A stretch of DNA of 64,000 nt from Eledone cirrhosa (taxonomy: Eukaryota). A program made the position numbers and the translations under genes. Where the stretch lies: positions 182,838,001 to 182,902,000 of the forward strand of contig OZ024741.1 of NCBI GenBank assembly GCA_964016885.1. The letters are read 5' to 3'. Position 1 is the stretch's first letter. Every line of letters starts with the position of its first letter. The notes beneath the pieces were generated by a model. The model worked only from the letters and a program-made list of their open reading frames with translations. It was not told where the DNA came from and ran no database searches. This document shows, in pieces, positions 1 through 64,000 of this stretch.

Positions 1-1030
1 CAATACCATATCCAGTTAAGAATAGGTACACTGTATTTCTCTGTGTCATATGAAGTAACTAAAAGACTTGGGTGTCAGGAGGGAAAGTCAGTTGTTAAAC
101 ATTACCTCAAAAAGTCCTGTCCAACCCAAGCCAGCATGAAAAAGCCAACATAAAAGTGGTGGTGGTGATGGTGATGATAATGATGAAAACTTTACAAATC
201 AACACCAGGATACTGTCGATGATCCAATAAGTGAGAATTGCAACAAAAAAAAAGCTCATCCCTTTCACTGGAATTTGAAGACAGAACAGTGAGGTACTAA
301 ATAATTCACAATGAAGTTATCAAGGTCTTGGAATGTAGTAGTACCCTTCATCCTCATAATTATCATCAGTTTAAGAGTTAAACAATAATCTTGATGGTGG
401 TGGTAATGTAATAATTTACTGAATTATACAAGTGTAATCGGTTGCAGTTCTGTGGATTCTGATTTTAAATTCAATTCCATGATTACATGATAGGATTAGG
501 ACCTTTATCATTAAAACACCCAAGAAACCTTACATGAAGCAAGCTAAACTCATGCATGTAAGAACCAGAGCAGCAACAACAGATCCCAATTTATAATAAT
601 AAGTCATGTTCTTCTTCAATGTCATCATCATATCCTTAACTGGACTGTTTGTTGCCAACATAAACCACCATTAGTTCCTTAAATAAAAGACTCAAGATAC
701 ATTGCCTCTCCACCTTTTTCTCTCTCTATGGGCTTATATGCCCAACTTGCTTGACTATATTTCAGTAAAAAAACCTGCATTGAAGCAGCTTACTTTAATC
801 TAACATATATTCTAAATTCTTAAAATACAATTACCTCAACACCAATGTGCTTCAAGGAATTTATAAAAATTGAATATTTTTAATGGGAAAAAATGGTTGC
901 CTTTCTGTTCTTTCCATACACTAACCTTCATGACAGTAGAGGTAGAATACATGTCCAGACTGCTACACAGTACTTCATATAATTCTCTATTACATGTAGG
1001 AATGTACAGTATGGTCCCCAGCTAAATTAA

Positions 1031-3597
1031 CCCTTTAGCATTCACATTGAATTGTCAAATGTCATGTTCATCTATTCGCATTATTTTCACTTAATTATAC
1101 TCAAGAGGGTTATCAATTTTATTTGTTTCTAATTACTTTAATTTTCTATGTGCAGACTTGAAATTTTGTCAGTAGACGTTTAAAGAACTATAATTTACAA
1201 TTATATAATTTTACCTGATTTTTTTTTGTTAAATTTGACTTTTATGGGCAGGTAAAATTAATTAACAGGTGTAAAAGTAATAACTTTATGGATAAACACA
1301 AAAATTTAAACTTTATCTGCCTTACCTGTTAGATTTGTTGCAAAAAAATCCAATAATGATCTAGATGCTGATTTCCATCAATTCTAGCAGTTTTCCGAAC
1401 AGGTGAATTAATTAAAAATGCAGGTGTAATCAGTACAATGTTTTAGTCTTTCTCTACATTCCAGGCAAATATTTTCATTGAAAAAAATGTATAAAACCTT
1501 TTCACCAGTCAAAATAATATTGGCAATGTACTCTTACACAATGTACGGTGTAAAATTACGTAACAGAATGTTCCCAATATATAAGTTCATTAACAGGTGT
1601 GATGCAGGTGTGTCACAGGTGAATGCAGGTGTTTTTGTATATGTGTGCTAATATATTTTAAAAATAGTGTTTTCAATATTGTTAGACAATATTTCGATCG
1701 TGATACTGCCCAAAGCACCCTTTACATAAGGGCACTTTGCAAAAGGAACACATAAATAGGGTTTGGATTGCGTAACCTTTAACAGTTTTTCTCTTTTGCA
1801 AAGAGCACAATCGGCAAACCTTCCTCCTACCATCAATTCTCTCCACTTTATGAAAATCAATATTTTCTTTGTGGACCACTGCTAATTTTGATTTTTTCCC
1901 AGCTTTGTGTTTGCGAGAAGTATATCCCCCACGTAGCTGGGATGCAATGTCCACGCGAAATTTCATGTGGCAGTAGTCCTTTGGTGGTGGCGGATCCTTG
2001 TGGCTTTTAGTAAATACAATATAAGAATTTACAATGGTTAAATTCACTAAAAACCACAAGATGTATCTCCACCATTTCTTTCCAGGGCGTCCAACTGGGT
2101 AATACGCGCAATATTGGTCGGATTTGTCAACCCCACCCATATATTTATTATAGGAGAGGTTAACTAAAGGTCTACCCTCAGCCCCAACACCTGGTTGTTG
2201 GTTAGAACTCAGGAACAAAATTTGCCGTTTGTCTTTGAACACTGTGGCTAACATGTTCTCTTTTTGCATTTGGAGAATGTCTCCTCTGTTTTTTAGTTTT
2301 GCAACTTTTATTTCTTGGGGTAGTCCTTTCCGATTGCTCATTATTGTGCCGCAGGTGTACGTATTTACAAGGGCAAGATCCTCTGCTAAAAGCACCGAAG
2401 AAAAAAAACGGTCATAATAAATGTGTCTGTGTTGAAAGTGGAAGGGTTGAGTCAGCGACCACACAACATCGTAACCCAACCCGTGCTTTCTCTCTCCGTT
2501 AAGTTTTTTTCCTGTGTAAACATCAAAGTTTACACAGTATCCCGTGTCCGATTCACACAGTTCCCACACTTTGATGCCCCATTTGGTGGGTTTAGCTGGC
2601 ATATACTGTCTGAAATGAACCCTACCCTTATATCCAATCATAGCTTCATCAACACTAAGATTTTTTCCAGGTAAATACATACTTTTAAATTTTTCCGTCA
2701 ACATTTCAATTAATGGTCGTACTTTGTACAGTGGGTCGTAATTCGATTCATTTCTACCAGGGGCATTTGTAGTATCAACCAGATGCAAATACTGGTTTAA
2801 TTTTATAAATCTCGTTTTGGCCATAATACTAGATATATAAGGGTCACCAAACCTTATATCAGTACTCCAATAATTCCACAGTCGTGGAAATTGTTTAATA
2901 CCAAACATAATGTTTATGGTAAAAAACGCTTTCATTTCGGCAGAATCTGTCGGACGCCATAAAAGATCGGGATTTGCTCGATTAGAAATCTGTTGTTGTG
3001 CATAGCGATTTGTCTCCTCTGCCACAACTTCGAAGAAAGTTTGTGGTAGAAATAAAAAAAAATAATCCAGAGCTTTAGCATCGGGTGGTAATGTGTGTTG
3101 TGGTCCAGAATTTTCATTAAAATCCGAAACATGTATCGGTGTTGTTTTTTTCAACCACGTTGGTGTTTTTTCAATGGTGTCAGATATCTCTTCGCTTTCA
3201 CTTTCAAAGTGACTATCATCATCATCAGATATATCTGAAATAAATATATCTGATTCATTTGAAGATAAATCACTGATATTATCTTCTGTTTCTTTGTTAT
3301 CTTGAATGTCGTAGGATGTGAAACCTTCAAAATCGTTGTCGCTGCTTTCGGAAGCCATGTTACAATTTCAAAGTTAAAAACACGTGTTATCACAAGGTCT
3401 TTAACTATACTAAGAGTTAATTTTCGCGCGTAAGGGCTTTATCTCGCTGTAATCTCGAATTGACGAGATTTTGATGATGTCAATGTTTATTTTTAGAAGG
3501 ATATCTACGAGTGGTCTGAAATGTCGGTTTTTGTCGGTTTGAATAAATGAAAGGGGACATAATTTTGTCGGTTTTTGTCGCTTTGAACGCTAAAGGG
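1031..3597 (-). mobile_element. Full-length autonomous piggyBac DNA transposon
   Basis: TTAA at 1027-1030 and 3598-3601. 14-bp TIRs CCCTTTAGCATTCA / TGAACGCTAAAGGG (1 mismatch). Subterminal TGTCGGTTTTTGTCG repeats near 3521-3580. Contains an uninterrupted transposase ORF. Confidence 0.95.
1682..3358 (-). CDS. piggyBac transposase (PGBD4-like), 558 aa, intact
   Basis: Acidic N-terminus. Catalytic Asp motifs SVDEAM, YYDRFF and MGGVDKSDQ. KPTKWGIK motif. C-terminal Cys-rich domain CRLC...CSFCKVPLCKGCFGQYH. Confidence 0.95.
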   Translation of the reverse strand: MASESSDNDFEGFTSYDIQDNKETEDNISDLSSNESDIFISDISDDDDSHFESESEEISDTIEKTPTWLKKTTPIHVSDFNENSGPQHTLPPDAKALDYFFLFLPQTFFEVVAEETNRYAQQQISNRANPDLLWRPTDSAEMKAFFTINIMFGIKQFPRLWNYWSTDIRFGDPYISSIMAKTRFIKLNQYLHLVDTTNAPGRNESNYDPLYKVRPLIEMLTEKFKSMYLPGKNLSVDEAMIGYKGRVHFRQYMPAKPTKWGIKVWELCESDTGYCVNFDVYTGKKLNGERKHGLGYDVVWSLTQPFHFQHRHIYYDRFFSSVLLAEDLALVNTYTCGTIMSNRKGLPQEIKVAKLKNRGDILQMQKENMLATVFKDKRQILFLSSNQQPGVGAEGRPLVNLSYNKYMGGVDKSDQYCAYYPVGRPGKKWWRYILWFLVNLTIVNSYIVFTKSHKDPPPPKDYCHMKFRVDIASQLRGGYTSRKHKAGKKSKLAVVHKENIDFHKVERIDGRRKVCRLCSLQKRKTVKGYAIQTLFMCSFCKVPLCKGCFGQYHDRNIV

Positions 3598-4164
3598 TTA
3601 AGGTATGATATATTTGAAACACCAAATATCAGGATTGCTTGACAAACTACCTGTGTAATTTAGGACTGCTAAATCAGAGCTTTCGTGGAGCTACACAACA
3701 ACAGCTTAATTGGCAAAACCATTAGAGGACATTATATAATGCCTTGCAGTATATTTTGTGGCTCTCTGTATCTAAGTTCAAATCCTGTTGAAGTCAACAT
3801 TGACTTTCATCTTTACAGAGTCAATAATACATACCAGACTATGTCAATTAATTGGAAATGTTAGAGCATCAGGCATGCTGCCTAGCAATATTTGTTCTGA
3901 ACCTTGCATTTTGAGTTGAAATAGAGCTGTTGCTTACTTAGGTGCTAAACTTAATCTACCACCCAGTTTAACACCACCACTTGGCCCATAGATGGCTTTA
4001 AGTGTCCACAGGCATTCATAGCAGGTTTCCAGTTTAACGATACCTTCCTCCTTTGCTTCCTCACATCTTAGGCTTGAAAAATTCCCTGGAACTGCCCTTT
4101 CCTCTCTATAAACAGTAGGAAAAAAAAAAAGATTTAAGCAATGACACATGAAACATCCACTTAC

Positions 4165-4271
4165 GGTATAGCCATCTGAAATGGCGAAATGGAGAGGGCA
4201 TTGTCCAAATCGGTTGGGTCGATTTATTCCACCTGGTCCATGTTTACGTACAAATGGATCTTGTTCATCAT
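4165..4271 (-). CDS. Tankyrase-like ankyrin-repeat gene, visible exon 14 (DEQDPFVRKHGPGGINRPNRFGQCPLHFAISDGYT)
   Basis: cttctag acceptor, gtaagt donor. Phase 1->0 matches the previous exon. Ankyrin PLHFA motif. No further exon found before position 1. Confidence 0.85.
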
Positions 4272-4459
4272 CTAGAAGAAGCAAAGAAAAACAAAATATA
4301 AAATTTAAATCATTTTATAACACTTTCCATGCTGGCATGGTTTTCATGATTTAAAACTAGACAAGTTGAAGAAATTATATCTCACCCTTACATTCCAATT
4401 TTGACATGGTTTCTATGGTTGGACACCAACCCTAATGCCAACCACTTTGTATTCATTAA

Positions 4460-4632
4460 CCCGATCGAATCTGGCCAGAATTCTCTCACCTCTTTCTGTT
4501 CAAACCAGCTGTAACTGGCTGCTCAGACTTATGTTAAGGTATTATTCTCAAAATAAATAATATCAAAATATCATAGATTCCATATTAAGTGAGATAATTA
4601 TGAGATATTCAGCCTTTACTATGAAAATACAA
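4460..4632. mobile_element. piggyBac-type MITE family 1, partial, interrupted by a Helitron
   Basis: TTAA+CCC start and the family body GGCCAGAATTCTCTCACCTCTTTCTGTTCAAACC...ATGAAAATACAA. Right end not found. Confidence 0.75.
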
Positions 4633-5400
4633 TCTATATATATAAAACTGAGGATGTCTGTCTGTGTGTGTGTGAGTTTGAATCCCTAAAACTAGAGAAG
4701 CACCCAACCGACTGTTTTCAAACTTTACACATGTAATACTTATGTTTCAGGGAGTGTTCTGAGCAAAAAAAATTTCAAATTTTCCATGCATTAGGCGATT
4801 TAGCGATCTCTCTCTATAATTCTTAGTCTTTCTCTTTTTAGATAGCTACATACATATAACGTCGCGCCCTTATAATATGTCTGTATGTCTGGCTGTCTGC
4901 ATTACGTCACTTCCTACAATTTGCTCTGCGTCCAGAACGTGCCTTATAATATCTGTCTGTATGTCTGACTGTCTTCATTACATCACTTCCCTGAGGATAT
5001 CTGTCTCTGTGTGTGTGCGTGTTTATGAGTTTGAATCCCTAAAACTCGAGAAGTACCCAACCGACTTTTTTCAAACTTTACATGTGCATTAGTTATGTTT
5101 CAGGCAGTGTTGTGCGCATAAAAAACTTTTTGATCCCCTAGGGCCCGCATTAGGTGAAAAACTGCGTTTTTTTTCAGGTTTTGAGGCGTTACATCAGACT
5201 GATTTCCTTGAAATTGTAACTATGTATTAATCAGTCTCTTCTTCATACCGTGAGCAAAGAAAATCCAACTTTTTTATGGCCTAGGTGAAAAACTTCATTT
5301 TTTCAGCTTTTGGGGGCTTTTTTGAGGCGTTACGTCTAGCCGATTTTCCCCAAATTTCAAGGCATATTATGCACATATTCTTTCCTCTGATATTTCAGTA
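4633..5400 (+). mobile_element. Non-autonomous Helitron-like element, 5' part (3' boundary approximate)
   Basis: Starts A|TCTATATATATAAAACTGAGGAT and is homologous to the element at 15913. Its 5' segment recurs internally at about 4991-5130. Confidence 0.65.
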
Positions 5401-6108
5401 TATTCCATCAAGGTATTCTATTCTACCACATAATTCAGTGTACTACTGTTATTTAAACTGCTTTCGACATGAATCACCATTGTTTTACATCATTGCATTA
5501 AACTGAATTTAGGAAGTTATTGGTTAAAATCTATAGGGTTAGGAGAACTCTTCCACTGTGTCAGACATGAGAACTCCCCCTAGTGTTGGTGCTACAATAC
5601 ATTGTACTCAGTAGAACACGGTATTGAGTGTAAGTATGATGCAAGTATCCAGCCCATTTGAGAGGTCAGCAGCTCTGCTTAAGTACTGACTTAGTCTGTG
5701 AAGCTCTATCCAACCCTTACTAGTAGGGAAGATGGACATTAACAGATGATGATATATATAATTTTACTGGTTTTTCTATGGCCTTGCTGGGGCACTGCCT
5801 AATGCTGTGTTGTGTCAATCATTTGACCCCGGCACTTATTTTAAAGCTTTCATTATAAGATATATACAAATAACACTGATTGTAAAATAGTGTCGATGAA
5901 ATACAGGCACAGACAGACACTGACATATACATGGATTCAGATACACACACACATGGATAAACACCATGGGTTTCTAAAGCTTCTATCTACAAAATTTCAC
6001 TCACAAATTATTGGCCAGCTTGTGGCTTTAGTAGAAGACACTTGCCCAAGTTATCAAGCAATGAGACTGAACAAGAAACCACATGGTTTAACCACACAAC
6101 CGCATGTA

Positions 6109-6151
<43 letters not shown>

Positions 6152-6716
6152 CATCATCATCATCATCATCATCATTTTTACATCTGCTTTTCCCTGCCTG
6201 TAAGAGTGGGACGGGAACTGATTCTGGCTATATATATATAGATCATCATCGTTATTTTACTGTTCGCTTACCCTGCTAGCAAGGATGGTCAGGTCTATAT
6301 AAACCAAGTCAGAACGAAGCAGAGCCACTGATCTCCCAGGTATCTGTGTCTCAGTTATGTATGGTCTCACATTCCACCAAATGTTCAGGAGGGGTTGTCA
6401 TAGCTTTGACACAACTGAGGGTCCTCCCAACCCTTTGTCTGGTAAGATTTCTACAGCTGCATGCCCTTCCTATCACCAACCACTTTACAGTGTCTATGTG
6501 TATATATATATATATATATAGAAAAGATGAATATAAAATGAAAGTGCTTTTTTTAAAAAAAAGGAATTTATTAGGTATTGACATATGTTTCTGTAACAGA
6601 CGGAATACCTATGTATCGCTGCTTGCGTAATCATATAATGTTAGCAAGTATTCGATAGCAAATGTATAATCAGTTGTCACTTCTTCAGAGATTTTGGATA
6701 AATTGGATAAAATCAG

Positions 6717-8458
6717 ACTTGGATAAAATTAGACTTATATGCCCCTCTAAATCTGATATAGGCAAAATTAGCAAATATATACTAGACAGAATTATCCCCC
6801 AAGTTAAGGCTAAAGTAGAAATTAAACTATGGGGTAACACTCATGAAGCAATAAGATGGTTTAATAACATTACTGATAAGAAAAAATCAAAATTTATTCA
6901 GTTTGATATTGATGAATATTATTCCTCAATTTCACCTGATACTCTACATGAAGCTCTTTCGTTCGCTAAGGCTAATTCCGACCTTACGGATGCTGAAATT
7001 AAAATTATTATGGAAGCGAGGAAGACTATTGTTAAATTTGATGATAGCTACTGGGTTCGCAAAGATAGACCTTCTAATTTTGATATTACTATGGGTTCCA
7101 ATGATTCGGCGGAAGTAACAGATCTTGTGGGAATTTATATCACCCACAGACTACAAGGAAAATTCAAGGATCTCCACGGTGGAATCTACCGTGACGATGC
7201 GCTCCTATTAGTTAAGCATATGAATAACCAGAATTTAGAAAGGATGCGTAAAAATATCAGAAAGCTTTTTAAGGAACTAGGATTAAATATTACATTTGAA
7301 TATAACCTCAAAGAGGTCAATTTCCTTGATGTTACTTTGAATCTCAATACAGAAACGATTAAACCGTTCCATAAACTAAATGAGAACCTTAAATATGTAA
7401 ATACGAGTTCTAACCATCCACTCTCTATAATTAAATCCATCCCTAGAAATGTTTCTCTTAGAATCTCCCGCCTGTCGTCCAACCAACAAACCTTCAAAGA
7501 ACATGCCGAATATTATGATGATGCACTTAGGAAAGCCGGACACCTAGATAATATAGAGTATATAGTCGAAGATCACCAAAACACCCAAAATAAATCCCAT
7601 AGGGGTAGAAATAGCACAGAATAACCACCATACATACACTACCGCAATAGACACAATAATAGTCGCACACCACCAAACAGAAGGCGATGTAAAGAGTATA
7701 TTTGGTACAACCCGGTCTATAACAACTCTATTAAAACCAATCTTCCCTCACAATTCTTTCGATTAGTTAGAAAACACTTTCCAACATCACATAAATATAA
7801 TAAAATCTTAAACCCTGACACTATTCGACTTTCATATTCAACCGCCCCTAATATTGAACAACATATAAAAAAGCTTAACGCAAAACAGTTGTATAAACGC
7901 CTTCCAACACATAACAATACACGTAAAACATCGGCTATAACATCACAAAACAACAAACAACATCCTGTCCTACCTAAGCAACCTCATCAACCCATCCATG
8001 CCAATACAACAACGCAAAATTATAACTGTAACTGTGTCCAACCAGGAATGTGTCCGTTGAACAATCAGTGTCTTGAACGCAACATCATATACAAATGTAC
8101 CATCGAATCGGATAGACAGAAGTGGTACTATGTGGGATCTACAGCCACCTCCTTCAAATTACGCCTTTATAGACATCGTTACTCAATAAAACATGAAAAC
8201 CAGCGTTATGTAACAACACTCGCAGACAAGGCTTGGCAGCTGCGTGAAAATAACCAACAATTTAACCTAAAATGGGATATAATAGCGCCTGCCCCTCCAT
8301 ATTTCCACGGACAGGAATTTTGTAAATTATGTAATATGGAATTATTTTGTATTATGAAATCCAAAAACATTTTATTAAATAACAGAATAGAGCGATCGTT
8401 ATACTGTAACCATCGCTTAAAATCTACATTTTCATATTACAAATACTACCAGGATTGA
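6717..8458 (+). pseudogene. PLE reverse transcriptase + GIY-YIG endonuclease with one in-frame stop (TAA 7622-7624)
   Basis: FIQFDIDEYY, ITMGS, IYRDD, NFLDV, SNHP, IWYNP; CNCx5CPL; IIY...YVG...FKLR; LKW; CKLCNME. ORFs 6662-7624 and 7889-8458 share a frame and the intervening sequence is open. Confidence 0.9.
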
Positions 8459-8936
8459 ACGCCTGTCTCCATCGTTTGATTGTCAAAATACATATTAACA
8501 TTCTCTATTAGTCTTAATTCTATCAACTCTTCTATTATTTACCATTTAATATAAACTGCTATAGATAAAATGAGATTTCTTAATTCAAATCCCTAATGCA
8601 TATACCAGCTGGCTACTAGCATTGATGTTATTCAGTAGAAGTCGAAATCTCCCCCTTCCTCAATTGACACTTTATAATTAATACTACTACACCAAATGAC
8701 CAGCCCTGTCCATTGTTCAATTGGTCAAGTATAGATTAAAATAGGCACTCCCAAAAATTCTTATTTAGATAAAATAAACCATTTACTCATTGTATTCTCA
8801 TTAGAAACCCTTTATATACTTGTTTAGCAGTAAATTGAATTACCATCTGTCATATACTATCCCCTCTTTTCTTCCTCTATTACAACTAATATAAATACTT
8901 CAATTTTTCTGATTTTATCCAATTTATCCAAAATCT

Positions 8937-9043
8937 CTGAAGAAGTGACAACTGATTATACATTTGCTATCGAATACTTGCTAACATTATATGATTACGC
9001 AAGCAGCGATACATAGGTATTCCGTCTGTTACAGAAACATGTC
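8937..9043 (+). ncRNA. Hammerhead-like motif in the PLE pLTR (helix I not evident)
   Basis: CUGAAGA, then GUGACA/UGUUAC closing an ~90-nt hairpin, then GAAA-CAU-GUC (GAAACAUAUGUC in the inverted copy). Confidence 0.5.
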
Positions 9044-9487
9044 AATACCTAATAAATTCCTTTTTTTTAAAAAAAGCACTTTCATTTTATATTCATCTTT
9101 TCTACATTTTCTCCGGAATATAATTTATACTCGTTGAGCAAACCTACACGTACGCTGTTCATCTCTAACGTAACAATATATTATCACTACATTATTGATA
9201 ACCTGAATTTTTATATATATATATAATATTATTTTACTGGTTTCTGTCATTTGACTTAGGCTATGCTGAAGGGTTTTAGTTGATCATATCAACCCCAATA
9301 CTTTTTTTTTTCAAGTTTGGTACTTATTTTATCAAACTCAACTGAGCTGCTGCATTACAAACAGCAACGTTTCCATCAGTCAAATTTCACAGTGGTGCTA
9401 TACAGTCAAGCAGAATTTAAAAAAATTTTTGACTGTGAAGCAAAATTCTTAGCCAAACCAAACACATGCATAAATATATCAACTTAC

Positions 9488-9597
9488 CAGTCTTTGCTCT
9501 TTTCAGCAACACTTCAACATTATGGGCACGCCCTGCCTGAGCAGCAAAATGGATGGCACACATGCCAGAGCTGTCCAATTCTAATGGATTACAACCT
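9488..9597 (-). CDS. Tankyrase-like gene, visible exon 13 (GCNPLELDSSGMCAIHFAAQAGRAHNVEVLLKRAKT)
   Basis: tttag/gtaagt splice sites, phase 2->1, ankyrin repeat. Confidence 0.9.
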
Positions 9598-10162
9598 CTA
9601 AAAAACAACAGAAAATTATATCAAATGAGGCAAAGTGACAGAAGAATTTGAATTAAAGGTGTAGAAAGTTTATTTTCTTGCTCTTCTTTGTTATAGGCTA
9701 GTCAATAGGGTACACCTATGATCATTGCATTTTTTCGAAGCATGGTGTATTTTGGCAAAAATTATCCAATGCGTTTTTTTTTTTAAAGCAGTATTATGTA
9801 ATTTGAAGGTAATTGCAATAATTGAAGTCTCGTCTGCTAGGTGACATTCATGAAACTTGTATTACTTTATTAAGCTCATTAATTAATAATATTTTAACCA
9901 ATTAAATCATACAAACCACTCTTTTAAGTAATATTGGAAATACAGAATAAATAGAAGTGAAGGGTACTTCAAAGGATGTTTAAATAGTTAGAAGGCAATG
10001 GTAAGTAAAATAGGGAGAAAATACCATAAAATAATGAATCTCACTGGGGTTAACTTTGGGGACTGATAAAATAATGTACCAGTTTAACACCACCTCTTGG
10101 GCCTTTCGTGCCTTTGTGAAGTCCACTCTGTTACAAGTGTTCTGGCCAGGATTCTGGTTTAA

Positions 10163-10365
10163 TCCTTTAGCATTTAAACTGTAGTATTCAGCCAGAATTC
10201 TCTCACCCCTCCCTGTTAAAACCGGCTGTAACTGGCTACTCATACTTATATTAAGGTATTGTTTTCTAAATAAATATCAAAATCTCAGATTCAATATTTT
10301 GTGAAATAAAGCCTTTTACCGTGAAAATACAATAGTATATATAGAGTAATATAAATGCTAAAGGG
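10163..10365. mobile_element. piggyBac-type MITE family 1, complete
   Basis: TTAA on both sides. Ends TCCTTTAGCATTTA / TAAATGCTAAAGGG match the TIRs of the autonomous element. Confidence 0.9.
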
Positions 10366-10990
10366 TTAAGGATGCCTTCTCTTTTTTCCAATCAGCCACA
10401 AAGGCCCTGAAAAGGGTTCCTCCTGACTAAGTGATAAAATAAAAAAAAAATGGATGATTTAGGCAGAAAAAAAGACAGCTAAAATAATGACAATTGAAAG
10501 TCGATATAGAAAAATAAACCATATGATGAAAGACAGCCTGAAAACTATCGATATATAAATAATGAAAATTTTGAAACTCTCATTACAGAGATTCTTTTTT
10601 CTTTTTAATTTTAAAATACTTTTTATATCAATAACCTCAAACTAGAAACAAGCCTAAATAAAATTAGGGACAACCTTAAATATGTCAGAGATTACTGTAA
10701 ATGAACCTTTATTATTTCAATTCTCTTCTTTTTCAAATCCCAACAAGATTAGCTTTGCTTTTCATCCTTACAGGATTGATAAAATAAAGCACCAGTAATG
10801 TACTGGAGTCAATTTAATCGACTTTCACCTGCCCCCAAATTGTTGGCCTTGTGCCTATAATTATTTAAATTCTCTTCAATCAGAGTTGAGCTGGGAGCTA
10901 AACAGCAACAATAACAATTAAGTTTCCTTGGGTAAAGGTAAACACTCAAGTACATTTAAAGAACACAAAAGCACAAAGTAAAAGCCTTAC

Positions 10991-11154
10991 TTCCCCAAAA
11001 GGAATTCAAGTGTTGCAGTGGACGTGCAAGCAGCTGCATAATGTACTGGCCGGCGTTGCCATTTGTCAACAACATTGAACTCTGGTTGAACATTTATTAA
11101 TGTTTGCAGGTATTTTACATTAGGATTTATAGCAGCACAATGGATTGGGGTGAT
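10991..11154 (-). CDS. Tankyrase-like gene, visible exon 12 (ITPIHCAAINPNVKYLQTLINVQPEFNVVDKWQRRPVHYAAACTSTATLEFLLG)
   Basis: tttcag/gtaagg splice sites, phase 0->2, two ankyrin repeats. I recall TPIHCAAINPN as typical of PME-5/TANK-1-like PARPs. Confidence 0.9.
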
Positions 11155-11929
11155 CTGAAATGAGAAATTTAAAACACAATCACATCATTATCAACTTCAT
11201 CATCATTTCTTTTTAAATTCCACTTTCCATGCTGCATAGTCTAAATAGGTCATCAGTCTGAGTCAGTTCATATATGGAGTTACTATCCTACTAGAGAGGT
11301 CAGAAAACAATGTCATACACACACATTCCATTTTTGTTATGGGTTCTCAGCTAGATACACGCCCTAACATTAACCTTTTAACAGAGTGCATTGGGTACAC
11401 CTTTTTGTGGCACTAGCACTAAAGATGTTGTTATGTCCTTAGAAGGACTTTTTAGCAGTATGTTTGAGATTTGTGGAGACAAACAAAGAAACCAGGAGTC
11501 ATAGGCTGCTGCCATAAGAAGTAGTATATATTTTGTTTTCTATTTTCAGACTAAAGATCATGTGCGAAGGAAGTACTCTCAAAACAGAGACCTCATTTAA
11601 ATGCTTGCACCAAACTCAGAGGTCAAGTTGTGGTGTTAAACTGATGATGGATTAAATTTAACATGCAAAACCAGGCTCAGTATATCTTCACAAGGTACTA
11701 AATGCTACACAGTGAGAGAGAAACCCTATGTCTTTAAAATATGAATTTCAAGGGCAGTATTATTGGAAAGGAGGAGGAGGGGGAATCAACTCTGATGTAG
11801 AATTGGTACTGATTTCATCAAACCTAAAAGGATAAAAATCGAGGGGAATTCTGACAAACCATAAGAATATAAAAGTAAATACTAAAAGGTGACATTTGTG
11901 ATTTGACATATGAAGAGCAGTGGAGTAAG

Positions 11930-12101
11930 TACCGTATTTCCTGGTGTAGAAGATGCTACTTTTTTCCTAAAATAAGTTTCAAAAATCTACCATGCATCCT
12001 GGAGGCTGATGGTTGTTTACTATTTTTTTTTTTTATTTTTGGTTGTCAAAATTAGGGTGCGTCCTTGAGGACGAAGAGTCTTCGGTCCCAGGAAATACTT
12101 A
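11930..12101. mobile_element. Short pogo/Tigger-type MITE remnant
   Basis: TACCGTATTTCCTGG ... CCAGGAAATACTTA inverted ends. Confidence 0.5.
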
Positions 12102-12654
12102 AAAACAAGAGTTGGCATCAGGGAACAAACCCAGGCAGCCATAGAATACTGCCTCAAAATTTTATTCAACTCATAACTGAATGAAAAAGGTATATATAAA
12201 AATGATGATGATGAAAACATTGATGATCTACTGCTTCTGTCACTCTAATCAATTAACTCTTAATGCTCTGTACCATATGAAACTGCATTAGAAAAACATT
12301 TGTGCAGTACATTAACATTCCTGGCCAATGGTAAAGATACTATAAATATTTGAATTAACAAGCCTGTTTTTAGATATTTGCTAATTCATTGTAGGATATT
12401 AAGAGTTTAAAATCCCAACACAGCCATATACCCTTTCATGACATTCGTAAATTTATATAAGTTTGGAGAGAAGAGAGTTTTTACGTTTTAAATTAAACAC
12501 TTTGTCTGAATAGAAAAAGCATTTTCTATTTTAGATTAATGGTTTAGCCCACAATATTCAAGTTTTTCTTTCTCTTTCTATGGCATACAAACATCACTAA
12601 ATAATTTTTGCTGAAGCAAACCACCACTAGTATCTCCAGATTCTGTTTATTTAA

Positions 12655-13076
12655 CCCTTAGCATTTAAACTGGTCATATACGGCCATAATTCTCTCGCCA
12701 CTTTCTGTTCAAACTGGTTATAACCAGCCCCTCATACTGACGTTAAGGTATTGTTCTCAAAGTAACTAACATCAAAATCTCATAGATTCGATATCATCTC
12801 AAACAATTTTATGTTCTACTTTGATAAAAAAAACAGCGATGATCAACTACAAAGTATTAAAAAAACTGGCGTATGGGTGATGCCAGATGCTCTATAACAT
12901 GTGTGGGGAGGGGAGACAGGAGTTTCCGACCACAACTTGCTCCAAATTTGTATTGATGTAAAAGTAATAAAATAAAATCTGAAGTTTGCTCTCATTAACA
13001 TCATTTTCAAATTGCCTCCCTGTGCACCCCACCCCTATGGTAATCACTGATATAGAGTAATGTAAATGTTAATGGG
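12655..13076. mobile_element. piggyBac-type MITE family 1 with an ~250-bp foreign insert
   Basis: TTAACCCTTAGCATTTAAAC start and TATAGAGTAATGTAAATGTTAATGGG end. Unrelated sequence at about 12796-13050. Confidence 0.75.
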
Positions 13077-13109
13077 TTCACAAACAGGTTGATGCATTCA
13101 ACTAGTATG

Positions 13110-13315
13110 TCTTAAAATGTTATATCCTTGGTATAGTAGGGTGGGGGTGGGGATAAGATCAAGGTAGCACCTAATATGACTGCCTTAAAATGTTATATCC
13201 TGAACACTGTAGGGTGAGAGTTGGGATATGGTTCAAGGCAGTAACTAATTTAGACTATCTCAAAATGTTATATATTCCTGCCACTAGAGGCAGAGAAAGA
13301 CCTAGGTAGTGGCTA
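13110..13315. repeat. Degenerate ~75-bp tandem repeat, about 3 copies
   Basis: Recurrent CTTAAAATGTTATATCCT...TAGGGT...AAGGTAG units near 13111, 13184 and 13259. Confidence 0.6.
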
Positions 13316-13385
13316 GCAGATTTTTTTTTATTATTATAATGATGTTTGCTTGAAAATACAAAATAAATATAGAAAATAGACTTAC

Positions 13386-13463
13386 TTTGGAATAAAATGG
13401 CTTTTTTGTAACAGAAGCAGGTAAAATGCTAGTTCTCAGATCTTCTTTCTCAAAAAGCAACAC
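13386..13463 (-). CDS. Tankyrase-like gene, visible exon 11 (VLLFEKEDLRTSILPASVTKKPFYSK)
   Basis: tttcaag/gtaagt splice sites, 78 nt, phase 0->0. Confidence 0.85.
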
Positions 13464-15179
13464 CTTGAAAGAAAAATGATATATATATATATTGAGAGAG
13501 AAAATTATTGAGAAAGAAAATTATACATATTTCTATCAAAAGTAAAAACAAAAAAAAGATTAAAGACAGATTTTGGTTTGTTTAACATAATAAAGATATA
13601 TACTGGGTGTGAAAGAGAAATTAACTTATAGATAACCCCAATGGTGGGAAATAAACAGAGTCATTAGAGCACTGACTAAATGAGTCATGGAATTTGTTCT
13701 GGTTCTCTGCATTCTTAGTTTAAATTCCACCATGATCAACTTGAACAAAAGGATCAAGAGGGCTCTTCAGCCACATAAAGGACTGTCATAACAAAATGCA
13801 CCCAGTACATTCTGCTAAGTGGTTGATATTAGGAAGGGCATCCAATAGTAAACACTGTCAAAAGGATTGAGAGAGTTCTTCAGCCACATCAAAGACATGA
13901 CAATTTCCTTAGTGTTGGAGCCATGATAAAATGTACCCAGTAGACCTTGCAATGCAATTAGCGTTAGGAAAAGCATCCAGCCATAGAGACTGTGCCAAAA
14001 ATTGAACATATTGCAGCTCCTATCATCCATTATAGTCACGTGCATGCACACACACACACACATTTATGAAGACAGTCTCTTTGATTAAGTACTGATTTGG
14101 TCTGTAATGATCAGTTTAAACCCTGCCAGCAGGGAAAAACAGGGGGTGCCAGTGACAACGGGTGGTGATGATAATAATGATGATACTACAATATTACATC
14201 AATTTTTCCATGTGTGGAAAGGTGAGATGGTTTACTTATTGGATCAGACATGCCCACCTTCCACCCTGTTCTTATTGTTTGTAACTCAACCATGAAGTAA
14301 GGAGTGGTGCGTTGTTTTTAATTCTTCAATTAGTTAGGTTGGAGCAAGCAAATTTAAAAGCTTGGGTGCTTTACTCAAAGCCACAGTGCAATGCATCATT
14401 ATGCATTGCATTGTGGCTTTGAGTAAAGTCAAATCTGAACTAAGTGATACATAGTTCAACATCTAAACCTCATAGCCACTGAGAAAAACATTTAATTATT
14501 AAATAGCCCAGCACTCCTAAATATAAATAGGTACAATCCTGCTATGGTGTACTTGAGTTGTAGACTTAATTCATCACACTGTTTAATACCACAACATGGT
14601 TCTTAGGTGCCATAATAGTGTTCAATCTGTTGCAAGCTTTCAGGTCATGTCTCCGGTTTGGGGGACACCTTCTTTCCCCCCCCCCCCCCTCTTTCCCTCC
14701 AATCTGAAAACTACCCTCCTTCTGTGACTAACATCATCATCGTTTGGACAGTTCTTTTTTTGAGGTAATGTTTTATAAGCAGATACCCTTCTTTATACCA
14801 ACCCTTTAATCCCTTTTCATGACACTCAGTGATATGGAGCATCTATTCTAAACTGAATACATATGGTTAACAGTTGAAACAAAAATTAAATGTGAAAAAA
14901 TATATACCAAATTGACAGAGTAAAGTATAGTTACATTAGCAACATTTTAAATGTAGGGAGATAGCTAATTGGAGATAAGTATACAGTGAAAGGAAAAAAC
15001 AATATTAGTCATGAAATAATATTATTTTGAATTTCTTTCAGCACTGTAAAGATATTTTAGTCTTATTAAGCATAGACTTTAATGCTTTTAATGGATTAAA
15101 TACAGCTTGTAATGAGCCCTCTTATTGGCCATGTGGTAAAATAAACGTAAAAAATAACAATAACAAATATCATTATTAC

Positions 15180-15302
15180 CTCTTTATGAAGATAATTGTA
15201 GCCATGACCACCAGCTTTCTCTGCTTCCTCAATCAATCTACCAGATAATTTACGGTGACCTCTAATGATGGCTTGATGAATGAATTGATAAACTGTGGCA
15301 AT
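15180..15302 (-). CDS. Tankyrase-like gene, visible exon 10 (IATVYQFIHQAIIRGHRKLSGRLIEEAEKAGGHGYNYLHKE)
   Basis: ccttccag/gtaata splice sites, 123 nt, phase 0->0. GHRKL and GYNYLH motifs. Confidence 0.88.
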
Positions 15303-15772
15303 CTGGAAGGACAATAAAATTAAAATGAAACATCACACAATCTCTTCAGCAGAGAATCCCAGTATACATTTCCTAATATAAAAAGACTTCAATTGGTTTT
15401 GATGATGTGTGTTCCAGTTATTCAGTTAACAGAACAACTTATTTGTTAAATTAACATATGTGACTCTGTATTCCAAGGACACATATACATTTGCTAAGTT
15501 AAAAAGACCTCCATCGATTTCAACAACATATGTGTTCCAATTCTTCAGTCACTAGAACAACCTATTTATTAAATTAACATAAGTGGCTGAATAACCCACA
15601 ACACATTTACCCTTAATATTCAGGCATTTTACAAAATGTTGTGACAAGGCCAACCCTTTGAATTTCACTTGCAAAGTGAATGACACTTACCCAAGATGCC
15701 ATGTAATGAGAAACCAGAGTGAATTGCTTAATCACTTGGTTATGCTGCATTCATCTTGCTTAGTAAGTTTAA

Positions 15773-16964
15773 CCCTTTAGCATTTAAACTAGCTATATCC
15801 GGCCAGAATTCTCTAACCTCTTTCTGTTCAAACCGGCCGTAACTGGCCACTCATGCTGATGTTAAGGTATTGTTCTCAAAATAAATATCAAAATCTCATA
15901 GATTCGATATTATCTCTATATATATATATAAAACAGAGGATATGTGTCTGTGTAAATTCCTAAAACTCGAGAAGTACCCGACCGATTTTTTTCAAACTTT
16001 AATGTTACTTATATTTCTTGAAGTGTAATGGACTAAAAACTAACTTTTTCTGCCCTAGGGCCCTCATTAAACGAAAAACCGCATTTTTTAGGCACTTTTA
16101 GGCTTTTTTTAAAGGCGTAACTTAAAGATAATCCAGCCGATTTCCTCAAAATTTGCAGCACACATTAGTTAGTCCCCTCCCTCGCATTGCTGTGGACAAA
16201 AAAATTTCCGATTCCATTAATGGTTTCTAGAAAATTTACGAATTAGCATTGGGCATTACATGCCATTTTCATTTTCAATATGAACGCTACTTAAACATCG
16301 TAAGTAGCGTATAATATTTCGTTAAAAATTTGGTTTATTTAACAGAGGACACAACACTTACTTTTAAGCAGGACCATTTTCGGGGGATTGAGGAAGTGAG
16401 GACCTTAAAATTTTTGTTGGCGCCCTGTTGACGCTTCGTGCTTTCATCATGCGCAAATCCGGGCCCTGTGTCTTATTGACACCATAAAACTCACATCTGT
16501 GCTACTTCTACTAAGACCCCTTTTGTTGCACTACACCGCAATATGAACGCCCTGTGCAAGTACGCCGAACAGCGGTTGTGCTAATTCCGTGGTGACCCCT
16601 TTTGTCGCATCTTTGTTGCTGTGTAAACGCAGTGCAACCAGTGCCGCCCAGCGTTTGTGCTAATTGCACTATGACCCCCTTCTGCTGCAGCTGCGTTGCC
16701 ACGCTGATTTGGTCATCTCAATATCCCCACTTAAACGTACATCCCTACTTGGTTTTCACACAATTGACTACATCGCTCCTCAATCATTCCCTGAGAATAA
16801 GGGAATTCAAAAAGTACACAGCTACATCCCTCAATCTTTGCATATGCGTGTAGCTATTTCACGTTTCCTACCCCATGCAACGCCAGGTCCTGCTTCTTGT
16901 GTAAGATAAAGCCTTTACCACAAAAATACAATAGTATATATAGAGTAATGTAAATGCTAAAGGG
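15773..16964. mobile_element. piggyBac-type MITE family 1, complete but split by a Helitron
   Basis: TTAA-CCCTTTAGCATTTA ... TAAATGCTAAAGGG-TTAA. The halves rejoin as GATTCGATATTA|TGTAAGATAAAGCC. Confidence 0.9.
15913..16899 (+). mobile_element. Non-autonomous Helitron
   Basis: 5' TC. 3' CCCCATGCAACGCCAGG degenerate hairpin followed by CTTG (a CTAG variant). Inserted between A and T with no TSD. Confidence 0.8.
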
Positions 16965-18087
16965 TTAAACATATTTAACACAGGGAACATCAGAAAGCTA
17001 ATTATAAAAATTGTGCATGAGGAAAAATATACAGTATTTGTCAAAAGCATTCTTCAGGTCAATGAATGCTTATTATAAGAGCTTACTTCTAGCTAAGAGT
17101 TTCACTTGTAGTCGTTTCAGTAGGAAAGAAGCATCAATGGTTCTCCATCTGAACACAAACCCAAGCTAATTCACTTTCTAATCATATATGCTATATCTCT
17201 TTCAATTACTTTTATGATTTGGTTCATCAACTTAATGCCTCAGTAATTGCCTTTTTCTAGTGCATCACCTTTATCTTTGTAGCAATTGATGATGATGATA
17301 CTGCAATGCCAGCCATTTGAAAATGACACCTTACTGTCCTACCAATCACTATCACATGACTGACATTATCAGATATTCTAAGCATCCCACATACTTCTTG
17401 CCCAACAATGTCTTGGATTCGCTCATATCATATATATGTAATATAAGAAGAGCTGTTTGAGTGTAGGACAATACAACTTGCTCATTGAACTCTGAATTAA
17501 AATCCCACAATGGTCAATTTAGTCTTTCATCCTTTTCGGGAGTTGATAAAATAAAACAAGTCAGGGCAGTAGATTTGCAGAATTACAAGGGCATCAGACA
17601 AGATGCTTTGTTATATTTGTTCTCATTCTTTACATTCTGAGTTAAATACCACCTACTTGGTTCTTGTGTGTTTTTAATTCACTGAGTTCCCTCTATTACA
17701 AGCACTTGGTTTGACCTCTTCAGTGCCACAGACGAGATAACTTGTCCTAACATGTTTGAACTCCTTTCCAACAGTTCATAACTTCAAAATGATGAACTCG
17801 TTTCCAAAAGTTCATAATTTCAAAGCTAGATGGGGTTACTAGTTTATTGATGTAACATTTGTCAATCAAAATAGTCATTTTACAGGGGGGGGAAAACCCC
17901 GGTACAATAATTGTAGCAGTGTAAAATATACGCAGCAGTCAACAGATTAAAGATAACTTCTTTCCTTTCTCTTACCAGTCTTGGCAGCACTGAGAAAATC
18001 AAAAATCATAGGCACTAGCCCTCTTTCCTTCATTAAGCAGTAAAAAAACATTTTTTTCTAAAATCAAAGTAGTCAAAACTAATTTAC

Positions 18088-18213
18088 ATGCTCATCTCTA
18101 GTGTCATTCTGGTCAGTGTCAAACAAAATTTCCAGAATCTCTTTACTGGCTCCAATTGTCACGGCATATTCAAAGTAAGTTCTAGAGCTGTATATCACGT
18201 TATTCTTGACATC
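18088..18213 (-). CDS. Tankyrase-like gene, visible exon 9 (DVKNNVIYSSRTYFEYAVTIGASKEILEILFDTDQNDTRDEH)
   Basis: ttttcag acceptor, weaker gtaaat donor, 126 nt, phase 0->0. Confidence 0.75.
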
Positions 18214-18285
18214 CTGAAAAATGCAAATAAAATAACATCTCTGAAATAACCTACAATAACATTTCACTATATATACATATATGGG

Positions 18286-18322
<37 letters not shown>

Positions 18323-19566
18323 CATGAGTACACAGCAACACACACCTGGTAATAATAGTAGGTGGAACATGGGTACATAGCAACACATACCAGCAATGGT
18401 AGTGGGTGGAGCATGAGTACACAGCAACACATACAGGCAATAGTGATGGGAGGGGCTTGGGTACATAGCAACACATACTGGCAATAGTGGTAGGAGGAGC
18501 TTTGGTACATAGCAACACATACTGGCAATAGTGGTGGGTGGAGCTTGGGTACATAGCAACACATACTGGCAATAGTGATGGGAGGGGCTTGGGTACATAG
18601 CAACACATATTGGCAATAGTGGTAGGAGGAGCTTTGGTACATAGCAACACATACTGGCAATAGTGGTAGGAGGAGCTTTGGTACATAGCAACACATACTG
18701 GCAATAGTGATGGGAGGGGCTTGGGTACATAGCAACACATACTGGCAATAGTGGTAGGAGGAGCTTTGGTACATAGCAACACATACTGGCAATAGTGGTG
18801 GGTGGAGCTTGGGTACATAGCAACACATACTGGCAATAGTGGTAGGAGGAGCTTTGGTACATAGCAACACATACTGGCAATAGTGATGGGAGGGGCTTGG
18901 GTACATAGCAACACATACTGGCAATAGTGGTAGGAGGAGCTTTGGTACATAGCAACACATACTAGCAATAGTGATGGGAGGGGCTTGGGTACATAGCAAC
19001 ACATACTGGCAATAGTGGTAGGAGGAGCTTTGGTACATAGCAACACATACTGGCAATAGTGATGGGAGGGGCTTGGGTACATAGCAACACATACTGGCAA
19101 TAGTGGTAGGAGGAGCTTTGGTACATAGCAACACATACTGGCAATAGTGATGGGAGGGGCTTGGGTACATAGCAACACATACTGGCAATAGTGGTAGGAG
19201 GAGCTTTGGTACATAGCAACACATACTGGCAATAGTGGTGGGTGGAGCTTGGGTACATAGCAACATATACTGGCAATAGTGGTAGGAGGAGCTTTGGTAC
19301 ATAGCAACACATACTGGCAATAGTGGTGGGTGGAGCTTGGGTACATAGCAACATATACTGGCAATAGTGGTAGGAGGAGCTTTGGTACATAGCAACACAT
19401 ACTGGCAATAGTGGTAGGAGGGGCTTGGGTACATAGCAACACATACTGGCAATAGTGATGGGAGGGGCTTGCATACATAGCAACACATACAGGCAATAAT
19501 GATGGGAGGGGCTTGGGTACATAGCAACACATACTGGCAATAGTGGTGGGTGGAGCATGAGTACAG
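18323..19566. repeat. 44-bp minisatellite, about 28 units, three interspersed variants
   Basis: Unit GTACATAGCAACACATACTGGCAATAGT followed by GGTAGGAGGAGCTTTG, GATGGGAGGGGCTTGG or GGTGGGTGGAGCTTGG. Period 44 (18461, 18505, 18549...). Confidence 0.97.
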
Positions 19567-20101
19567 AGCTATATGCACTGGTAATAAAGCTGAGTGGAGC
19601 AACACATGCCAAGTAATGCAATAAATATGTCTATCTAGTTTAGCTGTACATTGCCCCATGTTTCTGTTCCTTCTGTCCTTGTTACTGTTCTTCACATTGA
19701 TACATATCATATGGACCTTTGTTAACTTCAACTATTATTGTTCCAGCTGTTCAATCAATGGAACTGCCTGCTTGTGAAATTAATCTGTAAGTGGCTGAAT
19801 ATTCTACAGACATGTGTACCCTTAAGGTAATTCTTAGAGAGATTTATAAGTGGCAGCATGACATGGCTGGCCTTTTGAATTACAGGTACAGTCTATCCAA
19901 TGAACTTCCAAATAGTTTCCCTGTACCTAATTTCACTCACATGGCATGGGTCAACCTGAGGCCATGGTAAATGACATTTGCCCAAGATGCCACACAGAGA
20001 GATCAAACACAGAGCCTACTGAATTTGGCCATTCACAATACATATACGAAAATTACAAAATATCCATCACGTCATTAATTTTATAGATCATTTGGAAATA
20101 C

Positions 20102-20189
20102 CTTAGTGAGAGCGTTGTTCCCTTCACGGTTTCCTCTGCCAAGAGTGATAGAACGAATGTTGTGAATTCCAAGAAAAATGGGATTGTAC
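20102..20189 (-). CDS. Tankyrase-like gene, visible exon 8 (YNPIFLGIHNIRSITLGRGNREGNNALTK)
   Basis: tttag/gtattt splice sites, phase 2->0. RGxREGNNA motif. Confidence 0.88.
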
Positions 20190-21616
20190 CTAAAAAAAGA
20201 AATGAACAAAGTAAAATAGAAATTTTTGACCCGAAATAAAAAAAAGAAAAATGACTGCAATAATAATTCCTTAATATTGTTCATGCCATGGACATGCTTG
20301 AGAACCTGGTATAACTTTTACACTCTTTCCCATTGTTCTATTTTTTTTATCATTGCCGTTATTTTTATTTTATGTCTGCTTCCCATGCTGGCATGGGTTG
20401 AACAGGTTGTTGCGGTCTCAGGCAGTTCTTATTCTATTCAGAGTTACTGCCCTCTTAGAAGGGTTGCAAGACCATGTCGTGCTCATGTTTTGTTTTCTTG
20501 CAGGTTTTCTGCAGCAAGATAGAGTGTGATAGATGCATTTTTTGTGGCATTATCACCAGCAATGTTCTTACGTTTGCAGCAAGACTAAAGGGTCCTCTCT
20601 ACCCTATGTTGTTTTCACTTAACTGTCTTACTGGTCCACCACATGGTTCAGTCATATTTCCAATACCCATACTTCTAAGCATTAAAAATCAACAGTTCTT
20701 CACTCTTAACTGTCTACCTACAAGTGTGAATCGATGTACAAATAACACATCTCATACTAAACTTGCACTACTTCCATAATCAAATTACCAAGGAAACATT
20801 CACCAGTAATAGTGACATGAGAGAACCTAGTCCTTAACAAAAGCACCAAAACACATATAACCAAACAATCTTGCACTCTAATTATGTACAATGCACATTT
20901 ACAGTCTAAAAACTTACTACAAATGCTCGGCCTCAGATTATTTAATATGGGGACGACACATCTATAATAATGCCTAAACTGCAAAACCAGATGATTGAGA
21001 CTTATTTTCAAGGCCAGAAAATACTTCATCCACTATCAGTTGGCAATTCTTTATAAAAAACATGTGTAACCTATATATGGATATCATGCTGATGCATACA
21101 CACATTTACACATCCTAAACTGCATCCAAAAGAAGGCCCTGCTTAGAAGTATAGGTATCAGAGATATGACTGAACCATGAGGTAGACCAGTAAAGCAATT
21201 AAGTGAGATCCCTGTAGAAACTGCATGTGAGGAAGGAAGACCTGGGTAGAGCTGGTGAGAACTGATCCAAAATTACTGAAGCTCACAGTAAAGATAACAA
21301 AGGAATGCAATGAGTGGAGGCATGATGTGTAGGAAAATACCATGCAAGCATGGAAAAGCAGATGTATCATCATCATCATCACCACCACCATTTTACGTCC
21401 ATAGGGTGATGATTAATCATCATCATCATCATCATCATTACCGTTTAGTGTCCATTATGCCATGCTTGCATGGGTTATCCACGTTGGGAGACAAGTGTGG
21501 CCAGAACTGGCCATGCCATACCTTGCTCAGACAAGGACTGTAAATTTGGCCAGGGATTTTATAGCTGGATGCCCTTCCTAACATCAACCACATGGTTTTA
21601 AATATTTTCCACTTAC

Positions 21617-21783
21617 CATCCGGTGCCCATCGAGTCGATCAACACAGTTGGTTTATTTGTGACAGATTTGCGGGATAAACCAAAATAGTCTTCAGCAAGG
21701 TACCCTACAGATCCTCGGTTCTGACGTTGAATAGCATAATGTAAAGCTGTCAATTGATTTTCTGGTGACCTCACATAATCAAG
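21617..21783 (-). CDS. Tankyrase-like gene, visible exon 7 (LDYVRSPENQLTALHYAIQRQNRGSVGYLAEDYFGLSRKSVTNKPTVLIDSMGTG)
   Basis: ttgttcag/gtaagt splice sites, phase 0->2, TALHYA ankyrin motif. Confidence 0.88.
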
Positions 21784-22423
21784 CTGAACAAAGAGAGAAA
21801 GAAAATTATTTACTAAGTATAATTCCTATTAAAACAACTTTATAAATACATACAATTACAACATAAAAACTAAACATTTTTGTTAAAGTCTTATAGAGAT
21901 TTATAATTTTGCAACTCTATTTATCTGCAATTTAGAGATAAAGGGCAAAGGCTTGACAGAATAATTAGGATGTCAGATAAAATCTTTCATCATTTGGGTA
22001 AAATAGAGTACAAATCAAATACTGAGATAGCTATATCAAACATTTCCTTTTTTCTCAAATTTGAAGTCATCTACATTAAATACCAGTTTGATCTCTTATC
22101 ATCAGCAGGCATCTTATTCCTAGATATGTACATGATAAAGATAAAAGGCTCTTAAAACCTGGTGGAGTCATAGAGGCGTTGTTCTGACACAGTGTGCTTT
22201 GGGTAGTTTAATCCTGCCAGGGCTCATCCCTCTCCAGGTTGGAACTCAGCTGGTTTCTGAGAAAGGGAGGTGGGGGAGAGAGAGAGCTCATTGAATCGGA
22301 GCCAGAAAGAAAGTGGAAAAAATCAAACCCCAATAATAGAAAGGTTGACCTCAGTAGGATTTGAACTCAGAGAGTGGTGATGAACAAAAATATACGTAGA
22401 ATGATATATATATATATATATAC

Positions 22424-23537
22424 ACAGGTCGGTGTCCACCAGGGCTCTGTTCTTAACCCTCCTGTTCGTTATAGTTTTGCAGGCAATAATGGAGGAGTTT
22501 AAGACCGGATGCCCATGGGAACTCCTGTATGCGGATGATCTCGCACTTATAGCTGAATCCATAGTGGAACTAGAGAAGAAATTCCAAACATGGAAGCAGG
22601 GACTAAAAAGAAAGGGTCTCAAAGTCAACCTGACAAAGACTAAGGTTCTTGTAAGTAGACGAGATAACAGAACCCAGATTCCCTCAGGGAAATGGCCTTG
22701 CTCAGTATGTAGGAAAGGTGTAGATAGGAACTCCATCCTCTGCCCCAAATGCAAACAATGGGTACACAAGAGATGTAGTGGGATCTCAGGAAGCTTAACT
22801 AAGAATGTAGGCTTCATATGTAGCAGCTGCACTGGGACAGCAAGCAGCAAACAGCCACAGGAAACAAGTACCACCAAACTCTGGGAGGGCTCTGTAGAAA
22901 CAGTAGACAGCTTCTGCTACCTAGGTGACCGAATTAGCAGCGGAGGTGGGTGTTTGGAAAGTACAATAACTAGGGTAAGAACGGGATGGAAGAAGTTCAG
23001 GGAGCTACTGCCACTGCTAGCTGCAAAAGGCTTTTCCCTCAAAATGAAAGGCAGACTGTATGATGCGTGTATATGAACAGCATTGTTACATGGTAGTGAG
23101 ACCTGGACGCTGTCTGTGGAAGACTTGTGCAGATTAGAAAGAAACGAAGCTTGCATGCTCCGATGGATGTGTAATAGTAATATACGCGAATGGCAAAGTA
23201 TAAACAAACTGAGAGAGATTGAGCATAAGAGGAATCAAATGATGTGTGCAGGAGAGGAGGTTACGTTGGTATGGACATGTGATGCGTATGAAGGATGACA
23301 GCTGCATAAAAAGGTGCAGAGCACTAGAAGTCGATGGAAGCCACGGAGTGGGGAGACCCAAGAAAACCTGGGATGGGGTGATAAAGGCTGACCTTACCCA
23401 ATTGCACCTCTCAAGGGCAATGACATGTGACCGTGACCTCTGGCGTCATGCAGTAATACAGAAGACCCGACCCCCCTCGGGAACAAGCCGAGGCTGAAGC
23501 ATATACACAATATGCCGGTGATGATGATGATGATGAT
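22424..23537 (+). mobile_element. RTE-clade LINE, subfamily A, 5'-truncated and disabled
   Basis: YADD, PHD-like finger, YLG, RLRWYGHV motifs. Premature TGA at 23074 and a frameshift near 23220. (GAT)n tail. Confidence 0.9.
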
Positions 23538-23830
23538 CTGGGAGATTTCAGTTAAGAATGTAAAGGAGTGCAACTAAATGTCACAAAACATTTTGTTCAT
23601 TGTTCTACCTATTTTAATAATAATGGTTTCCAATTTAGGGACAAGGCCAACATTTGGGGAAGGCAAAGTCGATTAAATTGACCCCAGTGTGATTTTTAAA
23701 ACAATAATATTCGTAATAATTGTTCTTTGTACATGGGCTTGATTATCAACAAAGATGATTGTTTTAAGCTATAACAGTTCTCCTAAAGAAAAGAGGGAAC
23801 GACAGTGTGTGACAAAGTATATATTATCAT

Positions 23831-24041
23831 TGGCTAAAGAACTGCCAAGAAATCCCAGTAGAAGGAAGATGCAGTAGAGGTAGACCACGAAAAATATGGG
23901 CGGAGGCAGTAAGAGCAGACCTCAGATCGCTGAAACTCACCGAGGAGATGACAAAGGACCATGTGGAGAGATGCTGTGCTGAATAGGACCCGTCCAACCC
24001 TCGCAAGCAGGGAAAAGCGGACGTAAAATGATGATGATGAT
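23831..24041 (+). mobile_element. RTE LINE subfamily C 3' fragment
   Basis: Homologous to about 43225-43420. Tail GCAAGCAGGGAAAAGCGGACGTAAAA(TGA)n. Confidence 0.8.
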
Positions 24042-24059
24042 TGTAACGATTCCGTGCTT

Positions 24060-24408
24060 GGATTTTAACATGCTTCACCCCTTCCCTAGTCCCCACACCA
24101 TGTAGTGCCCCCCCCCCTCTATGTGTCAAGACAAAAGCCCAGTCCACACTGCAAAGTGGTTGTGTTTGCGACACGATAGTGCCCAGTCCACACTGTAATG
24201 TGGTCGTGTAGGTGACACAACAAAAAGCACCCAGCACACACTGTAAATGTGGTTGGCATTAGGAAGGGCATCCAGCTGTAGAAACCAAGCCAAAAATCAG
24301 TCCCAGGTGAGTGAAACATGGTCTTCTGACCTGATTCTCTGTCAAAGGGTCAACTTGTCCTACCCAAGCTATCATCGAAATTGGACATTAAACAATGATG
24401 ATGATGAT
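24060..24408 (+). mobile_element. SINE/RTE-3'UTR module with AGGAAGGGCATCCAGC core
   Basis: Same module as 33140-33315 and 63650-63924, ending in (GAT)n. Confidence 0.7.
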
Positions 24409-24860
24409 AAGCAAGGAGGAAAACTGTAGCATTGGATAATGCTGTTAATGAAAATGAAGACAGCAAAACAAGACAAAACATTTCAGGCCATCAGACGTCC
24501 TTTCTGGGAGCTGACATACATTAGATGCCCATGGTTTTTGGTATATTACAGATGGTGACTTCAAGTCATTGTTACTCTGGATGTCAACGTCCAGTAAGGA
24601 TGGCTCATGACCAGAAATGATTTATTTGTATTGTTTCATCTTGTCTTCAATTTGATTTATATCACAGAAAAAAAGCACCCAGCACTCACTGTAAATGAGG
24701 TTGGTGTTAGGAAGGGCATCCAGCTGTAGAAATCAAGCCAGAATCAGTTCCCGTCCCACCCTTGCAAGCAGGGAAAAGCAGACGTAAAATGAAAAATGAT
24801 ATATATAGCGTATGTGTGTAGAAATATACACAGCAGCAGTAGTAGTAATGAGTTACTTAC

Positions 24861-24960
24861 ACCATACTTGAGAGATTTGAGCAGAGTCATGTCATTCAAT
24901 AAGACAGCTCGGATGGCTAACTTCCCGTTTGTATGGGAAGAGATGAAAGGCACAGTTTCA
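24861..24960 (-). CDS. Tankyrase-like gene, visible exon 6 (ETVPFISSHTNGKLAIRAVLLNDMTLLKSLKYG)
   Basis: ttttcag/gtaagt splice sites, phase 2->0. Confidence 0.85.
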
Positions 24961-25707
24961 CTGAAAATAGAAAAAACAAAACAGGTAAAAAAATAGATAA
25001 GTAAACTCAATGAAGTATATTGGGGTCGTATATTTTGTTGCAGAACCATTATAAAACTTTCCAAACCTTTTACTGACACTTCACGCCACCATAATTGTTT
25101 GAGACAGCAGTACATCAAAATGCATAATAGGGGAAATTCATTCCCTTAACACAGAATAATCTCTCAACAAGCAAATGTTGATTTGTTATCTGTAAAAACT
25201 AGATTTTTACATGAGACAGAAAATTTCAGATTTTTAAGCTTCACAAAAAAACATTTGTTTGAGTATATATGTTATATACAACAGGCTTCTGAACAGTTTC
25301 TGCCCACCAAATTTCACTCACAAGGCATTGGCCAGCTCTAGGCTATAAGTGGAGACAATTGCCTAAGGTGTGGCGCAGTGATATTGAACCCCAAAACACG
25401 TGGTTGCTGAGCAAACATCTTAACCAAATAGCCATGCCTACACCTATATTGAGAAATAATTATTGAATGATAAAAAAAAACAATGAAGCAACAACTTCAA
25501 ATTTATTTTATCAGTTTTCTTTCCAGTCTTTTTAATTATATTTAATGAAAGCACATTCATAATTATCTTTAATTTAAAAATAATTAGGAATCATTTTAAA
25601 AGGCCATTTCCTTTTTCTATTTTCTCATTCTGCTTTACATTTACAAGTTTCTTTTTCTTTATTAAAAATCTCCAGAAAATAACTAAGAACACATGCAAAA
25701 AGAAACA

Positions 25708-25738
<31 letters not shown>

Positions 25739-25982
25739 CATATAATATATACACAAAAAGAGAGAAAGAGAAAGGGGGATGTAGATAGAGATAGATAGGG
25801 TGGCATATACTAGCCTTAGTTAAACATCAATTTAGAAAACATAAATTAGTTATAAATTACAAACACTAAAATGAGTAAATAATTCAATTACTAATTACAA
25901 TTTCATTTCTACATTTTTTCAAGAACAAGAACGCTTTTATGGTCAACAATTGATGACTAAATTTTCTGACAATTATACTTTT

Positions 25983-26012
<30 letters not shown>

Positions 26013-26020
<8 letters not shown>

Positions 26021-26542
26021 ATACTTGGGGAGGGTCAAAATTAATAACAGAACACACTCACTGTTTGGTTGGTTTTTGCTTCTGTATCTTTTATCTTTTA
26101 TATCAATTAATTCATTCGGTCCTCAATGTTTACCATTGACTGACCAACGGTCAAAAATACAGATATAATATAGATATAAACACATATATATAGTCTAACA
26201 AAGTTCTTTCGTGAGTGGTGCTATTATGTTCCTCCTGTTGTATTGTATATTTACGCCATCTTACAAATATACAATACAACAGGAGGAACATAATAGCACC
26301 ATTCACAATGTTGCAGATGTGCAACGAAAGAACTTTGTTAGACTATATATATGTGTTTATATCTATATTATATGTGTATTTTTTACCCTTGGTCAGTCAA
26401 TGGTAAACATAAGACCGAATGAATTAACTGATATAAAAGATAAAAGATACAGAAGCGAAACCAACCAAACAGTGAGTATGTTCTGTTATTAATTCTGGCA
26501 ATATTATTACAACAATATGACCCTCCCCAAGTATAACAATAT
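26013..26542. repeat. ~530-bp fold-back palindrome between (TA)n tracts
   Basis: ATATTGTTATACTTGGGGAGGGTCA ... TGACCCTCCCCAAGTATAACAATAT. Arms about 240 bp, loop about 11 nt near 26258, two short insertions in the right arm. Confidence 0.95.
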
Positions 26543-26580
26543 TTGTTTCAACACACGATTTCATATCAAAACCCTGGCAA

Positions 26581-26612
<32 letters not shown>

Positions 26613-26962
26613 CATTAGATATACCATACCCATATTCCTTCATTACTCCTCGACTACGTAGTTGAGGTTGGCACCACAAATTCAGGGATATATGTGGATA
26701 TATTCATGTATATGTATGTGTTCGCATGTATCTGTGTATATATATATATATATATATATAAGCAAATTAAAAGGCCATATACAGTTCCTATTTCTAGCGG
26801 TATTATCGTCCACCTTGTGGATATCTATTCGCCATAGGTTTAACATCATTTAACCATGTGTTTTTCAACATAGTGGTCGCATTGGACTTAGTTGTGGATA
26901 TTCCCAGGTATATTGATTTATTTACAATCTTCATTCTATATTTCCCTTAGAATGGTGAGATT

Positions 26963-27145
26963 AAACCTCTGAAGAGTACCTGAGTCTCACATGGTTTAAT
27001 CATAATCGATAGTTTTGTCTTCGATGATCGAATATATTGATTGATATTATTTTTTTCCCCCTTTCTTTCGATGATCAATTACATTCGATTACATTGATTG
27101 ATTTTTAGCTATACGCTCCAGGCATGAAATAGCGCTATAAGGTTT
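26963..27145 (+). ncRNA. Type I hammerhead ribozyme with ~150-nt helix II
   Basis: Helix I AAACCU/AGGUUU; CUGAAGA; helix II base GUACCUG/CAGGCAU; GAAA; palindromic helix III AUAGCGCUAU; cleavage triplet AUA. Confidence 0.8.
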
Positions 27146-27360
27146 CACTTACGATTCCATCTGTGTACATATTCTTCTATAGAATATGTACTTGGTATAC
27201 ATACAATATACTGTGTTTCTTTTACGATATATGGCCCTTTATCTATATATAAACATATATCTTTTAATTTGGTTATTATGGCTCTAGATAAAGTCTATTG
27301 AGCTTACTTATTGAGAAACACAAAATTCTAAACATATTTGATATGTTTTGGTTCCTCATT

Positions 27361-27400
<40 letters not shown>

Positions 27401-27408
<8 letters not shown>

Positions 27409-27536
27409 TAACAGATTAAAGTTTAAGCAAAGAATCGTTGCTTTCACCCTTAACGGGATCTTCTGAAACTTCAGAAGATCCCGTTAAGGGTGAAAGCAGC
27501 AGTTCTTTGCTTAAACTTTAATCTGTTACTTTAATA
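27401..27536. repeat. Fold-back inverted repeat carrying a degenerate hammerhead core (PLE pLTR remnant)
   Basis: Arms about 66 bp. Each contains CAGAAGA-UCCCGUUAAGGGU-GAAA (CUGA changed to CAGA). Flanked by (TA)n. Confidence 0.8.
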
Positions 27537-27652
27537 AATATTTGCTCTACGGTTCTTATATATTTGATATATATGTATCCTTATCGAGCCCTCTTTGGAT
27601 TTTAGTCTTCAAATTTATTATTATTACTATATATATATATATATACGTATAT

Positions 27653-27799
27653 ATATGCATACTTAAATTTATGTATCAGCTGTGCTAGGGTGAGAAATAA
27701 AATTCTAATTTTATATATAATATATATATATATATATATAAAATTAGAATTTTATTTCTCACCCTAGCACAGCTGATACATAAATTTAAGTATGCATAT
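27653..27799. repeat. Perfect palindrome with (TA)n centre
   Basis: ATATGCATACTTAAATTTATGTATCAGCTGTGCTAGGGTGAGAAATAAAATTCTAATTTTATATATA and its reverse complement. Confidence 0.95.
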
Positions 27800-27959
27800 G
27801 TACACACATATATATATATATATACACACACACATACATATATATGTATGGGTTATATCGAACATTAGTAACAATATTCGATTCGTTTGCAAACAAACGG
27901 CCCAAGTAGAGCTGTGCTGTGCTGATATGTGTGTGTATGCATACTTACACACACACACA

Positions 27960-28552
27960 TCATCATCATCATCATCAACGTTTAACGTCCGTGTTCCACG
28001 CTTGCATGGGTTTGGACGGGGGTTTTCCCACTTGAGGCAAGAGTGATTATCTTGCTCGCATGGGACTGTCTGGCGGGTTTTCTACAGCTGGATGCCCTTC
28101 CTAACACCAACCACATTTACAGTGTGGGGCTGGGAGGTTTTTACCGGGTTGCCTACACGGCCACATTACAGCGTGGACTGTGTGTTTTTTGTCGTGACAC
28201 CTACACGATCTCATTTGTTTCGGGCTGGATGTTGTGGTACCAACATAACTTTACATTGAAAGGGGCGGTGTGGATGGGGTGGGGGTGGTGGGACAGGGGT
28301 GTATTTTGTTAGAGATGCCTACTGACTGTAGTAGGTTTTACTTTGTATTTAGGTAAGGCGGGTCTTCTCTATTACTGAGTACCGCCAAAGGTCTCGGTCC
28401 AGTGACATTGTATTGGAGAGGTGTAAGTGTGTGAGGTCGGAATTCATCAGCTCGTCCCAGGTTTTTCTGGGTCTGCTACTCCGTGGCTACCGTCTATCTT
28501 TATTGCCCTGCACTTTGTTATACAGCTATCGTCTTTCATGCGCATCACGTGA
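27960..28552 (-). mobile_element. RTE LINE subfamily B 3' end
   Basis: Nearly identical to 31490-32058. (CAT)n tail at the left end. Confidence 0.85.
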
Positions 28553-28611
28553 AAAATTTTTTTCCAATTCCAACCCGCCCATCTCCTCAATCTATATTAT
28601 TTCTCATTCTT

Positions 28612-28647
28612 TCTTCTGATGAAGGACTAGCGTCCGAAACGTTAAGA
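28612..28647 (+). ncRNA. Minimal type I hammerhead ribozyme (Penelope type)
   Basis: UCUU-CUGAUGA-A-GGAC(UAGC)GUCC-GAAA-C-GUU-AAGA with palindromic AACGUU helix III. Sits in an ~180-bp fragment ending in (TA)n. Confidence 0.85.
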
Positions 28648-28727
28648 CCCTCTTACTGCTATATCAAGCGTTAACCTAATATATACCTTCCATATACTGT
28701 ACCGATTGTATTGTTATTTCTGTTTAC

Positions 28728-28773
<46 letters not shown>

Positions 28774-29169
28774 CAGAGCGTCCCCAAAAATTGTATACAC
28801 ACTTTGATTAACTGAATAGACAATATTTATTAGAATGCTGTTAAAGTGTGTATACACATGGACTTATAACAAGATTGAGAGGGTTTTATGGGTGACATAG
28901 TGACATATTTTAGCCATTCTGGACCTAGCAAAGCCCATTATCGCTCCAGGTCTGAACACAGCTGATTTCTTCTCAAGAAGAGGAGAGAAATTGATAGAGA
29001 GGAAGTGAGAAAGAGAAAGAGAGGAAGAATTGACTCCAGTGGTGGACTGGTAGATTTTTATCAACCTGAAAAGCTTGAAAGGCAAAGTTGACTTCGAAAG
29101 GATTTGAACTCATTGTGCAGAGAATTGGACCTGATAATGCAAAGTGTTCTATCTGACATTCTAAGATGG

Positions 29170-29224
<55 letters not shown>

Positions 29225-29225
<1 letters not shown>

Positions 29226-31415
29226 ATATAGAGGAACAGTGGGAATTCATGAAATCTAACCTGCTGAAGGCGACAGATGAAATCTGTGGCTGGAGCAGAC
29301 CTATAGGCAGGAGGAGAGTAACTTGGTGGTGGAACAGTAAGGTGGAGGAGTCGATCAAGGCCAAAAGGCAGGCTTGGAAAGTATGGCGGGATGGGGGAAG
29401 TAGAGAAGACTATCAAGTGGCCAGGAGGGAAGCTAGGAGACAAGTGTACTTCACAAGAAGGGAAGCAGAGGAAAGAAAGTTCAAGCATGTTCTACAACGC
29501 GAGGACCAAAATTGTGAGGTGTTCAGGATTGCTAGACAATGTGTCAAGGAGAACCGTGATATTGTCGGGGAGAAGTGTGTCCGTAATGATGATGGTGTAC
29601 TGGCTATCACTGACGCTGATAAAAAGGTAGCTTGGAAGTGTCACTACGAAAGGCTACTAAATGAGGAGAATAAATGGGAGAAAGAAAACCTCCCCCCACA
29701 TCGATCCAATAGAGGGACCAGCAGTGCAAGTTGAAGGTAGTATAATAAGTAAGGCAATCAAAGATATGAAGACGGGCAAGGCGGCTGGGCCTTCAGAAAT
29801 AGTTGCTGAAATGCTGAAAGCATCTGGAACGGAGGGACACACTAAGGTCACCCGGATAGTAAACCAAGTTATACAGAAGGGGGTCGTACCAAAGGACTGG
29901 CATAGCAGCATCATCATAAACTGCTACAAGAGTAAAGGAGACGCCCTAGATAGGGGAAACTATAGAGGCATTAAATTAATTGACCAGGTCATGAAGGTCA
30001 CAGAAAAAGTAATAGCGCAACTAATCAGAGAGCGAATTGATCTAGATGAAATGCAGTTCGGGTTTGTGTCAGGTAAAAGTACCACAGACGCTCTTTTCAT
30101 TGTACGACAACTACAGGAGAAGTACCTAGCTAAAAGTAAACCCCTCTACTTAGCTTTTGTAGACCTGGAGAAAGCCTTTGACAGAGTCCTTCGCTCCATT
30201 ATCTGGTGGGCTCTTAGAAAACTAGGTGTGAGAGCTATACAAGCCATGTATAAAGAAACAGTCAGCAAGGTTAGAATTAACAACGAATATAGTGAAGAAT
30301 TTAGCGTAAAAGTTGGTGTTCATCAGGGCTCTGTCCTTAGCCCACTCCTATTTATTATTGCCCTTCAGGCTATAACAGAGGAGTTGAAGACCGGCTGCCC
30401 ATGGGAACTTCTATACACAGATGATCTAACGCTCGTAGCTGAATCAATGGCTGAACTAGAGAAGAAATTCCAAACATGGAAGCATGGCCTAGAATCAAAA
30501 GGCCTTAAAGTTAACTTGTCTAAGACTAAAGTCCTAATATGTAGGAAGGAGAATAAGGCACTGGTCCCATCTGGGAAATGGCCATGCTCAGTGTGTAGGA
30601 AAGGAGTAGGCAGAAACTCCATTTTATGTCCTAAATGCAAAGTATGGGTGCATAAAAGATGTAATGGGATCACAGGTAAGCTAACTAAGAATATAGATTG
30701 TATATGTGGCCGGTGCTCAGGTGCAATAAGTAGCAGCAAGTGCCCACAAATACTAGCTCATTCCATTGCACAGATGGTTCTATAGAAATAGTGGACACCT
30801 TCCGTTACTAGGGTGACAAAATCAGCAGTGGTGGAGAGTGCTCTGAAAGTACAGTAGCTACAGTCAGAACTGGATGGAAAAAGTTCAGAGAGCTTATACC
30901 ACTATTGGCCGCTAAAGGTTTCCCTCTAAAAATGAAAGGCAGGCTGTATGATGCTTGCATACGAACAGCGATGTTACATGACAGTGAGACATGGGCCTTG
31001 GGAGCAGAGGATCTAAGCAGACTGGAGAGGAACGAAGCTTGCATGCTCCGTTGGATGTGTAATAGTAATATATGCAAACGGCAAAGCATAAATGAACTAA
31101 GTGAGAAATTAGGAATAAGAGGGATCAGATGCTGTTTACTTGAGAGAAGACTACATTGGTATGGTTACGTGATGCGCATGAAAGATGACAGCTGTATGAA
31201 AAAGTGCAGGGTGATCAAAATAGACGGTAACTACGGAGTAGGCAGACCCAGAAAAACCTGGGACGACTTGATAAAATCCAACCTCACACACTTACACCTC
31301 TCCAAGACAATGTCACTGGACCGAGATCTACGCTGAAATACAGAAGACCCGCCTTGCCTAAGTACAAAGCGAAACCTACAGTCAGTAGGCACTTTAACCA
31401 AAATACACCCCCTGT
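29225..31415 (+). mobile_element. RTE LINE subfamily B, 5'-truncated, frameshifted
   Basis: TWWWN, NYRGI, QFGF, FVDLEKAFD, HQGSVLSP, YTDD, PHD-like finger. Split over ORFs 29249, 29661 and 30905. Confidence 0.92.
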
Positions 31416-31489
31416 CCACGCTGTAATGTGGATATGATCTGGCCGGGTGAGCCTCCAAGCTTGAGACTGACTTTAGATACATAGATACA

Positions 31490-32947
31490 TATCATCATTA
31501 TAGTTTAACGTCCATATTCCACACTTGCATGGGTTTGGACGGGAGTTTTCCCACTTAAGGCAAGATTGGTTGTCTTGCGGGTTTTCTATGGCTGGATGCT
31601 CTTCCTAACACCAACCACATTTACAGTGTGGAACTGGGAGGTTTTTACCGTGTTACCTACACGGCCACATTACAGCGTGGACTATGTGTTTTTTTGTCGT
31701 GACACCTACACAACCTCATTTGTTTCGGGCTGGATGTTGTGGTACCAACATAACTTTACATTGAAAGGGGTGGTGTGGATGGGGTGAGGGTAGTGGGACG
31801 GGGGTGTATTTTGTTAGAGGTGCCTACTGACTGTAGTAGGTTTCACTTTGTACTTAGGTAAGGCGGGTCTTCTCTATTGCTGTGTAGCGCCAAAGATCTA
31901 GGTCCAGTGACATCGTCTTGGAGAGGTGTAAGTGTGTGAGGTCGGAATTTATCAAGTCGTCCCAGGTTTTTATGGGTCTGCCTACTCCGTGGCTACCGTC
32001 TATTTTTATTGCCCTGCACTTTTTTATACAGCTGTCGTCTTTCATGCGCATCACGTGACCATACCAATGTAGCCTTCTCTCGAGTAAACAACATCTGATC
32101 CCTCTTAATTTCTAATTTTTCCCTTAGTTCGTTTATGCTTTGCCGTTCACGTATATTACTATTACACATCCAGCGGAACATGCAAGCTTCGTTCCTCTCC
32201 AGTCTGCGTATATCCTCTGCACACAATGCCCAGGTCTCACTGCCATGCAACATTGCTGTTCGTATGCAGGCATCATACAGCCTGCCTTTCATTTTTAGGG
32301 AGAACCCTTTAGCGGCTAATAGTGGTATAAGCTCTCTGAACTTTTTCCATCCAGTTCTGACTCTAGCTACTGTACTTTCAGAGCACCCTCCCCCACTGCT
32401 GATTTTGTCACCCAGGTAACGAAAGCTGTCCACTATTTCTATAGAACCATCTGTGCAATGGAATGAGCTAGTATTTTGTGGGCACTTGCTGCTACTTATT
32501 GCACCAGAGCACCGGCCACATCTAAAATCTATGTTCTTAGTTAGCTTACTTGTGATCCTACTACATCTTTTATGCACCCATACTTTGCATTTAGGACATA
32601 AAATGGAGTTTCTGCCTACTCCTTTCCTACACACTGAGCATGGCCATTTCCCGGATGGGACCGGCACCCTATTTTCCTTCCTACAAACTAGAACTTTAGT
32701 CTTAGACAGGTTAATTTTAAGGCCTTTTGATGCTAGGCCATTCTTCCATGTTTGGAATTTCTTCTCTAGTTCGGCCATTGATTCAGCTATGAGCGTTAGA
32801 TCATCTGCGTATAGGAGTTCCCATGGGCAGCCGGTCTTGAACTCCACTGTTATAGCCTGAAGGGCAATAATAAATAGTAGGGGGCTAAGAACGGAGCCCT
32901 GATGAACACCAACTTTTACACTAAACTCTTCACTATATTCGTTGTTA
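31490..32947 (-). mobile_element. RTE LINE subfamily B, 5'-truncated
   Basis: ORF 31993-32985 (YADD, PHD-like finger), 3' UTR module and tail. Tail-to-tail with the 29225 copy. Confidence 0.92.
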
Positions 32948-32975
32948 AATATATATATATATATATATATAAAAT

Positions 32976-33315
32976 GGAGGCACATGGCTTAGTAAGAGCA
33001 TTGGCCTTGCAATCGAAAGGTTGTGAGTTCAACTCTCAGACCGGGTGATGTGTTGTTTCCTTGAGCAAGACACTTTATTTCACATTGCTCCAGTTTACTC
33101 AGCTGTAGAAACGAGATGATAGGGACTGGGGTCATATCATTCCACTGCAAAGTGGTCGTGGAGGTGCTACGGCAAAAAACCACCCAGCACTCACTGTAAA
33201 TGAGGTTGGTGTTAGGAAGGGCATCCAGCTGTAGAAATCAAGCCAGAATCAGTTCCCGTCCCACCCTTGCAAGCAGGGAAAAAGCAGACATTAAATGAAA
33301 TGATGATGATGATGA
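32976..33315 (+). mobile_element. Full-length tRNA-head SINE with an RTE-C-derived tail
   Basis: A-box-like TGGCTTAGT, B-box GAGTTCAACTC, CCTTGAGCAAGACACT block, AGGAAGGGCATCCAGC module. Tail CCCGTCCCACCCTTGCAAGCAGGGAAAA matches the LINE end at 43380. Confidence 0.85.
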
Positions 33316-33393
33316 TAAATGAGCGGAACAAGTAAACATTAAACAATCTTTTAAATAAATTAAAATACGATTTAAATATTCATCTGTTCTATT

Positions 33394-33473
33394 GCTGTTA
33401 CCGATGGTTTCACTAATCAAAAGATTGGAAATTCAGAGAATTTCCAATGGAAAGAATTAGCTCTTCAGACAGC
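33394..33473 (-). ncRNA. Type I hammerhead ribozyme with 50-nt helix II
   Basis: Minus strand: GCUGU-CUGAAGA-GCUAAU..AUUGGAAAUUC(UCU)GAAUUUCCAAU..AUUAGU-GAAA-CC(AUC)GG-UA-ACAGC. All three helices and the core are intact, with a GUA cleavage site. Confidence 0.85.
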
Positions 33474-33846
33474 TATTTCCATACCATAGGGCATAAAGCC
33501 CCATAGTTTGTAAATATAATGCTTCCTGCCTGATGCATGAGGTCAGGCCGTTAAAGTGACCTACACATAACTAGGCCCGAAGTAAAAGTGGGATATTATA
33601 GACTCGTTGATACTTCATGCCGCTAAAAAAATAGCAGCACGATACAACATTTCGTTTACATAGAAGGAGAATACATATAAAATGATATAAATATTCCAGC
33701 AGGTACTAAGTACCTACGGAAATATATCCCACTTTTACTTACAGCCTGTTTATGTGTAGGTCACTTTAACGGCCTGACCTCATGCATCAGGCAGGAAGCG
33801 ATATATTTACAAACTATGGAGCTTTATGTCCTATGGTAAGGAAATA

Positions 33847-33926
33847 GCTGCCTGAAAAGCTAATTCTTTTCATTGAAAATTCTCTGAATTTCCAATCTTT
33901 TGATTAGTGAAACCGTCGGTAACAGC
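33847..33926 (+). ncRNA. Mutated hammerhead copy (CUGAAAA core, likely inactive)
   Basis: Inverted duplicate of 33394-33473 with G8 changed to A and a helix I mismatch. Confidence 0.65.
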
Positions 33927-34124
33927 AATACAAGAGGTGAATATTTAAATCGTATTTTAATTTATTTAAAGGATTGTTTAATGTTTACTTGTTCCGCTCA
34001 TTTTTATAGTTCTGGTATCTCAAATTAGTACCATTGAACAACAATGATTATAGACACCATGTACATTTCCGTAGGTACTTAGTACCTGCTGGAATATCTA
34101 TATCACTTTACATATATATATATA

Positions 34125-35376
34125 TCAGATTGTTGCAAGAGTTTGTGTCCGATTAGAAAATTAAAAGCAAAATTTAACATACTCACAAAAAATATTTATT
34201 AGTCAAGTACACAGTCTCCATTGTTTTTTAACAACTGTCTCACATCATTCTACAGGCTTGTTGATGCCATTTTCATAGAAACTTCATGATTTTTGTTGGA
34301 AGAAGGTTGTGAGATAATTTTGACTGACTGTACAGTGAAGTTTTTTGTCATCTAAATTGTTCAGTAGAGGCCAGAACAAATGAAATTCCAAAGGAACCAA
34401 GTCAAGAGAATATGATGGATGCTGGAGGATTTCCAAATTCAACTCTTTAAGCTTCTGCAAGGTTTATCTTGCAACATGCAGTCTTGCGATGTCATAGTGG
34501 AAAATGACATTTTTTCGATTTGTCAAAATCAGCCGTTTTTCTTAAATAGCTGCATTGAGATTGGTGAGTTGGTTGCAATACTTCATTGCAGCTATTGTTT
34601 CACCAGCTGGAAGAAGCTCAAAGTGAATTATCTCGCTATAAATCCATGAAACGGACAGCAACATCATCATTGGATGCAAGCCCGCTTTAGCCACAGGTCC
34701 TGCACTTTCACAAGCTTGTTTCCAGCTCCATTTGCATCGAACATTATCATAAACGATCCATTTTCCATCGGCAGTGACAACTCTGTCCAAGAACTGCTCC
34801 TTTTCATGGCGTAACAGCAAAGAAATTGCCCCAGAAACACAATTGAGCTTATTCAGTTCCGTCAGAGAATGTGTCAAGCTTGAAAATGAACCCAAATCTC
34901 TTCAAATGGTGAAAGGCAATCGAGATATCGATTTTCAAAGTCTTAGCAATCTCTTCCGTCAAAATCTTTGGTTTATTCACCTCAATGGCAAGCAGAGAGT
35001 GTTCATGGAGCATGGTTGATTATTTAGGTTAAAATCACCTTGATGAAATCTACCAAACTATTTTTCTTGACCATCCGAAGAGCTGGAGCATAATCCAAAT
35101 AAATCTTCTGAATGTCTTTTGTCACAGTTGCAACACTTACTCGTTTCCAAAATTCAGGATATAATATGGTGAAAGTGCAACTTTTCATCCTCCATCTTTA
35201 AGGCATTCATTTATGGACAAAACGTCAACATTCAACAAAATCTGACTCACAACTGAATGATGCAAGGTTTCAATTTAGAACACACCAGAAATCAGCACCA
35301 AAACAATCACGAGGTCAAGTTGCGGTTGTTTTATATTAACAATGAAAATCAGGCACAAACTTTTGCAATGGTCGGA
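34125..35376 (-). mobile_element. Decayed mariner transposon
   Basis: ~30-bp imperfect TIRs (TCAGATTGTTGCAAGAGTTTGTGTCCGATT / AATCAGGCACAAACTTTTGCAATGGTCGGA) with TA flanks. FLDRVVTADGKWIVYDNV, LHP and IIHFELL, plus a YSPDLAP-like remnant. Confidence 0.88.
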
Positions 35377-35441
35377 TATGTATGTATGACAGCATATTTG
35401 GCAATCAGATGAAATGGGATGAGGAATAAAGTGTTACTTAC

Positions 35442-35559
35442 TTAGTTTCAAAAAATGGTTCTTTCTCGAGGACTTCAATATTGGGGTTGGGCTTAAGTTT
35501 TTGTTCTTGGTCTTTCCTTTTGCCACCACCTTTTCGTTTCTTTTCTCCTTTCACTTTCC
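35442..35559 (-). CDS. Tankyrase-like gene, visible exon 5 (KVKGEKKRKGGGKRKDQEQKLKPNPNIEVLEKEPFFET)
   Basis: ctttag/gtaagt splice sites, phase 1->2. Confidence 0.85.
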
Positions 35560-36422
35560 CTAAAGTTAAAATGTAAAAGAATAAAGTAATTTCTAGTTTC
35601 TTTACATTAAACATTTCAAGATGAAAAACAAGAGGAATTTCCTTATAATGACATAAATATTGATTACTATACATTGCAAAAAAGCCACAAATTTGAGAAG
35701 GAACAATTTATTCAACTGACCCTCAGTACTTGAGTGTATCTGTGTTTGTGTGTGTGTGTGTGTAATAATTTCAATGGATTACATTTTTTAACATGATATC
35801 TTACATTCTTTTTCTTGCCTTTCTTCCGTTTTTCTTTTTCTTTCTTTACCTTATTTTTTTTCTTTCCAGTTTTACGAGGCTATCGTTGCTATAAAAAGCA
35901 CAATACCTACTCCAAGTCATCACATAAAATTCTATGTGTACCTGATATGGTTTAATTGTTCTAAGTTATTGTTTTAGTGTTTTGGCTTCTGTCAGATGCT
36001 GTGACCCCAGTACTGTCAATAGGAGTTGAAACTACCACAGTGCATCTCAACAGCCGAAGACCTTGACCTTGGGAGTTCTGCGTCTTTCGTTTGACAAGAC
36101 AAATCTCCCAAGCTCTGCCAGGTTTAGAGTGCTGTCTGGATGCAGCATCCAGACAACACTTTAAACTTGGCAGAGCTTATCTCTTTCAAGGTTGAGACAC
36201 AGCTGATTTCTTCCATTGCAAAATAAATAAATTAAAAAGTAAAGGAGTTTATTTACTTTGCAATGTGTTTCTACAATATAGCAATAAAGTAAATTAAACT
36301 GAAAAATTTGGTAATGCAAGATTTATTACGCCAAATATGCTAAGCTCAATGTTTGGGTGTATGAGAGTGGTGGATTTCATTTTTTTTTTTTTAAATATAT
36401 ATATAAATATAAATGCAATTAC

Positions 36423-36527
36423 CTTTCTGTGATACTTTTGCTTCCTTTGAAGGTGTCTGAGGTTTCGCTGGTTTAGGGGAACTTTCAACAACCTTCTTTT
36501 TCTTACTAATCGGTTCTTCATCTTCAA
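36423..36527 (-). CDS. Tankyrase-like gene, visible exon 4 (EDEEPISKKKKVVESSPKPAKPQTPSKEAKVSQK)
   Basis: tttcag/gtaatt splice sites, 105 nt, phase 1->1. Confidence 0.8.
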
Positions 36528-37154
36528 CTGAAATGATGATTGGAAACATTTTAGGGTTTTTTGTTTTTTTTGTGTGGGCCCACATGGCTGACCCCTGCTT
36601 TAGCAGGGAACATGGCCTTAAAACATTTGCATCGTGGTAGCCATTCTCATTGCAATATTGAAAGCAAGAAAAAATGTATTCCAGAAATACAATAGTGTAA
36701 AAATTCTTTAAATATTATTCTTTAAAAAAAAAAAAGGGCCAATTACAAGCCTCCTAATAACTGAAAACCACTTTATTATTTCCTTTTATTTTTTCCCCTA
36801 CTAAAATGTTCCAGGTGATAACTGTGGCAGTATGTAGCTATGTAGAGCAAAGGAAATAAGTGGTGGTGATACTTGGTTTGATATTTAGTAAATGTTGGTA
36901 CTATGCATATTTGTTTCTTTTGATTTTTTTACTGCAAACCAAATCACGAGTGGCTCCAAAGTGATGCCACACAGGCAAATGCTGCAACATATTTGAGGGT
37001 AGCCTGGGCAAAAGAGAAAAATCTACCTGAGGGATGTCCCTCTGAATTCAGCCAATCACCATAAAACAGAAAAAAAGAGACTGTACCAAAAGTAAAAACG
37101 GCAAAAGGGAAGCTCCAACTAGATAATCAATAGAAATGACTTTGAACCCCACAT

Positions 37155-39875
37155 TCATCATCATCATTTTACGTCCGCTCTTCCCTGCTTGCAAGGGTGG
37201 GACGGGTCTTATTCAACACAGCATCTCTCCACTAATCACAGTCCTTCGTCATCTCCACCGTGAGCTTCAGTGATCTGAGGTCTGTTCTCACCACCTCCGC
37301 CCATGTTTTTCATGGTCTACCTCTACCACGTCTTCCTTCAACTGGCATTTCCTGGCACTTCTTCACCCATCGGTCATCCTCCATGCGCATCACATGTCCA
37401 TACCACCTCAGTCTCCTCTCCCGCACACTACATTCTATCCCTCTCAGACACAGTTTCTCTCTCAACACATTCATGCTGGGTCGTTCACGCATATTTACAC
37501 TGCACATCCAACGGGGCATGCTTGCCTCATTTCTCTCCAGCCGTCGCATATCCTCTGCAGTTGCTGCCCATGTCTCACTACCATGCAGCATCGCGCTCCT
37601 TACACAGGCATCATATAACCGGTCTTTCATACACAGGGAGAAACCCTTCTTCATCAGCAGAGGAAGCAGCTCCCTAAACTTCTTCCAACCCGTCCTTATT
37701 CTAGATACTATGGCCTTGGAACACCCCCCTTCCATGCTAATCTGATCTCCTAGGTACCGGAAGCTATCCACCTCTTCTATAGCACCCACCTGCATTTGAA
37801 AAATGTGTCTATCAATGCGACTTCTACTGTCTAATTTCCCTGTACATCTACTGCATACATATTTCTCCCTACCTGTTAGTTTGCCTGCTAACCCGTTACA
37901 TCTCTTGTGTACCCAGGATCTGCATTATGTGCATTTTATAGAATTTATGCCAGTACGTTTTCTGCATATCGAACATGGCCATTTCCCTGACGGAATCAGA
38001 GTTTTGTCCTCTTTTCTACTCATCAACACTTTTGTCTTAGCTAGGTTCACTCTCAGTCCTCTTGCTTCCAACTGCTGTTTCCATAGCCAGAATTTATTCT
38101 CTAGCTCCTCTACTGATTCTGCTATAAGAACCAGATCGTCAGCATAGAGAAGTTCCCATGGACAGCCAGTCTTAAACTCCTCTGTTATGGCTTGGAGGAC
38201 TATAATGAACAAGAGCAGGCTGAGGACCGAACCTTGATGTACTCCTACTTGTATCTGGAATTCCTCACTAAACTCCATTCCTACCCTGACTTTACTGACA
38301 GTACCTCTTTACAAAGTTTGCACTGTCCTCACAAGCCATTCCTCAACACCTAGTTTCCTTAGGGACCACCAGATGACAGATCGGGGTACCCTATCAAAGG
38401 CCTTCTCTAGGTCAACAAAGGCTAAGTATAGTGGCTTATTTTTCTCTAAGAACCTCTCATTGCAATTGTCTCACCAAGAAGAAGGCATCTGTTGTACTCT
38501 TCCCAGGCACAAAACCAAACTGCATCTCATCTAGTTTGACCCTTTCTCTAATTAGTTGTGCTAATACCCTTTCTGCCACTTTCATAACCTGATACATTAG
38601 TTTTATACCCCTATAATTGCTCCTCTCCAGAGCATCCCCTTTACCTTTGTAGCAATTTATGAGAATACTGCTGCACCAGTCTTTGGGTATGACACCACCA
38701 TATATAGCCTGATTGATGATGCGTGCAACCAGTTTAGTGCCTACATCCCCTGATGCCTTCAGCATCTCAGCAACTATTCCCGATGGTCCAGCAGCCTTAC
38801 CATTTTTCATTTCCTTAATCGCCTCTTGGACCCTATATCCGTCAATCTCAATAGCTGATCCCTCTGTCGGATTTACTGAGGGTAATTTCTCTCTCTGCCA
38901 TTCGTTCTCCACATTCATCAGTCTCTCATAATGACATTTCCAAGCCTCCTTTTTCTGATCATTCGTGACACTAGGTACACCGGCATCATTCCGGACACAT
39001 TTATCTCCAACAACATCCTGATTTGCATTGACACACTGCCTTGCAATGTGGAACACCATATGCCTCTGATCTTCCCGTCGCAGAACATTGGCAAACCTCC
39101 TACTCCCAGCCTCCCTGCGTGCTAAGTACACCTGACGTCTAGCTTCTCTCTTAGCGACTGTATATTCTTCCCTACTCCCACCCTTTTTCCAAGCCTTCCA
39201 TGCTAGTCTTTTGTCTCTAATGGCCTTATCTACTGTGCTGTTCCACCACCAGGTCAGTCTCAGTCTGGTTGGAGCTCTGCTCCAGCCACAATTTTCATCA
39301 GTAGCCTGCAGTAAGTTGTCACGTAAGAAATTCCAGTTATTATCTATGTCATACGTCTCTAAATCGTCTTCTTTTTCGTCATACACATCTTGAAGGGCTT
39401 TCCTAAATTTGTATTTTAGTGAAAGGTCTTTTAGCTTCCAGACCTTTCTTCTCCACACCTTCCTGTATGTCTCATTCCATGTCTTGCTTACTGAGGTATC
39501 ACTAACGACTATCCTATGCTGTGGGGTACATTCTTCCTCAGGGTATGCCTTGGTATTAGACTATCTGCCTGTCCCGCTGCCTAACTAGTAAGAAGTCAAT
39601 CTGGCTTATGTGCTCACCAGATTTGTAGGTTATTAGGTGATTGGCAGGTTTCTGGAAGTTTGTGTTGCAAATAGTCAGTGTACTTGCATCACAAAATTCA
39701 AGAAGTCTCACTCCTTCATTTCTTGAGCTGTAACCGTGCCCACCATGTACCCCAGTGTAACCATCCTGGAGCTGTCCAACATGACCATTGAAGTCCCCTG
39801 CTAGCATAACGATGTCTCCGTCCTGTCATTGCGGTTGTTTGTAAAAGCCTCTGTCATTGCGGTTGTATGTAAAAG
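37155..39875 (-). mobile_element. RTE LINE subfamily C, truncated within the AP endonuclease
   Basis: APE motifs LAGDFNGHVG and SQIDFLL, RT motifs, PHD-like finger with a stop, (CAT)n tail. Confidence 0.93.
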
Positions 39876-40589
39876 TTGGATATATCAATAAACAAAAAAG
39901 TTCAAATTGTTTTACAAAACCAGTCTAAGTTACCAATAATTTCAGAATTTAATTGAAACACATAGATGATGCAGTTTAACTGGAAACAGTAAATTAAATA
40001 AATATAAAATGATTAAAATATTTCTAAATAGCTTGATCTTTGATTCAAACTAACCTGGGGCTACGACAAAACAAAAGAACATACGAAAGTACACCTTCAT
40101 AGAAATAGAAACTAGGTTTATCTTACATCTAAAATTATACCAAACAATCAGTATGAACTAGACATAACACCATTCCCAATTCACCAACAGTGGACATGTT
40201 GTGACATGTTAAAACATTAAAAATTCAACTGAAACTGAATTTCTTTTCACAGTCATAATAAATCTACCTTAAATCGAAGTTCTTCTATTAATTATTAACA
40301 ACCTATAATGATTTAGCAAAAATATCTAAAAATGTTGGTTAATTCAAATGTTTAAAGTATCTTTATTAGTGGAAATATTGTGGAGAATTGCAGTAAACTA
40401 AAGTAAAGACTTTAATTTTTTATGTAATGCTGTTTTGTAATTTCTAAGAATGTCTTGCTAATGCAGTTTCATGTGATAGAGGAGATTAAGTTAACCCAGA
40501 TATTCCAAAAGAGGTTTCGGTTTTTTTAATTAAAATTTTTTTTTTTTTTTAAATATATAAAAGTATCTCATGAAACAATTTTTGTTTCA

Positions 40590-41025
40590 TTCATCATCAT
40601 CATCAACGTTTAACGTCCGTGTTCCACGCTTGCATGGGTTTGGACGGGGGTTTTCCCACTTGAGGCAAGAGCGATTGTCTTGCTCGCATAGGACTGTCTG
40701 GCAGGTTTTCAACAGCTGGATGCCCTTCCTAACACCAACCACATTTACAGTGTGGGGCTGGGAGGTTTTTACCGTGTTGCCTACACGGCCACATTACAGC
40801 GTGGACTGTCTGGCGGGTTTTCTACAGCTGGATGCCCTTCCTAACACCAACCACATTTACAGTGTGGGGCTGGGAGGTTTTTACCGTGTTGCCTACACGG
40901 CCACATTACAGCGTGGACTGTGTTTTTTGTTGTGACACCTACACGATCTCATTTGTTTCGGCCTGGATGTTGTGGCACCAACATAACTTTACATTGAAAG
41001 GGGTGGTGTGGATGGGGTGGGGGTG
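40590..41025 (-). mobile_element. RTE-B 3' UTR fragment with internal ~112-bp tandem duplication
   Basis: Matches 27960-28285. GGACTGTCTGGC...CATTACAGCGT occurs twice. Confidence 0.8.
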
Positions 41026-41028
41026 TGT

Positions 41029-41208
41029 TTAACTTTTGATAACAAACTGCCTGAAAGTGCCCTGGTTCTATGATACAAAACTGTTTACTTTAAAGAGTTT
41101 AAACCTTAGTTATTTTACAAATCCCTTAAATTCTTGATTATTTTTTCAAAATTATTAAAAAATTATGTGCAGTGTCTTTCATTAGAAATATGGTAACGAA
41201 AGGTTTAA
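41029..41208. mobile_element. piggyBac-type MITE family 2, degenerate
   Basis: TTAACTTTTGATAACAAA ... ATGGTAACGAAAGGTTTAA. Related to 47417-47600, 49060-49260 and 57505-59468. Confidence 0.6.
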
Positions 41209-42159
41209 ATGGTGGTGAGGTCTACCCATGAAATATAGGTACAGGTTCCATGATTTAGGAAAAATCATATAAGGGCTCCATGACAGAATACATTTAGAAG
41301 CCTTAATCCCATCTTGCTCATAATTCCACAAATTTTAATATTTTTATCTTTTATTTGTTTCAGTCATTGGACTGCAACCATGCTGGGGTGCAGACTTTAG
41401 TCAATTATATCAACAACAACACTTCTTTGTATGGTACTTATTTTATCTATTTCAATGAAATGACTAAGTCTACTTCAGCATTGATACATACACATGAAAG
41501 GTAAGACTTTGAGAGATTATAGAGATGCTAAAGTGAAGTTTCCCCTCTTGTGCTGTACCAAGGAGAGCCTCAGCCAGGGTCCTTACAGACAAGAAACAAC
41601 GGTACAAATTCTTATGGTAAGAGTGGACTAGACAGAAGTGGATTGATACAGTACCTGAAGTAATCAGAGTATGTAACAAAACAATAAATCTTAAACTTGT
41701 CATAATCAACATGATAATAACAGTAATATCGACATATGCACCACATTCAGAACTGGTAGATAAGCAAAAGACCATTTCTATGAAGTCTTCTTACAGACTA
41801 CTTTAATAACAAATGAGAGTGACCGTATCATCTTAGCTGGTGATTTTAATTGACTTGTTAAGCAACGCCATGATGAATACATCAGTGAACTTGGAGGCTA
41901 TAGCTATAATACAAAGAATGCAGAGAGAATTAAAATCTTGCAGCTCTGTGATGAACTGACATTTGCAACACTAAGTTCAAGAAACTGGCTAACCAATTGA
42001 TCACCAAAAATCAAGCAAAGATACAAGTCAGATAGACTTCATGCCCACCAAGAAATGGAATAACTACACGAATCAACACAATGGAAGACTACACAAATCA
42101 ACACAAACTTGTGGTCAATGATGTCAGGATAAGGGCTAGACTGATTCAGAGATACAAAA

Positions 42160-43415
42160 GAATAAGCCACTATACTTAGCCTTTGTTGACCTAGAGAAGG
42201 CCTTTGATAGGGTACCCCGATCTGTCATCTGGTGGTCCCTAAGGAAACTAGGTGTTGAGGAATGGCTTGTGAGGACAGTGCAAACTTTGTACAGAGGTAC
42301 TCTCAGTAAAGTCAGGGTAGGAATGGAGTTTAGTGAGGAATTCCAGATACAAGTAGGAGTACATCAAGGTTCGGCCCTCAGCCCGCTCTTGTTCATTATA
42401 GTCCTCCAAGCCATAACAGAGGAGTTTAAGACTGGCTGTCCATGGGAACTTCTCTATGCTGATGATCTGGTTCTTATAGCAGAATCAGTAGAGGAGCTAG
42501 AGAATAAATTCTGGCTATGGAAACAGCAGTTGGAAGCAAGAGGACTGAGAGTGAATCTAGCTAAGACAAAAGTGTTGATGAGTAGAAAAGAGGACAAAAC
42601 CCCAATTCCATCAGGGAAATGGCCATGTTCGATATGCAGAAAAGGAACTGGCATAAATTCTATAAAATGCACACAATGCAGATCCTGGGTACACAAGAGA
42701 TGTAGCGGGATAGCAAGCAAACTAACAGGTAGGGAGAAATATGTATGCAGTAGATGTACAGGGAAATTAGACAGTAGAAGTCGCATTGATAGACACATTT
42801 TTCAAATGCAGGAGGGCGCTATAGAAGTGGTGGATAGCTTCCGGTACCTAGGAGATCAGATTAGCATGGGAGGAGGGTGTTCCGAGGCCATAGTATCTAG
42901 AATAAGGACAGGTTGGAAGAAGTTTAGGGAGCTGCTTCCTCTGTTGACGAAGAAGGGTTTCTCCCTGCGTACGAAAGGCCGGTTGGATGATGCCTGTGTG
43001 AGGAGCGCGATGCTGTATGGTAGTGAGACATGGGCAGTAACTGCAGAGGACATGCGACGGCTGGAGAGAAATGAGGCAAGCATGCCCCGTTGGATGTGTA
43101 AATGTGCGTGAACGACCCAGCTTAAATGTGTTGAGAGAGAAACTGTGTCTGAGAGGGATAGAATGTAGTGTACGGGAGAGGAGACTGAGGTGGTATGGAC
43201 ATGTGATGCGCATGGAGGATGACCGATGAGTGAAGAAGTGCCAGTTGAAGGAAGACGTGGTAGAGGTAGACCATGAAAAACATGGGCGGAGGTGGTGAGA
43301 ACAGACCTCAGATCATTGAAGCTCACGGTGGAGATGACGAGGGACCGTGACGAGTGGAGAGATGCTGTGCTGAATAAGACCCGTCCCACCCTTGCAAGCA
43401 GGGAAAAGCGGACGT

Positions 43416-43475
<60 letters not shown>

Positions 43476-43489
43476 ATTATAATGATGAT
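42160..43489 (+). mobile_element. RTE LINE subfamily C, 5'-truncated, long (GAT)n tail
   Basis: ORF 42269-43111. Near-identical to the reverse complement of 37155-38440. Confidence 0.93.
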
Positions 43490-44327
43490 GAAAACCATCT
43501 AGTGAAGGAAAGTAGGGAAGTTGAAAGAGCATTTGGTCATGAGTAAGTTCAAAGCAAGAGTAAGTAATATAGGAAGAAAATTAACATAAAAACATAGAGA
43601 ACAACTCAAAATTTTTATCAAACAATCTGCTGGGAACCACAGACCAGATCAAAGGCAGAGCAATGTTGCAGCAAGTCACAAGGAGACATGGTTGATGAAT
43701 CCTAAGAAACAGTACTGGAATGATTGAAAGAAGAGAAGAAGCCAAGAACAATATCAAGTAGCTAGAAGAGAAGCTAGACAGTAGGTATATTTAACGAAGA
43801 GAGAAACTGGAAGAAAGAATTTTGCTAACATTCTGTGATAAAAGCATCAGGAGTGTGAGGTGTTCAGGATTGCAAAACAGTGTGTCAGTAAGAATCAAGG
43901 TGTCATTGATAAAAAGTGTGTGAAATGATTGCAGTACACATGACTTTACTTAACATTTCGAAATAAGAGGCATGGAAACGCTACTGCAAGGTTACTGATG
44001 ATAGAGAATGCGGAAAGAAAAAAAATAGCCAAGGTAAACTCAACAGAAGAACCACCTATTGATGTTAACAGTGATATAATCAAAGGGGCTGTTAAGGATA
44101 TGAAGGCAGGAAAAAAGCTGGATCATCAGGTATAGTCACTGAAATGTTGAAAATATCCAGCAAAGAGAACACATACTAGCCACTGGCATAGTTAATCAGT
44201 TAGTACAGGGAGGTACCTTACCTAATGACAGGTGTAGTAATATCATCATCAACTGCTGCTAGATTAAAGGAGATGCTCTAGAAATAAGCAACTATAGAGG
44301 GATCAAATTGATGGGCCAAGTTATGAA

Positions 44328-44503
44328 AATAATTGTTTCTACTATTGGCACAAGGCCAGCAATTATCCCAGTGCATTACTGGTACTTTATTTTATCGACC
44401 CTGTAAGGATGAAAGGCAAAATTAACCTCGGCAGGATTTGAACTCAGAATGGCAAGGGCCATAACTCTATGCATCAAAGTATGGCATCCGACCCTCTACT
44501 GAT
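44328..44503 (-). mobile_element. tRNA-derived SINE family 2
   Basis: Minus strand GAGTTCAAATCC B-box plus GCCTTTCATCCTTACAGGGTCGATAAAATAAAGTACCAG block. Same family as 58390. Confidence 0.8.
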
Positions 44504-45324
44504 ACGTTATAGCACTACTAATTAAGAAGATAATTTTAGCTTAGATGAGATGCAGTTCAGGTTTGTACTAGGATGCAGTACCACCAACACTCTTTCTAAT
44601 GAGACGAATTCAGAAGTTCTTAGTTAAGGTTAAGCCATTTATACTTGACATTCCTTGACCTGGCAACGGTTTTGACAGGATACTACACTCTAACCTAGCA
44701 GTTGCTAAGAAAACTATACAAATGTGAGAGCTGTACAAGCCATATCCAGAGATGTTGTAAGTAAAGTGAAAGTTAGCATTGAGTTCAACAGGAAATTGTG
44801 TATACAGGTAGGTGTCCAGCAGCACTATAATGTTCATTATAGCTCTCCAGGCCATAAGAGAAGAGTTTAAAACTAACTGCTTGTGGAAACTTCTATAAGC
44901 CAATGATAGTCTTAAAAGCTGAATTTCTGTTGAATATTTAAAAAAGAATTCCCAAACTTGGAACAAAATCTTAGAAGGTTTTAGTTAGTAGGAAAGAAAA
45001 CAAGATTCTATAGTCATCTAAGAAATGCTCAGCTCAATATGTAGAAATGTCACAGGTAGGAATTCTATGTATGAACAAATGATGCAATAAAATGAACAGA
45101 AAAATACTTTGGTGCATATACACAGAAGTAATTAGCAGTGAAGTACCCATGAAATGAATCCCTTCAAATCCCCAGAAGGCTTCCTAGAAATAGTTGACAA
45201 TTCTGTTACCGAAATGGAGATGAGTGTTCAAAAAGCATAGTAGATAGGATAAAGATGGCGTGAAAAGGTTCAGTGAGTTACTACCTCTGCTGTTAACAAA
45301 GGGGTTCTCTCACTCTCTGTATGA

Positions 45325-45730
45325 ACACCGTTTTACGTTCGTTCTTCCACGCTAGTATGGGTTAGACGAGTTGTCCTGTTGTGGGCAGTGTCCGGTCGGC
45401 TGACCTTGGCTTGCTCATACGGGAACTGATTTTGGCTTGATTTCTACAGCTGGATGCCCTTCCTAACACAAACCTCATTTACAGTGAGTGCTGGGTGCTT
45501 TTTTCCGTGGTGCCTACACGTCCACTTTACAGCGTGGACTGGGTGCTTTTTTGCCGTGGCACCTCCACAACCACTTTGCAGTGGAATGATAGAGACCCCA
45601 CTCCTATCATCTCATTTCTAAGCTGAGTAAACTGGAACAAAAGGAAACAACACATCACCAGGTCAGAGAATTGAACTCACAACCTTTTGATTGCAAGCCC
45701 AATGCTCTAACCACTAAGCCATGCGCCTTC
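45325..45730 (-). mobile_element. Full-length tRNA-head SINE with an RTE-A-type tail
   Basis: Head homologous to 32976. 3' end homologous to 63800-63905. Confidence 0.85.
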
Positions 45731-46361
45731 ATTATATACATATGTATATACATATGTATATATATATATGTATTATATTTCATATATATTGGGTTTTTTT
45801 ATATACATATATTTTTTGAAAGAAAATATTGTAACCTGTTTTGCTTAAGTACAACTCAAATTTGTAGTGAATTGTGTTCGTTTGAGTGCCCTATACAAAA
45901 TTGCCATATTTTGCGTTCATTTTAGTGCCCTATTCAAAATTGACATATTTATTCAAATTTGATGTTGTCTAATGTAAATATTAGCTGTTAGGCTAAATCT
46001 GTAATTGGCATGAATTTAAGAGGTATAAAGTTTCTTATATTCTTTTCATTAATTCTTATGATTTCAATCTTTTGTTCATATAATTAATTAAGTAATAATT
46101 AATTATATGTCTGCTTTGGTCTTGTTTATCATTGTAGTATATATACATATAAAGTGGAAGATAAATTATTCGATGCTTGTGTATAAAGTGCCATTGCAGC
46201 GTGGTAGCAAAAAAAGGGGAGACTGAATAAAGAGGATGTGTAAAGATTGGAAAGTATTGAGGCATGCATGCTCCATCCAGAGCTACAATGTTAATGGGAA
46301 TGAACAATGAAGCATCAAATAAAATTATAGCAAAAATATAAATCAGTAAAAGCAAACATAC

Positions 46362-46628
46362 TTCCTTCATTGAGGGGCAATCCTCTTTCCAAGTTAAGGA
46401 CCTTCTTTAAAGCCTGTTCGGCATGTCTCTGTTGGGAAAGGGGTAGACGATAGGTGTCTTTTTCAACCCTGTCCATCTTGACATCGCACAACACACACTC
46501 GATTTCCGTTGTATCTAAGTAATCCAATTTATAAACATCTGGAGGCTGGTCTACATTAAGCCATTGAATCCGGAAGCGTTTTGATGAACGGTAGACAATT
46601 TGCTGGGCCTTGCAGACATAAAAGGTAC
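46362..46628 (-). CDS. Tankyrase-like gene, visible exon 3 (TFYVCKAQQIVYRSSKRFRIQWLN...LERGLPLNEG)
   Basis: ttgtag/gtatgt splice sites, 267 nt, phase 1->1. Globular-looking sequence. Confidence 0.85.
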
Positions 46629-47708
46629 CTACAACACAAAGGAGGAAAAGTAAAGAAATTATATTTATTATTATAGATATTAACAATAAGCATTTGAAGG
46701 CCATTTTCCTTGCTAAAGCAGGGGTTAGCCTTGCAGGTGCATGGTATTCTTCATACTCTCCTGATAGCCAATCTTTTTTGTTGCCTCTTATGATACACAA
46801 GTATACAATGTACCTATTCTAAACCAGATGCACCCGGTATATTATTATACATTTATATATATTATTATACCATTATATGCTGATGATGCAACCGTTTGTT
46901 TCCAAATGAGTGGTCAGTTCCTTAGATAGGAGGAACTACCTACATATCAGGGAAACCCCAAAGTAATTGACCTAATAAATAAAATACTACTCTACTATCA
47001 TACTAAGTACTTTTGCTCTTATTTATCAATAGCAATGGATATTGTGGCAGGCATGGTAGCATGGTTATGAAGTTTCCTTTGCAACCATGTTGTTTCAGGT
47101 TCAATCTCACAGTGTGATACTTTAGACAAGTATCTTCATAAAATGACTTTAAAAAATAGGCACTGTTCATTTATGTGTTGCAGCTTAGCAATTTGATGCA
47201 TGAAGATAAATGGAATAAGTACCTTACTTAAAAATGTACAAGTTGGTACCAAGAAGGGCATCTGACCATAGGAAACTGCCTCAAAATATCTCATCCAACC
47301 CATACAAACATGGAAAAACCAATGTAATGACGACGATGATGTCAGTAATGATATTATACAGTTTCTGTTTAGCGTGTCTCAGACAGTATTATCAAATATA
47401 TATTTCCTTGATTTAATTAAGCTTTTTGATATCATCCATCCCAAACTGCCTCTGGTTCTTTGAAACAGAACCATTCATTTTAAATTAAAATTAAATTAAA
47501 ATCTAAGAATCTTTTGTTAAATTATGTTACAAATATTATCATAAAAACAAAATAATAATTTTAGTAAATCCCTTCAAATTCTTTATTAATTAATTCATTA
47601 GAAATACAGTAATGAAATTGTTAAGAAAATAAACAGCCACCCTTTGGGAAGGCAAATGTCTTTTTTTTTTTTTCCTTATTAATAAATAAACAGAAAAATA
47701 TAGCATAC

Positions 47709-47889
47709 CTTCAGAATTCCTAACAGCAAGAAAGGATCCCTTTTTGAACAATAAAACCTTTTCCTCGGTGGGAATTTTAGGTTTTGGAGCACCTTCTTCA
47801 AGTACAGGCGACTGAAATCGTTGGACTGGTATTCTCTGTCTTTTAAGAGGTGTCCGTGGTTCCATGGTATACACCCTCCTGCGGCCAGG
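47709..47889 (-). CDS. Tankyrase-like gene, visible exon 2 (PGRRRVYTMEPRTPLKRQRIPVQRFQSP...KGSFLAVRNSE)
   Basis: ttattcag/gtatgc splice sites, 181 nt, phase 0->1. Confidence 0.85.
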
Positions 47890-48002
47890 CTGAATAAAAA
47901 AAAAATAAATAAATAAAAATATATATATATATATATAAATATTGATGATGATAATATTATTACAAAAATAATAATAATAGTAAGGATACTGATAATAATA
48001 AT

Positions 48003-48160
48003 TGTTTCTACTTTTGGCACAAGGCCAGCAATTATCCCAGTGTATTACTGGTACTTTATTTTATCGACCCCTTAAGGATGAAAGGCAAAGTTAACCTCGT
48101 GTAACTGTGCTGCAAAGCATGGCGTCCGACCCTCTACCGATACTGCCAATCCACCACCCT
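48003..48160 (-). mobile_element. SINE family 2 with 17-bp TSD
   Basis: ATACTGATAATAATAAT at 47986-48002 and 48218-48234. An older copy of the family follows at about 48235-48440. Confidence 0.8.
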
Positions 48161-48640
48161 TGATATCATCCATCCCAAACTGCCTCTGGTTCTTTGAAAC
48201 AGAACCATTCATTTTCAATACTGATAATAATAATGGTTTCTGATTTAGGCACAAGGACAACAATTTAGGGGGAAGGGAAAGTCGATTACATCAACTCCAG
48301 TGCATTACTGGTGCTTTAAAGATTAAAGGCAAAGATCATCTCAGCGGGATTTTGAACTCAGAATGTAAAGGGCTATAACTCTATGCTGTAAAGCATGTTG
48401 ACTGACACTCAACCAATACTTCCAATCCACTGCCCTGATAACAATAATAATGATTTCTATTATTTACCACAATGGCCCAAGATATTGAGGACAATACACT
48501 GAGTGGGGTTTACATCAATTGCTAGCCTCTTAGATGGGTTGATGCCCAGCGAGACGCAGGCCCATTTAAGCTCTGCTTAAGTATTGACTCAATCTGTAAA
48601 GACCCATCGAACACCTGCTAGCAAAGGAAATGGATGTTAA

Positions 48641-48841
48641 CCCTTTAGCATTTAAACCAGCCGTATTTGGCCATAATTCTCTCACCTCTTTCTGTTCAAA
48701 CTGGCCGCTCATACTTATGCTAAGGTATTGTTCTCAAAATAAATAATATAAAAATCTCAGAGTGATTCGATATTATACGAAATAAAGTGTTTACCATGAA
48801 AATACAATAGTACATATAGAGTAATGTAAATGCTAAAAAGG
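48641..48841. mobile_element. piggyBac-type MITE family 1, complete
   Basis: TTAA-CCCTTTAGCATTTAAA ... TAAATGCTAAAAAGG-TTAA, inserted in a GGATGTTAA(ATG)n retroposon tail. Confidence 0.9.
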
Positions 48842-49626
48842 TTAAATGATGATGATAAGAAAGGTTGACATCAACAAAAACAATACATGTAACAAAGTGC
48901 CCTCTCACAGATTCTTTTCCCCCTGTTTTGAAGAGCATAGAGTAGGCTCATTCAGCCTTGTCAATCTTGCTGTTCACATCCACATTTCACGAAACACTCA
49001 CCATTGCAATGAGTAATATTTAAAATTCTCAATAGATGAAGACACCAAACCATGTGAAACTGCCTCTGGATGTATACTAGAAAACTGTTTATTTTAAAGT
49101 GTTTATATTTATCTAAAAACCTTCCATTATAATTTTAAGTAAGAATCTTTGTGAAGTTATGCTCCAAACACCAGTATAATAATGACAAAGTTCATATTAC
49201 AAAATCCCTCTAAATGTTTGATTATTTTCAAAATTGTTTGAAAACCATTGGTAGTGCCTTTACACTGAGTATTAAACAGTATCAACATGTTATAAACAAC
49301 AATAATCATTAGAACATTAAAAAAAGGCACAAAAATTAGTTACCATCTAATAAAAAAAAAAAGAGAATAGGTGTATGTGTGCACGTCATGTATGCGTGAG
49401 TATACATATATGTATGAATATATATGTGCATACACTCAAACTGTATATATAAAGTATTCAGTACCAATGCACTAAACAATTTGTATATATTTTAGGACTA
49501 TTTAAGTTATGTAGATGGAACAATGTCTCTCTGTCTATCAGTAGGCTTATCAGCCTCAATCTCTTTCTCAATAGAATTATTTAAATAATTGAAATAGTTG
49601 GAGTAGACAAAAGTTTAAAGTTTGGC

Positions 49627-50130
49627 TCACTGGTAAAACGTCTGATCATGAACCACAACATCATTATTTACAATCTCAAGCAAAAATCTGCTGGCCAAAA
49701 TGCCCAAACTGAGATACCAACATTTTATGGCAGACAGACACTGAATGTGGCTGTTTTGAAAACCCATTCAACCCATCAATGACATCAACCATCAACCCAT
49801 CACTGGTAAAACGTCTGATCATGAACCACAACATCATTATTTACAATCTCAAGCAAAAATCTGCTGGCCAAAATGCCCAAACTGAGATACCAACATTTTA
49901 TGGCAGACAGACACTGAATGTGGCTGTTTTGAAAACCCATTCAACCCATCAATGACATCAACCATCAACCCATCACTGGTAAAACGTCTGATCATGAACC
50001 ACAACATCATTATTTACAATCTCAAGCAAAAATCTGCTGGCCAAAATGCCCAAACTGAGATACCAACATTTTATGGCAGACAGACACTGAATGTGGCTGT
50101 TTTGAAAACCCATTCAACCCATCAATGACA
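49627..50130. repeat. 173-bp tandem repeat, about 2.9 identical copies
   Basis: TCACTGGTAAAACGTCTGATC begins at 49627, 49800 and 49973. Confidence 0.95.
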
Positions 50131-50315
50131 AAAACACTTGATAATGAGGGTGGTGATGGTGAATTAAGATGAATGATGGTAATTACAGTGGTGTTTAGGG
50201 TCATTTATCAACCTAGGTAAATTGTAGCATAATGAAATATATATAAAAATGAAACAGGTCCCAGGAGCAAGCCCAGTCTTGTATATTTAAATATATCTGT
50301 TACTATACTCAAAAT

Positions 50316-50490
50316 AATTGTTTCTACTATTGGCACAAGGCCAGCAATTACCCAGTACATTACTGGTACTTTATTTTATCGACCCCGTAAGGATGAAAGC
50401 AAAGTTAACCACGGCGGGATTTGAACTCAGAATGGCAAGCGCCGTAACTCTATGCGTCAAAGCATGGCGTCCGACCCTCTACCGATACTG
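50316..50490 (-). mobile_element. SINE family 2
   Basis: Near-identical to 44328 and 58025 copies. Confidence 0.8.
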
Positions 50491-50665
50491 ATAAGAAAAT
50501 AATATTAAAAAAGCTTAGAGTATGTCTATTTTAAAGCTCATAGATGTGTAATAAACCCCCTCACCCATCCCACCTAACATTTCTTTTATAATTTAATTCT
50601 TCTTTAGTGCCTTCTGTTCCCTATGGAACACTGGCTGACATTGTTTCTATAGCAATTTTGATTAA

Positions 50666-50885
50666 CCCTTTAATGTTCAAACAAGCCAAAACTGGCCAGA
50701 ATTCTCTACCTCTTTCTGTTGAAACTGGCTGTAACTGGTCACTCAAACTGATGTTAAAGTATTGTTCTCAAAATAAATACTTTCAAAATCTCATAGATTC
50801 GATATTATGTGAGATAATTATGCGAGGTAAAGCCTTTACCATGAAAATATAATAGTATATATAGAGTAATGTGGATACTAAAGGG
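50666..50885. mobile_element. piggyBac-type MITE family 1, complete
   Basis: TTAA-CCCTTTAATGTTCAAA ... ATACTAAAGGG-TTAA. Confidence 0.9.
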
Positions 50886-51297
50886 TTAATGAAGGTAAGG
50901 TCCCTAGCCTCACACTCTATCCCTCCACCCTTCTCAACAGGCTGAAAACCAACCTAGCATTTCAAAATTGGGTATAGGGTGTGTGACCCTGGATTGAACC
51001 CTTATGTTGTGCTGACATATATGTTGCTTGGGATTGAACATGTAATACCCCTCATATAATTGTCATATATACCACATACACACGAGTGCCACCCTCCGCC
51101 ACAATCATTTTTACTACATAATAGAACATCCCAAACACCCCCTGAAACACCTGCATGTCTAACAAAACACACAGTCACATGACTACCCAATCATTAACAT
51201 GTCTTTTGTTTACATCAAACAATTTCTGATTCAGTCTTATTGGTGGTCGCTCCTCTCAAGACAGACTTAACCTGACAGCTAGTTTTACTCATTTCAA

Positions 51298-54100
51298 CTG
51301 GTGACGTAGAGAGCAAGAACCCCTAGGGAAATTCAAAACTTCAAGCTTCTTCAATTCTTTTACCACTGCTGTCAATAATTCCTTACTTCAATAACTGTTT
51401 CTATAACCATTCAAATGGAGCTAAAGATTGAATTCTTAGATATTTCCTCGACAGTTGAAGAAGTTCAGGGCTGCTTGGATCATTTCAACTTTTGGGTAGA
51501 AGCAAGGGAAAATCTTTCAGCAAACGCTATCACAAGTGTTCTTTCCTAACTACAATTGGAAAGGAAGCATTTTCACTGGTGAAGACATTGATCTATCCGA
51601 AAGATCTCAAGTCAGCATCCTTTGCAACCATTTTAAACTGGCAAAGTTTCAAGCAACTGAGAGGGCAAAATTTAACTCATTGGTACAATATGAATCTGAG
51701 TCCTTCCATCGATTCATTTTGAAATCACTAGGCAATCCAATGTGATTTCAGAGACCAGCTAAACATGTGCTCCAGGATTCTCATTGCCAGAATTAACAAC
51801 CAGTGTATTCAGAGAAAACTACTTCTCTTGGAAAATCAGACATTCCAAGAAAGCTGAGGATGTCCGGAAAATCGCCAGTGAGCCGGCCATCCTATTTCAG
51901 AAGAATCAATTACGAGGTCAGAACTCAAAATAGAAAGAGACTGGGCTAGGCAACTCAAAACAAAGAAGTGGTTCGTTCAATTCTTATGATGGACACTTAA
52001 AACAAGTATGTAAATTTTGTAACGCTATTTGCAGAAAATGTCATAAGTGAAGGGACAGGGACATAGCTCAAGTTTGTAGAAGCTTATAACTACAGCAAAA
52101 CTAAGTGATGACCTTGATTCAGTCATTTTAGCAACCACAGGCTCAAAACATATTGTGCAGACATTCAAATCAACTGCAAATAGAAACAGGTAGTGTAGAA
52201 TCACTGATAAGCCTGAATTCCATCAAAAAGTTTTATCCTCAAGCAGAAATACATTCAATTGTTGCCAACATTATCGATGTGTCTTATCACAAGGTAGAGC
52301 TGATAAAACACACTAGCATTCCTATTTACAACTCGAATAATCAGTTGCAAATTTGTCACTTTCAAGTATCCAAACCTGGCTACTCAATTCTTGACCTCAA
52401 CTCCATGAAAGCCTTGAATATTTCGTTGACCTTTTCCACAACAAAATCCAACAGTGGCATAAAAATTCCAAAAAAATCCACTTTGATTTAGCCAGAGAAC
52501 CTATATTTATGAAAAGGCATGTGATCTCCTATGGTTTGAGAGATGTGGTTGAGCATGAATTATACAAGATGCTAAAAATCCTGTAAATGCAAAGCAATGT
52601 GCAACACTGATTATGACACCAATAAAGCACGATAGTCTAACTCCTGGTTTCTGTGGTGATTACAGAATCATTGTTATGGTTTTACAGAATTACAGATGTA
52701 CAACAGAGGAGCTAGAAGATATATTGATTAAAATGAATTCATCCACAATATTCTCGACTACAGAATTGAAAAAAGCATTCCTGCAGTTGTTGTTGTACGA
52801 GGAATCAAGCCAGCCGAAAACCATAAATACACCTTTTGGGTTATTTGGGTTCAATTTCTTAACGTTCAGATTATCAGCGTCACCAGCAATGTTGCAAAAG
52901 GTAATCAATGATATCACAAAGGATATTCCAGGTGTCATTTCTTACCAGGATGAATAATCATCTTTTCCAGGGATAAGTGTAGCCACGAAGCAAGTCTAAA
53001 AGAGCTATTTAGGTGATTCATAGAAAAGAATGTCCAAATAAATGCATCTAAGTGCCCATTCATGAAGATGGAAGTCAGCGTTCTAGGCTTTACCGTTGAT
53101 GGTTGTGAAATACTAACAGATGCTTCCTGCATGAAACCTTTGTTGCGTGCAAAATCTCCTCATAATTTTGAAGAATTGCAATCAGTTCTTAGAGCTATAC
53201 AGTACTACCCATATTTCATTCTTAATTTTTCAAGCAATGCAGACCCATTGTTTCAACTGCAATCCATGACAAAATTCCAATGGAAGAGTGAACAAAAGAC
53301 AAGTCCATAAGAACTTCTTTCATTTTTGGCCTCAGGTGCCATGGTTAAGCTGTTTTCCATGAAAGTAAAGACAAATGTCATACCGGATGCATCCAAACAT
53401 GGTATTGGTGCAGTCCTAGAACAAGATGGGTATCCAGTAATATGTATATCTCAACGTCAAGTAATATGTATATCTCAGCCAAAAAAGGGAATGCTCAAAC
53501 AATGCCCAAGGCGTTAGATGTATACTGGGATGTAATAAGTTTCTGTTTAACACTCACTTTACCATCATTACCGACCATAAGGTTCTTATCTTTATTTTCA
53601 GTCCTGATAATTCAAATATTAATATCTGGCTCTCATATATATTCTGCCTTGGAATCGCAGCTGGTTGACAATTCCTCATCAGAAGTCTATGATCGCTGTG
53701 TTGTCATCTACTCTTTACTATGCTGTGAATCCAAAGGTTGGAATCAGTTCAACCAATTAATGGCAATGCTGACACAAGTAAAAGTACATTTCAAGTTGCC
53801 AGAGATATCACAACAAGCCTAAATACATATGGATATGATTCTATATTTTTCTATTTATTCACTAGGTCTAGATAAATGAGCAGTGCAAATGGGCTTCAAA
53901 GAACCCCCCCCCCCTCCCCCGACAAAGAATCTAATGCCATTAAATGTCCTCTCGAAACTGTTGCAAGTCAACTTCAGTAGGAAAGACATGAGTAATGTGG
54001 GAATACTAAATAGCCAACATTGTAGGCAGGAAGAATTGGGTGTAGTGATTAGTACAGGACCTTGAGAGTTGGACACAACCTGGGTGATGAGAGGTGAAGA
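51298..54100 (+). mobile_element. Decayed Ty3/gypsy LTR retrotransposon, internal region
   Basis: PBS-like TGGTGACG at 51298. Gag-like FLTTIGKEAFSLVKTLIYP. RT CGDYR...INTPFGLF...SPAMLQ...YQDE. RNase H DASKHGIGAVLEQ. Many stops; matching LTR pair not found. Confidence 0.8.
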
Positions 54101-54828
54101 AATATGTGATTTGGGATTTCTTGCGTAGAGGTGGCATGGGAGTAGCTAGTTCCAATTAGTGGAGGTCATTGTAGTAGCAGTAGACAAAGCAGAAAGGGGA
54201 AAGAGCATGTCTGTGTGCCAGGGACTGGCGTGTGTCTATGAGTGACTTCATGTCAATTAATTATGTGGCTTTTCTCTAGCACCAGTCAGGAAAATCTGTC
54301 AGCATTGTCCCAGGTTCCATTGTGGGTCTTGCAAGAGACAAATTTATCCATAAATAAATAAGTAAACAGTCGAGCTGTAGGAAACATTCATCATCATCAT
54401 AGACTGACTCAATACTCAAGCAAAGCTACTGACCTCTCAGGGAGGCTGGGGACCTGTATCTCACATCTACTGAGTGCTCAGGCAGGTTGGAGGTCTGTAC
54501 CTCATTTACATACATTCCTTAGTTTTACCAAGTGTATTTTATTGTGGAACCAGCACTATGAAGGTCATCATGTTTTTTAACACAGATGAGCTCGCCATAT
54601 CCTTTGTTTGGTAAGCTTTCTACAACAGGATGTGCTTCCTATCCCCAACCACATTACAAACTGCACTGGGTGCATTTATTGTATAGATCCCCAACACTCA
54701 CACTTGAAAAGTCCTCAACCCCGCTACCCCCTTTTGCTATGGTTTCTACAGCAGGATGCCTTTCCTATCACCATCCACTTTACAGAGTGTACTGGGTGCA
54801 ATAAACTTCTCTTGGAAACTATACTTAC

Positions 54829-54888
54829 TCTGGGTGTAGTGTCTTCTTTGTCCTTCTCACTTTCCTTTTTAGTTTCATTGGCAGCAAC
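54829..54888 (-). CDS. Tankyrase-like gene, most 5' exon found (VAANETKKESEKDKEDTTPR)
   Basis: ttgcag/gtaagt splice sites, 60 nt, phase 0->0. The start codon exon was not located. Confidence 0.65.
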
Positions 54889-56747
54889 CTGCAAGCAACA
54901 GAAGAAAAATGAAAAACTAAATATGTGTTGTCAAGATAAAATCAAAATATCAATATGGATCAATTCCCGCAATTAATATAGATAGAAGAAATTGATACTT
55001 AATTCCAAGTGTCTAATTAAGAAACAAAAATTTGATTTTAAGTTCTTACAATCAATAACACGAAAAAAATTATACAAATACACACATATACACATACATG
55101 ACTAGTCTCTATGAAGATAAGTAAGATCCATTATTAAGAATAATTAGCAAAGCTGTATTGACTATTTCATTTCAATAATTTTCTACAAGAAAATAATGGC
55201 TTTTGTTTAATCATATTTTAAGAGAGAAAAACTATAAGAGATTGAAGAAAATCATTAAGTTTATAATCAGAGGCAATTAAAGTGTTATTAAGTTATTATT
55301 AAAGCACATCACCATCAAATTAAATCAATTACACTTAAGGTGTATTTAGAAAAACCAAACCTAGTTCCTAACAGTTTCTAGTGCACACTTTGTCAATTGA
55401 GGACAGTAAACAGAATCCCAAACAGCGAATTGGCAGAGCTGTTAGAGTTCATCTTATGCCTGAGAATGCATTGACAATATGTAAAATAATTGAAATATAT
55501 CCAGCCCATTGCAACCCTAAAGTAACTGTCATGTGTTCACAGTTTAACTTTTAATATTCTCAAATGATTTAGCAAAAAATATCTAAATAAATACGTTTGG
55601 CAATTAAAATATTTATAGCATCTTTACTAGTGGACAGATGATTGGGAAAATTTGCAATATTAGCCTTGAAGACTTTAATCCTTAATGTGGCGCAATCACA
55701 GTGCTGTTTTGTTCTTTTGAATGTCACGGTAATGCAGTTTCATGCAGTACAGGATGTTAAGAGTTAAATACAGTGAAACTTGTGTGTTCATTATAATTAA
55801 ACATATCACCTTTATTCTGATCATGCTGCATTAGCACTATCATTAATTAAAACTAGTTGGTCAATATTGTACTGAATATAAATAATCCCTCTATAAGATA
55901 GTGTCTTCTATACTTCAGCGCTAGGTGGTACGTGAGTGTATACTGACAATATGTAAAAACATTGAAATGCAACTGCTGCTCTTATACTAGTAGCTAGCAA
56001 GACTAGATATATATTTATTACATGTAAAGATATTATATATGGGTTTAGGCACACATATAGGTATACTTCTGTATAATCACTAAAAACTAAATTCTACTGG
56101 TGGTGCCAGTACATGTATGGCCTTGCATATTTAATGTCTATGAGATAGAGAGGAGATGGGATAGAGTTTTAATATGTGATAACAATTATGTATGTGTAAA
56201 CATTTTTAAAAAGCAAATTTATTTCTTTAGATTCTCTGCACTGAATTCAAATACTATTCTTTTCAGGGTGGATAAATAAAGTAATCTTTTCAGGATGGAT
56301 AAATAAAGTACCAATTTAGGGTGGTGAATTGACAGAATTGATAGAGCCTCAGATTGGATGCCACATAGGATCCATCCTACATTCTGAATTCAAATCATAT
56401 CTCCTGACTGCAGACCCCTCTCGCTACCCCCTAACAAACTTCATTTTAGATACAACTTCATAGGAAGCCAGCCAAACCTACACAGGTATGAGTGGTAACA
56501 GCAACAAACAACAAAACTGATTAGAGTTCAATTGTTTATTTCTACAGTGAATTTATAAAGACTGCTCATATTAAGGAATGCATCTACATAACTTGTAATC
56601 AAAATTATCAATTTAAATATTTTCCTGATAGCATTTTTTAAAATTAAAATTAGATAGCTAGATAGTGTCACCCATGGTCACAAATTCAGCAAGCCAAATT
56701 TCTCTCAAATCACATCTCACTATTATATAAAATTAAAGGCACATTCT

Positions 56748-57070
56748 TCTACTTCGCCCACTTATTCCTGAGAAGGTCATTGGGGCAGAGTCCTCAAACA
56801 CTTCCTCCAGTCGGTCCTGTCAGAAGCAACTGATCTGACTGGATCCCTGAGCCTGGCCAGTAAAGTTCATGGATGTTATCCAAACATCTTGCTCGGGGTC
56901 TGCCCCGGGTTCTCCTACCTGGTGGTTTCGTCCGTTAAAATCTGTCCAGCCATTCTTTCTCAAGACATTCTAACCACATGTCCATAGTATCAGAGCTGTG
57001 ATCTCTCAATTCGGAGAAATAGCGGCTCTACCTGGAGTGCCTCTCTGATCTATGAGCTTCACACTTTATC
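56748..57070 (-). mobile_element. 3' fragment of a different RTE-type (Rex3/Expander-like) LINE
   Basis: Minus strand translates to IREALQVEPLFLRIERSQL*YYGHVVRM. Confidence 0.7.
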
Positions 57071-57879
57071 TGGATAGCATAATTCAAAATACACTATTCT
57101 TTTACTGGTTTCAGCCATTCAACTGAGGCCATGCCTAAAAGATAGAAATTAGATGATCATATCTGAGCCATTGCCAGTTGCCACTTATGACAAACTGTGA
57201 TACAGTGTAATATATACTAGAGAGCTAGTATAAATTCTACGAAAATAATGGAGTTGGAATAATAGGTACCCCCACCCCCCTATTAATTTAATTTCTCACT
57301 CTCTTTCCAATACCTGATATCAGTAACTAGCTTTATAGACTTCTTTAGTTGATAACATTTTACATTTAAAAAGATTAATTTTAAATTAAGATGCTTTGAA
57401 AAGACAATTAGCATTGACCAGAAAACAAGCTAAAGAATCTTATTGTGTTAGAGAAAAATACATTTCACAAGTGAAGACCTAATTAGATATAATATTAGCA
57501 TTAACCCTTTTGATAACCAAACAGCTTAAAACAATTAGATGTTTATTTTAAAAAGTTAATCTATATCCTTATAAAAAGGAAGTTTGTTTGCACATTGACT
57601 GCTGATAGCACTAAATAAAATTCATAATAATTAAGGTTCTTCGTGTTTTCAACTAATCTGAGCTCTTTTAAGTTCAGTCAACTTATTTTCTGAAAATAGA
57701 TTGGAGCGTGAGTTGAGGGAGAATCTACAGCTCTTTTTAGCACCCAGATACTGCCTGTTTGTCCATCTTGCTATCTATATATAGAGTGAAATACTACTCC
57801 AACTCTCACTCACTCTACCTCCCCCCTCTCTCTAACTAACTAAAACATCATGTGTATGTCCAAAAATACAACACAGACA

Positions 57880-58210
57880 TTTAGCATTCAAACCGGCTGT
57901 AACCAGCCACTCATACATACTGATATTAAGGTATTGTTCTCAAAATAAATAATATCAAAATCTCATAAATTCGATATTATGTAAATAATTATGTGAGATA
58001 AAGCCTTTACTATGAAAATATAATTGTTTCTACGTTTGGCACAAGGCCAGCAATTACCCAGTGCATTACTGGTACTTTATTTTATCGACCCCATAAGGAT
58101 GAAAGGCAAAGTTAACCTCGGCGGGATTTGAACTCAGAATGGCAAGGGCCGTAACTCTATACGTCAATGAAAATATAATAGTATATATAGAGTAATGTAA
58201 ATGCTGAAGG
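57880..58210. mobile_element. piggyBac-type MITE family 1 remnant containing a SINE (58025-58166)
   Basis: MITE body on both sides of the SINE. 13-bp TSD ATGAAAATATAAT at 58012-58024 and 58167-58179. Confidence 0.8.
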
Positions 58211-58389
58211 ATAAAAAAAAAAGATTTCACTATGACATGTGATTGTTGTCATTATTCTGACTCCCTCGCCAACGACTCCTTTTTCTTAAAACGGAAGAGG
58301 GGCAGAAGGGGGACTCTCAGAGTTTCAATTTATAGAATAGCAATCCCTTGATACTGAAGTATGTTTTCGTCCTTCATTATTTTGGATTG

Positions 58390-58573
58390 ACAGTATCGGT
58401 AGAGGGTCGGACGCCATGCTTTCCAGCATAGTTACGTCCCTTTACGATCTGAGTTCAAATCCCGCCGAGGTAGACTTTGCCTTTCATCCTTACGGGGTCG
58501 ATAACGATAAAATAAAGTACCAGTAATGCACTGGGTAATTGCTGGCCTTGTGCCTAAAGTAGAAACAATTATT
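58390..58573 (+). mobile_element. SINE family 2
   Basis: GAGTTCAAATCC B-box, CTTTCATCCTTACGGGGTCGATAA block, ATT-type tail. Confidence 0.8.
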
Positions 58574-59870
58574 TTCTACTGTTGTGGAAAGCTTTGTAAA
58601 CTTAATTAAGCAAGTATTCCTCAATTTCGAAATCCACCATTCCATTCCAATGAAGAGCAGCTGTGTGAAAGAGCAATCCTTAACAACATCCCAATTTCTC
58701 AACAGTCTGGAACCGTCCTTGAATTGAAGAAGGACACAGTCATCATGCTTCAGAGAAACCTGGATCAGCCATGGTTGTGCAATGTGACACGTTTGGTTGT
58801 GACTGAGCTACAACCTCATCTTATCAAAGCCAAAATCTTCACAGGATGTGGAAAGAGAGACATCGTATTTATACCTAATACCAACAGATGTATCTTTTTG
58901 TTTCAAACGATTGCAATTCCTAGTGAGAGTCAGCCCAAGGCCAAACCCTGCTGGTTGTCTTTCTCCATCTAGAAGAGGGCTGTTTCTCACATGGTCAATT
59001 GTATGTAGGTTGTTCCAGACTAGGAAGAACCCATAAACTCTTTATATATATGCCAAAGAAAAAGTTAAAAACATTGTATTTACAGAAGTTCTGTAAATGC
59101 TTTATAATTTTTGTAGAATACTTTTTTCTATTATTTTCTGTATTTAGATTGTCTAAATATTTTTTAAAATTATATTATGCAATATTTAAAAACCTTTTAA
59201 CATCTTTTATTTCAAGGAAAATTGGCATCACGATAGATGCCAAGAGGCGCCTTATAAATAGATTTGAGCACAGTGCAGACCGGGGTGAAGGCCGGTAGGC
59301 CACTAGTATTTATGAAAGAACCTTTAATTAAGTTATGTTCCAAGCACCAGATAAATGAGAAAGCTTGTGGCAATACTAAATCTCACCAAATTCTTAATTC
59401 TTGATTCTTTTCAAATTATTTGAAAATCACAGGGAGTATCTTTCATTAGAAATATGATAATGAAAGAGTTAATGAAGCTGCTGGCCTTGCAAATGACAAG
59501 ATTCAATGACAAAAGCAAATTGGCCTGTGCTCACTGCACAATATCTCTTGCATTGTTGATTACATCTTATGGAACTGGAAGAGGATGTTAAAAGATGATG
59601 TAAGCATGACATGTAGTTCTGAAGGTATATGTTGCCAAATCAGAATTGATTTGGCACTTTTTTACCATATTTAAAGGGAAGAACTCAGTTTTATCTTCAT
59701 CTTGTTCAAGTGTTGTCTGCTCTCAGATTTTAGAGATATGTATATAGAGGGACTTCAGTCCTATCAATGGTAGCTAACAGAAACTATACAAAGCCTGATG
59801 TGTGTATGTATGTATGTGTTTGTGTATGAAGTTTCATCTGCCTGTCACCCACTCTCAATAAAATTGTGCG

Positions 59871-59872
<2 letters not shown>

Positions 59873-59943
<71 letters not shown>

Positions 59944-59972
59944 TGTGTCTGTGTGTGTGTGTGTGTGTGTGT
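59873..59972. repeat. (GT)n microsatellite
   Basis: About 50 GT units. Confidence 0.97.
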
Positions 59973-61785
59973 TTAGAGAGCCATACAATGCAAGTGGGTT
60001 AGAATCATCAAATTCTTGATGTCGAAATATTCCAATGATGATGCATTGTAGTAGTAGTAGTAGAGATAGAAGAAGGAGAGCAAGGAAAGAGCAAGTCAGA
60101 GAGCCAGTAATTGAAGCTGGTGGTGAATATTTATCATGAATCCCTGTATATTACTGGTACTTATTTTGTTGACCTTGTAAGAATGTTCACAAGTAGCTAA
60201 AATAAAAACTGAAGAAAATACTAAAACTAAATTCAACAAAGGTATTTAGTCTATTTCTTCACAATCTACTCAAATCTAATATACAATTTTAATAAATGCT
60301 CCAATTATTAATAATATCAATTAATAACAAAGTGATAATGATGAAAATCAATATAATTTACTTTATGCAGTCATAAAAATTCTAGAACAAATGTAAAAAG
60401 AATTTCTAGTATTGATTTTCAATTTTCAAAAACATCATTAGGAACAAACAAAAAAGAAATGGGAGTGTGCTAATGGGGAACTCTAAATGTCAAATGAACT
60501 AACTAAAAATAGAAGAGTTTACATGAAACACAAAAAATATAAAAATAACAATAATAATGATTTCTACTATATGCACAAGGCCAGCAATTGAGGGGAAGGG
60601 AAAAGTCGATTAAATTGACCCCAGTGCATTACTGGTGTTTTATTTTACAAAATGACACAGGGCCTAACAATTCTGATAATCTAATAAAATCAACTACTGT
60701 TATATAATTCAAGTTCATTATAGTTGAAAATACCATTTTCTGAAATTACAAGATAAACTATCCCTCCCCCCTCCCCGCCCCGTTTTTAGTTGTAAGTGGT
60801 TATATATTGTTGGTGTACACAGCTTCACTAAATTAGGAAGTTCACTTCGCAACCATTAGGCCCTGGGTTCAATCCTATTGCATAGCATCTTGGGCAAGTG
60901 TCATTTACCTTACATTGACCCGCCTTGCGAATGAAATTGAGTAGAGAGAAACTGTTTAGAAGCCCATCAGATGAACTGTACATGTAAATCAGAGTGACAG
61001 CCCTGTCACAGTGTCATGCTGAACTTTCCTGAGAATTACATTAATGGTACACGTGTCTGTGCAATGCTGAGAGATATATAGATTAATTTCATGAACAGGT
61101 TATTCTGTTGATCAAACAACTGGAATACTCAACATCAAAGCTGATGGAGGGTTTTTCATATATCATTGTAGTGATAGTGCTGGTGTAACAAAAAAAAAAG
61201 CCCCCAGCTCGCCCTGTAAGGTGGTTGTGCTCGTGTCACAACAAAAATGCACCCAATCCATCCTATAAGGTGGTAGTGCCATGACAAAAAGAGCCCAGAT
61301 CACACTATAATGTGGTAATGGAGGTGCCATAAAAAAGCTCTCAGTACACGTAATGTGTTGGCATTAGGAATAGCATTCAGCCATAGAAACCAAACCCAAA
61401 ACAGATCCTTACGAGCAAGACAGTCATCTGACTTAACTAGCCACATAACATCCTATCTAACCAATGCAAGCATTAAAATAGACATTAAATGGTTATGATG
61501 ATGATGATGACAATATACAGAGAGGAAGAGCAAAAGTGGAAAAATGAATCAATATAAAAGGTTACTGACAACTTAAAAGCAGCCAATATAATTTTTAAAT
61601 CAGGCTAATTTTTTCTTTGATATCTCAATATTAAAAGCAAAATATTTATAAATTTCAAGATCAATTCTTTTACTTTGGGCAAGTTTCCTCTACCTGCAGA
61701 AGCCCATTGTGTGTGTTTGTGTTTGTCTTGATGCTAACAAGGCTTAAGCAACAGGTGTCATTTGTTTATATTCTGCAGCTTGTGA

Positions 61786-63924
61786 TGTCATTGGAGAGAA
61801 GTGTATCCGGAATGATAAAGGTGAGCTTGCCCTCACAAGTGCTGAGAAGAAAGATGCATGGAAGAGTCATTATGATAGATTACTAAATGAGGAGAATGCA
61901 TGGGAAGAAGAGACCCTACCCCACGTAGACCCTATAGAGGGACCAGCAGTACAAGTCAGCGGCAGCGTAGTAAGTAAGGCAATCAGAGATATGAAGATAG
62001 GGAAGGCAACCGGTCCATCGGGTATAGCTGCCGAGATGCTGAAGGCATCTGGGTCTGTAGGTCACACTATAACCACACGTATCGTTAACCAGGTAATACT
62101 AGAGGGGGCCATACCAAAAGATTGGTGCAGTAGCATCATTGTCAACTGCTACAAAGGTAAAGGCGATGCACTAGATAGAGGAAACTATAGAGGTATAAAG
62201 TTGATGGACCAGGTCATGAAAGTAACAGAAAGAGTTATAGCACAGCTGATTAGGGACCGGGTGAATATAGACGAGATGCAATTTGGGTTTGTTCCAGGGA
62301 AAGGCACCACTGATGCGCTCTTCCTTGTGAGGCAATTACAGGAAAAGTACCTAGCTAAAAGTAAGCCACTCTACTTGGCATTTGTCGACCTTGAGAAAGC
62401 CTTTGACAGAGTTCCACGTGCAGTAATCTGGTGGGCTCTTAGAAAACTAGGAGTAGATGAATGGCTTGTGAAAGCGGTACAAGCCATGTATAGGGGAGCA
62501 GTCAGCAAAGTTAGGATTGGCAATGAGTATAGCGAGGAATTTAGCGTACAGGTTGGGGTCCACCAGGGCTCTGTTCTTAGCCCTCTCCTGTTCATCATAG
62601 TCCTGCAGGCAATAACGGAGGAGTTTAAGACCGGATGCCCATGGGAACTCCTGTATGCTGATGACCTCGCACTCATAGCTGAATCTATGGTAGAACTAGA
62701 GAATAAATTCCAAACCTGGAAGCAGGGACTAGAGAGAAAGGGCCTCAAAGTCAACATGACAAAGACTAAGGTCCTTATAAGTAGACGAGAAAACAGAACC
62801 CAGATCCCCTCAGGGAAATGGCCTTGCTCAGTATGTAGGAAAGGTGTAGGTAGGAACTCCATTCTTTGCCCCAAATGCAAACAATGGGTACACAAGAGAT
62901 GTAGCGGGATCTCAGGAAGCTTAATTAAGAATGTAGGATTCACATGCAGCAGCTGTGCTGAAACAGCAAGCAAACAGCCACAGGAAACAAGTACCACCAA
63001 TCTCTGGGAGGGCCCTGTAGAAACAGTAGACAGCTTCTGCTACCTAGGTGACCGAATTAGCAACGGAGGTGGGTGCTCAGAAAGTACAATAACTAGGGTA
63101 AGAACGGGATGGAAGAAGTTTAGGGAACTACTACCACTGCTAGCTGCAAAAGGCTTCTCCCTCAGAATGAAAGGCAGACTGTATGATGCGTGTATCCGAA
63201 CAGCGATGTTGCATGGTAGTGAGACCTGGGCGCTGAAGGTGGAAGACTTACGTAGATTAGAGAGAAACGAAGCCTGCATGCTCCGATGGATGTGTAACAG
63301 TAATATACGTGAACGACAAAGCATAAATGAATTGAGAGAGAGACTGAGCATAAGAGGAATCAAATGCTGCGTGCAGGAGAGGCGGTTACGCTGGTATGGA
63401 CATGTGATGCGTATGAAGGATGACAGCTGCATAAAAAGGTGCAGAGCACTAGAAGTTGATGGAAACCGCGGAGTGGGGAGACCCAAGATGACTTGGGATG
63501 AGGTGATAAAAGCCGACCTTACCCAACTACACCTCTCAAAGTCAATGACACACGACCGTGACTTCTGGCGTCACGCAGTAATACAGGGTACCCGACCTCC
63601 CATGGGTACATGCTGAAGCATATAAACAATATGCCCCCCCCCCCCCCCCCCCACCGCAAGGTGGTCGTGGAGGTGCCACGGCAAAAAAGCACCCAGCCCA
63701 CACTGTAAAGTGGACGTGTAGGCGCCACGAAAAAGCACCCAGCACTCACTGTAAATGAGGTTGGTGTTAGGAAGGGCATCCAGCTGTAGAAATCAAGCCA
63801 GATCAGTTCCTGTATGAGCAAGGCATGGTCAGCCAACCAGACACTGCCCACAACAGGACAACCCGTCTAACCCATGCTAGCGTGGAAGAACGGACGTAAA
63901 ACGGTGATGATGATGATGATGATG
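61786..63924 (+). mobile_element. Young RTE LINE subfamily A, 5'-truncated, with complete 3' UTR and (GAT)n tail
   Basis: Uninterrupted RT-to-stop reading frame; no APE domain present. Confidence 0.93.
61991..63616 (+). CDS. RTE reverse transcriptase with embedded PHD-like finger (partial ORF, 541 aa)
   Basis: NYRGI, QFGF, FVDLEKAFD, HQGSVLSP, YADD, C4-H-C3 finger, YLG, RLRWYGHV, GRP motifs. Confidence 0.9.
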   Translation: MKIGKATGPSGIAAEMLKASGSVGHTITTRIVNQVILEGAIPKDWCSSIIVNCYKGKGDALDRGNYRGIKLMDQVMKVTERVIAQLIRDRVNIDEMQFGFVPGKGTTDALFLVRQLQEKYLAKSKPLYLAFVDLEKAFDRVPRAVIWWALRKLGVDEWLVKAVQAMYRGAVSKVRIGNEYSEEFSVQVGVHQGSVLSPLLFIIVLQAITEEFKTGCPWELLYADDLALIAESMVELENKFQTWKQGLERKGLKVNMTKTKVLISRRENRTQIPSGKWPCSVCRKGVGRNSILCPKCKQWVHKRCSGISGSLIKNVGFTCSSCAETASKQPQETSTTNLWEGPVETVDSFCYLGDRISNGGGCSESTITRVRTGWKKFRELLPLLAAKGFSLRMKGRLYDACIRTAMLHGSETWALKVEDLRRLERNEACMLRWMCNSNIRERQSINELRERLSIRGIKCCVQERRLRWYGHVMRMKDDSCIKRCRALEVDGNRGVGRPKMTWDEVIKADLTQLHLSKSMTHDRDFWRHAVIQGTRPPMGTC

Positions 63925-64000
63925 AGCTTAGCAGTTCAATAAATGAAGATTATTGGAATGAGAAACATACTAAAAAATAAAGGGTGGCATCAGGAAAGGA

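What the first reader, a model, noticed from the sequence alone, without database searches (positions are those of the whole stretch)
8937..33926. Series of hammerhead ribozymes with expanded helix II in (TA)n-associated, often fold-back retroelement ends
Seen: four apparently unrelated sequences share CUGANGA...GAAA...UH with helix II of 13 nt (28612), 50 nt (33394), 90 nt (8937) and 150 nt (26963), plus degenerate copies at 27472 and 33847. All lie in segments abutting (TA)n, and several sit in inverted repeats. Known: Penelope-like pLTRs and retrozymes carry minimal type I hammerheads, usually with short helix II and palindromic helix III. Inference: a long-helix-II class that size-limited motif searches would miss. 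It marks a possibly undescribed set of ribozyme-bearing non-autonomous retroelements, with the long arm available as cargo or a protein or ADAR platform.
Basis: partly seen in the sequence, partly recalled or inferred. Interest (0 to 1): 0.8.

Follow-up and report, generated by a model that had tools for sequence, protein, structure and literature searches.

The report
Long-armed hammerhead ribozymes in Penelope-like retrotransposons
The ends of jumping genes in this animal genome carry hammerhead motifs, predicted to be self-cutting RNAs, whose side arm is 50-150 bases long instead of the usual 13-26, a form likely present in tens of thousands of copies and too long for the published search pattern.

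Summary
Partly confirmed. Three of the four motifs are complete type I hammerheads: 26969 (helix II 150 nt), 33468 (minus strand, 50 nt) and 28616 (13 nt, an ordinary minimal one). The fourth (8937, with a second copy at 6688) has the core, a 90-nt helix II and helix III but no helix I in any of 40 held copies.

The carriers are not one class. 8937 ends an autonomous Hydra-clade Penelope-like element, and 28616 ends a Neptune-type one. Only 26969 and 33468 sit in ORF-less tandem units (about 610 and 470 nt), which are retrozyme-like.

The long-arm form is real genome-wide: 10 hits with helix II over 40 nt in 1.2 Mb of sampled DNA against 0.1 in shuffles, about 25,000 copies by extrapolation. 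It shows compensatory changes within families. In six families a 5-8-nt segment just upstream of helix I is complementary to an internal loop of helix II. This is likely the usual helix I-II contact, made as a pseudoknot, with the long arm appended.

Cleavage, expression and any cargo or ADAR role are untested. Verdict: a new structural variant of a known system.

The parts
6521..6717 (-). Family A: inverted, 5'-truncated copy of the element's 3' end, with a hammerhead-like motif (core 6688-6682, helix II 90 nt, no helix I); follows (TA)10 at 6501-6520
   Evidence: (I15)
6724..8458 (+). Family A: 5'-truncated ORF of a Hydra-clade Penelope-like element (RT, then GIY-YIG endonuclease), with one in-frame stop at 7622-7624
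   Evidence: clade motifs
8459..9211 (+). Family A: 3' UTR / pseudo-LTR ending in a tail of about 110 nt and (TA)7
8937..9043 (+). Family A hammerhead-like motif: core 8937-8943, helix II domain 8944-9033, GAAA 9034-9037, palindromic helix III (2 nt shorter than in sister copies), would-be cleavage site after 9043; helix I absent
26761..27362 (+). Family B: ORF-less unit (monomer about 605-630 nt, head-to-tail junctions in other copies) between (TA)n runs
26955..27145 (+). Family B type I hammerhead: helix I 26963-26968 with 27140-27145, core 26969-26975, helix II domain 26976-27125, GAAA 27126-27129, palindromic helix III, predicted cleavage after 27139; proposed pseudoknot 26955-26962 with 26983-26990
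27403..27627 (.). Family E: separate fold-back element with a broken hammerhead-like core at about 27472; not a copy of families A-D
28557..28731 (+). Family D: 5'-truncated 3' end of a Neptune-type Penelope-like element, followed by (TA)19
28612..28647 (+). Family D: ordinary minimal type I hammerhead (helix II 13 nt, 2-nt palindromic helix III)
   Evidence: fits the descriptor and consensus
33317..33726 (-). Family C: ORF-less unit (monomer about 470 nt), intact arm of a fold-back insertion
   Evidence: (I9)
33394..33482 (-). Family C type I hammerhead: helix I 33473-33469 with 33398-33394, core 33468-33462, helix II domain 33461-33412, GAAA 33411-33408, predicted cleavage after 33399; proposed pseudoknot 33482-33476 with 33453-33447
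33724..34112 (+). Family C: second arm of the fold-back, with a degenerate hammerhead (core at 33851, G8 changed), a tail of about 105 nt and (TA)6

Best explanation
These are type I hammerhead motifs at the 3' ends of Penelope-like retrotransposons and of their ORF-less tandem derivatives, and several families carry a helix II lengthened to 50-150 nt that is predicted to leave the catalytic core able to cut, likely because the helix I-II contact is made through an internal loop near the core. Shown: the cores, the three helices, the carriers (Hydra-clade and Neptune-type ORFs, or ORF-less tandem units), (TA)n insertion, high copy numbers and compensatory changes. Inferred: a tandem transcript is cut at each hammerhead, probably helped by dimer formation through the palindromic helix III, into unit-length RNAs that may circularise. 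A Hydra-clade RT/endonuclease likely copies these RNAs into (TA)n, giving 5'-truncated, tandem and fold-back insertions that end at one of two fixed sites about 50-80 and 160-190 nt past the cleavage site. The distal arm is likely a tolerated, folded add-on. The 8937 family has lost helix I and is predicted not to cut, yet it amplified recently, so cutting is likely not required for insertion.
For: Window scan: 3 hits against 0.1 shuffled. Sample of 120 x 10 kb: 85 hits, 10 with helix II over 40 nt, against 0.1 shuffled in all. Compensatory change in a 50-nt family: 8 of 27 pairs changed on both sides, one pair in all four Watson-Crick forms, 0 of 500 shuffles reached the covariation score. 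A and its relative A2 are 48% identical in the 90-nt domain, yet 4 of the first 6 pairs are compensated. Between C and C2, helix I and the base of helix II change but stay paired. In B, the free core position N7 is split 15 A to 15 T. Flank-loop complementarity of 5 bp or more in 7 of 9 families against 9 of 72 swapped pairs, with compensatory changes in G and M/M2. Hydra motifs in A. Head-to-tail junctions in 18 of 55 C hits. Shared two-site 3' ends in A and C. Insertion in vitro without ribozyme activity in another PLE.
Against: No cleavage or expression data exist for any of these sequences. For the window's B and C copies the unconstrained fold is 4-6 kcal/mol more stable than the cleavage-compatible fold, and it uses the same flank-loop pairing to sequester the core (pseudoknots are not modelled). 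B folds no better than shuffles (z -1.2). The pseudoknot windows were chosen after seeing five of the families; only 1 of 3 later-found families (N, not O or P) shows 6 bp there, and K, H and A2 lack it at that register. 9 of 30 B copies and 5 of 30 C copies have damaged cores, and 5 B copies share a U4 change. The link from B and C to a Hydra-clade enzyme rests on shared ends and targets, not on sequence homology.
Confidence: 0.72

Rival explanations
1. The flank-loop complementarity is an off-switch, not a tertiary contact. It forms an early hairpin over the core during transcription and delays or blocks cutting until protein binding or a second copy arrives, with the long arm slowing folding further.
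For: The minimum-energy folds of the window's B copy and of C, M and J use this pairing and hide the core. A PLE hammerhead needed its protein to cleave in vitro.
Against: The pairing starts at a fixed distance from the core (6-10 nt before it, 7-9 nt into helix II). This matches the geometry of described pseudoknotted hammerheads (5-bp and 6-bp stems), and an off-switch would not need that register.
Confidence: 0.25
2. The long-arm motifs are mostly dead relics. Short inverted and direct duplications made by the element's reverse transcriptase lengthened helix II and produced the complementarities, and the RNAs spread without cutting.
For: Family A lacks helix I in 0-of-40 fashion yet its 40 scored copies are 96-100% alike. 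Family E is abundant with a broken core. The arms hold internal repeats. Ribozyme mutants still insert in vitro.
Against: Core, helix III and cleavage triplet stay intact while surrounding pairs are repeatedly compensated, in several unrelated families. This needs selection on the RNA fold.
Confidence: 0.12
3. The arm is a selected functional domain: a binding site for the RT/endonuclease, an ADAR substrate, or a carrier of a 5' splice site that makes splicing and cutting exclusive.
For: Arm length is held at exactly 90 nt between A and A2. Full-length A copies have an acceptor-like stretch 31 nt before the start codon and a donor-like site in helix II. An intron overlaps the hammerhead in Drosophila virilis Penelope.
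Against: Donor-like sites beat shuffles in only 1 of 17 sequences tested. Arm sequences of different families do not align. No spliced junction was found among the held loci.
Confidence: 0.2

Closest known systems
Hydra-clade Penelope-like elements (Craig et al. 2021, PMC8557442)
   Same: C-terminal GIY-YIG, RWK, DKT, CxCX5C, CxxC and CxH motifs, no CCHH, (TA)n targets, and a type I hammerhead with palindromic helix III and often a mismatch at the base of helix II. One octopus family is listed there.
   Different: The listed Hydra hammerheads have helix II domains of about 25 nt or less; here they reach 36-116 nt in related or similar families. Family A has lost helix I.
Minimal PLE hammerheads (Cervera and de la Pena 2014, PMC4209133)
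   Same: 28616 fits the descriptor and consensus; dual copies on opposite strands were noted there too.
   Different: The descriptor caps stem II at 7 bp and loop 2 at 10 nt, so 38 of the 85 sampled hits, those with helix II over 26 nt, fall outside it on that count alone.
Non-LTR retrozymes of animals (PMC7229834; bioRxiv 10.64898/2026.07.22.740005)
   Same: ORF-less, low-GC, head-to-tail units with one type I hammerhead; proposed to derive from PLEs.
   Different: Monomers here are longer (about 470-990 nt against 170-400 nt RNAs), mostly dispersed as partial tandems and fold-backs in (TA)n, and carry a long helix II. Circular RNA is not shown here.
Pseudoknotted hammerheads (Perreault 2011, PMC3088659) and atypical type III hammerheads of HDV-like RNAs (PMC7936874)
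   Same: The helix I-II contact is made by Watson-Crick pairing; in the latter an internal loop plus an extra hairpin of about 20 nt extends one helix.
   Different: The arrangement here is the mirror image: type I, with the internal loop and extra domain (20-130 nt) on helix II, in animal retroelements.
PLE-X hammerheads of Selaginella (supplement of PMC8557442)
   Same: PLE hammerheads with a helix II region of about 47-52 nt, flagged as deviating from the canonical structure.
   Different: Two plant families without endonuclease; nothing of 90-150 nt and no pseudoknot described in that table.

Membership tests
Type I hammerhead ribozyme | CUGAnGA and GAAA core with an NUH cleavage triplet | tested here: met
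   All four window motifs; not met for 33851 and 27472
Type I hammerhead ribozyme | Helix I closing the core (26969, 28616, 33468) | tested here: met
   6, 4 and 5 bp; compensated between C and C2
Type I hammerhead ribozyme | Helix I closing the core (8937 and 6688) | tested here: not met
   0 of 40 held copies pair 3 bp; the relative A2 has 4 bp
Type I hammerhead ribozyme | Helix II and helix III supported by covariation | tested here: met
   weak within B, whose copies vary mostly at random
Type I hammerhead ribozyme | Helix I-II tertiary contact | tested here: inconclusive
   Complementarity at a fixed register in B, C, G, M, J, N; post hoc test p 7e-5; absent in others
Type I hammerhead ribozyme | Site-specific self-cleavage | not testable with these tools
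   Needs an in vitro assay
Rfam hammerhead families | Match to a curated covariance model | tested here: not met
   No hammerhead hit at E up to 10 in the window or in three short stretches, not even for the canonical 28616, so this says little about function
Hydra-clade PLE (family A) | Single ORF with RT and C-terminal GIY-YIG; RWK, DKT, CxCX5C, CxxC and CxH; no CCHH | tested here: met
   against the definition
Hydra-clade PLE (family A) | (TA)n insertion, pseudo-LTR tandem, inverted 5' copy, tail | tested here: met
Hydra-clade PLE (family A) | Placement in an RT phylogeny with reference clades | not tested
   Compared by eye with the published alignment rows only
Hydra-clade PLE (family A) | Canonical hammerhead in the pseudo-LTR | tested here: not met
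   Helix I missing
Neptune-type PLE (family D) | [quoted passage not shown] | tested here: met
   L098 and L107; the clade name rests on motifs and recall, with no tree
Non-LTR retrozyme (families B, C) | ORF-less head-to-tail unit with one type I hammerhead per unit, low GC | tested here: met
   Longest ATG ORF 37-47 aa and GC 31-32% in 3 units; junctions; no upstream PLE protein in 55 C hits and 11 B hits
Non-LTR retrozyme (families B, C) | Arrays of two or more complete units | tested here: inconclusive
   Only partial tandems were seen in the 3.2-kb loci; full arrays were seen for short-helix families (L190, L284, L290)
Non-LTR retrozyme (families B, C) | Expression as linear and circular monomer RNA | not testable with these tools
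   Needs RNA from this organism

The most novel reading that the evidence does not exclude
A distinct architecture of natural hammerhead: type I, with a Watson-Crick pseudoknot between the helix I flank and an internal loop of helix II, which frees helix II to carry a 20-130-nt extra domain. It would be active, present in some 25,000 copies in one animal genome, and would release 470-990-nt RNAs that Hydra-clade enzymes move into (TA)n. In some autonomous lineages the arm would tie cutting to splicing or protein binding, and family A would show a retrotransposon thriving after its ribozyme was disabled.
Probability: 0.35. Interest if true: 0.75.

Novelty: new variant of a known kind. Interest (0 to 1): 0.56.

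Why it matters
If active, size-capped searches have missed a large share of animal hammerheads: 38 of 85 sampled hits here exceed the published helix II limit. The families give natural, independent examples of how a ribozyme can carry a large insert next to its core, which is useful for engineering. They also offer a direct test of an open question, what PLE hammerheads are for. Two young sister families share a 90-nt arm, one with helix I (A2) and one without (A), and both have over a thousand candidate copies.

Tried and rejected
Rfam: no hammerhead family in 4 searches.

A parent ORF for B: the endonuclease remnant upstream in L054 is separated from B by a piece of another repeat, so it was not counted. 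An RT beside B in L051/L197 belongs to a different element with its own 3' end.

Rescue of helix I in family A: a type III or permuted reading was rejected by inspection because helix III would not pair; no common variant restoring helix I appeared among laid contigs.

Splice-site idea: donor-like motifs beat 300 shuffles in 1 of 17 sequences, and no spliced junction was found in the held loci. It is kept as speculation.

Pseudoknot in the 26-38-nt families: not above chance (p 0.58).

Expression: no RNA holder listed; the three runs are contigs of one study and say nothing on expression.

Pfam and NCBIfam gave no match above cut-off for the family A protein. Three look-ups of earlier findings returned nothing. 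One 126-nt hit of the first scan (L125+) was not recovered by the second scan and is treated as false. Lunse et al. 2017 and Arkhipova et al. 2017 could not be read; both used wider or relaxed searches and may bear on novelty.
Full report
Setting. The window lies in a 3.0-Gb, AT-rich animal genome full of (TA)n runs, LINE pieces and fold-back repeats. From its size and repeat landscape I take it to be a cephalopod; that is recall and inference, not a tool result. Family letters below are my own labels.

Checking the observation. My scan asked for CUGAnGA, a helix II domain up to 250 nt, GAAA, helix III, UH and a closing helix I. It found three motifs in the window: 26969 (B; helix I 6 bp, helix II domain 150 nt), 28616 (D; 13 nt) and 33468 on the minus strand (C; 50 nt). 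Sixty shuffles gave a mean of 0.1. The motif at 8937 (A) has the core, a 90-nt helix II and a palindromic helix III, but the bases before the core cannot pair with those after the cleavage triplet. This holds in every copy listed from the 30 loci and in 0 of 40 held copies counted later, some from overlapping loci. A second A copy lies inverted at 6688. 33847 is a damaged C copy. 27472 belongs to another family (E), in which 2 of 36 copies read CUGAAGA. Rfam has no hammerhead hit here.

What carries them. A ends an RT plus GIY-YIG reading frame at 6659-8458 with one stop. It has CxCX5C, CxxC and CxH and lacks CCHH. Longer copies add RWK and DKT and start with a tandem copy of the 3' end, as PLE pseudo-LTRs do. 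These are the defining marks of the Hydra clade. D is the truncated end of a longer element: L098 and L107 share about 1,450 nt or more upstream and encode an RT and a GIY-YIG domain with two internal cysteines, which I read as Neptune-type. B and C have no ORF over 47 aa in the three units tested and no PLE protein upstream in 11 and 55 scan hits. Their 3' tails run head-to-tail into their own 5' ends: 18 of 55 C hits, period mostly 467-474 nt. For B a tail motif lay upstream in 4 and downstream in 8 of 35 copies, giving about 605-630 nt. First-look candidate counts were 1359 (A), 417 (B), 1800 (C) and 1432 (D), with 40 scored each. A and C end at two fixed distances from the cleavage site, about 50 and 160 nt and about 80 and 180 nt, the tail pattern described for PLEs.

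How common is the long form. I scanned 120 stretches of 10 kb taken at round-number coordinates. There were 85 hits: 47 with helix II up to 26 nt, 38 longer, 10 over 40 nt and 5 over 80 nt; ten shuffles gave 0.1 in all. Twenty-eight hits come from tandem arrays of short-helix units. Simple extrapolation gives about 25,000 copies over 40 nt (Poisson range 12,000-46,000; clustering ignored). At least nine sequence clusters have 49-150 nt. Four further families that I searched for are young: A2, C2, M and J have 1106, 1270, 1960 and 2054 candidates with best copies 96-100% alike. Lengths form a continuum (13, 14, 26-38, 50-62, 90-150 nt), not a separate class. A2, a Hydra-clade relative of A (75% identical in RT), has an intact helix I and a 90-nt helix II, and 16 of its 26 hits lie downstream of PLE protein. 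So the long arm also occurs in autonomous elements.

Is the fold selected. In seven copies of a 50-nt family (G), 8 of 27 pairs changed on both sides and one helix II pair occurs as A-U, U-A, G-C and C-G. None of 500 shuffles reached the covariation score, and slid partners fell to 37-52% paired against 90%; helix I scored only 70% there, partly from alignment offsets. A and A2 are 48% identical across the arm, yet 4 of the first 6 pairs are compensated. C and C2 differ at helix I and at the base of helix II but stay paired. Against this, B copies vary largely at random, 9 of 30 have damaged cores, and the window's B stretch folds no better than shuffles (z -1.19); C does (z -2.79).

A likely tertiary contact. 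In B, C, G, M and J a 5-8-nt segment ending 6-10 nt before the core is complementary to helix II positions starting at +7 to +9, just past a 6-8-bp stem. Across nine families, 7 of 9 own pairs reach 5 bp against 9 of 72 swapped pairs (permutation p 7e-5). I chose the windows after seeing the data, so that p is optimistic, and two of the seven (I, K) pair at a different register. Among families found afterwards, N shows 6 bp at the same register, O and P do not, and M2 shows a compensatory change against M. The geometry matches described pseudoknotted hammerheads, in mirror image. The same pairing could instead form a hairpin that hides the core: unconstrained folds are 4.3 (window B), 6.0 (C) and 9.7 (M) kcal/mol below the cleavage-compatible folds, without pseudoknot energy.

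Mechanism. Shown: anatomy, carriers, targets, copy numbers and covariation. Inferred from known PLE and retrozyme biology: tandem transcripts are cut at each motif, palindromic helix III allows dimeric folding, unit RNAs may circularise, and a PLE enzyme copies them into (TA)n with truncation and inversion. That the enzyme for B and C is Hydra-clade is inferred from shared targets, helix III style and two-site ends. A is predicted to be inactive: it lacks helix I, and a rival hairpin covers the cleavage site. Its recent spread fits the report that ribozyme mutants still insert in vitro. I found no evidence for cargo or ADAR use of the arm.

Novelty. The published minimal descriptor allows stem II of 3-7 bp and loop 2 of 3-10 nt. 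The Hydra hammerheads listed by Craig et al. have about 25 nt or less, while two plant PLE-X families have about 47-52 nt. A 2026 paper-8 bp long. Nine paper searches listed no description of 90-150-nt helix II or of this pseudoknot in animal retroelements. Two relevant papers were not available, and the library lacks most subscription journals.

What I saw of each paper. PMC4209133: the main text through the start of Methods, passages, and all three parts of the supplement PDF. PMC8557442: passages, the Hydra section, supplement parts 1-2 and search hits in it. PMC11167929: parts 1-2 of 4. bioRxiv 10.64898/2026.07.22.740005: part 1 of 5 and passages, supplements unseen. PMC3088659, PMC6765202, PMC7229834, PMC7936874, PMC10085705 and PMC13725137: passages only.

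Verdict. Ribozyme-bearing PLE ends and retrozyme-like derivatives are known. The long, covarying helix II with a probable internal-loop pseudoknot, at this abundance, is a new variant worth a bench test. Interest 0.56.

Noticed in passing
window 1682-3367 (-): Open frame of 560 aa matching Pfam DDE_Tnp_1_7 and zf-Tnp_2: an apparently intact piggyBac-like transposase.
   Followed up: no
window 27403-27627 and about 30 other loci: Family E: very abundant (TA)n-ending element with a broken hammerhead-like core that follows an intron-acceptor-like stretch; many copies break or fold back exactly at the core. Splicing could in principle rebuild the core; untested.
   Followed up: partly
L345 and L347, 5' UTR of full-length family A: A donor-like site inside helix II (kept in A and A2) and an acceptor-like site 31 nt before the start codon could define a 213-nt intron removing half of the hammerhead; an 8-bp hairpin covers the donor in both families.
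   Followed up: partly
L190 (468-nt period, 19 hits); L284 and L290 (310-nt period): Classic tandem retrozyme-like arrays with 14-nt helix II hammerheads.
   Followed up: partly
L141, L081, L155, L282: Hammerheads with the U3-A8 core variant and helix II domains of 62-107 nt.
   Followed up: partly
window 29165-33000, 37155-43431, 61748-63616, 22323-23500: Several copies of a LINE whose RT is followed by a PHD finger, twice arranged as large inverted pairs (I1 and I2).
   Followed up: no
window 18200-19700 and 49627-50145: Tandem arrays with 44-nt and 173-nt units.
   Followed up: no
window 25990-26560, 27628-27824, 14367-14430: Further fold-back segments, the first two flanked by (TA)n, and a near-perfect 64-nt hairpin, without a hammerhead core.
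   Followed up: no
L205-L223: High-copy repeat (1761 candidates) ending in a hairpin plus CTAG, Helitron-like by recall; it abuts family B at about the same point in L037 and L054.
   Followed up: partly
window 46315-48060 (-): Short open frames that look like exons of a host gene; no NCBIfam match for the one tested.
   Followed up: no
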